Shown: positions 1-64,000 of the stretch, one piece after another
Numbering within the stretch: the stretch's first letter is position 1
Layout: every line of letters begins with the position of its first letter
DNA from: Heptranchias perlo
Lineage: Eukaryota
DNA: 64,000 nucleotides
Direction: 5' to 3'
NCBI RefSeq assembly: GCF_035084215.1
Contig: NC_090351.1
Span: 33,604,001 to 33,668,000 of the forward strand
The notes under the pieces: generated by a model
Told to the model about the DNA's origin: nothing
Databases searched by the model: none
The model's input: only the letters and a program-made list of their open reading frames with translations
Made by a program: the position numbers and the translations under genes

Positions 1-2918
1 ATCTTGTGGCCATTACAGAAACATGGCTGCAGGGTGACAACGACTGGGAATTAAATATGCCAGGGTATTTAACAATCAGGAAGGACAGGCAGGAAGGAAG
101 GGGAGGTGGGGTGGCTATGTTAATAAAGGAAGGAATCACTGTAATACAGAGAAATGATATTGGGACAAAGCATCAAGATAATGAAACAGTTTGGGTGGAG
201 ATAAGGAATAATAAGGGAAAAAAAACATTAGTGGGCGTAGTATATAGGCCTCCTAATAGTTGCAACTCTGCTGGAAGAAGTATTAATCAGGAAATAGTCG
301 GGGCATGTAATAAGGGAACAGCCATAATTATGGGGGATTTTAATTATCATATTAACTGGACAAATCAAATTGGGCAGAGCAGCCTTGAGAACGAGTTCAT
401 TGAGTGCATCAGGGATGGATTTCTTGAGCAGTATGTAACTGATCCTACAAGGGGGCAGGCAACCTTGGACCTGGTCCTGTGTAATGAGTCAGGATTAATT
501 AATAATGTCCTAGTTAAGGATCCCCTTGGAACGAGCGACCACAACATGGTTGAATTCCATATCCAATTAGAGGGTGAGAAGGTTGATTCTCAAACAAGCG
601 TACTGAGCTTGAATAAAGGAGACTATGATGGTATGAGAGCGGAATTGATTAAAGTGGACTGGGAAAATAGATTAAAGGGTAAGACGGTACATGAGCATTG
701 GTGTTCATTTAGGGAGTTATTTTACAACTTTCAAAATAATATATTCCACTGAGGAAAAAAGGGTGTAAAAGCCATCCGTGGCTAAGTAAAGAAATCAAGG
801 ATAGGATCCGACTAAAAACAAGGACATATAAGGTAGCCAAACTTAGTGGGAGGATAGAAGATTGGGAAGTCTTCAAAAGACAGCAAAAAGTAACTAAAGG
901 ATTGATTAAGAAAGGGAAGTTAGATTATGAAAAGAAATTAGCAAAAAATATAAAAACAGATAGCAAGAGTTTCTATAGTTATATAAAAAGAAAAAGGGTG
1001 GCTAAGGCAAACGTAGGTCCCTTAGAGGATGAGACCGGGAAATTAATGGTGGGAAACATGGAGATGGCAAAAATGCTGAACAAATATTTTGTTTCAGTCT
1101 TTACAGTAGAGGACACTAAGAATATCCCAACACTGGACAAACAGGGGACTCTCGGGGGGGAGGAGCTAAATACGATTAAAATCACTCAGGAGATGGTACT
1201 CAGTAAAATAATGGGACTCAAGGCGGATAAATCCCCTGGACCTGATGGCTTACATCCTAGGGTCTTGAGGGAAGTGGCAGTAGGGATTGTGGATGCTTTG
1301 GTGATAGTTTTCCAAAATTCCCTGGACTCAGGAGAGGTCCCGGCAGATTGGAAAACTGCTAATGTAACACCGTTATTTAAAAAGGGTAGTAGGCAGAAGG
1401 CTGGAAATTATAGGCCAGTTAGCTTAACATCTGTGGTGGGTAAAATTTTGGAGACTATTATTAAGGAGACAGTAACGGAACATTTAGATAAGCATAATTT
1501 AATAGGACAAAGTCAGCATGGCTTTATGAAGGGGAAGTCATGTCTGACAAATTTGCTTGAGTTCTTTGAGGATATAACGTATAGGGTGGATAAAGGGGAA
1601 CCAGTGGACATAGTGTATTTAGACTTCCAGAAGGCATTCGACAAGGTGCCACATAAAAGATTATTACTTAAGATAAAAAATCACGGGATTGGGGGTAATA
1701 TTCTGGCATGGGTGGAGGATTGGTTATCGAACAGGAAGCAGAGAGTTGGGATAAATGGTTCATTTTCGGACTGGCAACCAGTAACCAGTGGTGTTCCACA
1801 GGGGTCGGTGCTGGGTCCCCAACTCTTTACAATCTATATTAACGATTTGGAGGAGGGGACCGAGTGCAACATATCAAAATTTGCAGATGATACAAAGATG
1901 GGAGGGAAAGTAGAGAGTGAGGAAGACATAAAAAACCTGCAAGGGGATATAGACAGGCTGGGTGAGTGGGCGGAGATTTGGCAGATGCAATATAATATTG
2001 GAAAAAGTGAGGTTATGCACTTTGGCAGGAAAAATCAGAGAGCAAGTTATTTTCTTAATGGCGAGAGACTGGAAAGTACTGCAGTACAAAGGGATCTGGG
2101 GGTCCTCGTGCAAGAAAATCAAAAAGTTGGTATGCAGGTGCAGCAGGTGATCAAGAAAGCCAACGGAATGTTGGCTTTTATTGCTAGGGGGATAGAATAT
2201 AAAAACAGGGAGGTATTGCTGCAGTTATATAAGGTATTGGTGAGACCGCACCTGGAATACTGCATACAGTTTTGGTCTCCATACTTAAGAAAAGACATAC
2301 TTGCTCTCGAGGCAGTACAAAGAAGGTTCACTCGGTTAATCCCGGGGATGAGGGGGTGGACATATGAGGAGAGGTTGAGTGGATTGGGACTCTACTCATT
2401 GGAGTTCAGAAGAATGAGAGGCGATCTTATTGAAACATATAAGATTGTGAAGGGTCTTGATCGGGTGGATGCGGTAAGGATGTTCCCAAAGATGGGTGAA
2501 ACTAGAACTAGGGGGCATAATCTTAGAATAAGGGGCTGCTCTTTCAAAACTGAGATGAGGAGAAACTTCTTCACTCAGAGGGTGGTAGGTCTGTGGAATT
2601 TGCTGCCCCAGGAAGCTGTGGAAGCTACATCATTGAATAAATTCAAAGCAGAAATAGACAGTTTCCTAGAAGTAAAGGGAATTAGGGGTTATGGGGAGCG
2701 GACAGGAAATTGGACATGAAGCTGAGTTCGGATCGGTCAATGCCCTGTGGGTGGCGGAGAGGGCCCAGGGGCTGTGTGGCCGGGTCCTGCTCCGACTTCT
2801 TGTGTTCTTTAGATTTGTGGTTGGGATCAGATCAGCCATGATCTTATTGAATGGCGGAGCAGGCTCGAGGGGCCGATTGGCCTACTCCTGCTCCAATTTC
2901 TTATGTTCTTATGTTCTT
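1..2918 (+). mobile_element. Young CR1 LINE, ORF2 (APE endonuclease + RT) and 3' UTR; cut by the window edge, frameshifted
   Basis: ORF 6..752 has APE motifs (AITETWL, GVVYRPP, MGDFN, SDH). ORF 902..2719 has RT motifs (YRPVSLTS, DFQKAFD, GVPQGSVLGP, FADD). Ends in (TTCTTATG)n. Small deletions near 740-770 relative to the copy at 37360-37410 break the frame. Confidence 0.96.
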
Positions 2919-3565
2919 AAAATTGACAATCATTTATTTTTGGTACAAAGACCAGGGTTGGTTGGTCTAGTAAGTTTGCACAATATTTTGTGCTCAGCCG
3001 AGACTGACTGGGTGACTATAAGGGCTCTAGCTGAAATCAATTTTGTTATAGTGGGCTTTCCCCCTCCTCCGCTGAAGTCACATATGGTTCCTTGTCCAAA
3101 TGGACAATGTTCATTGTGCGAGTCTAGAGAAGGAGTTCTGACATGGTATTCAACTGTGAGAGGTCACACAGGCAAGCTAGATAACTACACACAGGGACAC
3201 TTTCCTGCATGGGTCAATGGGTTGCAATCAGGACCCAGAACCCCAGCTCATTTTTCCCCTTCCTACCCTGAGGAAGCTGAGGACAATTGTAGCTCCCTAA
3301 GCACCAACTGGATTCTTGCTCAATGTGACTCAACCACTACAGGTTACTTATTGAGTCACTGGAGGGCAGCAATAGTACTTGTGAAAGACTTTTCTTACCA
3401 AACATCTGGCTGCTCATGCTTCGCTCTCCATTGCGATCATTGATTTAATTATGAATAGGTACATTCAATAGAGGAAATTGTAATAACTTTAATATAAATT
3501 CCAAATTTAAAGATGGCTTTCAATCACTTAGTTTTAAGCTGCACAGACAAATATGATTAACCCAG

Positions 3566-4612
3566 TTTTTTTTAATTCATTCATGGAATGTGGGTGTCGC
3601 TGGCAAGGCCAGCATTTATTGCCCATCCCTAATTGCCCTTGAGAAGGTGGTGGTGAGCCGCCTTCTTGAACCGCTGCAGTGCACGTGGTGAAGGTTCTCC
3701 CACAGTGCTGTTAGGTAGGGTGTTCCAGGATTTTGACCCAGCGACGATGATGAACGGCGAAATATTTCCAGGTCAGTATGGTGTGTGACTTGGAGGGAAA
3801 CGTGCAGGTGGTGTTGTTCCCATGTGCCTGCTGCCCTTGTCCTTCTAGGTGGTAGAGGTTGCGGGTTTGGGAGGTGCTGGCGAAGAAGCCGTGGCGAGTT
3901 GCTGCAGTGCATCCTGTGGATGGTACACACTGCAGCCACTGTGCGCCGGTGGTGAAGGGAGTGAATATTTAGGATGGTGGATGGGGTGCCAATCAAGCGG
4001 GCTGCTTTGTCCTGGATGGTGTTGAGTTTCTTGAGTGTTGTTGGAGCTGCACTCATCCAGGCAAGTGGAGAGTATTCCATCGTACTCCTGACTTGTGCCT
4101 TGTAGATAGTGGAAAGGCTTTGGGGAGTCAGGAGGTGAGTCACTCGCCACAGAATACCCAGCCTCTGACCTGCTCTTGTAGCCACAGTATTTATGTGGCT
4201 GGTCCAGTTAAGTTTCTGGTCAATGGTGACCCCCTGGATGTTGATGGTGGGGGATTCATTGATGGTAATGACATTGAATGTCAAGGGGAGGTGCTTAGAC
4301 TCTCGTTGGAGATGGTCATTGCCTGGCACTTGTCTGGCGCAAATGTTACTTGCCACTTATCAGCCCAAGACTGGATGTTGTCCAGGTCTTGCTGCATGCG
4401 GGCATGGACTGCTTCATTATCTGAGGGGTTGTGAATGGAACTGAACACTGTGCAAACACCTCCACTTCTGACCTTATGATGGAGGGAAGGTCATTGATGA
4501 AGCAGCTGAAGATGGTTGGGCCTTGGACAATGCCCTGAGGAACTCCTGCAGCGATGTCCTGGGGCTGAAATGATTGGCCTCCAACAACCACTGCCATCTT
4601 CCTTTGTGCTTG
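3566..4612 (-). mobile_element. 5'-truncated non-LTR retrotransposon (second family, CR1/L2 group), RT C-terminus and 3' end
   Basis: Minus ORFs contain GVPQG..GP..F..FIND and LSTIYKAQVRSTMEYSPLAW. A-rich tail near 3566. Similar copies at 12787-13650 and 41110-42080. Confidence 0.85.
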
Positions 4613-4990
4613 GTGTTAAAAGTGTGGCATTTCTTATTCTTGAAGTTTAAGAGGCAAACAGTGAGATTTTCCATTGTTGTTATTTTAGCCTCTGCATTAA
4701 TCCATTTAAGATGAACATTAATGTAATGCTGTTCGGAAAATCTGGGCTACTGACTGAAACTGGGTAATAAAAGTACAAGATTGTTGGGGGGGTCAATCAT
4801 TTCATCCAAATTCAGGTTATTTTTTTTGTTTTAAAAAAAGTTTTTATTTACATTGATTTTAACTTAAGTACGGAGATAATTGGCTTATTTAGTTTTCTGA
4901 CAATAGACAAACTGATAATTGAAATGAGGATAGATAGGTGCCTTCAGTTAAATATCTGACATCAGATATGTTGCTGTGTGAAGTTCTTAC

Positions 4991-5046
4991 CGTAGCATTA
5001 TAGACTGGGTTAGATTCTTCCTCTGTATGTGTTAATCCTTTCTTAC
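4991..5046 (-). CDS. Gene A candidate cytoplasmic exon 2 (GKKGLTHTEEESNPVYNAT), with NPxY motif
   Basis: tcattcttag acceptor and gtaaga donor. 56 nt, phase 1 to 0, open when joined to the TM exon. Same length and phase as gene B exon 53739-53794. Confidence 0.6.
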
Positions 5047-5660
5047 CTAAGAATGATACAGATATAGATTACAGCGACACGAGTATAAAAATGAATCCAT
5101 TACCCTGTATATGTTAATGAATACTGATCTACAGTGTGTTTTTGCAATTGCAACAGACAAATTTATTAATAAATACTATCTTTATAGCAGAGGTCAAATT
5201 GAGCAAATAAAATTGGACATATGACTGCAATATTAGCACACAAGCACTTAGAACAATCGTATGACCCTCCTCTGTTTTAATGGAGGCATTAACCCATTTA
5301 TTTTAAACATATTGGGGTAAATTTTCATCTTCCCTGCATGGGTGGCAATCTGCCGGAGCGAGTCGCCCGTCTTTTAAAGATTTTGCCCGATTTTCATTCC
5401 GTTGAAGCCAAATGAAAAGGTTTTGGAACAGTCAGGCAATTATCTGAAACTACTTCATCTGGAATCCTGTATCAAGTAAACTGCTACTTGCAATTGCGTT
5501 TGAACTCTTGGTACTGGTTTACTAATTTAATTTTAATAAAATTGAAACATAGCCTACGATGATTAAACATTGGTTTGAATGAAATTCAAATACATCAAAC
5601 TTAACTTTCCACCCTGGTCTGCTTGGAACGTCATATTTACATTGGCTGTTGCACACTTAC

Positions 5661-5713
5661 TTCTTGTATGTGCTGCATTGTATATTGTTCTCTTTCTATG
5701 GCTTTATTTAAAT
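5661..5713 (-). CDS. Gene A candidate cytoplasmic exon 1 (DLNKAIEREQYTMQHIQE)
   Basis: gatcctacag acceptor and gtaagt donor. 53 nt, phase 1 to 0, open when joined to the TM exon. Confidence 0.62.
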
Positions 5714-5770
5714 CTGTAGGATCAAGGCATATTCTTATTCATTGTTTAGCTTGACTACTGCTGCACCAGG

Positions 5771-6200
5771 TGTCAGCTGTGGCTCTGTGGTAGCACCCTT
5801 GCCTCTGAATTATAAGGTTGTGGGTTCAAGTCCCACTCAGAGACTTGAGGACTGAGGGAGTGCCTCATCTGTTGGCAGTGGCGTCTTTCAGATGAATTGT
5901 TAAACTGAGGCCCTGTCTGCCTTCTCAGAATGACATAAAATGTCACTGTTTTGGAGGGGAGTTCGCCGTGGTGTCCTGACCAATATTTATCCCTGAGTCA
6001 ACTTCACTAAAAAAAACAAATTAGGTGGTCCTTGTCACTTTGCTGTTTGTGGGACCTTGCTGTGCGCATATTGGCTGCTGCGTTTCCCTACATTACAACA
6101 ATGACTACACTTCAAAAGTACTTCATTGGCTGTAAAGTGCTTTGGGATGTCCTGAGGTTGTGAACGGTGCTATATAAATGCAAGTTCGTTCTTTCTTTTC
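5771..6200 (+). mobile_element. tRNA-derived SINE, DeuSINE/SacSINE1-like
   Basis: A-box-like (TGGCTCTGTGG) and B-box-like (GGTTCAAGTCCC) head. Tail GCTGTTTGTGGG...CTATATAAATGCAAGT recurs several times in the window. Confidence 0.8.
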
Positions 6201-6555
6201 TTTGTCTTTGCATCTAGCGCTGGTACTAGGCTCTGCCCGGTGGTGGGCCTGCCTGGGGTGACCCGAGCCATTTAGGCTGCTCAGGATCCTGCGACTCTCT
6301 AGAGGCCACGCAGAGTGTGGCCAGGAAAGCTGGCCCTTACCAAGCCACCAGTAGATAGGAACACAGGAATTTACTGAACTGGACAAGACCACTGCAGTCC
6401 ATCTGGGCAGTCCAAGTGTCCAGGAAATATCCCACGACAGCATAGCCCAAAGTTTATTTCATACTCTATTACAGTGGATGGAGAAACGGGGTAGTACTTG
6501 TGCTTTAACCTGTAAGCTCCTGCTTTACTTGAATCAAATTTGGAACTGTAAATTA

Positions 6556-6709
6556 GGTCAGGAATTTCCTCGGGGCTGCTCACTCTCGCTCTGCCGCCAT
6601 AACTTTGCCGGGAGCGTGGCAGAAACCCCAGCTTCCGCGGACTCTGCCGCACGCCTGACGAAGTTACGGCTGGTGGAGTGGGAGCGGCTCCGAGGGGAAT
6701 TCCCGGCCT
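6556..6709. mobile_element. Palindromic MITE-like element
   Basis: About 65-bp imperfect inverted arms (aggtcaggaatttcctcgg...ccgaggggaattcccggcct). Related element at 59556-59678. Confidence 0.6.
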
Positions 6710-6787
6710 CACTCTTCAGCTGGCCCGATTGCAAGCAGAGGTTTTCCTTTAAATTGGAATTGGAATTTTCAAAACTGTGCAACTTAC

Positions 6788-6894
6788 CAGCTGTGGTTTG
6801 CTTTCTGCATCTTGTGACAAAAATAGTAGCAACAAGGATCAGTACAATCAGAACTCCGAGCAAAGGTACCAGTATGATGGATAAATTTGTGGTG
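6788..6894 (-). CDS. Gene A transmembrane exon (TTNLSIILVPLLGVLIVLILVATIFVTRCRKQTTA)
   Basis: ctgtttccgtag acceptor and gtaagt donor. 107 nt, phase 2 to 1. About 22 uncharged hydrophobic residues followed by RCRK stop-transfer. Phase matches the stalk exon. Confidence 0.88.
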
Positions 6895-7659
6895 CTACGG
6901 AAACAGAAGAGTAGACAGTTTATTTCTCCAAAGTGTGGCTCGTTTTCATTCTCCGAAAGCTTCCCTTTTTCAATTTCCCAATTTCCTTCTCTCCCCTGTA
7001 ATTCTTAAAGCTCTGATATTTGCAAGGTGCAATTCCACAGGCACCGCCTACTGGCACCATGTACGTGGCCCACTGGCCAATTATCATCCATGAGCTTTGA
7101 TTGCGACTGTCAGCGGGCTATTCAGCTGCAGTAAGATCACAGATAACCCCGATTCTGTCCTCACTTAATATTCACATGAAAACTTTTCCAGCAGGTTGCT
7201 GCGTAGTGATTAGGAGAGGAAATCCTGAACAATCTTCCCCTCCCTAATATTAATATATGTGAATTTAGACCATTTCTCCATAGAAAGTATATAAGCATTG
7301 ACTCTTAAGAAGCAGCCCAAGTTGAACACACAACCATGTTACCATCACAACTGTGCCCTGGATCCCACCACACTAGTGAGCAATGGCAGGCAGATCAGCT
7401 AGTTTCTTTAAATAGCGTTGGTGAACTGTTCTTGTAAATGCATGTAGAGCACTCACCGTTGGACGTGGACCAATGCAGCCACATTTGATTGAGTGGTTTG
7501 CTTTGATCACAGTCAGAGATATTGAAAATACCTTGGCACCCAAATCATAACTGAGGACTGAAAAAGTGTTGGTGTGACACACAGGAGTGGCGTTCGGGCC
7601 GTGCCAATGCATGAGGCCCCGAGCGGATCCAGTGAAAGGACACCTACGCAGAGCTGCAT

Positions 7660-8000
7660 TATAGAATCATAGAACGAAGGAGGCCATTCGGCCCATTGCA
7701 GCTGTGTCAGTTCTTTGAAAGAGCTATCCAATTAGCCGCACTCCGAAGCCCTTTCCCCATAGCCTTGCAAATTTTTCACCTTCCCAATTCCCTTTTGAAA
7801 GTTATTATTAAATCTGCTTCCACCACCCTTTCAGGCAGTGCATTCCAGATCATAACAACTCACTGCGTAAAAATTTTTCTCCTCATCTTGTCTCTGGCTC
7901 CTTTGCCAATTGTCTTAAATCTGTGTCCTCTGGTTACCGACCCTTCCGCCACTGGAAACAGATTCTCCTTATTTACTCTATCAAAACCCATCATAATTTT
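7660..8000 (-). mobile_element. Old CR1 3' fragment
   Basis: Reverse complement of the CR1 RT C-terminus and 3' UTR with (ATTCT)n tail. Similar to 10885-11290 and 12345-12700. Confidence 0.75.
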
Positions 8001-8637
8001 GATCATCTCTGATCACCACTGCAGAGTGTCGATGAGTGAGATAATTACATTAATTACACATCAACCTTTGCTCTTTCTGTTCATTTCCCCTCCAAAAAGA
8101 AAATTATGCATTACTAGAAGAAAGAAAACGGCTTGAATTGTTGACTGTAATCCAGTCTGCTCACGTTTATGAAATAAATTGCTTGTGTTTTGTTCGTTTT
8201 TCTTTAACCTCAAAGTTTTGTTTTTGCCATAGAGCAGAAATCGATTTCAGTCTGAATTCAGCCTCTCCTGGGGTGTGCTGTTGTGTTATGTAACATTGAA
8301 ACTGCAGCACCATGCTTGAAAGAGGAATGAATGAGTCTTAAGGGTCGTTATCAGGGGTGAATGATAAGGAATAATACAACATCTACAGGTAATACTCTGT
8401 TCCAAGGGAATTTTAAGTTTTTCTTGAATGTGGCACATAATGCAGACCAGTGATGATAGTTAGTTGGTGTACTTTGCTTACTTTATTGCCTAATGGCAAC
8501 TAGCCAATGCCAGTGCACTTTTCGTACAACCAATGTCTAAGACGTCAAGCTTTAAAGTACCAATCTTTTGCTAAGTATTATTAGATCTGTGTGACTCAAA
8601 AAAGCTCGTAAAATTACAGATTTAAGACCTCAGCACT

Positions 8638-9150
8638 CGCCTTCTCACCCACTCCACTCACCCCCCGCCTTCTCACCCACTCCTCTCACCCCCCGCCTTC
8701 TCACCCACTCCTCTCACCCCCCGCCTTCTCACCCACTCCACTCACCCCCCGCCTTCTCACCCACTCCTCTCACCCCCCGCCTTCTCACCCACTCCTCTCA
8801 CCCACTCCTCTCACCCCCCGCCTTCTCACCCACTCCTCTCACCCCCCGCCTTCTCACCCACTCCTCTCACCCCCCGCCTTCTCACCCACTCCTCTCACCC
8901 CCCGCCTTCTCACCCACTCCACTCACCCCCCGCCTTCTCACCCACTCCTCTCACCCACTCCTCTCACCCACTCCACTCACCCCCCCACTCCTCTCACCCA
9001 CTCCACTCACCCCCCCACCTTCTCACCCACTCCTCTCACCCCCCGCCTTCTCACCCACTCCTCTCACCCCCCGCCTTCTCACCCACTCCTCTCACCCCCC
9101 GCCTTCTCACCCACTCCACTCACCCCCCGCCTTCTCACCCACTCCACTCA
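8638..9150. repeat. 28-bp minisatellite (CGCCTTCTCACCCACTCCTCTCACCCCC)n, about 18 units
   Basis: Tandem array visible directly, made of 14-bp half-units, with variant units. Confidence 0.95.
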
Positions 9151-9439
9151 TCCTCCCCGGTCACGGCTGAGGTGGGGGAAGGAGACAACGAAATAGCCGT
9201 TTTGCATCCAACTTTGAACTTTATTTATCTTCCTTTGTGAACTGCAGTAACAGATTAATTAGTCATTCATCGTATTGCTGTTTGTGGAACTTTGTCGTTT
9301 GCTGTATTTACCCATATGACAACAGTAACAACTGCACAATGTAGTTTATTCTATGTGAAGCACTTTGGGGTGTTTCTGAAACTTGATAAGGCACTATATA
9401 AATGCAAGCTCGCTCTTTCTTTCACTGATAGACAATATT

Positions 9440-9845
9440 TTTAAAAATCTCATCCTTGTTTTCAAATCTCTCCATGACCTTGCCCCTCCCTAGCTCAGTA
9501 ACCACCCCCTGCCCTACAACCCTTCAAGATCTCTGCCCTCCTCCAATCTGGCATCTTGCGCATCCCCGATTTTCTTCACTCCACCATTGGCCTTCAGCTG
9601 CCTCGGCCCGACATTCTGGAATTCCCTCCCTAAACTTATCTGCCTCGCCACCTCTCTCTTCTCCTTTAAGACGCCCCTTAAAACCTACCTCTTTGACTGA
9701 GCTTTTGGTCACCTGTCCTAATATCTCTTCATGTGTCTCAGTGTCAAATTTTGTTTGATAATCTCTCTTGTGAAGCGACTTGGGATGTTTTACCACGTTA
9801 AAAGTGCTATAGTAAAGGTGCACGTTGTTGTTGTTGTTGTTGTAG
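9440..9845 (+). mobile_element. L2-type LINE 3' end
   Basis: CTCTGGAATTCCCTCCCTAAAC-like 3' region and (TTG)n tail. Similar to 23215-23470 and 53150-53615. Confidence 0.75.
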
Positions 9846-10289
9846 TAGTAAATGAATCTGGACACTATGTTTCTTAGGTTGAAATGTTAATTGAATCTGT
9901 AGTCCTTAAAGTTTAATTAGCATACGGGTGACTAGCAGCAGTTTTTGATGAAAAAGACCTATCAAGAAAAACTTTTATTTTCTTCTCTTGTTACTATTGT
10001 TATATGGGTAAATGTGGTGAATATTTTGTATACAGTAAGGTCCCACGAACAGCAGTATGGTGAATGACCAGTTAACGATACTGCAATTCACAAAGGAAGA
10101 TAATTAAAGGTCAAAGTTGGATGCAGAGCAGCAAAAATAATCCTCACTGTGTTAATTGTACAATATATACTTCTGATGAAAGCAAAATAAACATACAGAG
10201 GTAATAATGACTCGAACAAACTTATATATATTATGTTGCTAGTGGCTCAGAAAACAACAGATTTTAACAATCTTGTTCACTGGTTAGAA

Positions 10290-10880
10290 ATCTCACCAAC
10301 TTGGACAGTGTGGTGGCTCACCACATTGAACCATCATTGTTCAGCACCACTCAATAACTCAATGCAGGTTGGACTTGCCAAGTGAGCCCAGATACCACCA
10401 TTTGAGGAGATATGTCCGTATTGGGATAGTTGTGTATCCAGCTATTGTACCGCTGTTCCGGATGGCCTCCAATCTGCTAGCGGACAGACCGACAAACAAA
10501 GCTTAAGCTCTGCCCATGCTTCCCGCGTAGTTGACTGCAACCTCTCTCCAAGATTTGGAAAACCGTTTCTGTTCAGTTTTCGGCTGCTTCCCCTGGGGGT
10601 GCCATCCTTGCTTGGTGGTGAACACAATCTGGTCCTTGCTGTTTTTGTTTGACAGCAAAGAATCTTTGGCATTTTGTACAATGAATGTTTGAACTGTTTA
10701 TCCAGTGTTCCCTTCTGATATATGGATTCAGAGAATTTAGCCTTGTGCTCAAGATGGCTGGCCTTCTTACCATTGTCTACTCCACTATGAGGTTACTGTT
10801 GCGATCCTTGCTGTTTTGGTTAGTTGTCATATTGCAGTCAGCTCTGTTAACTTTCCATATTTTCCTATTTTTTTGGCTAA
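10290..10880 (-). mobile_element. Heavily decayed LINE C-terminal remnant (Vingi/RTE-X-like, tentative)
   Basis: Stop-riddled minus translation resembling the W..L.R/WG..SPTC C-terminal motif. Similar weak remnants at about 18450-18780, 19050-19360 and 59290-59530. Confidence 0.3.
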
Positions 10881-10884
10881 GAGG

Positions 10885-11290
10885 TTAGTGACTGGGGTTG
10901 TTCTCCTTAGAGCAGAGAAGGTTAAAGGGAGATTTGATAGAGGCGTTCAAAATCATGAAGGGTTTTGATAGAGTAAATAAGGAGAAATAGTTTCCAGTGG
11001 TCGAAGGATTGGTAACCAGAGGTCGCAGATTTAAGGTAATTGGCAAAAGAACCAGAGGCAACATGAGGATTTTTTTTTTACACAGCGAGTTGTTATGATC
11101 TGGAATGCACTGCCTGAAAGGGTGGTGGAAGCAGATTGAATAATGACTTTCAGAAGGAAATTAGATTAAAATTTGCAGGGCTCTGGGGAATGAGTAGGGG
11201 AGTGGGACTAATTGTATAGCTCTTTCAAAGAGCCGGCACAGGAACGATGGGCCGAATAGCCTCCTTCTGTGCCATTCTATGATTCTATAT
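10885..11290 (+). mobile_element. Old CR1 3' fragment
   Basis: LFSLEQRRL.GDLIE-type coding remnant, 3' UTR and ATTCT tail. Confidence 0.8.
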
Positions 11291-12344
11291 GGAGCCCATC
11301 TCTCCCAGGTCAGCAATGAAGGAATATGCTTGTGAAGCATAAGTTGCACTTTCCTCTGATTTATTATTATTTATCATTAGTGAAAGTGAGCGGGTGAATG
11401 AGCACTCACTTCTAATCATGGAGTATTTACTCTTTGCAGCTCGATGGAGTGCTGGTATTTATTTTAGATTGCTCTAGCAACGAATTGGCATAGGTATGAT
11501 GGGCCGAATGGCTTCCTTCTGTGCTGTACACTTCAATGGTTCTACATGTTGAGCTGGTAAAATATCATTTAAACGGGTTTGAGGAGTTTTCACAAATCCA
11601 GTTGTGATGTGCTGAAACCTAACGACGAAGCAGCAGCGGAGAATGAGCAAAACACGTTTCACGCATCAAGACCTATATGTTAAATATTTCCCCTCAAAGT
11701 AGCTTCAAGGTTCATGTGGGAAAAGAGGGACTTGTTCCCATGTGAATGCTCAGGTCCTGTGTGAACTCACAATGAATATTGTTCAAATCCTTGATTCTAC
11801 CCTGCTGTTAGCCCAGAAAATTACTCTACCATATTATCAATGGCTAACTTGTTAGCTTCAACTTTGTTCATTTCAGTGTGCCAGTTGCCTCCTGGAGTTG
11901 GGTTGGAGTCAAGGATGCTACTGGGAGTTGAATTAGAGTCAGAAATGCCAGCAGGAGTTGCGTTCGGGATAGCCTGACACTGGGTTGGGTCACGCTGACG
12001 TCAGGAGTTGGATCAGGGTTAAGAATGACCGTTGGAAATGTTTCAGGTTCTTGGGTGACATCAGGGGTTAGGTTAGGTCTAGGCTAATGGGGAAGACAAG
12101 CTAATGAGGGGTTTGTGGCCACACCTCGCCCCCTCCCTGCTCCAAGCCACCACCATGTTCTGTCAGTGCAGTGTTCAAACTGTGATATTTGGCCCAGTTC
12201 CAGCAATACAGCCAGTTCTGCCGTGAATAAATAACTTCGTATTTTAGCTCAAGCTGAAGCATCCTCCATGTTTACATATGGATCAGCCTAAGGGCTCCTT
12301 TAGCAAGACAAGATCTTTTGCATCATTTCGCTTAAACTTTTAAG

Positions 12345-12700
12345 AATCATAGAATGATACAGCATAGAAGGAGGCCATTTGGCCCATCGTACTTGTGCCG
12401 ACTCTTTGAAAGAGCTATCCAATTAGATCCTTTCCCCATAGCCCTGCAATTCTTTATCCTTCAAGTATATATCCAGTTCCCTTTTGAAAGTTATTATTGA
12501 ATCTGCTTCCACCACCCTTTCAGTTAGTGTATTCCAGATCACAACTCACTGCGTAAAAAAAATTCTTATCTTGCCTCTGGTTCTTTTGCCAATTACCTTA
12601 AATCTGTGTCCTCTGGTTATTGATGCTTCTGCCACTGGAAACAGTCTATTTACTCAATCAAAACCCTTCATGATTTTGAACACCTTTATTAAATCTCCCC
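12345..12700 (-). mobile_element. Old CR1 3' fragment
   Basis: Reverse-complement match to 10885-11290. Confidence 0.75.
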
Positions 12701-12786
12701 TCAATGGGGAAATAACTGTAGCTGCTGGTAAATAATGGAAGATAGGATTGTTACCACTAACTCAGCACATAAACTGCTGTAGTACT

Positions 12787-13650
12787 TTTTTTTATTCATT
12801 CACGGGATGTGGGCATCGCTGGCAAGGCCAGCATTTATTGCCCATCCCTAATTGCCCTTGAAAAGTGGTGGTGAGCCGCCTTCTTGAACCGCTGCAGTCC
12901 GTGTGGTGAAGGTTCTCCCACAGTGCTGTTAGGTAGGGAGTTCCAGGATTTTGACCCAGCGACGATGAAGGAACAGCGATATATTTCCAAGTTGGGATGG
13001 TGTGTGACTTGGAGGGAAACGTGCAGGTGGTGTTGTTCCCATGTGCCTGCTGCCCTTGTCCTTCTAAGTGGTAGAGGTCGTGGGTTTGGGAGGTGCTGTC
13101 GAAGAAGCCTTGGCGAGTTGCTGCAGTGCATCCTGTGGATGGTACACACTTCAGCCACAGTGCACTGGTGGTGAAGGGAGTGAATGTTTAGGGTTCTGGA
13201 TGGGGTGCTAATCAAGCGGGATTCTTTGTCCTGGATGGTGTCGAGCTTCTTGAGTGTTGTTGGAGCTGCACTCATCCAGGCAAGTGGAGAGTATTTCATC
13301 ACACTCCTGACCTGTGCCTTGTAGATGGTGGAAAGGCTTTGGGGAGTCAGGAGGTGAGTCACTCACCGCAGAATACCCAGCCTCTGATCTGCGCTTGTAG
13401 CCACAGTATTTATATGGCTGGTCCAGTTAAGTTTCTGGTCAATGGTGACCCCCAGGATGTTGATGGTGTGGAATTTGGCGATGGTAATGCTGTTGAATGT
13501 CAAGGGGAGGTGGGTCGACTCTCTCTTGTTGGAGATGGTCATTGCCTGGCACTTGTCTGGCGCGAATGTTACTTGCCACTTACGAGCCCAAGCCTGGACG
13601 TTGTCCAGGTCTTGCTGCATGCGGGCACGGACTGCTTCATTATCTGAGGG
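12787..13650 (-). mobile_element. 5'-truncated LINE, same family as 3566-4612
   Basis: ORF 12835..13362 is nearly identical to ORF 3616..4356. Confidence 0.85.
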
Positions 13651-14269
13651 GTTGCTTAGACTCCCGGGCCCCTGTATTATCGTGTGCAAAAGCCTAAACC
13701 TCACTTTAAGCCTGATGCAATGAGCAGTTGGAAACGCAGGTAGGAAGTACCGAGTGTGCTCAGAACCTGTGAACCTCTGTCACAAGATCCCACATTTAAC
13801 TTAAATTACAGGGCCTCCCCATGATGCGCTGGAGTGTCTGATCAATTCTCTGGGTGCTGAGTGGCCATTTCCGTCCCAGCTGTTCCTTGGTCTCCAACAG
13901 CTGATGCTTCAAAAGGGACTTTGTACCCCATGGCTCTGAAAAAAATGGCATACATCAATGGCAACCCTTCATTGGCTGCTAGGGGTCAACTTTCTGGACC
14001 CCGCCTCTTTGGTGCTCCCAGTACATCGTGCGCTAAATGCCAGGCATGCCAGAGAAATATTGAAATGAGCTGACCTCATGTTATTGTGGGGCCGCAGGCG
14101 TATATTGAACTGGGACCGTCACAGAGTCTATCTTGTCAGTTACCCCTACCTATTGCAACAGTGACTACACTTCAAAAAGTACTTAATTGGTTGCAAAGTG
14201 CTTTGGGACGTCCTGAGGGCATGAAAGGCACTATATAAATGCAAGTCTTTCTCTCTTTCCTTCCTTCCT

Positions 14270-17050
14270 TATGGACAGAAAACAGAGAGTAGGAATAAAC
14301 GGGTCATTTTCAAGTTGGCAGGCTGTAGCTCGTGGAATGCCGCCAGGATTGGTGCTTGGGCCTCAGCTATTTACAACCTATATTAATGACTTAGATGAAG
14401 GGACTGAGTGTAATGCATCCAAGTTTGCTAACGATACAAAGCTAGGTGGGAAAGTAAGCAGTGAGGAGGACACTTGGGGCGCTAAATTGGGCCGTGTAGC
14501 GCCTGTTGTTTTGGCGCTAAGCAACCTCTCAAATATCCAAGATGGCATCTTGGCTATGCATGCATGTTTCCAGCGTGACGTGCACCGGACGCTATCTTGG
14601 TGTAGGAATTCGTGCAAGTGCAAATACTGAAAGCCGGCTGCATGTTAAGTAAGGAGAAAATGGATACAATCAGTGTGCAGCGCTGATTTAAAGTGATAGA
14701 CACCATTTTGGCACTTAACGCTCAGCTCAACGCACAGTCTTAACCACAACTATCTGAACGTGTCTTAACAGTGCCTGGAGGATCCTCACCAGCGCAATTT
14801 AAAGGGACCATGCAGGATATACAGGTTAGTGGTTGGATTATTGCTTCTGGCTGCCAAGATATTTGCAACTGATCTTGGAGGTCTCCTATACTTGAATACT
14901 AGGACTAGGGGACAGAGCCTAATATTTAAAGCCAGGATGTGCAGGAGTGAAGTTAGGAAAAGCTTCTCTATGCAAAGGGTGGGAGAAGTTTGGAACGCTC
15001 TTCTGGAAACGGCAGCTGATGCTAGCTCAATTGTGAATTCTAAATCTGAGGTTGATAGATTTCTGTGAACCAAGGGTATTAAGGGATATGGGGCCAAGGT
15101 GGGAATATAGAGTTAGGTCACAGGTCCGCCATGATCTCATTGAATGGTGGAACAGGCTCGAGGGACTAAATGTCACTGCCACTTGCTGCCTCCTGATATC
15201 TGCCACCTTCTCCTGCAAGAAAGCAGGACTTGTATCCGGGTGATGTGTCTGTCATGGTTGAATAGCTGCCAGTGTGTATGGCCTTTGAGTTGTGGGTGTA
15301 CAGCTTGCAACAGTGGTAATGTGTGAGGGCGCAAGGAACCATCTGATTGGTAGAGTTGAGTAATGATGGAAAGAGTTTGTTGGTCTGTGGGTGATGGGGT
15401 GTGTAACGTGTGGAGCAGTGGATGCGGCGAGTGGTGCAGTTGGAAGGAGACGCCACTTGACAGTTGACCTCACTCCCCTTGACCACTCGTGTCAAAGCAT
15501 TGAACTTCTTCCTGCACTGCATCCATGTTCATGATGCTGTGCGCCTGGCACTGACTTCATCCCCTACTGCCTCCCACTGCCTTTTGGGCATATGTCTGGA
15601 GGGTCTCTTGCACCCCCTTGCGGATATAGGATGTCCTTCCTTTTGTCCACTTCTTGCACCAAAGCCTCTGGTATATCATCAAACAACCTTGGTGCACATA
15701 CTTTTGTAGGCCTGGTACAAACTCAGATCAGCAGATTGGTGAGGTCTAGCATTCAGATTGGAGGACATGGGATTTAGTCGTGCGCAACCTTTATTCAATG
15801 TTTCAACATAACTCATCAGTTTGTAACCATAGGGACGGGATCTGCATCTGTGTCTTACATGTGTGATGCCTGATCTCCGTTCAGACTCGTGCAGTCAGCC
15901 GACTGTTACTTTTAGCAAATAACAGGTACCGGTTACCTTTAAGAGATTTTAAGAGACATCCTCCCTTTAAGCGATTGGGGCTCCCCCTGCTGGTGTAAAG
16001 TGCACATTTACTTGAATCACTGTGCAAGGCCTGGATTTCAACACAGCTCGCAGGTGAGTACTGAGGCCGGACGAAGTTCTCGTCCTGCCTGCGCAGGGGC
16101 CATTGGGCGCGGGTTAATAGCAGATCATGCCACCTACGCCCAATAATAGGCCCTATCGAATTTTTTTTGCCCCGTAGAGTCTGCAAAGGGACAAGGACAG
16201 GTTAAGTGAGTGGACAAGAAGGTGGCAGATGGAATATAATGTGGGGAAATGTGAGGTTAGTCACTTTGGTAGGAAGAATAGAAAAACAAAATATTTTTTA
16301 AATGGTGAAAAACTATTAAATGTTGGTGTTCAGGGAGACTTGGGTGTCCTTGTCCACGAAACACAAAAAGTTAACACGTAGCTACAGCAAGCAATTACGA
16401 AGGCAAATGGTATGTTGGCCTTTATTGCAAGGGGGTTGGAGTACAAGAGTAAGGAAGTCTTGCTACAATTGTACATGACTTTGGTGAGACCACACTTGGA
16501 GTACTGCGTACAGTTTTGGTCTCTTTATCTAAGGAAGGATATACTTGCCTTAGAGGCGGTGCAATGAAGGTTCATTAGATTGATTCCTGGGATGAGAGGG
16601 TTGTCCTATGAGGAGAGATTGAATAAAATGGGCCTATATTCTCTAGAGTTTAGAAGAATGAGAGGTGATCTCATTGAAATGTATAAAATTCTTAGTGGGC
16701 TTGACAGGGTAGATGCTGAGAGATTGTTTCCCTTGGCTGGAGAGTCTGGAATTACAGGGCATAGTCGCAGGATAAGGGGTAGGTGATTTAGGACTGAGAT
16801 GAGGAGGAATTTTTTCTCTCTCAGAGGGTGGTGAATCTTTGGAATTCCCTACCCCAGAGGGCTGTGGATGCTGCGTCTTTTGAGTACATTCAAGGCTGAG
16901 TTCGATATATTTTTGGACTCGAAGGGAATCAAGGGATATGGGGATCGGGCAGGAAAGTGGAGTTGAGGTCGAAGATCAGCCTTAATCTTATTGAATGGAG
17001 CAGGTGTAGTCGTATGGCCTACACCTGCTCTTATTTCTTATGTTCTTTCT
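14270..17050 (+). mobile_element. Decayed CR1 RT region, interrupted by a Harbinger-derived element
   Basis: RT sequence stops at ...GAGGAGGACAC (14473) and resumes at AGAGTCTGCAAAGGGA (16176). Ends in TTCTTATGTTCT. Confidence 0.88.
14476..16173 (-). mobile_element. Non-autonomous Harbinger-derived DNA transposon with Myb/SANT remnant; contains a CR1 3' fragment at about 14895-15170
   Basis: GGGGC...GCCCC termini with short imperfect TIRs. Minus translation gives APRLFD..EALVQEV..RKDILYP and QCRKKFNALTRVVK. Confidence 0.7.
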
Positions 17051-18808
17051 TTTTCTCCATTCAAGTTAGTTCAGAGAGGAAAATATGGATCATACTTAAA
17101 GGACTCAAAAGCCTTATTCCCTCTTTGTTTAGGTAATTAACTATGATATTGCAGCTGGGCATTGACTGGGTGCCTTCACTCACTGCAGTGTAAGGATACG
17201 ATTCTGTGCCTTGGAATATATTAGCACAGAAGTGGGAAGAGAAACTTGGTGCTATATAGCTGTCAAAAGTGCATTTTACAGAATGCTCTGAAAATAGACT
17301 TCTATACTTTTGTTTTAACCATAATTTATTGCTGACTTGGGATTTGCCACTGATATACTCAAATGTTCAGTAATATATCAGTTGTTTCGTTTTGACATTA
17401 GGTTTGATGGATTGCCCGCCAATTTACAATACACAATTTAAAATAGCAAGTCATTGAACAAGCTCACTGCATTAAAGTGGCAGATCTCAGTCAAATTCTG
17501 TTTTTATTACTGGTGGTTTGGGGATTGCTTTCAGTTTGTGAATGGATTCAATTGCAGTCATTTCTCAGCTTCCCAAGTCTGGATACGCTCCTTTATAACA
17601 AACTCTTTACCTGCAACTACTTCAACCTTAAAGGAGCTCAAAAATGTTCTTTTTAAAGAAAAACCCTGACTAAAAAGCTCTGCTGAACTCCACTAGTCTG
17701 TAATAATAGTGTTTGACTGTGAGTACCATAAAATCAAGTGCAATAATTTGCATCTTAACCTGCAAACCGGGCTGAGTGGACAACTCAACAACAACAACCT
17801 GCATTTATATAGCGCCTTCAACCTAGTAAAATGTCCCGAGGCACTTCACAGGAGTGTTAGCCAACAAAATTTGACTTGGTTTCCCAATGTTAAAATCATA
17901 AGGACCTTCTGAGGGAGGATAGGCCGTGGCTGGCTGGGAAGTCTCAGGCCTGCAGTAGCTGATTTATTGTTCAATGGACAATCATTGAATCAGCTCTCGA
18001 GATGAAAGTTTGATACTGCTGTGGCTTTTACATTAATTTTTTTTACATTAGAACCAACTGAACGGCAATGCCCTGTGACCGAAAACCTGTCTGTGACCTC
18101 CCTTATGGCTTATCGAGCCGCACAGCCCAGGAAGATATGCAATGCGCTGAGTTAGCTGAACTTAGCTGTGACAGCAGATGGGACGACATAATTACTTTCA
18201 GTGCCTCTGGGTCGGGGAAGGGAAATATAATCGCCCAATCAGCGATCCCTGCTGGCAGCGTGCATGTACAAACATCATGTGAGGGCAAATTTGGGCTTTG
18301 GCTGTGAGGCATCATGGGGTCAAATAGATTGGTGATGACGTCAAAGGCTCACCTACGTGTAATGGACACAGTGGGATTCATAACCCAGCAATGAGTCAAT
18401 AGCTTCAGGAAAGAGGAGAATACAGGCAAATGTAACAAGAAAACACGTTCATTTTTTGGAAACACTCTGTGACTGCTGACTAAAACTGGCTCCCAATGTT
18501 GTTCTGTCATATAAGCACTCCGACCTTGAGCTATTCGTCAAAGAGGACTCGAACCAACCAATGTCCCTGTCCCCTTTCTCAGAAACAGCTGTCAACCAAA
18601 GCCATACCCCAGGCTGGGGCCTATGCTTTGATCGGTGCCCAGGTAGCTTGGGACCAAGCCTGCGGCCATCCTGAAACACAAGTAGCAGATGGTTGTATTG
18701 CTCATAATTACGTTGGAACAAGCAGCCCTTCATCAATATTGAATGACAAAAGAGTTTTGTTCTGAAATCCTTGAAAGAATATTAATTTCAACCGGTGTAA
18801 GATATTAC

Positions 18809-18869
18809 CTTTCATTTCTCCAGGTGATTGTTTTCTGAAGTTCATTGGGCTGTGTTGATGTTGTAAGAG
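18809..18869 (-). CDS. Gene A stalk exon (PLTTSTQPNELQKTITWRNES)
   Basis: gtttttacag acceptor and gtaata donor. 61 nt, phase 1 to 2, bridging V2 to TM exactly. Thr/Ser-rich. Confidence 0.8.
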
Positions 18870-20911
18870 CTGTAAAAACAACAACAGAGTAAGTATTTTT
18901 TGCTGATGTAAAAATTTAAGCTGCTTCCTGCACATTGTGACAAAAATGTACTTTTAGTCTTTGCTTTTAACTGATACTGTGCTAGAAACAATGTACACAG
19001 AGTTTTTGGTGAGCTTGGCTCTGCAATGCACTGAAAATATACGGTACTTTACGGCAGATGGAGGTCAATTAACATGCATGGTGTTGGTGGTCCCAGAAAC
19101 GAAGGTGTTGTCACATGTAAATGCAGGCTGGATGTGAGACATTCAGCTCCAGTTATCATAGATAGATCACATGGAGGGATAAACAACCCTGTCGGTGTCA
19201 AAGATTGTCTGCATTCAATATTGCCGAAGGTCCCAGCCTGGGGGAATGGCTTTGATTGACAGCTCTTTCTTAGAGCTTTTGGAGAAGGAGGCAGGGACAT
19301 TGATTGGCTTGAGTCCTCATTGACGAATAGTTCAGGGTCCAAGTTCTCATAATTGCAGAGCAATATTGGGAAGCCACTTTTAATCAGCAGTCAGATTGTG
19401 TCTCTCTCAGCCAATAGCTGAAAGGCTGTGGGTTTTAAAAGTTCCACAGCAGGTTGGCTGAGCTGGATTTGAAACAGTGGCCTGATCTACATTGATAAGA
19501 GGTGAGGCTGTAGTTTAAAGCCTATGTTTATAGAGGAAGTGAATGGTGTCTTTGTTGTTTTATGTATTGAGGAGGGTAGAGAAATATATATCTCACTGTT
19601 CACTGTTTATTCATCTACCTCTTGAAAACAAAACCTTGTTGGTTCAACACCCGAATGCTTGTCTTTGTAAAAGAGAACATCCAGTCTGCTTTCAAAGAGA
19701 GAACGACATGACGGCTTATGATATATTCCAATAGCTGATATACAGGGTAAGGGTTCTTTGTTTTCATCCCTGAGCCTCACTATCATTTACCTAGCTATTG
19801 GGCAGAAAAAAGATGCACTCCAGATCATAGAGGATATGTGGTCCACTTACAGGAGTGGCTGCTGATACTGAAACTGAGCAAATATCTACTGCAAAAGCCC
19901 CAAAACATGACACACATAATAGTTGTAAAGTTGAGTGCAAATGGTCAAGATTCATGGTCCATACACAGTGGAGGTGGGGCGGGGCGTGGAGGAGGAAGAC
20001 ATTAATGACCTGAATGTGCCCTCTGCAGTCATTTTAGGCATTACACAATGGGCGATTTTACAAATTTGCACTCCTGCTGCAAAAAAATCACCTGCCAGCA
20101 GTGAAATTCGAGAATTCAGGTGCATATTCCCCATGATATTCCAAGTTTTATAAAATTACCCCATATAGTACCATTTTTCTCATTTTAAAGAGGATTTTCC
20201 CCCTGTTGACCATTACCTGTGTACAGACCTGAGCAGCATTTTTTGTAGGTAACGGGTAGAAGAGAATTACCTTGCTAGACGCCGACCTTTTTTTTCCACA
20301 AGCTTATAATGAATACCTTCTCTCTAGGACCTAAGTTTGGACTACTTCTCTTCCCTCAAACAAAGGCATCAATACCCCTGGTTGACATGCAGCGGGATAC
20401 TCGCGTTCGGTGGGTGTGGGTGTAGCTATTTCTCCGATCCAAGTGTGAAGTCCATCTGAACCATCTTGGTGACCACATGGGTTTGCTCATTTAGCAATCT
20501 AAACAGGTATCAGATTCAGTTGTTTTTACACTTTGACAAGATCAAATTCTGTGGTAAATTAAATTGCTTTATCGTTCCTCAAACAACCTGTCTGTTTAAG
20601 GACTTACACAGCTCAGATTTGACCGATTCTGTAGTAAAAATTCTGTTGGCTGTTGCGTGTGTGTTTTTGTTTACTGTTTCCTGCCACTTTCCATGTATCT
20701 GAAAGTAGTGTTGTTTTTACATAGTCCTTTGCAATATCTTCATGATATCAGTCCAACAACCTGAATTTAAATAAGAAATACAGAAAATGCTGCTGGCATT
20801 AACTGATTCACAACGGTGCCTGTCAGATTTAACTCTTCTGCTTTTGTTTTTTTGTAGCAGTAGATTTCTCCTACAGTTTATACATATACAATAACTGTTC
20901 GGAAGCAAAGC

Positions 20912-22098
20912 AAAATTTGAGTCGAGTAACTATTTATATTAACTGTAAAAAGGGGTGTGTGGCTTTTTACCATTTTTATGTGTTGATGTTGTAGCGTCAG
21001 CAGCATAAGGCCAGAAAACAAGTAGATCTTTCATACAGTTTGTACCGACTGACCTGCAATTTTTTTAATTGAATTTTAGATCCAACCTGTTGTCTTTCAC
21101 TTCATGAATACAAGTTAAGAAACAAAATACATTTTAATGGATTCTTCAAATACCAACTAAATGATGAGTACTAGTAACAGATACTAGTAGTACTAAATTA
21201 GCTGAATGTTCAGCTGTAAGTCATTGCAAATTTGACAGTGGTACCTACATGTGCAAAATTAATACTAAAATGACACTGACTGCAGTGATAAATTACATTT
21301 CCTGACATTGGCTACAAGTCACACACAACCCATTAGATAAGCCATCCTCATATAAATTGTAGGTTATACTGTTTCTGATTGGAATGACCGAATAGATAAG
21401 AATGTTAGCAAATAGCAATCAATAGTATTTTAAATTAATGAAATTAAGAACATAAGAAAAAAGGAGCAAGAGTTGGCCATACGGCCCATCGAGTCTGCTT
21501 TGCCATTCAATCAGATCATGGCTGATCTTCGACCTCAAATCCACTTTCCCGCCCGATCCCCATATCCCTTGATTCCCCTAGAGTCCAAACATCTATTCAT
21601 CTCAGCCTTGAATATATTCAATGACTCAGCATCCACAGCCCTCTGGGGTAGAGAATTCCAAAGATTCACAACCCTCTGCATGAAGAAATTCCTCCTCATT
21701 TCCGACCCTTATCCTGTGACTATGCCCCCTAGTTCTAGACTCTCTAGCCAGGGGAAACAATCTCTCAGCATCTACCCTGTCAAGCCCCCCATAATCTTAT
21801 ATGTTTCAATGAGATCACCTCTCATTTTCTAAACTCCAGAGAGTATAGGACCATTCTACTTAACCTCTCTTCATAAGGCAACCCTCTCATCCCAGGAATT
21901 AATCTAGTGAACCTTCGTTGCACCACCTCCAAGGCAAGAACATCCTTCCTTAGATAAGGAGACCAAAACTGTACGCATTATTCTGTGGAGGAATGAATTA
22001 AAGGAAATTAAATTAATGACTCCACAACATCAACACATAAAAATGATAAAAAGCCAGATACCCTTTTTAGAGCTAATATAAATATTTACTCAAACTTT
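20912..22098. repeat. About 85-bp imperfect inverted repeat pair (20912-21000 / 22016-22098)
   Basis: acaacatcaacacataaaaatg..aaaaagcca..cccttttta..taatataaata occurs on both strands. Confidence 0.75.
21447..21980 (-). mobile_element. CR1 3' fragment
   Basis: AGAACATAAGAA tail and reverse-complement RT C-terminus. Confidence 0.8.
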
Positions 22099-22109
22099 AA
22101 ATAATCTTT

Positions 22110-22340
22110 AAATTTATGAAGGGGTTTGATAGAGTAGATATGGAGAAAATGTTTTCACTCGTGGGGGAGTCCAAAACTAGGGGTCAGAAATATAAGATAG
22201 TCACTAATAAATCCATTTATTCAGGAGGAACTTCTTTACCCAGAGAGTGGTTAGAATGTGGAACTTGCTACCACAAGGAATAGTTGAGGCGACAAGTAAA
22301 GATGTATTTAAGGGGCAGTTGGATAAGTACATGAGGGAGG
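22110..22340 (+). mobile_element. CR1 3' coding fragment
   Basis: MKGFDRVD.EK...RNFFTQRVV remnant. Confidence 0.7.
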
Positions 22341-23214
22341 ATTTCTGTGCTGTAAATTCTATGACCTGTGATTAATACTGAGACCAGGTCTGGGTTTCAT
22401 GCTAGACCTTCCAAAGTCTCTAGAGAAGGTAAAGAGCAAAGATAATTGATCCCAGAGTGAATCGATTGCCTCAAAATGCAGGTCCTGGTTTCCCTGCTGG
22501 CAATTATTGAAAGTTTGTTCTTCTCTTTGGCCTGTTGAAAGCCTCTGGCTGCCTCTATTGGAGGAACAAGGCACTGCTCCAATTTTTCACCTGTAGTTTG
22601 AGGCGGGGCACCTCCTTTTTGCCTCTCCAGGTGCGGGCTGCCTGCCCTGAATATTATCCCTGGGACTTGGGACAGGATCATCGGCCTGGAGAGATTGAAA
22701 TCCCACCCTGCTGCACTTCTGGCATGGGAGCAAGAACCGGGCCCTAAATATTCAACAGGAGCGTTAGAAAAATTCATACTGAATTACATTTAGTACAAAC
22801 TAACCTCAGCAGTGAATATTGTGCCATTTCACAAGAATTTTGAGATTGAGAAGTTAAAGGGTTGAGCCGGACCAAAAGCCGCAAGAGCCTGGTTGAGAAA
22901 TAAGGTCAGCTGCCAATTTGTTTACCACAGCAGATACGTCTCTTCTAACCACAGGAAGGCAAGCATTTTATTTTTTGTTTAAATACGTATGTCAGCATTG
23001 GGAAAATGAAGCACTTCTCCTATAGCCGGACATGCCCTTGTCAAGCGCTCCCAAATCCGCACAAGATACAGAGTAAAGTGACTTCAAATCTGCCCCAACA
23101 GGATGTCTTAACACCGGCCTTAAAAGAACATCGCTATGGTGAACTGGGACACATGTTTTCCATATCAGCCTTTCTTATAATCTTTGAGTGCTACTCTACA
23201 GACTGTTTTACTTT

Positions 23215-23470
23215 TATAATTTTCATTGCTCCACCATTGGTGGCCGTGCCTTCAGCTGACTAGACCCTAAGCTCTAAAATTCCTTTCTTAAACCTCTCTG
23301 CCTCTCTACCGCTCTCTCCTCCTTTAAGACACTCCCTAAAACCCACCTCTCAACTGTGGTAATATCTTCTTATGTGGCTCAGTGTCAGATTTTGCCTGAT
23401 AACCTGTGAAGCGCCTTGCAACATTTTACTACGTTTAAGGCGCTATATAAATGCAAGTTGTTGTTGTTAT
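23215..23470 (+). mobile_element. L2-type LINE 3' end
   Basis: Same 3' UTR and (TTG)n tail as 53150-53615. Confidence 0.7.
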
Positions 23471-24209
23471 TGTACTGTGCATACTGGGAACTGAAATTAA
23501 GTAAACATTATACCTAAAATTTAAAAAAGGGGTGAATTCGATCCAGGCTCATTAGCCTAAAATCAATAACAGGTAAAATAATGTAAACTATTCTGAGGAG
23601 ATGGCTAGAGGCAGTGTGGAGTAGACATTTAAAAAGCAAATACGACTTTGGACACATGGCAGAACAATGGAAAACCATTCTACAGATGTCATGCTAAGGT
23701 CTTATAATGCACCAGTTCTTGGCGTCCCCCCGGTCTGATTACTGTCCAGTCCAGTGCTTTGCCAGAAGTGAGTGCATCTGGACATCAGGTAAGGGCGGGG
23801 GCCGTCTCTGCTCTGATGTCCCTTCCATGGTTCGATAGCCTGCCAACGATAAACTCCGATAGTCCGCTCCATTCCTGAGCAGGAGGCTAGTCCAGTGGCT
23901 CCACTGGCTCGACACTGGCCGTTTCTGGAGTTTTCCACTACAGCTGTTGAATGGGTGCGTGTGTTGACAGGCAATTGTAATGGCGGAGTGATTGTACATC
24001 AAGCTTTTGTTATTGCTGACAAAGCTATAGAAACTCGATAGCTATAACCCTATAGAAACTGCTGTAAAACTCACCCTACCTACTTTATGCCGCGATTCTG
24101 CCAAAGTCCTGGTGTAGTGGGTGAAGGCTCACACATGAATAATGACCACGTGAACAAGATGCCAGAGGAGGCCCAATGCCCTGGAACCTTATACCAGCGA
24201 GGAATCAAC

Positions 24210-24421
24210 GCAGTCAGGAGGAAAGGGGATGGAATCTTTCCAGGAAATGGAGTGGAAGTAGCATACTCCATTGGAGTCAGTAATCGGTGTCCATGGAAAG
24301 CCCATCAATAAAGAGACAGACAGACAGAAAAACAGAGGAAAGGAAACCATCAGAGAAGGACCACATGAAGGTGAGGGATGGTGGAAATTGGAACCATAGT
24401 TAAAATTCTCAAGATCAGAGA
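24210..24421 (-). mobile_element. Penelope-like fragment, inverted relative to 27120-27335
   Basis: Reverse-complement alignment, e.g. ggaaatggagtggaagtagcatactc vs gagtatgctacttccactccatttcc, and ttctcaagatcagag vs ctctgatcttgagaa. Confidence 0.65.
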
Positions 24422-24781
24422 AAATTGATGAGAAAAAAAAATCCACTGTTTGAGAAATAAACCTAGAAACTCAGGTAGTGCCGTTGCCTTGAATTATCCC
24501 CACTGGGCCAAATTTGCCATTTTCTCTTTGATTGAGGCAGAAACGTGATAGATCCATTTTCTACCCCAAATTCCAACTCCTCTACCTACACTAGAACACT
24601 CTGTGAAATCTCCACTCTATAAGAAGTTCTTAATTTTCTAATGGATCACACAAACTACGATAAGTTAGTCAAAAAATGATTTTGTTATGAGCACCGCGAT
24701 AGCCTCTCTTGTCAGAACATTTAACACTTTATTCAAGTATATAGGAACTACTCATTAGGAAGAAACAAATGTTTATCTTAC

Positions 24782-25105
24782 GTTCAGAAATGTTCAGTTG
24801 TACAGGAACCATTTTGTCGTAGCCGGTGATGGTTATGCCACACCAGTAACGTCCCGCATCCTCCATCAATAGTTTGCTTATTGTTACGGAAAACACCCCA
24901 CTGATCTGGTTATCCGCAACAATTATCCTTCTGCTGTCGTTCACATTCTGTTTTTGAGTTCCAGCAATTACACTGCACGATTTCTTCTCTGTCCCCTTGC
25001 ACAAGTACTTCTCGTAGTTCTTGTAATATGGTACATGATACTGACATGCCACAGTGACAGCTCCTCCTAAAGTCCCATATACCTCTTTTGGCCCAGTTAA
25101 TCCAC
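24782..25105 (-). CDS. Gene A Ig V domain 2 (CD300/pIgR-like)
   Basis: cttgcag acceptor and gtaaga donor. 324 nt, phase 1-1. Motifs TGP, V.V.C.Y, KYLC.G....C (extra CD300/pIgR disulfide), FSVTI..L...DAG.YWCG. Confidence 0.93.
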
Positions 25106-26095
25106 CTGCAAGTATAGAGGACAATATATAATTGCTGAAGGTTATTCAGAGCACATGTTGGTAATTCAGAGTGACAGCATAGAAGCACATCATGCCTGTG
25201 CTAGCTCTCTGAAACAGCTGTTCACTTAGTCCATTCCGTTGCTGCATACGCTTTTAAAATGTTCCTTTTCAAGGATGTTCAGATCCTTCCTGCTTTTCCA
25301 GTCAAACAGATCCCTGAAAGACCTTATGAAGTGACAGTGATGGAGGATTTGTTTGTTTTTAGCCAAACCATTCACCTTGGTGGACTGTTTTTGGACTAAT
25401 TCTATGTTGAACTTCAGCTTTTGAACCCCAAAGCGTCTTCAAGCAGTTCTGCCACTTCGGCTTTATGTATAATTACCTAAAAATTCTCAACAAATCTGCG
25501 TATATATCTGACAGCATTAGCGTCGGAAAAAAAGAAGGGAGCCTTTGCATGATTAAAAAAAAATGCAAATCACAAATTGTTAGGATTAAGCTGAAGATCG
25601 GCCAGACATATTTCCTTGTAGCTTAATGGTGATAAGTAGATTTTCAAGTGTATTATATCTGATTTAGTTCCTGTATCACAGCTCTCTATTTACGTATCTT
25701 TGTGAATAAACTTTCATACATGTCAACCTTCAGCTTGTTGAACTGAGTCAACTTTTCAGCCCATGTGTCAGCTTGTCAGCGATTCCCGAGGAAAATCAGC
25801 TTTATCGCTGGGATTGGAGGTTGTCAATGTGAACCTGTCAGATCAGTCACAAGGAGGCTGACAGAGCCAATCAAATCCATTGGAAAGAGAACTGATGGCT
25901 GATAGAACCTTTTTTGCGAACTTTCTCCCGAAAAGCACACCTCAGACATCCCTTTAAAAATACACCACCAATTTTGTGCCTTCAACGTTTGGATTTCTGC
26001 TCCAGCCTTTCACGTATTTTTATTCTTTTTCCGCTAATATAAGTGAAGGACGGGTGGATGTACCAACTGCTTCAGTTACAAAACCCTGTAACTAT

Positions 26096-26249
26096 GGGGT
26101 AGATTTTAGCCTTCACCACCTGAGTGGTGATCTGCCGGGGCAGGTCGCCCGCCCTTTATTGTGGAATGAAAATCGGGTGGGTTTTACAAAGGTCGGACAA
26201 TACGCTCTACCCAATTACATCCCAGGCAGTGAAGATGAAAATCTACCCT
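26096..26249. mobile_element. MITE with GGGTAGATTTT TIRs
   Basis: gggtagattttagccttcac ... gtgaagatgaaaatctaccc. Related pieces at about 5313-5410 and 54349-54492. Confidence 0.65.
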
Positions 26250-26454
26250 TCATGTTTTCACATGTCAGGGTCCCCCGTGCCTTGTGGGGGCTGTCGACTT
26301 TTTTTTTGAGGCTGTCGGTCAGCTTTTAGCCAATTTTCCAGGTTTGCAAGGATGAACTATTCAGATTCAGACGTATTATTTAGTTAACAAGGAAACCAGT
26401 GACTCCATCTACCTCAAGAAAGAATTTCAGTTGAAACAGTCTTGCGCAGGACGC

Positions 26455-26750
26455 CTATGAAATACTTTTGAAGTGCAGTCACTGTCCTTTTGTGGGCAAC
26501 CAGATTGCGCTCTTCAAAGCCCCACGAACATCAATGAGAAGATGATCAGTTAATCTGTTTTTGGTGGTGTTAGTTGGCCAGGAAATTGGGAGAAATCTCC
26601 TATTCTTTGAATATTGCCATGGGATCTATTACATCCAGCTGAGAGTGCAGACAGGGCCTCAGTTTAATATCATCCGAAAGATGGCACCTCCAACAATGCA
26701 CCACTCCCTCAGTACTGCACTGACGTCTCAGCCTAGATTATGTGCTGGAG
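26455..26750 (-). mobile_element. Decayed DeuSINE-like SINE
   Basis: Reverse-complement similarity to 5771-6200 and direct similarity to 43765-44175. Confidence 0.55.
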
Positions 26751-26799
26751 TATTACTTAGCCATCATCGTATAAAAGCAGCAGCCTGAGATAACTATCT

Positions 26800-27600
26800 T
26801 AATAGTCAGGATGTACGGTCATGCTACATCACCATCCCTCACTAAGACAGTCTCCAGACACTCACCTTTTTCCATGAAGAGGAGCCTAACAGTACCTATC
26901 CAACCCCTCTTTTTCTGTCTGACTGAACTTGTTCTCATCTTGAACATCTCTTTTAACTCCACTCACTTCCTCCAGGTAAACGGTGTTTCGATGAGGATCT
27001 GCATGGGTCCCAGCTCTGCCTGTCCTTTTGTAGGATATGTAGAATACTGTTTGTCGCAATTCTACATGGATCCTCCTCCCCGACCTATTCTTCCATGACA
27101 TTGGCACTGCTTCCTGCTCTCACTCTGATCTTGAGAATTTCATTAACTATGGTTCCAATCCATCATCCCTCACTTCACATGTTCTTTCTCTGATTAGTTC
27201 CTTCCCTCTGTCTCTATCTGTCTATCTGTCTCTCTTTCGATGGGCTTTCCGTGGATATAGATCACAGATTCCAGCAACTACCTAGAGTATGCTACTTCCA
27301 CTCCATTTCCTGTGAAGAATCCATCCCTTTCTCCAGGTTTCTCCATCTCCATCACACCTGCTCTGCTGACTCCACTTCCTGCACCAGAGCTTCTGAAATG
27401 CCTTTTTTCCCCTCAACATAGGTTGATATGACCCTTGGTTGTGTACATCCTATTTCTGTGTCTCAGCTCTCACCCTTCCCCCTCTTCTCGCAGCAATAAC
27501 AGGGTCCCCTGTTTACCTTTTAGTTTTCAGTTCTGAAGAAGGGCCTACCCAAAACATTAACTTGTATTTTCTCTGCACAGATGTCCATTGGCCTGTATAT
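26800..27600 (+). mobile_element. Penelope-like element remnant (RT)
   Basis: ELVL.LN.F.FNS.HFLQ..G..M...MGPS.AC.FVGYVE-type motif in ORF 26811..27098. Confidence 0.7.
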
Positions 27601-27873
27601 ATGTTTACTGTTTTATTTCAGATTTCCAGCATGTTTTTTTCTTTTCATTTCAGACTATATTAATGTAATTCTTCCGCACTATCAGTCAAATGTACAAGAT
27701 GTTTATTTTTCCTGAATATATATTTTAAGTCTGAGAATCCTTTTTTAATCTCTGAGCAAGACTAAGAATGTTTCCTGTTTAAACAGAAAGCAGTCACAGG
27801 GAATAATTCATTTATTTGAATGCTTAAACTTGAAGTAAATAATTAGTAAATGGTCACTAATTACTTATCTTAC

Positions 27874-28203
27874 CTTCAGGAACATTCAATTTGACAGAAG
27901 CCATTTCATCCTTGCCAACCTTTGCTATCCCACACCAATACCATCCTGCATCGTTGAGTGATAATTGTTCCATTGTTACAGAAAATACCCCACTGGTTTG
28001 GTTGTCCACAATGGACATTCTGTTGAATTCCTCTTGCTGTAATCTTCGAGTTCCAGCCATCACGGTGCATGAAAATCTCTGTGCTCCTTTACACCAGTAC
28101 TTCTCGAAATCCCTGTTACTTGGTATGCTATATTGACAACGGACGGTGATGGATCCTCCTAATTTTCCGGTCACCTCCCCTGGTCCTGTTACTCCGTATG
28201 AAC
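27874..28203 (-). CDS. Gene A Ig V domain 1 (CD300/pIgR-like)
   Basis: ttctaacag acceptor and gtaaga donor. 330 nt, phase 1-1. Motifs GSITVRCQY, KYWCKG....C, FSVTM..L...DAGWYWCG. Starts with the residual signal end GSYG. Confidence 0.95.
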
Positions 28204-28299
28204 CTGTTAGAACAGAGAGCAATGGGTTCTGTCATGTTATTTAGAGCATGTATTCAAAGAAAGCATGGATGAGGGAAAAGGCACTCAATCCAGTGAGCC

Positions 28300-29000
28300 T
28301 GATTCTCTCATTGACCATGTATAATCTGGCTTATCATGGTAACTGAGTAAACTATCCTTCCTTATCCTTCTTGACCTGTCTGCAGCCTTTGACACGGTTG
28401 ACCATATCATCTTCCTCCAATGCATCTTCTCTATCGTCCAGCTGGGTGGGACTGCTCTCGCAGTCATAGCCAGAGAAAAACCTGCAACGGCTTCTCTTCC
28501 TGCTCCCGCACGGTTATGTCTGGAGTCCCCCAAGGATCTATCATTGGGCCCCTCCTATTTCTCATCTACATGCTGCCCCTTGGCAACATCATCTGAAAAC
28601 ACAATGTCAGGTTCCACATGGACGCTGACGACACCCAGCTCTACCTCATCACCACCTGCCTCAACCCCTCCACTGTCTCTCATTTGTCACACTGCTTGTA
28701 CAACATCCAGTACTGGATGAGCAGAAATTTCCTCCAACTAAATATTGCGAAGACCGAAGTCATTGTCTTCGGTCCCCGCCACAAACTCCGTTCCCTAGCC
28801 ACCGACTCCATCCCTCTACATGGCCACTGTCTGAGGCTGAACCAGACCGTTTGCAACCTTGGCATCCTATTTGACCCTGAGATGAGCTTCTCACGACATA
28901 ACCTCTCCCATCACCAAGACTGTCTACCTCCACCTCCGTAACATTGCCCGTCTCCGTCCCGCCTCAGCTCATCTGCTGCTGAAACCCTCATCCATTAGAT
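28300..29000 (+). mobile_element. L2 LINE RT fragment
   Basis: LDLSAAFDTVDH, GVPQGS..GP and ADDTQLY motifs. Confidence 0.85.
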
Positions 29001-29589
29001 GTTCCACTCCATCAAATTCTGGGATTTTGTTGGCACAACATTCAAGATTTCTGTGTGACAATAGTTGCATTTTTCAGTGCCCTTCAGCAACATGGGCATG
29101 CATGTGAATGTGTGAAAGGAAATAATGTCTGAGTACTTTGCATGCTGCCTCAGTCAAGCTGCACTGGGCTGAGGATAAACTCTGTGCCATGCACACAATG
29201 ACCATATACGTTTTGCAGACAAATGATGCCATAGTTAATCTTGGAAATCTTCCTGAGGCTGGGAGACTTCTTCCACATTTGCACCTAAGACTGCTGGGTG
29301 TAGGAGATGGTGTTCACTGTTCCTGCCATCCTATTTCTTCTTCAATTCAACACCCCATGAATTAATTCCTAGCTAAGTATTGGGCTATGGCAAAGAAAGA
29401 CATCTTGCCTTTACACAACACCAGCAGCGCTTAAAGAGCCGCAGCTGCACCATAAACCCTGCCTTGTAATCAGCGAGCTTCTTGTGCCAGTGTGAGCTCA
29501 TTGATCATATATTAATGAGCTGACATTTCAAGATTCCATACTTCTTAATCTTCTCAAGGTACCATGCGGGAGATTACTAGAGAACATCA

Positions 29590-30680
29590 AGGGTTATGGA
29601 ATTAGTAGCAGGATAGCAAACTGGATTAAAAATTGGTTAGAAGGGAAAAAACAGAGCAGGAGTTAAGGGCAGTTTTTCAGAGTGGTTGGAGATGGGTGGT
29701 GGTGTCCCATCGGGTTCAGTTCTGAGGCCACTTCTGTTCATTGTGTATATCAATGATTTGGGTATAAGCCTAGAGGGAGTGGTGTTGAAATTTGCAGATG
29801 ATACCAAAGTAGGAAGTATTGTTAATTCATTAGTAATCCAAAGGAAACTGCAAAGGGATATTGATAAGGTGGAGGAATTGGCTGAAAAGTGACAGATGGA
29901 ATTCAATGTGTGGTATGATGCATTTTGATTTTAAAAAATCAATAATTATGCTCTGAATGGAATTAGGCTCAGTGCTGTGGAAGAGCAGAGGGATTTGGTT
30001 CACAGCACATTAAAGGCAACGCTTCAGGTTGATAAGGCTGGAAAAAAAAGTGTTGGAACTCTAGGGTTTATCACAATAAGTATAGAATATAAAAGCTAGG
30101 AGGTAATAATGAGTCTGTATAAAACCGTAAGACCTCAGTTAGAGTACAGTGTGCAATATTGGGCTCCACACTGTAGGAAGGACATTGAGTTTTTAGAGCA
30201 GGTACAACACAGATTCATTAAGATGCTGCCTGGTATGTAGAAATACAGATACGAAAAAAGACTTGAAAAACTGGGACTTTTTTCATTTGAACAATGCAGA
30301 TAACGGGGCAATGTGATTAAAGAGTTTAACATTATGAAAGGATGGGACAGGGTAGATAGAAGCAAATTGTTTCCAGTAGTTGAGGGGACAAGAACAAAAA
30401 GCCATAGATACAAGATTACATGTAACATTTAGAACTGAGAGCAGGAGAAACTTCTTCACACGGAGAGTTGTGAGGTTGTTGAATTTACTTCCAGAGTTTG
30501 TGATTGAGGCAGAAACTGTCAACATTCAAGATTAGATTGGATAGGTGGATGAAGGAAAAGGGGCTGAAGGGATGTGGGTAAATGTGATTAGAACTATTTG
30601 CTCATGTGGAGGGTAAACACCAACATGGACTGGTTGGGCCGAATCACCTATTGTAACGTCTATGTATTTCTATGTACATG
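29590..30680 (+). mobile_element. Old CR1 RT and 3' fragment
   Basis: GVP.GSVL.P, FADDTK and LEY.VQ.W.P remnants with stop codons. Confidence 0.8.
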
Positions 30681-31663
30681 AGTTGCCTTTGAGAATATCT
30701 GTGTGCTTGCAATAATCCAGTCCCACCAGAAAATCGACCCTCCTGTTTTTTTAGTCCGAACGCTCGGATTCATGTTAAAATATTACTTACAGGCCCATAT
30801 CAGCACAGACACGATGGGCCGAATGGCCTCCTTCTGTGAGGCATGATTCTATGATTCTACTGTGATTCTATGATTCATTCTTGAAACTTTCACAAATGAC
30901 CTAAAGTAATTACTTTCATGTATCTGGTAAGAAAAACAATAAAACCCAGAGCTTTTTTTTTTGCAAAGTGCAGTAAACTCTGAGGGTAAAGGGCCTTCAA
31001 AAATGTTCATCTAAATGTTGAATTCTTTTCTTACCTATCCAACAAAGATAGTAATAATTTACAACAATATACAAAAAAGGTGATTTTTCGAATGGCCTGT
31101 CTGAAGTGTGTTCGTTACTGACTTATAAAGTCCAGATTAAATTCCAGGCAGACTATTTCCCAACCGTTGAAACAGGACTTTAAACAGGTCACCAATTTCA
31201 TTGACATTTCAACAAATTCCATCTGTTTGTAAGAATAACAAACAGCCTGGATCTGTCCCCTCTTCAAAAGTTAAAGGCGCTATATAAATGCAAGTTGTTG
31301 TTGTTGTTGATTGCCATGGCTATTCTTTTCAGTACGTTACAGATCTGTCTAACCTCGGCTTGTGTCACTGAACATTAGATAGGGAACAACTCGCATTTAA
31401 CAGGTAATCGCTATTATGATATTTCTTTAGTGGAAAGGTTTAACCTCATGGAAAAAATATTACCTACAAGCCACTGACTATGTCCTGCTTTTAAGTATTG
31501 AGCCATAATGGCCTTAGCCCAGAATATTCCTTAAAACAAACATCTCTCTGGATATGCTTTCACCAGCATTTTTTGGAACAAAAAACTAAGTTTACTTAGA
31601 GTTGATTTCTCAATCACAGCTGCTTTCTCTATGTTCTTTCTGAACCAAAGTTGCTGAGACCTG

Positions 31664-33714
31664 GGGCTCGAATTTAGCAGGCCTGCGGGTTCCCAGCGCG
31701 TGGTCCTCCGGGAGCGTGGTCAACACGCTCGGCGAAATTAGTGGGTTGCCCGCGCGATCGTAGCAGGCAACCCACTAATAGGAATCAATTACCTGCTCCT
31801 CCGGGGTCCACGGCGCTGGCCTGCGCGTCGGTCGGGCTGCGCATGCGCAGTACGATCTGTCAGCTGGAGGCTCTCTAGTTAAAGGGGCAGTCCCCCACTG
31901 ACAGATGCTGCAACCAATGGAACAAATTGCAGCATGGAGCAGCCCAGGGGGAAGGCAGCTCCCAGTTTAATGAAGCCTCACCCCAGCTATCATCAGATGG
32001 GGTGAGGAGGAGGGGGAGGACACAGATCTTCCACCCGGCGGGCGGGAGGAAGCGGCCTGCCTCTGCCACCAAGAAGGCCTGGCTCGAGGTGGCACAGGGG
32101 GTCACCTGCGCCACCAACATATGGCCCACCTGCTTACAGTGCAGGAGGCGCTGCAATGACCGCAGTAGGTCAGCCGCAGTGAGAACACAAAGTCTTTCCC
32201 CTACACTCCGTCTGCCACAACACTGCCCCCACCCCACATCTCCTTCGGCACCGCCAACACTATTCTGTAATATCACCCTTCATACCCACTCAAACCCCAT
32301 CCTCATCTTACCTCCACCTACTCACCTCGCCAGTACTCATCCTGCCACTAACACGCAACCCAATCCTCATACAATCTCATTGCTCCATCCCATACTCACC
32401 CTCTCGTGCATCTCCCTCACGGCCAGCCTCACTCAACCTGCCACCACCTGTGCTGCAGCCACAGGGCATGCATCACATATGTGTAGTAGGCAGCGTAAGG
32501 CAAACGTGTCGTGAGCATGAAGGGGGTGCACAAGGGTGTCTGAGGGTTTGTCATGGGTGTTACCTATATTGAATTTCAGAGCAACAAACAGCACACATTA
32601 TATTGACACCACCACTGCCATGTCTCCGCGAATCCTGTCCGTTGTGTCCAATAATGCCCGCTCCTGGGTATCACTATGAGGACCCACCACTGATGCCACC
32701 CATCGTGTTACTGCAGAGTAGGTGCAGGTGTATTTGCAGGGCTCGTCCGCGCAGACGACTGAGAGACATCGGCGGTGTAGCCGGCTGCACCCTGGACGGA
32801 TGCGGAGGAGAAGGTGTGGAGGGCAGTGGTGACTTTGACAGCGACAGGTAAGCAGTTGGTGCTGGGGCCAGCCAGGAGCAGCTCGGCATGAAAGAGCCTG
32901 CAGATCTCCACGACTACATGTCGAGCGAATCTGCGCCTCCCTGTGCACTGCTGCTCGGAGAGGTCCGGGGAGCTGCGCCTCGGTCTGTGGACCCTGTGGC
33001 GAGGGTAGTGCCCTCTGCGATGCATCTCTCTCTGCGGTAGCCCTCCCTCCTGCTGTGCAGGTGGGCGTGCAACAACACTGTGTTGGGGGGATCCACGTCT
33101 CTGCGGCGGACGGCGTGGACTGCGAGGCTGCTGGGGCTGGTCATGCTCTTCGTCCTCCGAGGGTGTCCACACACCACCCATCTGGCAGGTGTTGGTCTGA
33201 GGGGTTGTCCAGGGTAGGTGGGTGGTTCCTCGGACTGGGGCTGCGGTTTCGTGTCGGTCTGTACTCTGGCTTGGCGGGGGGTGGTGGGGGGCAGGGGTTG
33301 CCCTATGTGACGCGGTGGCCTCCTGCGTGGGTGAGGGCTCTCCCCCGTGGAGTGCACCTTGGCACCTGCCACAGGCTGCTGGCTGCAACACGCCTGGTTG
33401 GAGAGAGACTGTTTCCCCCAGTGTGTGAAGCTCACTGCCTTGAACCTAAAATCCCACACTTCCTCTTTTGACAGCTGATTCAGCTCATTAACTGACCTCA
33501 ACAAGCAAGGTAAGTACTCTCAAGTGGAACCCCGCTGGCTTTAATTGCCTGCGGGATTCCCACCAGCGGGGCTTGCGCGCGCAGCCCCGCACGTCAGCGC
33601 GGTACCCGGAAGTGGCCGGGATTTCGTCGCGATCCGGTCACGTGACCGGATATCGGGATTTTCCGGGCCCCCCCGCTGGAAACCCGCCGGAAACCCGCCG
33701 CCAAAATCGAGCCC
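31664..33714. mobile_element. Non-autonomous PIF/Harbinger transposon (Myb/SANT gene on +, truncated HARBI1-like transposase on -)
   Basis: TIR GGGCTCGAWTTT and 3-bp TSD CTG (31661-63 / 33715-17). KKAWLEVA..CLQCRRR.ND Myb motif on +. LSEQQC..R.RF...LPVAVKVTTAL transposase N-terminus on -. Confidence 0.9.
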
Positions 33715-33939
33715 CTGATGTTACAATGGCTAAGCTGTGCACCAAACCTCCTCTCCCATCTCTCCCTCCCTGCTAGATCCTCAGTGTGATCAGTGGAGTA
33801 TTCCTCAGCCATGAAACTATTTTCCTGTACTTAAGTATTTGACATAAAGCAGGCGAATGTTTGGTTTGCAAAACTTGTTTCTTATCACCACTGGTTCTTC
33901 TGAAGACCAGTCCGTAGCATGAATGAAACATATATAATA

Positions 33940-34276
33940 AGGACTAGAACTAGGGGGCATAATCTTAGAATAAGGGGCTGCTCTTTCAAAACTGAGATGA
34001 GGAGAAACTTCTTCACTCAGAGGGTGGTGGGTCTGTGGAATTTGCTGCCACAGGAAGCTGTGGAAGCTACATCATTGAATAAATTTAAAACAGAAATCGA
34101 CAGTTTCCTCGAAGTAAAGGGAATTAGGGGTTACGGGGAGCGGGCAGGAAATTGGACATGAATTTAGATTTGAGATTAGGATCACATCAGCCATGATCTT
34201 ATTGAATAGCGGAGCAGGCTCGAGGGGCCGATTGGCCTACTCCTGCTCCTATTTCTTATGTTCTTATGTTCTTATG
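33940..34276 (+). mobile_element. Young CR1 3' fragment, variant without the duplicated 3' UTR module
   Basis: Near-identical to 2500-2720, then runs directly into the terminal module and (TTCTTATG)n. Confidence 0.9.
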
Positions 34277-34949
34277 AATAGTGCAATATACAGTTTATAC
34301 CATAAGTGAACAAGGCTTCATAATTCATGAGTGACGCAAGTGAATTAGGACGGTATTAATCAGGAATGTAGTAAGTTGTATATTCCACTTTGTGTTCTGT
34401 TGTTAGAAATGGTGCTGAGAAAATTTTGTTTCAGGTTTTTAAAAAAAGTTTTAACGTAGTTTACTATTAGCAAGGAGGGTGCATTAATATGCCCCATCAT
34501 ACCATGTGGGGTGCTTCACATCTTTTTTGGTGCAACTAGCCACCATCTTGAAAATGTCCTTACTAATGGTGAACATAAAAACATTGCAGCATTAAAGGAG
34601 TAGCAATATTGGATAGGATAAAAATAGATAAAGAGGAGGTACTTAAAAGGTTGGCAGCTCCCAAAGCAGAAAAGTCACCCGGTCCAGATGGGATGCATCC
34701 TAGGTTACTGAGGGAAATAAAGGAGGGAATTGCGGAGGCTCTGGCCACAATCTTCCAATGCTCCTTAGATATGGGGTGGTGCCGGAGAACTGGAGGATTG
34801 CAAATGTTACACCCCTGTTCAAACAAGGGGACAGGAGTAAACCCGGCAATTACAGGCCAGGTGGGGAAACCTTTAGAGACAATAATCTGGGACAAAATAA
34901 ATTGGCACTTGGAAAAGTATGGGCTAATAAATGAAAGTCAGCACGGATT

Positions 34950-35192
34950 GAGTCGGTGAGCGGCGGGAAAGAGCGAGACCAGAGCGGGGATAAAAACAGC
35001 GCGGAGAGAGCGAGAGTTCAGTCGGTGAGCGGCGGCAAAGAGCGAGACCAGAGCGGGGATAAAAACAGCGCGGAGAGAGCGAGAGTTCAGTCGGTGAGCG
35101 GCGGCAAAGAGCGAGACCAGAGCGGGGATAAAAACAGCGCGGAGAGAGCGAGAGTTCAGTCGGTGAGCGGCGGCAAAGAGCGAGACCAGAGC
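34950..35192 (+). repeat. About 3.5 copies of a 69-bp GC-rich monomer at the CR1 5' end
   Basis: AGTCGGTGAGCGGCGGCAAAGAGCGAGACCAGAGCGGGGATAAAAACAGCGCGGAGAGAGCGAGAGTTC, repeated almost perfectly. Confidence 0.95.
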
Positions 35193-35462
35193 TTACTCTG
35201 AGAGCGAGACTCTGAGACCAGCGGCAGAGTTCAGGGTGACGTCACCAGTCAGAAAGTGACGCGGCACAGGGGAGGCAGCTGATTGGCGAGTAGGTTCAGG
35301 TGAGTATTTCTACTGTTTTACTGTAAGTAAAGTAATAAGAAAGGGAAGGTCTGCAAGTTTTATAGCAGGTAGTGTTTTTTTTAGTGAACCTAGGTCCCTA
35401 GTATAGTTAACATTTTCTAATTTCAACGTAATTTAAAAGGGGTAACTAAGCTAAGGCAAGTC

Positions 35463-36413
35463 ATGGCAGCAGACCTCGCACCCGTGATCTGCCCCTCCTG
35501 CAAGATGTGGGAAGTCATGGACACTACCAGTGTCCCTGCCGACCATATGTGCAGGAAGTGTGTCCACCTGCAGCTACTGACCGATCGTATCTCGGAGCTG
35601 GAGCTGCGGGTGGACTCACTGTGGAGCATCCGCGATGCAGAGAAACTCGTGGATAGCACGTTTAGCGAGTTGGTCACACCGCAGGTAAAGGGTATACAGG
35701 CAGGAAGTGAATGGGTGACCACCAGGAAGAGTAAGAGGTGCAGGCAGGTAGTGCAGGGGTCTCCTGTGGCCATCCCCCTCTCAAACAGATATGCCACTTT
35801 GGATGCTGTTGTGGGGGATGACTTATCAGGGGAAGGCAGCAGCAGCCAACTTCCTGGCACCACGGGTAGCTCTGCTGCAAAGGCTGGGAGGAAAAAGAGT
35901 GGAAGAGCTATAGTGATAGGGGACTCAATTGTAAGGGGAATAGACAGGCGTTTCTGCGGCCGCAACCGAGACTCCAGGATGGTGTGTTGCCTCCCTGGTG
36001 CAAGGATCAAGGACGTCTCGGAGCGGCTACAGAATATTTTGGAGGGGGAGGGCGAACAGCCAGCTGTCGTGGTGCACATAGGCACCAACGATATAGGTAA
36101 AAAAGGGGATGAGGTCCTAAAAGCAGAATATAGGGAGTTAGGAGGTAAATTAAAAAATAGGACCTCAAAGGTAGTAATCTCAGGATTGCTGCCAGTGCCA
36201 CGTGCTAGTCAGAGTAGAAATAGGAGGATATTTCAAATGAATACGTGGCTAGAGGAATGGTGCAAGGGGGAGGGATTCAAATTCCTGGGACACTGGAAAC
36301 GGTTCTGGGGGAGGTGGGACCAGTACAAACCGGACGGTCTGCACCTGGGCAGGGCCGGGACCGCTGTCCTAGGAGGAGTGTTTGCTAGTGCTGTTGGGGA
36401 GGGTTTAAACTAA
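35463..36413 (+). CDS. CR1 ORF1p: C4 zinc finger/leucine zipper + SGNH/GDSL esterase domain, intact, 316 aa
   Basis: CPSC...CRKC, heptad leucines, IGDSIVR, VVHIGTND and DGLH motifs. Confidence 0.92.
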   Translation: MAADLAPVICPSCKMWEVMDTTSVPADHMCRKCVHLQLLTDRISELELRVDSLWSIRDAEKLVDSTFSELVTPQVKGIQAGSEWVTTRKSKRCRQVVQGSPVAIPLSNRYATLDAVVGDDLSGEGSSSQLPGTTGSSAAKAGRKKSGRAIVIGDSIVRGIDRRFCGRNRDSRMVCCLPGARIKDVSERLQNILEGEGEQPAVVVHIGTNDIGKKGDEVLKAEYRELGGKLKNRTSKVVISGLLPVPRASQSRNRRIFQMNTWLEEWCKGEGFKFLGHWKRFWGRWDQYKPDGLHLGRAGTAVLGGVFASAVGEGLN

Positions 36414-36496
36414 AGTGGCAGGGGGTTGGGAACCTGAGCAGGGAGACAGAGGAAAGCGTATCAGGAAGGGACAGAAGGTATGGAGTAATAGGTAAA

Positions 36497-39321
36497 GTGT
36501 TAAAAAAGGAAAAAGCAGGAACTAAGTGTCACAAAACAGATTTGAAAGTTCTTTATCTGAATGCACGTAGCATTCATAACAAAATGGACGAGTTAACGGC
36601 ACAAATAACTACGTATGGGTATGATCTTGTGGCCATTACAGAAACATGGCTGCAGGGTGACAACGATTGGGAATTAAATATGCCAGGGTATTTAACAATC
36701 AGGAAGGACAGGCAGGAAGGAAGGGGAGGTGGGGTGGCTATGTTAATAAAGGAAGGACTCACTGTAATACAGAGAAATGATATTGGGACAAACCATCAAG
36801 ATAATGAAACAGTTTGGGTAGAGTTAAGGAATAATAAGGGGAAAAAAACATTAGTAGGCGTAGTATATCGGCCTCCTAATAGTTGCAACTCTGCTGGAAG
36901 AAGTATTAATCAGGAAATAGTCGGGGCATGTAATAAGGGAACAGCTATAATTATGGGGGATTTTAACTATTATATTAACTGGACAAATCAAATTGGGCAG
37001 AGCAGCCTTGAGGAAGAGTTCATTGAGTGCATCAGGGATGGATTTCTTGAGCAGTATGTAACTGATCCTACAAGGGGGCAGGCAACCTTGGACCTGGTCC
37101 TGTGTAATGAGTCAGGATTAATTAATAACGTCCTAGTTAAGGATCCCCTTGGAACGAGCGAGCACAACATGGTTGAATTCTATATCCAATTAGAGGGTGA
37201 GAAGGTTGATTCTCAAACAAGCGTACTGAGCTTGAATAAAGGAGATTATGATGGTATGAGAGCGGAATTGATTAAAGTGGACTGGGAAAATAGTTTAAAG
37301 GGTAAGATGGTACATGAGCATTGGTGTTCATTTAGGGAGTTATTTTACAACATTCAAAATAAATATATTCCACTGAGGAAAAAAGGGTGTAAAAGAAATG
37401 ACAGCCATCCGTGGCTAAGTAAAGAAATCAAGGATAGTATCCGACTAAAAACAAGGACATATAAGGTAGCCAAACTTAGTGGGAGGATAGAAGATTGGGA
37501 AGTCTTCAAAAGACAGCAAAAAGTAACGAAAGGATTGATTAAGAAAGGGAAGTTAGATTATGAAAAGAAATTAGCAAAAAATATAAAAAACAGATAGCAA
37601 GAGATTCTATAGTTATATAAAAAGAAAAAGGGTGGCCAAGGCAAACGTAGGTCCTTTAGAGGATGAGACCGGGAAATTAATGGTGGGAAACATGGAGATG
37701 GCAAAAATGCTGAACAAATATTTTGTTTCAGTCTTTACGGTAGAGGACACTAAGAATATCCCAACAGTGGACAAACAGGGGGCTCTACGGGGGGAGGAGT
37801 TAAATACGATTAAAATCACTCAGGAGATGGTACTCAGTAAAATAATGGGACTCAAAGCGGATAAATCCCCTGGACCTGATGGCTTACATCCTAGGGTCTT
37901 GAGGGAAGTGGCAGTAGGGATTGTGGATGCTTTGGTGATAATTTTCCAAAATTCCCTGGACTCAGGAGAGGTCCCGGCAGATTGGAAAACTGCTAATGTA
38001 TTTTAAAAGGGTAGTAGGCAGAAGGCTGGAAATTATAGGCCAGTTAGCCTAACATCTGTGGTGGGTAAAATTTTAGAGTCTATTATTAAGGAGACAGTAA
38101 CGGAACATTTAGATAAGCATAATTTAATAGGACAAAGTCAGCATGGCTTTATGAAGGGGAAGTCATGTCTGACAAATTTGCTTGAGTTCTTTGAGGATAT
38201 AACGTACAGGGTGGATAAAGGGGAACCAGTGGACGTAGCGTATTTAGACTTCCAGAAGGCATTCGACAAGGTGCCACATAAAAGATTATTGCTTAAGATA
38301 AAAAATCACGGGATTGGGGGTAATATTCTGGCATGGGTGGAGGATTGGTTATCGAACAGGAGGCAGAAAGTTGGGATAAATGGTTCATTCTCGGACTGGC
38401 AACCAGTAACCAGTGGTGTTCCACAGGGGTCGGTGCTGGGTCCCCAACTCTTTACAATCTATATTAACGATTTGGAGGAGGGGACCGAGTGCAACATATC
38501 AAAATTTGCAGATGATACAAAGATGGGAGGGAAAGTAGAGTGTGAGGAGGACATAAAAAACCTGCAAGGGGATATAGACAGGCTGGGTGAGTGGGCGGAG
38601 ATTTGGCAGATGCAATATAATATTGGAAAATGTGAGGTTATGCACTTTGGCAGGAAAAATCAGAGAGCAAGTTATTTTCTTAATGGCGAGAAACTGGAAA
38701 GTACTGCAGTACAAAGGGATCTGGGGGTCCGAGTGCAAGAAAATCAACAAGTTAGTATGCAGGTGCAGCAGGTGATCAAGAAAGCCAACGGAATGTTGGC
38801 TTTTATTGCTAGGGGGATAGAATATAAAAACAGGGAGGTATTGTTGCAGTTATATAAGGTATTGGTGAGACCGCACCTGGAATACTGCATACAGTTTTGG
38901 TGTCCACACTTAAGAAAAGACATACTTGCTCTCGAGGCAGTACAAAGAAGGTTCACTCGATTAATCCCGGGGATGAGGGGGTGGACATATGAGGAGAGGT
39001 TGAGTAGATTGGGACTCTACTCATTGGAGTTCAGAAGAATGAGAGGCGATCTTATTGAAACATATAAGATTGTGAAGAGGCTTGATCGGGTGGATGCAGT
39101 AAGGATGTTCCCAAAGATGGGTGAAACTAGAACTAGGGGGCATAATCTTAGAATAAGGGGCTGCTCTTTCAAAACTGAGATGAGGAGAAACTTCTTCACT
39201 CAGAGGGTGGTAGGTCTGTGGAATTTGCTGCCCCAGGAAGCTGTGGAAGCTACATCATTAGATACATTTAAAACAGAAAGACCGTTTTCTAGAAGTAAAG
39301 GGAATTAGGGGTTATGGGGAG
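36497..39321 (+). pseudogene. CR1 ORF2 (endonuclease-RT), disrupted
   Basis: Relative to the copy at 1-2719: a +1 A near 37590, a deletion plus TAA near 38000-38006, and a small deletion near 39278. Confidence 0.9.
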
Positions 39322-41109
39322 CGGGCAGGAAATTGGACATGAAGCTGAGTTCGGATCGGTCAATGCCCTGTGGGTGGCGGAGAGGGCCCAGGGGCTGAGT
39401 GGCCGGGTCCTGCTCCTACTTCTTGTGTTCTTTAGATTTGTGGTTGGGATCAAATCAGCCATGATCTTATTGAATGGCGGAGCAGGCTCGAGGGGCCGAT
39501 CGGCCTACTCCTGCTCCTATTTCTTATGTTCTTATGTTCTTATTTGTTAAAGGAAAATTGTGTTTGACTAACTTGATTGAATTCTTTGATGAAGTAACAG
39601 AGAGAGTTGATGATGGTAGTGTGGTTGATGTTGCATATATGGACATTCAAAAGGCATTTGATAAAGTAGCACATAATAGATTTGTTAGCAAAATTAAAGC
39701 CCATGGGATTAAAGGGTCAGTGGCAGCGTGGATAAAAAATTGGCTAGGGGACAGAAAGCAGAGAGTAGTGGTGAATAGTTGTTTTTCAGACTGGAGGGAA
39801 GTATACAGTGGTGTTCCCAAGGGGTCAGTATTAGGACCACTGCTCTTTTTGAAACATATTAATGACCTGGACTTGAGTATAGAGGGTATCATTTCAAAGT
39901 TTGCAGATGACACGAAACTCGGAAATGTAGTACACAATGTGGAAGATAGTAATAGACTTCAGGAGGACATAGACAGACTGGTGAAATGGGCAGACACATG
40001 GCAGGTGAAATTTAACGCAGGGAAGTGTGAAGTGATGCATTTTTGTCGAAAGAATGAGGAGAGGCAATATAAACTAAATGGTACAATTTTAAAGTGGGTG
40101 CAGGAACAGAGACCTGGGGGTTCACATACACAAATCTTTGAAGCTGGCAGGACAAGTTGAGAAGGCTGTTAAAAAAGCAAATGCGATCCTGGGCTTTATA
40201 AATAGAGGCATAGAGTACAAAAGCCAGGAAGTTACGCTAAACCTTTATAAAATACTGGTTAGGCCTTAGCTGGGGTTTTGTGTTCAATTCTGGGCACCAC
40301 AGTTTAGGAAGGGTGTCAAGGCCTTAGAGAGGGTGAAGAAGAGATTTACTAGAGAGGTGCCAGGGATGAGGGACTTCAGTTATGTGGAGAGACTGGAGAA
40401 CCTGGGGTTGTTCTCCTTGGAACGGAGAAGGTTAAGAGGAGATTTGACAGAGGTGTTCAAAATCATGAACGGTTTTGACAGAGTAAACAAGGAGAAACTG
40501 TTTCCAGTGGAGGATTGGTTGGTAACCAGAGGACATAGATTTAAGGTGATTGGCAACAGAGCCAGAGGTGACATTTTTTACGCAGCGACTTGTAATGACC
40601 TGGAATGCACTGCCTGAAAGGGTGGTGGAAGCAGATTCAATAGTAACTTTCAGAAGGGAATTGGATAAATACTTGAAGGGAAAAAATTTACAGGGCTATG
40701 GGGAAAGAGTATGGGAATGGGACTAATTGGATGGCCTCCTCCTGTGCTGTACTTACTATAATATACTATGATATGATATGAACAATGCTGGACAGGAAAA
40801 GACCAGCTGGTCCATCCAGCATGATCCGCATAATTGTGATACCCGATAAAAGCCCAGGCCAATTTGGGGGAAAAAAAACTGGGAAATTCCTCTCCGACCT
40901 CCACTGGGTGATTGAAACTAGTCCAGGAGATCACTCCGGCCCTGATAGTTCTATGCAGTGCCTGTCTTTTTTACAAGGTGATCTCCGCCCCAGCCAGAAA
41001 CAGGTCCAGCTCTCGCTTGAAGAAATTCAGCGAATTGGCGTCCACCGCATGCGAAGTATTCAATTCATTTTGCCTTTCACAAGTTAGTCATAAGAAGTAT
41101 GGATACAAA

Positions 41110-42080
41110 GCTTCATGACTGTCTGACTCCTGACTTTGTCACAGCCTTGATCCAGACATCGACCCAAAAGCTTGAATGCCAGAGACCTGATCTTGACATT
41201 ACGGCAGCATTTGACCAAATATAGAGCCAAGGACCCCCTAGCAAAACTGAGGTCAATGAGGGCCAAAAGGAAAATCCTCCAGAGGCCGGAGTCATACCTG
41301 ACGCACAGGAAGATAGTTTTGATCATCGGAGGCCTATTATCGCAGCCCCTGGACCTTCCTGGTGGCATTCCTCAGGTAACGTCCTTGGCCCAACCATCTT
41401 CAACTGCTTCATCAATGATCTTCTCTCTGTCATAAGGTCAGGAGCGGGGCGATACGCTGACGATTCTACAGCGGTCAGCTATATTCACAACTCTTTTGAT
41501 AATGCCTAGAGCAGGACCTGGACAACATCCAAGCTTGGGCTGATGAATAGCAAGTAAGATTTTCACTACATAAGGATCATCTCCAACAAGAAAAGGCCCA
41601 ACCACCTCCCCCTGACATCAGCAAAGTAAGACCCTACCACCAACATCTTGGAGGCACCACTGACTAGAAAGGAACTACATCAGCCATATTAACACTGTGG
41701 CTGCAACTGCAGGATAGAGGTTGGGTATTCTGTGATGAGTGGCTCACCTCCTGACTTCCTCAAGACCTCGCCATCATCTACAAGGCTCCAGTCCAGGGTA
41801 TGATGGAATACTCACCACTTGCTTGGAAGGGTGCTATTGCAATAACAGTCTAGGAGCGTGACATCATCCAGGAATAAGCAGTCTGCTTGATTAGTGCTTC
41901 TATCACTGAGTTCAATATCCATCTCTTCCACCACCAACGCACTGTGGCTGCAGCATGTACTATTTATAGTTTGCACTGTAACAACTCACCAAGGTTAGTT
42001 CGACAGCACCTCTCAGCCCCATGTCTTCTACCCCTGAGAGAAACATGAGCAGCAAAGTAAGGGAAACACCATCACCTTCA
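41110..42080 (+). mobile_element. Decayed copy of the LINE family at 3566-4612
   Basis: Remnants such as atctacaaggctc..gtcc..ggatactcaccacttgc and cactgtggctgcag. Confidence 0.7.
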
Positions 42081-42099
42081 TGAACCCCTCCAAGACCCC

Positions 42100-42380
42100 T
42101 AATAGAGGTCTTTAAGATTATGAAAGGGTTTGATAGGGTAGACGTAGAGAAGGTGTTTCTACTTGCGGGGGAGGCCAGAACTAGGGGCCATAAATATAAG
42201 ATAGTCACTAATAAATCCAATAGGGAATTCAGGAGAAACTTCTTTACCCAGAGAGTGGTTAGAATGTGGAACACGCTACAACAAGGAGTAGTTGAGGTGA
42301 CTAGCATAGGTACATTTAAGGGGAAGCTAGATAAACATGAGGGAGAAAGGAATAGAAGGATATGTTGATGGGATTAGATG
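42100..42380 (+). mobile_element. CR1 3' fragment
   Basis: MKGFDRVDVEKVF...RRNFFTQRVVRMWN. Confidence 0.8.
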
Positions 42381-43764
42381 AATATCGTCAAATTCATCAT
42401 CGGAAAGAAGCTCTGCTCTTACCATTGCCTTCTCCTGCAGTAAGTGTTGTATTACTTTTGCTATATGGTGGAAAGTGGGCACTAGTCATTTCTGTTCCTG
42501 TGTAATCAAAGCAGGTGAGAAATTTCCAATCACATTGCGTTTGACAATTGCTTAATGTCCCAGGAATGATCAATAACCTGCTGACATCACCTAGCCCTTA
42601 GTTTCATATTTAATACAGTGTAATTGATTCACTGAACTAATAAATTCATCCGGGCTGAAAATCTGTAGTTCTCCTCCGCCGCTGTAATAGTGGCTTCTCA
42701 GTCACACGTTTGACCCCTGTCGGAATTCCCAGGGTCAGGTAATCCCTGTAGAGTGGGTGGGTGCCATGCCCCAGTATGGGTGCAGCTGGAGCATTGGTGG
42801 GAGGGCTGGAAATTGTGTCCTTGTCATTGAACCGTTGGGGTGGATTGGTGGCAGGTCCTGTGGCAGAAAGAAGTGTAAACTGAAGACTGGCCCCTTTTTC
42901 ACAGTGGTCCTTAGGCAGACTCACAAATCAGTGCACTAAAAACGGAGCTAATTTAAGAGTATTTTTTATTCGTATTGATCGCTGTGGGACTGGCTGATGT
43001 GAGAATTTTACCCATGTGATGGGCCCCATGTCTGCCCTCTAGAAAGTACTGTGCACCAAGAAGTATGTTGGGAGCTCCAAAGGTTGGAAGTTGAGCAGGT
43101 GAATCCATCCTGCCAGTCTTGCCTCCATCTGTGAAGTCCAATTTGAAGGGGCGAGTGCAGGAACTGCCCTTCCCCAGCCTCACCCCACAAACCCCAACAC
43201 TGCTGTAATGGGCCGAGAACCAGAGTAACAAGATCCATCTTTGCCTGCCCCAAGCAGTGCCCAAATACCCTGAAGACATCATGAATTTTTGGGGCCACCA
43301 ACTGTGCATCTAATGAGTACAAAAAACGTCCACAGAATCAGACTGAAAATGGAAAAGCTAGCAGGGTCTTGGAAAGCAGAGTATAAAAAATGGCATGAAA
43401 AGACCTACACTTTGCATGCACTTACCTAGTGAACTCATAACAACCTCGTCACTTAAATGTGTCTCAAAAGTGTTGCATGTCGTGATGAATGAAGCTGATA
43501 AACAAATAGCCAAGAAATGAATCTTTGTGATAAAAGCAGGCAAATGCTTAGTGCGTTCACATAATCCTGTTAATGCGTTTGTTAAAGTAACATGCCGAGG
43601 AATGTCATGATATTTTCTTAATCATTAATATACTAACATTGCTGTCATTTCTATGCTAATATTTTGTTAATATGCATAATATTCTCTGAATCTACTGAAT
43701 ATAAAAATACGCTGTGAAAATCAAGCTTTATAAAGAAAAAAAATCAACCTTCTTGGGCACATAA

Positions 43765-44175
43765 GAAAGAAAGAGACTTGCATTTATATAGCGCCTATCA
43801 CGGCTGTAGGATGCCCCAAAGCACTTTACAGCTAATGAAGTACTTTTGAAGTGTAGTCACTGTTGTAATATAGGAAACGCAGCAGCCAATTTGCGCACAG
43901 CAAGGTCCAACAAACAGCAATGTGATAATGACCAGATAATCTGTTTTTAGTGAAGCTGTTCGAGGGATAATTATTGGCCAGGATAACGGGGAGAACTCCC
44001 CTGATCATCTTCGAAACAGTGCCATGGGATCCTGCACATCCACCTGAGAGGGCAGATGGGGCCTCAGTACTGCACTGGAGTGTCAGCCTAGATTTTTGTG
44101 CTCAAGTCTCTGGAGTGAGCCCACAATCTATTGACTCAGAGGTGATCGAGCTACCACTGAGCCACGGCTGACACC
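43765..44175 (-). mobile_element. DeuSINE/SacSINE1-like SINE
   Basis: Reverse complement of the SINE tail and tRNA-like head (gctaccactgagccacggctgac). Confidence 0.8.
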
Positions 44176-44402
44176 TGTGATACATATATAGATACCCATG
44201 GACAAATAAAAACTACGTGGTCTGTCAAATACAAGATGTAGATTTTAAAAGAAAAACTCTTTTTTGCAAACACCTGAGGAGAAGGTTAATAAAGTAATTT
44301 CTCTCAAATCTGGATCAGGACTCGGATCAGTGAAACTCTGTCATAACAAGAGGTGCGTAATCCCAGTTTGTAATAAAAGTTCGATTGTCTTGGCTTCCTT
44401 AC

Positions 44403-44451
44403 CTGATAACGAAACAGTGATCAGGATCATAGTAAATTCAATGTTTTTCAT
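44403..44451 (-). CDS. Gene A leader exon (MKNIEFTMILITVSLS-G)
   Basis: aaacATG context and CAG|gtaagg donor. 49 nt, phase 1. Joins V1 to give a plausible signal peptide ending SLSGSYG. Confidence 0.8.
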
Positions 44452-44514
44452 GTTTAAAAAGATCCAGCCAATAGTGCAGACAGAATGTCACTTTGTAGTG
44501 TCTGGTTTTATTCC

Positions 44515-44600
44515 GAAACTGTGGTCACCTTCCTATCTGGTAGATAGAAATAACGGACTTAGCAATGATGAAATATTTGCAAACAGTTGCGCAAAAGCTA
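44515..44600 (-). promoter_or_regulatory. Putative proximal promoter of gene A (RUNX, ETS, GATA and C/EBP sites)
   Basis: TGTGGT 44520-25, CTTCCT 44529-34, TATCT 44534-38 and TTGCGCAA 44587-94, all within 150 bp upstream of the ATG. Confidence 0.5.
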
Positions 44601-45132
44601 CTGCGAGGTCAACTGTTACCCAAGGTAATGCTGCTAATGTCACTACAGGTTTTTAGTGGTTTGAGACTTTGCTATATCAGGTGATATTCTAATGTTTGCT
44701 CACTTATATCTCTTGCCCATGTCTCATAGATCGAATCATAATTACAGTCTGCTCGCAGGCCTATGGCATTGTATCAGAATCAAATATCTATATCTAATCA
44801 AATACCAAATATCTAATAAACAACTGAAAAGCATTAATGAGGAGATTGCACTGCATTCTGTGACAATGATAGCACTTAAAATATTTTATGTTTTTAAGAA
44901 TTAAAAGAAGCTTGGCTGGCATGGGGGAATGACGTAATTGGAGGATGAACAGAGATATTTATATCACTGCCTACATACGTTCTTTGATCACTAAGCTCTG
45001 TAAAAGTCAAGCGATTAAACGTAGGTTTGCAGATCCCTTGGGTTTTCCATATAACTGGATAAAACTTCCAAATTCCACCGCCACCCCCTGAATTTATGTA
45101 CCAGTATCTGGGAGTATGTTACTGTTGCGAAT

Positions 45133-47620
45133 ACTGCTGTGGCTCAGTGGTAGTACTCTCGGGCCCGATGTTACCATGGCGGCGGGTTCGCGGCGGGGGG
45201 GCGACCCACGCGCCCGGTGAAATCAGTCTGCCCCGAACGCGATCGCAGCCTGATTGGATCCACTTACCTCTTGTTCCGGGTTCCCCGCTGGAAAGCTGCG
45301 CGGCGGGCGGACTGCGCATGCGCAGTAAGCTCTGTCAGCTGGAGGAGCTCTATTTAAAGGGGCAGTCCTCCACTGACTGATGCTGCAAGAAATAGGAAAA
45401 ATTACAGCATGGAGCAGCCCAGGGGGAAGGCTGCTCCCAGTTTAATGATGCCTCACTCCAGGTATCATTGGATGGGGTGAGGAGGAGGGGGAGGACAGGA
45501 GGGCGGGAGGAAGCGGCCTGCCTCTGCCACCAAGAAGGCCTGGCTTGAGGTGGCAGAAGAGGTTACCAGCACCACCAACATATCGCCCACCTGCATACAG
45601 TGCAGAAGGCGCTTCAATCATCTAAGTAGGTCAGCCAAAGTAAGTACACTTACTCATTCCCCTACATTCCGTCTGCCACATCACTGCCCCCACCCCACAT
45701 CTCCTTCTGCACTGCCAACACTACTCTGTCACATCACCCCTCACACCCACTCAAAGCTCATCCTCATCTTACCTGCACTTACTCACCTCGCCAGTACTCA
45801 TCCCGCCACTACCACTCAACCCAATCCTCATACAATCTCATGGCTCTATCTCATACTCACCCTCTCATGCATCTCTTTCACGGTCAGCCTCACTCAACCT
45901 GCCACTACCTGTGCTGCAGCCACAGGGCATGCATCACATATGTGCAGTAGGCAGCGTAAGGCAAACATGTCGTGAGCATGAAGGGGATGCACAAGGGTGT
46001 TTGAGGGTTTGTCATGGTTTTTACTTATATTTAATTTCTGACCAACTCACATCACATTTAATATTGGCACCACTACTGTCACGCCTTTGCGAATCTTGTC
46101 TGCTTTGTGCAATAATGCCCTTTCCTGAGGATCACAATGAAGACCCACAACTGATGCCACCCATTGTGTCACTGCAGAGTGGGTGTAGGTGTATTTGCAG
46201 GGCTCTTTTGCGCAGATGACTGAGAGACGTCGGCGATGTCCCCGGTGGCACCCTGGAAGGATGTGGAGGAGAAGTTGTTGAGGGCAGTGGTGACTTTGAC
46301 AGCGACAGGTAAGAAGATGGTGCTCGGGCCAGCCGGGAGCAGCTCGGCATGAAGGAGGCTGCAGATGTCCACGACTACATGTCGAGTGACTCTGAGCCTC
46401 CGTGTGCACTGCTGCTCAGAGAGGTCCAGGAAGCTGAGCCTCGGTCTGTTTACCCTGTGGCGAGGGTAGTGCCCTCTGCGACGCATCTCTCTCTGTGGTT
46501 GCCCTCCCTCCTGCTGTGCAGGTGGATGTGTCACAGCACTGTGTTGTGGAGCTCCATGTGTCAGAGGTAGACGGCGTGGCTGGCGAGGCTGGTGATGCTG
46601 TTCGCCCTCTGAGGAGGTCATGACTGCAGCTAGGGCGGCCCCCATCCGGAAGATGCACATCTGAGGGGGTCCGCAAGGTAGGTACATGTGTCTGGATACC
46701 GGGGTAAGTGTGCAAGTTGGTGAAATTTGTTGTTAGGAGGAGGGTGGTGGAGGCCAAACTTTGTCCAAAGTGACAGAGTGGCCTCCTGCAATGAGTGAGG
46801 GTCTCCACCCCCACCTGTCAAATGGACCTTTGCAGCTGCCACAGGCTGATGGCTGCAACACGTCCATTTGAACTGGGAGTGTTTCCCCCAGTACGGGAAA
46901 CAGTCCCAGTTGTTTGCAAAATCCCAACCCTCCTAAAATATCACGTTAATCAGGACTCTAAACGACCTGAAATATCTAGATAAATACCTTAAGTGGCACC
47001 TCGCCAGCTTTAATTGCCGGCGGGAGTCCCACATGCGGGGGCTGCGCGCACATGTCAGCGCGTCAGTGGGGAACCCGGAAATGGGCCAGGTTGGAGCCGG
47101 GCTCCTGACCCGCCCCGGGAATCCCCGATTTTCGGAGCCCCACCCCGCCAGGAACGCACCCGATCGCGGGGGCTAAAATCATGCCCGAGTTCGTCTCTGA
47201 GTGAGAAGATTTTCAGTTCAGTTCAAGTCCCACTCCAGAGAGAGCACTTAAGGCTAGGCTAACACTTCAGTGCAGTACTGAGGGAGTGATGCAGTCTTTC
47301 AGATGACACATTAAACCCAGGCCCTATCTGCAGTCTCGGGTGGACGTAAAAGATCCCATGGCACTATTTGAAGAAGAGCAGGAGAATTCTCCCCGGTGTC
47401 CTAGCCAACATTTATCCCTCAACAAACTTCACTATAACAGGCTATCTGGTCATTTATTTCATTGCTGTTTGTGGGATCTTGCTGTGCACAAATTGGCTGC
47501 CGTGTTTCCTACATTACAACAGTGACTACACTTTAAAAGTACTTCATTGGCTGTAAAGTGCTTTGGGATGTCCTGAGGTCATGAAAGGTCCTATATAAAT
47601 GTGAGTCTTTCTTTGTTTCT
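45133..47620 (+). mobile_element. DeuSINE-like SINE, split in its tRNA head by a Harbinger element (parts 45133-45160 and about 47190-47620)
   Basis: GCTGTGGCTCAGTGGTAGTACTCTC lies left of the insertion. GTCTCTGAG...GTTCAAGTCCCACTCCAGAG and the full tail lie to the right. Confidence 0.8.
45161..47186. mobile_element. Second non-autonomous Harbinger element of the same family
   Basis: GGGC...GCCC termini. Same Myb (+) and transposase (-) remnants, e.g. LSFLDLSEQQCTRRLRVTR..LPVAVKVTTALN..SFQGATGD. Confidence 0.88.
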
Positions 47621-48104
47621 TCTTTTTGCGAAGTAGAAGTAACTTCTTGTATGCCTTTGTTCCCTGACCTGTATGGGCTTCTGCGTTCGAGGGACAAACC
47701 CCTCTTTTGACACAAGGAGTGCTGTTTCCCTCACTCTGTAAGGGAAGACTCTTGGGTGCCTCTTAGGAAAGGTCCTCTAGTTTTACTCAAACTTCTTCCA
47801 GGGAGTCAAAAATAGATGCCATCTGTTCACTAAGCAGCCTCTTCCATTTAATGGATAGCTCTAACAGCCTTTTCTGAAGGTGAGGTAGGAATCCTGATAT
47901 TTGTATTCAGACAAATCTGCAAAGAATTACTCCCTCAGCACCATATCAAAACATCTATAGCTAGCTTGACAAGAGTTGCTCTTATTAGCCTGAAGTCTGC
48001 CTTGTAGGACTATACATAGTCTATTTATGTAGAAATGGTATCATCCTCTAGTATTGGTCAGCAACTTAGATGCTGTAGTCACACATTTGACACTAATGTT
48101 ACAT

Positions 48105-48242
48105 GGGTAAGATGGGTATAGAGGGATATGGGCCAAGTGCAGGCAATTGGGACTAGCTTAGTGGTATAAACTGGGCGACATCGACATGTTGGGCCGAAGG
48201 GCCTGTTTCCATGTTGTAAACTTCTATGATTCTATGATTCTA
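48105..48242 (+). mobile_element. Short CR1 3' end
   Basis: gggccgaagggcctgtttcc stem-loop and (TTCTATGA)n tail. Confidence 0.7.
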
Positions 48243-49784
48243 ATGACTGAAGGATGCTCAGATCCAGGGGCACCTGAAGACTCTGCACCTGGTACCTCCT
48301 CGGATCAGAGGATTTGAGGGGGACAGGCAAGGCAAGAGAAGCTGGAAAGGTAAGTATTACCCTTCTCTTGCAGCCTCCCAACAGCCAACAGCAGATTACT
48401 TCCTGTATTACATGTAAATGACAACAGGGCTAATTTTGCAAGTCTGCACCCGAGTTTCGGATATGTGTTATGACTGGGCAATGGTCCACACTGGCATCAC
48501 AAACTCTTAAACAATAACCCCTCCTCAACCTTTGTGTTTTGGATCAAAAATTAATTTGTGTTTTGAATGTAGTTTACGTAATTTGCTTAATGAAAGGTAA
48601 AACTAAAAGCCACATACTCAGATCAAGGGTTTGTAAAGTTTTAATGTCTTTGTGGAAGAAAAGAAAAGTACAATAATTTAACCATGTAATAAAGTGGTTG
48701 AACACGGACGATAAAATAACAGGTATTGGGGGGTTAGCAATCCACCACCTGCTGCAAAGTTAGCTTTAAAAAATTGTGAATTAATTTGCCATTAGTATCT
48801 CAGTAAATACGTCAGGTAAGTTTTATATGGATTCCTAAGTATGTTGAATTTAGTTATCATCCTTTGAAAGTCAGTAACTAGTATATTAGACATTTCTAAA
48901 CTTATTCCTTTGAATTCATGTACAGTTCTGGTTCAAGATTGATAAAACAAATAGGATTTCAAACTTTCATTTGCACAATTGCCACCTTTAGTTTTGTTTA
49001 TCTACTTGGGAGCAAATGTGAATTGCTTAAAAATAGTTAATAACGCAAGTTATTATCTCCCATAGCATAAAACGTATCTCTATAACATTTCCTGTCATCC
49101 TCCTGTTTTTCCATTGCATTAAAGCGAATAGATTCAATGAAGGAGAATATTTGACAGCCTTAGGATTCCTTTATAATAAATTATGAGCATTCAGTTCATT
49201 CTCGGCCTCCGATTGATTGTGTATTTGACACTATACATGTTTCTTTTTCACAATACCACAGTCATGTGTAAGATTTGATGTAATAAAGGTTAACCGTATA
49301 GCTCAGTAATTATTGATCAGCTGGGCAAGGGATTGTTGACAACATGGACTAAGACTTTAATATAAATTGAGAGGAGAACCATTCTACTTGACTCTACTTA
49401 GCAGTGATTTAAATAGCCATTTATATAGATGCCGATTGGCTGTGGGCTCTAAAATGTTGACACATAGCAAAGGTGCTAATTGGCGATCTCATGTCATCAC
49501 ATTGACATCCTCATCATTTGCTGTCTGGATAAACATTAACCTTATTCAAAAGTGATTCTGAAGTGATTCAACCTTACATGTTGCAGCCTGAAATCTCCAC
49601 GGATGTGTGTGATGCTGAATTGTGGAGAAATTAATTCTGGATCCTAAACAAATTAAGAAATTTTGCCTTTGGTGCATTTAGATGGAGTTTGTCCCTAAAA
49701 GGATATAGTCTAGATTGGTTTCAACATAAAATGTCACATGCAAATTTGATTTCTGACTCTGCCATTCAGTTTATTAGTTCTACA

Positions 49785-50015
49785 TAGAATTACATAGAAT
49801 TTACAGCACAGAAACAGGCCAATACGGCCCAAGTGGTCTATGCCGATGTTTGTGCTCCACACGAGCCTCCTCCCACTCTATTGACTTCATCTCACTCGGT
49901 CAACGTATCCTTCTATTCCTTTCTCCCTCATGTACTTATCTAGCTTCCCCTTAAATGCATCTATGCTATTCGCTTCAACCACTCCATGTGATAGTGAGTT
50001 CCACATTCTCACCAC
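49785..50015 (-). mobile_element. CR1 3' fragment
   Basis: Reverse-complement similarity to 42260-42380, plus tail. Confidence 0.65.
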
Positions 50016-50897
50016 TGGTCCAGTGTAGCCAAAACCGGATGTATAAATAATCAAGATTTTCTCTCAGATGCCTGTCAAGATCACAATACCCATTAATCTG
50101 TCTTTTCTCATACAGATGTGAATTTACAGCACAAACATAGCAAAACTTTACAGGACATACGAATGTTAAAACATTTGAAATAAAGTTTTACAGAATGGAA
50201 ATGTCCCTGATGTGGCAAGGACATTGAAACTGAGCATTCTCAGGGTGTTGCAAGAGTGTTTATTTTACATTAAGAAACATTGCCATACCATCTCATCAGT
50301 GCTACAACATCAGTTGTCATAGCTCTATCATGTTAAATAATGCCAGCACCCTGAGCACCTTTCGTACAGGATATTACCTGGAGAACAGGACTCTAATCAT
50401 AGTATGCTGTCAGCATTAAATAAAAACAGGGCACACCAACAGCAAGTCCATTGACTGTAAGCGATAAAGCATTATATGGAACTACACCCTTAAACAATTG
50501 TGATTCTTTATAAGTCACTGCAGAAACTATTATTACCACTTCACAACAATGTTCTTAGCACTAAATTGTTAAGTATTTCAAAGATCAATTAAAATATTAT
50601 TTTGCCTACACATAGTGAATAGTCAGAAAAATATTACAGTTGTGTATATTATCCTGTGTTGTTCTGGTGCAGTATGTGCCTGAATGGCACAGCCACAGTA
50701 CACGTACAGGTCCATAAAAACACAGGACTGCCCATAAAAGTCTGCGCTTCACCCATCCATCCATCCATCCTTTTCTAATGTAACAAGGTACTTTTTTATT
50801 TTTCTGTTTGCTCCCATTTTTGAAAAAACGGCTGGCATTTTGCCAGAGTGAGGATGACTGCCCAGTTAAGTGATGCTGACTGTGATGTCACGGGTTA

Positions 50898-51230
50898 TAA
50901 GAACACAGAAACAGGAGTAGGCCATTCAGCCCCTCGAGACTGTTCCGCCATTCAATTAGATCATGGCTGATCGGTATCTTAACTGCATCCACCTGCCTTG
51001 CTTCCGTAACCCTTAATATCCTTGCCTAACAAAAATCTATCAATCTCAGTTTTGAAATTTTCAATTGACCCCCAGTCTCAACAGCTTTTTGGAGGAGATG
51101 GTTCCAGATTTCCACTACCCTTTGTGTGAAGAAGTGCTTCCTGACGTCACCCCTGAACAGCCTAGCTCTAATTTTAAAGTTATGCCCCCTTGTTCTGGAC
51201 TCCCCACCAGAGGAAATAGTTTCTCTCGAT
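50898..51230 (-). mobile_element. CR1 3' fragment, in or just past the gene B 3' UTR
   Basis: AGGAGTAGGCCATTCAGCCCCTCGAG terminal module on the reverse strand. Confidence 0.75.
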
Positions 51231-51458
51231 CAGGTTCAAAGGATACCTGAGGACAAATGCCCTGAGAACCCATGTCACTGGCAAATATCGGAAAAATGCG
51301 GGTACGTTGCCTGTGATTTTCCGATATGCACCAGCTGGGTGTGAGGTGCAAAATTACAGGAGGCTTCGTACTCTAACGGGATCATTTACAATTTATAGGG
51401 ATATCATTCTTCAGAAAATGGGTCAAAAGTATCTTGCAGAAGTCACGTTGGAAGAATA

Positions 51459-51650
51459 TTATTTTTTGAATACAACTGTAGAATACTCTGTTGGTTCTGA
51501 AGCTGGAGGTTCGGTTACTGACGGCTTGATTGCTTCCTGACTTTTGGAAGGTTTCACATTGTTGGAGGTAGCAGAGTCCTCCTGAGGACGATCACTGGGC
51601 TGAATCGTCACTGTGGCATAAGTAACCCCTTCTTCCAAGTCTCTGGACAA
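51459..51650 (-). CDS. Gene B last coding exon with ITIM (VTYATV) and ITSM (TEYSTV)
   Basis: ctttgtcttcag acceptor, phase 0. Encodes LSRDLEEGVTYATV...EPTEYSTVVFKK-stop. Confidence 0.92.
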   Translation of the reverse strand: MSRDLEEGVTYATVTIQPSDRPQEDSATSNNVKPSKSQEAIKPSVTEPPASEPTEYSTVVFKK

Positions 51651-52780
51651 CTGAAGACAAAGAGCACAAGGATGTGGTTTATGGGAATGAAGCAATGAGC
51701 TGATTAATCATTAAAATACAAAAACAAAAATTTAGATAATGCTTTATTTTAGAAAAAAAAAATCCACTTTAAAGTACTATCAGTAAATAGGGAGTAAAAT
51801 CAATATCAAACACAAGTACTTGAGTTAATCAACAACTTAGTTTTTGTAAAGAATTTTAACCATTCCGGCATCACTGTTGAGCTCAAGGGATAATTGACAA
51901 GTATACTATTGGAGAGCCTCCTTCACAGTTTGATGTATAAAAATGCCTCAGTAATTGTCCTGGTCGCATATGTTACATGGCCACATGTCTTAGCTTTAAA
52001 GCTGGCTTTCAGTGATAACCAAGGGCCCAAAACTCTGGTTGGGCTTTGGGTGCTTCTGTAACAGATGGAGACCCAAAAAAGGGGAGGAAGCTCACAGCTG
52101 AAAATTTTCCCAAAGGGGAGAGGAGAGAGGGTGAATTTTCCACTCCCCCTGCACCCCCCACCTCATGTCAAGGGAGTAAGTCGGGGTGACCTCATGGGCT
52201 ACCTTAATAATTCCACCCATTATATCCTCGGGAGGTCTCAGTAGAAGTTTCATCAGCTGAGAGCTGGTGTGAGTCCTTCTGAGGCCCTGGAAAAAGGCCC
52301 AAGAACTCCTGCAGCCTAAGGCAATCGATTACTTTAAGTGGCCCTGTGCTTCCTCAGGATACAGTTTTCAAATGTGCCATTACAGGCATGGGCTGCCCTC
52401 CCTGATTTTACTCCATGTCCAGGATTTGGGATGGGGTCTGGGCCCTCCTCCATCAGCACACTCAGGTCCTGCTCTGCCTCGCTTCCTCCGATTTGAGGGG
52501 AGGGGGGAGGAAATTGGAAGTAAGCCCTCCCCAAGTTTTTCTGATCTCTCTCCCACATACACAATGAATATTGGGAGCCAGACAGAAACCAGGTAGTTAA
52601 GAGGTTTCAAACTGCAATATTTTAGGGATAAAATGTTAAAATAGGATAGATCTGATTATGTTTAAAAAAATTGTAAATTTAAAAATTGGCCAAGGAATGG
52701 GAGGAGAGAATAGAAGGGCGAGAGAGAGCAGAATCAATATTTTTGTTTTTAATTAAAATAATTTTTCAATTTTAATTAAT

Positions 52781-52917
52781 CTTGGCTTCTGTGTGCAGGG
52801 AACAATGCAAAAGGGAATACTTGCAGCACAATTTTAATTAAAATAATTTTGTACTTTTCATTAAAATTTTGCTGCAAGTATTCCCTTTTGTGCTGTTCCC
52901 TGCACACAGATATCAAG
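52781..52917. repeat. Near-perfect hairpin, about 57-bp arms and 20-bp spacer
   Basis: tctgtgtgcagggaaca..caaaagggaatacttgcagca / tgctgcaagtattcccttttg..tgttccctgcacacaga. Confidence 0.9.
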
Positions 52918-53149
52918 GTTAGTACTTAACAACAACAACGACTTACATTTATATAGCGCCTTTAACATAGTAAAATGTCCCAAAGGAGTGTTATCAAACA
53001 AAATAACGTCTTAAATCAAATATTCCCCAGCAAAGTGCATAAAATTATGAAATTTTCACAAGGCCCTTGAAATTACAATGCAGAATATGAGGTACAAACT
53101 CATAATGCATTTGTTTGAAGCTCTTTCCCCGCTATTTTAAACAGGTTAA

Positions 53150-53615
53150 CACCTATCCTAACTCACACCAATCACCCATCACCCCTGTGCTCGCTGACCT
53201 ACATTGGCTCCGGGTCCAGCAATGCCTTGATTTTAAGATTCTCATCCTTGCTTTCAAATCCCTCCATGGCCTCACCCCTCCCTATCTCAGTAACCCCCTC
53301 CAGCCCTCAGATCTCTGCGCACCTCCAATTCTGGCCTCTTGCGCATCCCCGATTTTCATCGTTCCACCATTGGCGGCCGTGCCTTCAGCTGCCTAGGCCC
53401 TAAGCTCTGGAATTCCCTCCCTAAACCTCTCTGCCTCTCTCTCCTCCTTTAAGACGCTCCTTAAAGCCTACCTCTTTCACCAAGCTTTTGGTCACCTGTC
53501 CTAATATCTCTTTATACGGCTCGGTGTCAAATTGTGTTTGATAACGCTCCTGTGAAGCGCCTTGGGACATTTTACTACGTTCAAGGCGCTATATAAATGC
53601 AAGTTGTTGTTGTTG
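53150..53615 (+). mobile_element. L2 LINE 3' end
   Basis: SPITPVLADLHWL.V...DFKIL.L.FKSLHGL.PPYL, 3' UTR and (TTG)n tail. Confidence 0.85.
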
Positions 53616-53738
53616 AGAGAGGAATTTCAGATGAATGCATTAAGTGTGTGTATCTATTATCCCAAAACATCACTTCAAAGGTCGGTCAATTTTGCAGGTA
53701 CTAAACCATCCAGTATTGCTCAGAGATTGCAGCCTTAC

Positions 53739-53794
53739 CACAGAGTTAGACTTTGGAATAGAATTTTCTATTGTTGATTCTTTCTCTCTGTTAT
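53739..53794 (-). CDS. Gene B cytoplasmic exon (DNREKESTIENSIPKSNSV)
   Basis: Strong poly-T-AG acceptor and gtaagg donor. 56 nt, phase 1 to 0, bridging TM to the last exon exactly. Confidence 0.85.
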
Positions 53795-55623
53795 CTAAAA
53801 AAAAATACAAATGTAAAGGTAATGAATAAAGCCATGTAAAGCAGCAGGAAGATTCAAAACGTGACTGTTTTTGAGTTGCATTTAAACGCTGTTTTTTAAA
53901 TCTATTGCACTTTTTAATATTCACAATTCAATATTACATTAAAAAACTGGGATAAATGAGAGTGATGCGGTCATTTTGGGGAACAAACTGGACTATACTT
54001 CATGGGTAGGAGACATAATCAGCCATTGTGTAACAGTTAAAACCTCGCCTCACAAGAATTAAATCACATAAGAAAACATTAATGTCAAACATGGGTTTGT
54101 ATTAGTTACTTATTGCTCCAGTCTATGTCAGGCAGTTGTATGAATTAAATCTCATGATACATTCTGATACTGTTTCACAGCTCAATCACTTTTCATTAAC
54201 TTCGAATTGAGTCCGACAATTATTTTCATTTTTAGCTGTTAGTTGGGTTGTTGATAACTTTTTTTAAAAAACGCATTAACTAATTGATTTCATGGACAAA
54301 AGTGAAAAGGTCTTACTCGTCCTGTAACTGTGTCTCTGCTTGTCCCCCGAGGATAGATTTTAAACTTAACACTTGCGTGGATTGGTTTCCCATGATAGAA
54401 ACTGCCCGATTTTCATCCCCATTAAAATCAATGGGCGGCTGATCTGCAACATTAGTTTTACACCCGGGTGCTGAGTTGAAAATTTACTCCCCAATCTTTA
54501 ATTCTTTCTACTCCCTCTCTGTCTTTCTGTTTGCCTTTCACTCTTTGAATCTCCTTTCTCTCTCTGAGGTGCTCACACACTTTCTCTTGCTGTTGTCTTC
54601 CTATCTCCCTGGTTGTTTCTGGCCCTTTGTGTCCTTTTTTTTTTCTTCCTCTTTATGTTAGAAAAATAGACATTTCCTTTCAAATAAATCTCGATGGCCT
54701 TGATGTGACTCAATCAGAGTTGCTATGGCGATAGATATGAGCGTTGCTGTGAAGGTTTTCTCAACAAATATGCTTACACATCCACAAATGTTACTTTACC
54801 TCATTTAATTCTTGGGTATTGTCCCAACAAAATTACATTTGAGGGGTTGGCAAATCAACTTAACCGTTGGAGAGCTTGTACATTTCTTTTAATTCTGTAC
54901 GCAACAACCCAGAAAACCGGCAAAAGCTGAGCGATATCTTCTAAAAAGCTGACACAGCCCCAAAAAAGCTGACAGACATAAAAATAGATCTTATGACACA
55001 CAAGCTTGTCATAACTTAAGCTGCGGGTATACCCAACATTCCATCACTTTTATTGCAGGAGAACAAACCCAGTTCCTTCCAGGCATACTGCAATGCAGAC
55101 TCATGGCGAGGCTGCCGTGGAATGACAAACAGCAGTACACTTCTGACAACTACTTCGTTTGAAAACACCGTCATATTGGTAGCCATAAAACTGGGAGTCA
55201 GGTCCTGGGCTGATCTGTTGCTTGCCTGCAGACTTATTGTTGCACATTGCGTTTCCTATCCCCTCATTAATGCCTGTCATGTTTTAATCCCATGGTTTCA
55301 GGTGGGGTGGGGTGGAGAGTGTATATGTTGTGATACACAAGATATCACAATTGTGTGGACAGGCTGAACAGCCCTGTTGGTCTTTTCCTGTCCGTCATTG
55401 TTTGTATGTTCGTAATCCTTCCCCCCCTTTCTCCTTGGCAACTGCTGCCAATTGGTTACAATGCCTTTTTGAGCCTTTCCAATGGCTGTAAGAATTTTTG
55501 TCCCACTATACTGTCACTTCCCTTTAATAGGCTGCATCCCTTTAAATTCTATTATTATATGAAAATTGGCCCCATTAACTGGTCATTTGTTTCATTTGCT
55601 GTTTGCAGGTCCTTGCTGTGTAT

Positions 55624-55750
55624 TAAGGGATATTTAGACCTTAGGGGCTAAGGCGGGTATATGGAGTTAGGTCACAGATCAGCCATGATCTCATTGAATG
55701 GCGGAACAGGCTCGAGGGGCTAAATGGCCTACTCCTGTTCCTATGTTCCT
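55624..55750 (+). mobile_element. Short CR1 3' end between about 74-bp direct repeats
   Basis: gatcagccatgatctcattgaatggcgg...(TTCCTATG) tail. Confidence 0.75.
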
Positions 55751-56863
55751 ATTCCACCCTGCACCCATACAAATCTTCACCTGGAGCTGTGAATAATTAA
55801 ACACATATGCTGACCCACAAAATTTGAGTGCCATCAACAGATTACCATTCTGGTGAGATTTGTACCAGTTGCTAATCATTTAGAGCTATTAATTATATGA
55901 AAATTGGCCCATTATCAGGTCATTTGTTTCATTTGCTGTTTGTGGGTCCTTGCTGTGTATAAATTGGCTGCCCTATTTGCCTACTTGACAACAATGACGA
56001 CTCATCAAAAGTAATTCGTTGAATGTAAAGTCCTTTGGGGTGTCCCAAGGATCCTGTATAAATGGAATCTCTTTCTGTTTTCTATATGCTTTTAGAGTTA
56101 AGGAGTATCTGCCTAATCTAATTATTCTGCAACTGCATCTAAGCTAAAGCACAGAATGCTAACTCTTAACAGCATAACAAATATGTAATTTACAAGACAG
56201 CAATTGAGCATGAGAGATTATCTATCAGGTAATCAGATAATGGCAGTTTGATTTACAAATGAATCATTTAGTATTTGATAACTAACTCATTCATTTTGCT
56301 CTTGATATTTGTTCAAGAAATTATAATTGTTTAGCTTCTTTATCCAGTACCAAACTGGAGCATGGTCTTGAATCAGTATCAAATGATACAGAAAATGCAA
56401 ACAAGTAGTCCTTTTAATTAAGAAATAAAATCACCTTTGTGTTGAATTAAGCGTGCTAACGTGACTCCCTAGCATTTAAAAAGCCTCAGCAAGAAACAAT
56501 ACACTTTGCTATGTGCCACATACAAATTGCCACAATGTTACTGGCAATCCTGTCACCATTATATTGTGCTGAATAGACAGTGCAACAGAGTTCCTATTCT
56601 TCCACAGAAATAAAGGAAGTACCGTCACTTTTGGCTGACTGGTTTACTGAGATTAGTGCCAGATTGAAATGAAAATATGAGGAGATTTCTGTCCTGGCAA
56701 GATGTTCGTACTGCTGAAATGCAGATATAGGTAGAATCTCAGCAGCAGATCAAGACACAATCCGTTAACGATTGTTCCATATCATGTGATTGGTTTTTGT
56801 TTCGTATCTTTGAGAGATGGATTTACTTTGCTGCATGAAATTAGGTTTTGTTTCTGAACTTAC

Positions 56864-56964
56864 CATTATTTTTGTGCTTTCTTATTTTTTTGATAACCAG
56901 GATCACAAGTCCGAGGAGCATCATCGACAAAATTCCAAAGATTAGTCCGAGTATTATGAAAAGC
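56864..56964 (-). CDS. Gene B transmembrane exon (RLFIILGLIFGILSMMLLGLVILVIKKIRKHKNN)
   Basis: ccccaag acceptor and gtaagt donor. 101 nt, phase 2 to 1. 24 uncharged residues followed by KKIRK. Confidence 0.88.
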
Positions 56965-59555
56965 CTTGGGGTTTTATGAAAAACAGAGAGAAATTACATG
57001 TACAAACATAATCAGCCATATATGGACCATGACAGGTAATTATGCACAGTAATGCAACATTTTGCTATATCTGCCATATCTCCCCGATGATATCATGGGG
57101 TAATGAAATAGACTATTACTCTCCAACGTCACATAGCATCAGTCTCAGATACTGACTCTACCTTGCAACAAGCTAATGTGGCATTGAATCGATGGTCCAA
57201 CTATGATAGTTTAATGATAGGTGGAGTTCTGATGAAAGGTCATCGACCTGAAGCATTAACTCCATTTCTCTCTCCACTGGTGCTGCCTGACCAGCTGAGT
57301 GTTTTCCAGCATTTTCTGTTTTTATTTTATGACAGTGTATTCCTTAGGCAATTCCAGTCTCCCAGGGCCAGTCGTTTTCTAAAATTTGCAGCTCACACAC
57401 TGATGTGAAACAAATGCCTTCATTACAACAGTGCTATGATTAACTTTGTCACTGTAGTATTTCTCCTATATAACCGAAAGCAAGAAAGAAATAGTACTAT
57501 GAATATCAAATCACAAAGCCTTTACAACTGTTTGTCTTGTTGTCCCTTTCCCCTATTTTTTTCTTCACTTTGTCTTCTAACTATGTCGCCTTTGCTTCTA
57601 ACACGCCATGGAATAAAATTCTCACGGGGACTCTTCCAATTTCCCAGCAAAACTTCGGCAGATGATCAGCGGAAACCCTGGAGAAACGGCACAACCCTCT
57701 TTACTTTTAAAAAATAAATTGATTTTTAAAATTATCTACCCACCTTTCTGAGCTTCTAGGTCCTACAATTCAATACACACAAAACTGAGCCACCCTGTCA
57801 TGCAAGTAGCTTAACTTAGTTAAAATTTTGAAAATATTGCATGACAAATACCACACAGCATGTTATTTTACCATAGTCATGAACCAAAGAGGAGATCTAA
57901 ACTTCCGAATGCTCCCAACCGCTGGGGGTTTTCCTCACATCAAGTCTAATTCTATTGTAGACTAATTGATAGAGATTGATTGCAATGATTAGTCAGCAAC
58001 TCCATTATCGTCGTATCATGTGACTACCAGGATGGTAGAAGGCGAACTAGATGGACCTTGGTCTTTTATCATCTAGCAATTCCTATGTTTCTAAACTCAG
58101 CCCCAGGCTGGAAGCTCATACTTCATATCCCTTGCAGACCATGTAAACCAAGTGTGAATTGATTGCACAGTCTTCATCCAACTCTAATATTCCTCCATAA
58201 CTTAGACCATAAGTATCAAGCAAGCCCCAACATTGACTCTTTTTCTCCATCCTAAAACGAATTGAAAGAGTTTTTAAGTTCCTTTACTTAATCACTTAAC
58301 CGTTTTGTAAACACAACACCCATGAATCCCAGTCTGAGGTGCTCTTGGTTACTCTGGAGTTATGCAGTGGAGTACACTGGATTACATTCAGTGCATGAAT
58401 GTCGTATCACACTGGGACCCTGATGAAAGCACTTCAATCAACACATATCTATTAAATTATCAAATTGCCTTACTATTACAAACTGTTATAATGTGCTGTT
58501 AAGTAGAGTTATGGTAAATATTACAAACGGTTTTGGTCAAAGATTTTTTAATTATTTCAGTTCCAGGATGTGGTCGCCTGTTGTAAAATACTGAACAAAA
58601 GGTACGGTCTGAAGGCGACAGTTCCCTAAAGCTCATAATTAAACTTGTATCACGAATAAGGTAACGATTACTCCTCAAAAAACACAGTCTTGTCATTTTA
58701 AGTTATTTTTCTGTTTTCAGTGGCTCTAGTTGCAGAAACGCATAATAGGTGAAATCACACTGATGATCATACCTATCCTTTGGGCTCCTGCTAGTTATGG
58801 GGATAATTTTATGAGTCCGTGCTTTTGGCACGGAGCTTTGCCCATCGGGAGCACATATTGAAAAGTTGGGTTGCCACTGCCCACTGTTTTCCGATCAATC
58901 ATTTTAATGGTCAGAGAATCCTGGGCATTATGGGCCTGAATTTTCAATAGGTGCTTCTGGTCAGCGGGGCTCCTCACTGGGACCATAGACTTGTAAACGA
59001 ACCCCTGTAGAATTCGAATTAGTTAGGTGATGGGCAGGGTTCAGCAGCATTAATACATGAACTGAGTCTCACTGACTCGATCTCCACTGGGAAGCTGAAA
59101 TAACTTTAAAATGGGACATTAATTTTCCATCCTTGTTATCTTTACCATCCACCCATACATAAGAGAAGACTGATGGATAAAAAAAATTGACTGCAATGGA
59201 TTAGCACATACATAATTACATCTGCACCTATACATACATTGAACAGCAAACCAAAAGAAACTAATCTTGCATATTTACTGTAGCGTAGTGTACTCAACTA
59301 ATATGGTTGTATAGCAGTGGGTGAGGTTGTATGTTAGCAAAGTGCCTTTTTGCTGCTGCAAGCAGCGTTTGAATCCAACTCAACCAGATGGGATGAAGAT
59401 TTCTTCTCCTTGCCAACTGTAAAGGTTTGGGTTGGAGTAGTCTTGGCCCAGTCCACATTGGGCGCAAGTCAACAGCACAAAAACCCCCACAAGGGTTGCC
59501 GGTGGTAAGTAGAATTGCCATATTGGTGCAGTAGGAGGTTATCTTCTGAGACTAA

Positions 59556-59678
59556 GGGGGTGAATTTCCCTCTGCCGCCGTTACTTTATCGGGAACCTCG
59601 TTCACACGCGAAAACAGGCTGACCCTCCGCCGAAGTTGTGATGGTGGAACGGGAGAAGCCCCCAGGAAAGTCACCCCC
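59556..59678. mobile_element. Short MITE-like element related to 6556-6709
   Basis: gggggtgaatttcc ... ggaaagtcaccccc termini. Shares ctctgccgcc..act and cgaagtt internal motifs. Confidence 0.55.
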
Positions 59679-59910
59679 ATAGTTTCAAGCACCGTGATAA
59701 GTCGGTGTAAAGGATGCTCCACCCTTTATGTAACCGATGTTATACCTGGTCTGTCAGAGCTTGATTCTGATACTGGTGCCGAAAATGAAAATCATTCTAC
59801 AGCAGCAACATTCCTCACTTTGGGCAAACATTCACCTGAACTCTGCCATTATTGTGCAGATAAAGAACAAATGCTCAGAATACACCAGTTTAGATACATT
59901 TGACATTTAC

Positions 59911-59947
59911 CTTAGTCTTTCCTTGTCCGAAGGAAGTAAGTTTTGAG
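59911..59947 (-). CDS. Gene B stalk exon (AQNLLPSDKERL)
   Basis: cttttaacag acceptor and AAG|gtaaat donor. 37 nt, phase 1 to 2, bridging V to TM exactly. Confidence 0.78.
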
Positions 59948-60281
59948 CTGTTAAAAGTGATGCATAAAAATATTATTTGATTATTCACCAACTTTATGTA
60001 ACAGACTCACTCTAAACTATCAAGATAAATTTACACTGATTACTGATAAAAGATTGAAATTCTGATTTGACAGAATGATCAAAATGCAACAGATGGTTTT
60101 TCAAAATTGTCCTGGCTCATTCTTAACAGAATTATAACTTTAACACTCTACTGAGAAATCAGGATCTTGGAGATTTTGTAAAGTATATAATAAAGCCTGC
60201 ATCAAATTGTATAACTTTATTATCGAACAAAAATATATAGTTGAAAATATACACACTAGTAAACATATATTTGTGTCCTAC

Positions 60282-60617
60282 CTTCAGTAACTTTAAGTTC
60301 TACAGGACTTAATATGTCCAGAAGATGACGTTTTTCTATTCCACACCAGTACCAGCCCCTATCGTTTGTTGTTAATCCCTCCATAGATACTGTAAGTTCT
60401 CCTTTGTCATTATCAGCTGCAATTTTTATTCTGCTATCATGGCTTTTCTTCTGAGCGCCTTGGGTTTGTACTAAAATAGTACAGGATCTCTGGTAGTAGC
60501 CTCTGCACCAGTACTTTTGATAATTGCTGTAATATTTGTCAAATTTGCAAATAATTTTGACTGAACTTCCCATTGTTCCAATTTTTTCTTTTGGTCCACT
60601 TATTGCAGCGTGCGTAA
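60282..60617 (-). CDS. Gene B Ig V domain (CD300/CMRF35-like)
   Basis: cacttacag acceptor and gtagga donor. 336 nt, phase 1-1. Motifs ISGP, SV.I.C, KYWCRG....C, D.GWYWCGI. Starts with the signal end THA. Confidence 0.95.
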
Positions 60618-61628
60618 CTGTAAGTGCGAAAATATAACACACATTTTAAAGTACAATAGTTGAACTCTTATTGCACACAGAAACATAAGAATTAAAATTG
60701 ATGTTCCCCCTGTAACTGTCCCTCTAATGCCATTAACTGTTCCACTCTTTTTTTTGTGGGCTCCTCTATCTCTTTGTTTGCCTTCCATTCTTTCATTCTC
60801 TCTGCATGGCTGCCTCATTGTCCTTTCTGTTTGTCTGATTCCTTTTTTTTCCACTCGTTTTGACTCACTCGATCACAATGACTCCCCTCTCTCTTCTGTG
60901 TTTCCCACAGTGTCTACATGTATGTTACCAATTTTACTGAGATTTGTTTCTTTTACATTTTTAAGGAAAAAGACACGCAGCAAGAAACAAAAATGTATTG
61001 GGTGGCGAAAGAGTTTTGGACCAGGCAGAAGAGGCCAGGCAAGGGTGTAGAGGGGTCTCTTGGAAGATTCTAAAATACACATATTTCAGAGAAACTGGGG
61101 ATAAGGGTCTGTAATGTATGGGAATAGATTCTGGCCTGGGAGAGCATGGTTGATCTGGAATCACACTCTTGTACCCTGGACTGGTTGAAGTTGTAATGGG
61201 TCTAGAGTTGTGGATGTGCCCGATACTGGTAGAAGCATAGAGAATCATAGAATGGTTACAGCACAGAAGGAGGCAGTTCAGCCCATCGAGCTCATGCTGG
61301 CTCTTTGTCAGAGCAATCCAGTTAGTCAGTTTCAAGAATGGGGCAAGCCCTAAGGCTTGACGTTGGATTGGGGAGCGAGCAGAGCTTGACCAGAGGACGA
61401 AAGGCAGAAGGGATATGAGAGTGAAAGCTTTTGTGTTTGAGGGTGAATGAAATGTTGCATGGGAGTCTGAGTCAGGTGCACAGTTAGGTATGTGATAGAC
61501 TGGCAGTGTTAATGCACAAAGGGCGCCTCAGTTTGGTGAGAAAAAGCTGATTTCCTTAGCATTGGTTCTGCTGTTTCTACTGTTTAATTTTACGAAGCAA
61601 TGGGAGCAGCAAATCTAATGATCCCAAA

Positions 61629-62348
61629 GTAGAGTGAGACTGTCCGCCCAGTTATAATTAACGCTCCAAATTGTGGTGCCACTCCACTGTACGTTTGACT
61701 TGTGGTGTGGGTTTGGAGCTGTAAGAACAGTGAGAGGGGATGTAGTAGCAGGACCAAAGTCTACAGCCGTGTAGAACAGTAGGACTGGAGCCAACCTACT
61801 GTAAAGAAGGGAATGGAACCGGCATACTGGAAGCAGGCCTTGGTGGGAGAGAGGAGCGGAGTCAGACCTAGAGGTGAGCCTGGGAGGGAAGGAGAGAGCG
61901 AATAAGTGGTGCACTTATAGCAGTCTTGGTGGGAGGTGCGCCTGGAGCACTTGGCTAAATCCGAGGACTAGAATGTAGTTTAAGTTGCAGGAATTAGATG
62001 TGGTGTATTTGCAGAACAGTTTGTTCCTTCTTATTCATCCTCAGATTTCCTCTTTTTGTGTTTGGGAAACAAGAGGTGAAGATGGTTGCTTGGACAATTT
62101 TAAAAAGTCTGTATCCATGTCCGAGTGAGACCTCCTCAGCCAGTTACTATTGTTCTAGGAGCTGTATGGCTGGTGAATTTAACTGTCACAGGCCCATATG
62201 AGCAAGACTCTGCTTGCTACTACCTGCTACTACATCCCCTCTCACTATTCTTCCAGCCCCAAACCCACACCACAAGTCAAACGTACAGTGGAGTGACACT
62301 AAAGATTTGGAGCGTAAGTTATAACTGGGCGGACAGCCTCAGTCTACT
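61629..62348. repeat. About 125-bp inverted repeat pair (61629-61752 / 62223-62348), possibly a TIR element
   Basis: ctgtccgcccagttataa..cactccactgtacgtttgacttgtggtgtgggtttgg..gatgtagtagcagg, mirrored on the opposite strand. Confidence 0.85.
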
Positions 62349-63246
62349 CTGAGCAAGAAAGCACAACCTGTGGTGTTTGCAAGAACACCGCAGAGCAGTG
62401 TATCAATCACATCTGAAACTTGCGATATCCTGTGTTATCTTTATAATGCACACTGGTGAAACCTGTGGGGTGGTTTTGGTTTGTTTTTCTGTGGTGATGT
62501 CCCACACTATGTACCTTGGCTTGTCACCTTGGTTTCTCAATAATTTTTTTAAAAAAATTGTTAGTCTGTGGAAAGAACACTTCTTCTTTCCTACATAAGA
62601 ATAATTATTTCTTAATTATTTTTAATATTTATTTTCAAGTTATTATTCTCTCCTATTGCCCTAACCAATTTATTCTTCTCTTTGTATTGTATCAGAAGCC
62701 TCGATGCTATGGCCGCTTGAAGTGGTCCCAACTCTATTTAAAGTGGTTCTGCAATGTCCTCGGGCTGCGAGTACAGTGGAATTGATCCCACTTACATGTA
62801 GGTGATGTTAAGAGCACCAGGAAGGATGGAGGAAGAATTGTGCATACACAATTTATGTGCACGCCGTTCTTTAAAGGGTACAATTGCACCTTATATTTTC
62901 TGGCGACGGAGCTTCCCAGTTGGTTTGTATGGGTGGGCAGAAAAAAATGGGAGCCAGAGATATCCGGTGGGGGCGTCCTTCTACATCAGCCAGCATTTCA
63001 TTTCTGGTGGAGCCCTCGGAAAAGCACTTCCTGACTAACACCACCTCATTTATATAACAGGACTGCCGCTCAATATAAAATGGGCATAAATATTCTTCGA
63101 GTTCTCCATGAGGAGTACAGCCGGCTGGTGGGATGAACGTTGATTTGTTGAATTTCTTTCAAGCAAGAGCTGGGCCTGTTTCTGGCTGGGGCGGAGATCA
63201 CCTCGTACAAGAGGTTGGTGCCTTGTAACGTTAATCAGGGCTAGTT

Positions 63247-64000
63247 TCATAAGAACATAAGAACATAAGAAATTGGAGCAGGAGTAGGCCAATCGGCCCC
63301 TCGAGCCTGCTCCGCCATTCAATAAGATCATGGCTGATCTGATCCCAACCACAAATCTAAAGAACACAAGAAGTCGGAGCAGGACCCGGCCACATAGCCC
63401 CTGGGCCCTCTCCGCCACCCACAGGGCATTGACCGATCCGAACTCAGCTTCATGTCCAATTTCCTGCCCGCTCCCCATAACCCCTAATTCCCTTTACTTC
63501 TAGGAAACTGTCTATTTCTGTTTTAAATTTATCTAATGATGTAGCTTCCACAGCTTCCTGGGGCAGCAAATTCCACAGACCGACCACCCTCTGAGTGAAG
63601 AAGTTTCTCCTCATCTCAGTTTTGAAAGAGCAGCCCCTTATTCTAAGATTATGCCCCCTAGTTCTAGTTTCACCCATCTTTGAGAACATCCTTACTGCAT
63701 CCACCCGATCAAGACCCTTCACAATCTTATATGTTTCAATAAGATCGCCTCTCATTCTTCTGAACTCCAATGAGTAGAGTCCCAATCTACTCAACCTCTC
63801 CTCATATGTCCGCCCCCTCATCCCCGGGATTAACCGAGTGAACCTTCTTTGTACTGCCTCGAGAGCAAGTATGTCTTTTCTTAAGTATGGAGACCAAAAC
63901 TGTATGCAGTATTCCAGGTGCGGTCTCACCAATACCTTATATAACTGCAGCAATACCTCCTTGTTTTTATATTCTATCCCCCTAGCAATAAAAGCCAACA
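63247..64000 (-). mobile_element. Young CR1 3' portion, continuing beyond the window
   Basis: ORF 63450..63998 almost matches the C-terminus of ORF 902..2719. Same duplicated 3' UTR and tail. Confidence 0.95.

What the first reader, a model, noticed from the sequence alone, without database searches (positions are those of the whole stretch)
4991..44451. Two-V-domain pIgR/CD300-like receptor (gene A) with a candidate NPxY endocytic tail
Seen: leader, V1, V2, stalk and TM exons join in frame across about 38 kb, the TM is uncharged, and a downstream exon encodes SNPVY. Known: teleost pIgR has two V domains, skate MDIRs are CD300/pIgR relatives, and NPxY (LDLR NPVY) is an internalisation/PTB-binding signal. 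To my knowledge no clear pIgR orthologue is established in cartilaginous fish. Inference: gene A could be an Ig-binding, endocytic or transcytotic receptor rather than a standard inhibitory CD300.
Basis: partly seen in the sequence, partly recalled or inferred. Interest (0 to 1): 0.8.

Follow-up and report, generated by a model that had tools for sequence, protein, structure and literature searches.

The report
Shark CD300-like receptor lacking inhibitory motifs
This is a real, spliced shark gene for a two-domain immune surface receptor of the known CD300/MDIR family that has lost the inhibitory motifs its neighbours carry; it likely binds exposed membrane lipids and likely takes them into the cell, and it is probably not the missing shark antibody-transport receptor (pIgR).

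Summary
The gene is real. RNA contigs of one sample join V1, V2, stalk, TM, the NPVY exon and a last exon just outside the window, in frame (347 aa). RefSeq already lists it as "pIgR-like", wrongly fused to the next gene. It lies in a tandem CD300/MDIR cluster, which the scan had already noted on neighbouring DNA.
It is unlikely to be the pIgR orthologue. Trees reject V1 with pIgR D1 (p 0.007) and V2 with D5 (p 0.024). The tetrapod pIgR tail motif is absent, and the IL10-PFKFB slot, 4.7 Mb away, holds a different V gene. V1 is closest to CD300lf and keeps 8 of 10 residues of its calcium/phospholipid pocket.
The TM is uncharged, the proximal ITIM is degenerate and a stop cuts off the distal one. 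NPxY is kept in only 4 of 10 orthologues and never as FxNPxY. NPxY or YxxΦ at that tyrosine is kept in 6 of 8 sharks.
Best reading: a non-inhibitory lipid-capture receptor with a probable sorting tyrosine. Ig transport is about 8% likely.

The parts
44403..44451 (-). Leader (signal peptide) exon, 49 nt from ATG, phase 1
27874..28203 (-). V1 exon: CD300lf-like V domain with C-C' disulfide and calcium/phospholipid pocket residues
   Evidence: RNA contigs; PDB sequence search; AlphaFold model, mean pLDDT 91; Foldseek ranks 1-10 are CD300lf/IREM-1
24782..25105 (-). V2 exon: second V domain, sister to V1 (internal duplication in the gene A lineage)
   Evidence: RNA contigs; 51% identical to V1; V1 and V2 of all orthologues form one group, 94/90
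18809..18869 (-). Short Ser/Thr-rich stalk exon (61 nt)
   Evidence: V2-stalk joint in X1, X2, X3; contig positions leave no room for a further stalk exon
6788..6894 (-). Transmembrane exon, uncharged helix plus basic stop-transfer residues
4991..5046 (-). Middle tail exon (56 nt, phase 1 to 0), positional homologue of the middle tail exon of neighbours B, C and D
   Evidence: Joints in X1, X2, X3; same size and phase as gene B's exon
5000..5011 (-). Codons for NPVY. The gene continues outside the window in a last exon starting at G000:C30:33,602,050, with a degenerate ITIM and a TAG before a relic distal ITIM

Best explanation
Gene A encodes a spliced 347-residue type I receptor of the CD300/MDIR (pIgR-like) family with two V domains, an uncharged membrane helix and a tail without inhibitory motifs; it likely binds phospholipid head groups on dying cells, vesicles or microbes through a CD300lf-type calcium pocket and likely internalises them through the tyrosine of its NPVY exon, rather than braking the cell or transporting antibody. 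Shown: exon structure, splicing, family placement, loss of ITIM/ITSM, identity of pocket residues. Inferred: descent from an ITIM-bearing neighbour-like gene, lipid binding, use of the tyrosine as a sorting signal. In Cetorhinus, Chiloscyllium and Stegostoma that tyrosine carries NPxY and YxxΦ together, as LRP1 does; this shark keeps only NPxY.
For: Splicing. Family: best single-domain PDB match of V1 is mouse CD300lf (97.8 bits, against 47.9 for human pIgR D1), V2 likewise (83.0 against 35.8). Foldseek ranks 1-10 are CD300lf/IREM-1, at 38-47% identity. A rodent CD300 protein finds V1 as its best match in the genome (46%). Pocket: of the ten CD300lf residues named in PMC6166816, V1 keeps Y34, C36, C44, W89, K94, G96, D98 and M100, and differs at Q41 and R42. 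The Asp98 position is Asp in 20 of 20 orthologue V domains printed. Tail: the last exon is homologous to the neighbours' ITIM exon (tblastn E 4e-4). It reads ITYDMA where they read [VI]TY[AS]TV, and a TAG, also present in RNA contigs, precedes the relic IQYPTL. ITIM/ITSM patterns are absent in 8 of 10 orthologue tails. NPxY or YxxΦ at the NPVY tyrosine is present in 6 of 8 sharks. The tail exons are about as conserved among seven sharks (0.62, 0.58) as V2 (0.64), and more than the stalk (0.53).
Against: No binding or uptake was tested. NPxY is in 4 of 10 orthologues and FxNPxY, the form named as the PTB-adaptor signal in PMC3338440, in 0 of 10. Mustelus and both batoids have no tyrosine there, and Heterodontus has Phe. 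In this species the tyrosine has no YxxΦ. Asn-Pro also occurs in the middle exons of genes C and D, so it may be inherited and neutral. Both Scyliorhinus tails contain SLYKDL, which fits an ITIM. The G-x-D loop is family-wide, so it says little about A in particular. The branch joining the A lineage to tetrapod CD300 and other cluster genes is only 87/91 and also contains pIgR D5. RNA is one sample, tissue unknown.
Confidence: 0.5

Rival explanations
1. One reading: gene A is an Ig-binding endocytic or transcytotic receptor, the shark counterpart of pIgR.
For: Two V domains, like teleost pIgR (PMC9321927). V1 CDR1 shares Asn-Arg with pIgR D1 in 6 of 8 sharks. The cluster is on the same chromosome as the IL10-PFKFB block. 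No ITIM and an uncharged TM. Trout pIgR scores 99.9 bits over two stretches. Sharks have J chain, and two reviews state that no shark pIgR is known. Mammalian CD300LG is said to carry IgA2 and IgM across endothelium (recalled; one search found no paper showing it).
Against: AU tests reject V1 with D1 (p 0.0075) and V2 with D5 (p 0.024). V1 and V2 are sisters from an internal duplication. His32 and Arg34, important for Ig binding (PMC4786434), are Asp and Glu in V1, with Glu in 8 of 8 sharks. The tetrapod pIgR tail motif is in 70 of 81 pIgR-type hits and 0 of 10 A tails. The IL10-PFKFB slot holds another V gene 4.9 Mb away. DAD1, which flanks teleost pIgR, is on C3. Gene D and the IL10-linked V are closer to D1.
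Confidence: 0.08
2. Signalling-dead decoy or tether: the ectodomain binds ligand, and the tail is a decaying remnant with no essential motif.
For: Motif tyrosine lost in 4 of 10 orthologues. Batoid tails keep none of the shark motifs. Tail ends differ by lineage. A skate isoform lacks the TM (P0115).
Against: Shark tails keep invariant I-x-YD and FP-x-x-I blocks, and tail identity is close to that of V2.
Confidence: 0.2
3. The tail still signals through SH2 adaptors, or weakly inhibits, via its conserved tyrosines (YD and FP-x-Y-I) or by read-through into the relic distal ITIM.
For: Four tyrosines in the tail, and the YD pair is invariant in seven sharks. An 18-codon open relic with IQYPTL follows the TAG. 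SLYKDL in two catsharks and YNDM (YxxM) in Chiloscyllium.
Against: No ITIM, ITSM or YxxΦ pattern in the translated tail of this species. The other sharks' models end without a distal ITIM. No evidence of read-through.
Confidence: 0.17

Closest known systems
CD300LF / CLM-1 / IREM-1 (mouse PDB 6c74, 6e47; human 2nms) and two-V turtle 'CMRF35-like molecule 1' models (P0096, P0097)
   Same: V-domain fold with C-C' disulfide, about 45% identity, 8 of 10 pocket residues, uncharged TM
   Different: CD300LF has two ITIMs and an ITSM (PMC4415817, start of abstract); gene A has none. Q41/R42 differ. Tweety and EBP50 genes, recalled as neighbours of mammalian CD300, are on C25 and C26, not C30.
Modular domain immune-type receptors (MDIR) of clearnose skate
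   Same: Multigene cartilaginous-fish family with activating and inhibitory members related to CD300, TREM and pIgR (PMC3031540). Gene A lies in such a tandem cluster, and a little-skate orthologue exists (P0258).
   Different: A is neither activating nor inhibitory by motif.
Tetrapod pIgR (with FCAMR and FCMR)
   Same: Same V-domain superfamily; Asn-Arg in CDR1; same chromosome as the IL10-PFKFB block
   Different: Not D1- or D5-derived; lacks His32/Arg34, the tail motif and the locus
Teleost pIgR and zebrafish PIGRL
   Same: Two V domains; PIGRLs form clusters and are reported to handle phospholipids (PMC4384117, second-hand)
   Different: Not beside DAD1; trout pIgR is 33% identical and rank 17 by fold; no teleost pIgR was in the tree
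LDLR/LRP1 NPxY sorting signals
   Same: NPVY about 20 residues from the membrane; in three other sharks interleaved with YxxΦ, as in LRP1 (PMC3338440)
   Different: Glu or Asp instead of Phe two residues before the Asn; motif not fixed across orthologues

Membership tests
CD300/MDIR (pIgR-like) receptor family | V-set domain with second C-C' disulfide, closest to CD300 by sequence and fold | tested here: met
CD300/MDIR (pIgR-like) receptor family | Member of a tandem multigene cluster | tested here: met
   17 of 18 V matches lie at C30:33.57-33.91 Mb; an 18th cluster V was found
CD300/MDIR (pIgR-like) receptor family | Calcium/phospholipid pocket residues of CD300lf | tested here: met
   8 of 10 named residues identical in V1; binding itself untested
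CD300/MDIR (pIgR-like) receptor family | Direct orthology to a numbered skate MDIR | not tested
   No MDIR sequence obtained; paper not held
Mammalian CD300 (strict orthologue) | One supported clade with tetrapod CD300, and shared flanking genes | tested here: inconclusive
   Joint branch only 87/91 and includes pIgR D5; recalled flanking genes are on other contigs
Inhibitory CD300 (CD300A/LF type) | ITIM/ITSM in the translated tail | tested here: not met
   None in this tail; pattern absent in 8 of 10 orthologues; neighbours B, C, D have two each
Activating CD300 type | Charged TM residue and short tail | tested here: not met
   Uncharged TM in the 10 aligned orthologues; 66-residue tail
Tetrapod pIgR | N-terminal domain in the D1 clade, membrane-proximal domain in the D5 clade | tested here: not met
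   p-AU 0.0075 and 0.024
Tetrapod pIgR | D1 CDR1 residues His32 and Arg34 | tested here: not met
   Asp and Glu in V1; Asn30 and Arg31 are kept
Tetrapod pIgR | Conserved membrane-proximal tail motif S-[VI]-[GS]-S-Y-R | tested here: not met
   70 of 81 pIgR-type hits, 0 of 10 A tails
Tetrapod pIgR | Locus between the IL10 family and PFKFB2 (gene order recalled) | tested here: not met
   IL10 hit at 28.88 Mb and PFKFB at 28.16 Mb flank a different V gene; A is at 33.60-33.65 Mb
Teleost pIgR | Flanked by dad1 and lrrc24 | tested here: not met
   DAD matches on C3 and C5 only; lrrc24 not searched
Teleost pIgR | Groups with teleost pIgR in a tree | not tested
   No teleost pIgR sequence recognised among session proteins
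pIgR (function) | Binds and transcytoses polymeric Ig | not testable with these tools
   Needs binding and polarised-cell assays
FxNPxY endocytic signal | Phe two residues before NPxY, conserved | tested here: not met
   0 of 10; NPxY alone 4 of 10

The most novel reading that the evidence does not exclude
Gene A is a CD300-derived receptor that gave up its inhibitory motifs early in shark evolution, gained an LRP1-like NPxY/YxxΦ sorting tyrosine and a pIgR-like Asn-Arg CDR1, and serves as the cartilaginous-fish uptake or transport receptor for polymeric IgM, independently of tetrapod and teleost pIgR.
Probability: 0.08. Interest if true: 0.85.

Novelty: new member of a known kind. Interest (0 to 1): 0.35.

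Why it matters
How sharks move antibody into secretions is still described as open (PMC13337447; PMC4016189), so ruling candidates in or out has value. This analysis lowers gene A as the pIgR orthologue and points to two better ones: the unrecorded single-V gene in the IL10-PFKFB slot, and cluster gene D. If the best reading holds, sharks have a conserved non-inhibitory CD300-type lipid receptor beside inhibitory and activating relatives, and its tail records stepwise erosion of ITIMs. It also corrects a fused RefSeq model. The family and cluster are known, so the surprise is modest.

Tried and rejected
The Pro/Thr-rich frame at 12083-11871 as a stalk exon: rejected, because the contig goes from the 61-nt stalk straight to the TM. 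The NPVY exon as terminal exon by read-through of its donor: rejected, because it splices onward in all three runs. The 635-aa RefSeq model as one protein: rejected, because contigs run through the TAG into 3' UTR and the second half is gene C with its own leader. ITIM-like LVYSTVI at C30:33,593,254: it lies just upstream of gene C's leader and is followed by stops. A strict splice-site scan missed the last exon (weak acceptor); tblastn found it. No run was on record as RNA; RNA is inferred from GT-AG joints, and contig depth was not used for expression. The protein search with the IL10-linked V found nothing among 151 candidates of 192-2000 aa, which is weak evidence. Flowers 2021, Cannon 2006 and Kortum 2014 were not held; only their titles were seen in reference lists. 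The search for CD300LG Ig transport returned no paper with the gene name. The first tree finished only in quick mode. No complex prediction was run, because no shark Ig sequence was in hand and binding is not claimed. V2 was not folded.
Full report
1. Observation. The window is G000:C30:33,604,001-33,668,000. On the minus strand lie leader 44451-44403, V1 28203-27874, V2 25105-24782, stalk 18869-18809, TM 6894-6788 and a 56-nt exon 5046-4991 encoding SNPVY, with compatible phases. Logan contigs of three coded runs (one sample, one study, tissue unknown) join V1-V2 (2 of 3 runs), V2-stalk, TM-NPVY exon and NPVY exon-last exon (3 of 3 each) at GT-AG ends. The last exon starts outside the window at C30:33,602,050. 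The product is 347 aa and equals the first 347 residues of the RefSeq model P0001, named "polymeric immunoglobulin receptor-like [Heptranchias perlo]". That 635-aa model runs on into the next gene (C) and is a fusion artefact.

2. Context. Gene A is one of a tandem cluster: 17 of 18 V matches lie at C30:33.57-33.91 Mb. Neighbours B (upstream, in the window), C and D (downstream) each carry two ITIM/ITSM motifs in their last exon. The NPVY exon is the positional homologue of their middle tail exon; gene B's is also 56 nt, phase 1 to 0. A's last exon is homologous to their ITIM exon (E 4e-4 against D). Its proximal motif reads ITYDMA, and a TAG precedes an 18-codon relic containing IQYPTL. Contigs of X2 and X3 span the TAG without a differing letter. 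I infer that A descends from an ITIM receptor and lost the motifs.

3. Orthologues. A-type proteins occur in seven other sharks, a skate, a stingray and a chimaera. Orthology rests on the tree and on B-A or A-C order in fused models. Ten tails were compared. I left out the chimaera model (no tail) and two shorter batoid isoforms, which also lack NPxY. NPxY is in 4 of 10 and FxNPxY in 0 of 10. An ITIM pattern is in 2 of 10 (both catsharks) and ITSM in 0 of 10. At the same tyrosine 5 of 8 sharks have YxxΦ, and 6 of 8 have NPxY or YxxΦ; neither batoid has the tyrosine. Among seven sharks, identity to this species is 0.70 in V1, 0.64 in V2, 0.53 in the stalk, 0.62 in the NPVY exon and 0.58 in the last exon. 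So the tail is constrained in sharks, but NPxY itself is not.

4. Ectodomain. The best single-domain PDB match is mouse CD300lf: 97.8 bits for V1 against 47.9 for human pIgR D1, and 83.0 against 35.8 for V2. Whole pIgR chains score higher only by summing domains. An AlphaFold model of V1 (pLDDT 91) has CD300lf/IREM-1 at Foldseek ranks 1-10, pIgR from rank 11 and trout pIgR at rank 17. PMC6166816 (passages) names ten CD300lf residues for calcium and phosphocholine binding. V1 keeps eight, including Asp98, and differs at Gln41 and Arg42. Against this, V1 shares Asn-Arg with pIgR D1 CDR1 in 6 of 8 sharks. However, His32 and Arg34, implicated in Ig binding (PMC4786434, passages), are Asp and Glu.

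5. Trees. A quick tree of 104 domains (7 dropped as duplicates or poor) and a full tree of 70 chosen domains over 109 columns agree. V1 and V2 of all A orthologues group together (94/90), apart from pIgR D1 (97/93). They sit in a weaker group (87/91) with tetrapod CD300, sturgeon pIgR-like domains, other cluster genes and pIgR D5. Forcing V1 with D1 is rejected (p-AU 0.0075), as is V2 with D5 (0.024). Gene D groups weakly with D1 (82/87). Limits: few columns, and no teleost pIgR, TREM, skate MDIR or mammalian FCMR/FCAMR sequence. My reading of three reptile, bird and caecilian N-terminal domains as FCAMR-like is recalled.

6. Synteny. An IL10-family hit is at C30:28.88 Mb and a PFKFB gene at 28.16 Mb. 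In tetrapods FCMR, PIGR and FCAMR lie between these (recalled). Here that interval holds a separate single-V gene with leader and a lysine-bearing TM exon, for which grouping with D1 is not rejected (p 0.41). I read 200 kb of the interval directly; genome searches found no other V there. Gene A is 4.7 Mb from IL10, with a GNAI-type gene beyond the cluster. DAD1, which flanks teleost pIgR (PMC9321927, passages), is on C3. Tweety and EBP50 genes, recalled as CD300 neighbours, are on C25 and C26. The cluster thus matches none of the three loci exactly, though it shares a chromosome with the pIgR slot. The tetrapod pIgR tail motif is in 70 of 81 pIgR-type hits and 0 of 10 A tails.

7. Mechanism. 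Most likely (0.5): tandem V domains bind anionic or zwitterionic lipid head groups through a calcium pocket, the receptor sends no inhibitory or adaptor-coupled activating signal, and the membrane-proximal tyrosine sorts it into endocytic pits. Structure, splicing, pocket residues and motif loss are shown; binding and uptake are inferred. Rivals: decoy or tether (0.2), SH2 signalling by other tail tyrosines (0.17), Ig uptake or transport (0.08).

8. Literature. Searches listed no paper on this gene; the library lacks most subscription papers. Seen as passages: PMC4016189 and PMC13337447 (no pIgR known in cartilaginous fish), PMC3031540 (MDIRs), PMC4786434, PMC6166816, PMC3338440, PMC9321927, PMC4384117, and PMC10801876 (reference list only). 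PMC4415817: start of abstract in a listing. Flowers 2021, Cannon 2006 and Kortum 2014 were not held and may already treat shark members and synteny; no supplements were read. Earlier scan notes call the neighbouring genes MDIRs and mention A's short last exon; these are unreviewed.

9. Verdict. Observation confirmed, interpretation partly supported. A new member of a known family with an atypical tail; interest 0.35.

Noticed in passing
G000:C30:28,750,898-28,757,025 (+); L068:898-7025: Lone single-V receptor gene (leader, V lacking the B-strand Cys, TM with an internal Lys) between an IL10-family gene and a PFKFB gene, the tetrapod FCMR/PIGR/FCAMR slot. No protein of 192-2000 aa was found for it and no earlier scan note. 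It is a better positional candidate for the shark FCMR/FCAMR/pIgR relative; expression and tail are unchecked.
   Followed up: partly
G000:C30:33,565,100-33,572,800 (-); L022: Gene D (P0093): two V domains with pIgR-like C'' loops and an ITIM tail; groups weakly with pIgR D1 (82/87); expanded in catsharks and Mustelus.
   Followed up: partly
window 51462-60617 (-): Gene B (P0104, RefSeq 'CMRF35-like molecule 1'): single V, uncharged TM, ITIM plus ITSM; a standard inhibitory member, conserved to Mobula.
   Followed up: partly
G000:C30:33,601,879-33,601,936 (-); L039: An 18-codon open relic of the distal ITIM follows the TAG in the 3' UTR. Other sharks have Lys or Met at the TAG position and stop a few residues later, suggesting separate losses of the distal motif.
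   Followed up: partly
P0001, P0002, P0004, P0005, P0006, P0013, P0117: Database models fuse gene A with B or C in seven shark species, which inflates domain counts and yields 'pIgR-like' names.
   Followed up: yes
G000:C30:33,757,000-33,894,000 (-): Near-identical V exons repeat at about 17-kb spacing, four with identical scores: a recent tandem array or an assembly repeat.
   Followed up: no
G000:C30:33,942,800 (+); L050:4779: First exon of a GNAI-type G-alpha gene bounds the cluster upstream.
   Followed up: partly
window 740-2716 (+) and 36389-39254 (+): CR1-like LINE copies with long open endonuclease and reverse-transcriptase frames (659 and 402 aa) inside gene A's introns.
   Followed up: no
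P0096, P0097, P0099: Turtle CD300LF-like models also have two V domains with a full ITIM/ITSM tail, so two V domains do not by themselves indicate pIgR.
   Followed up: partly
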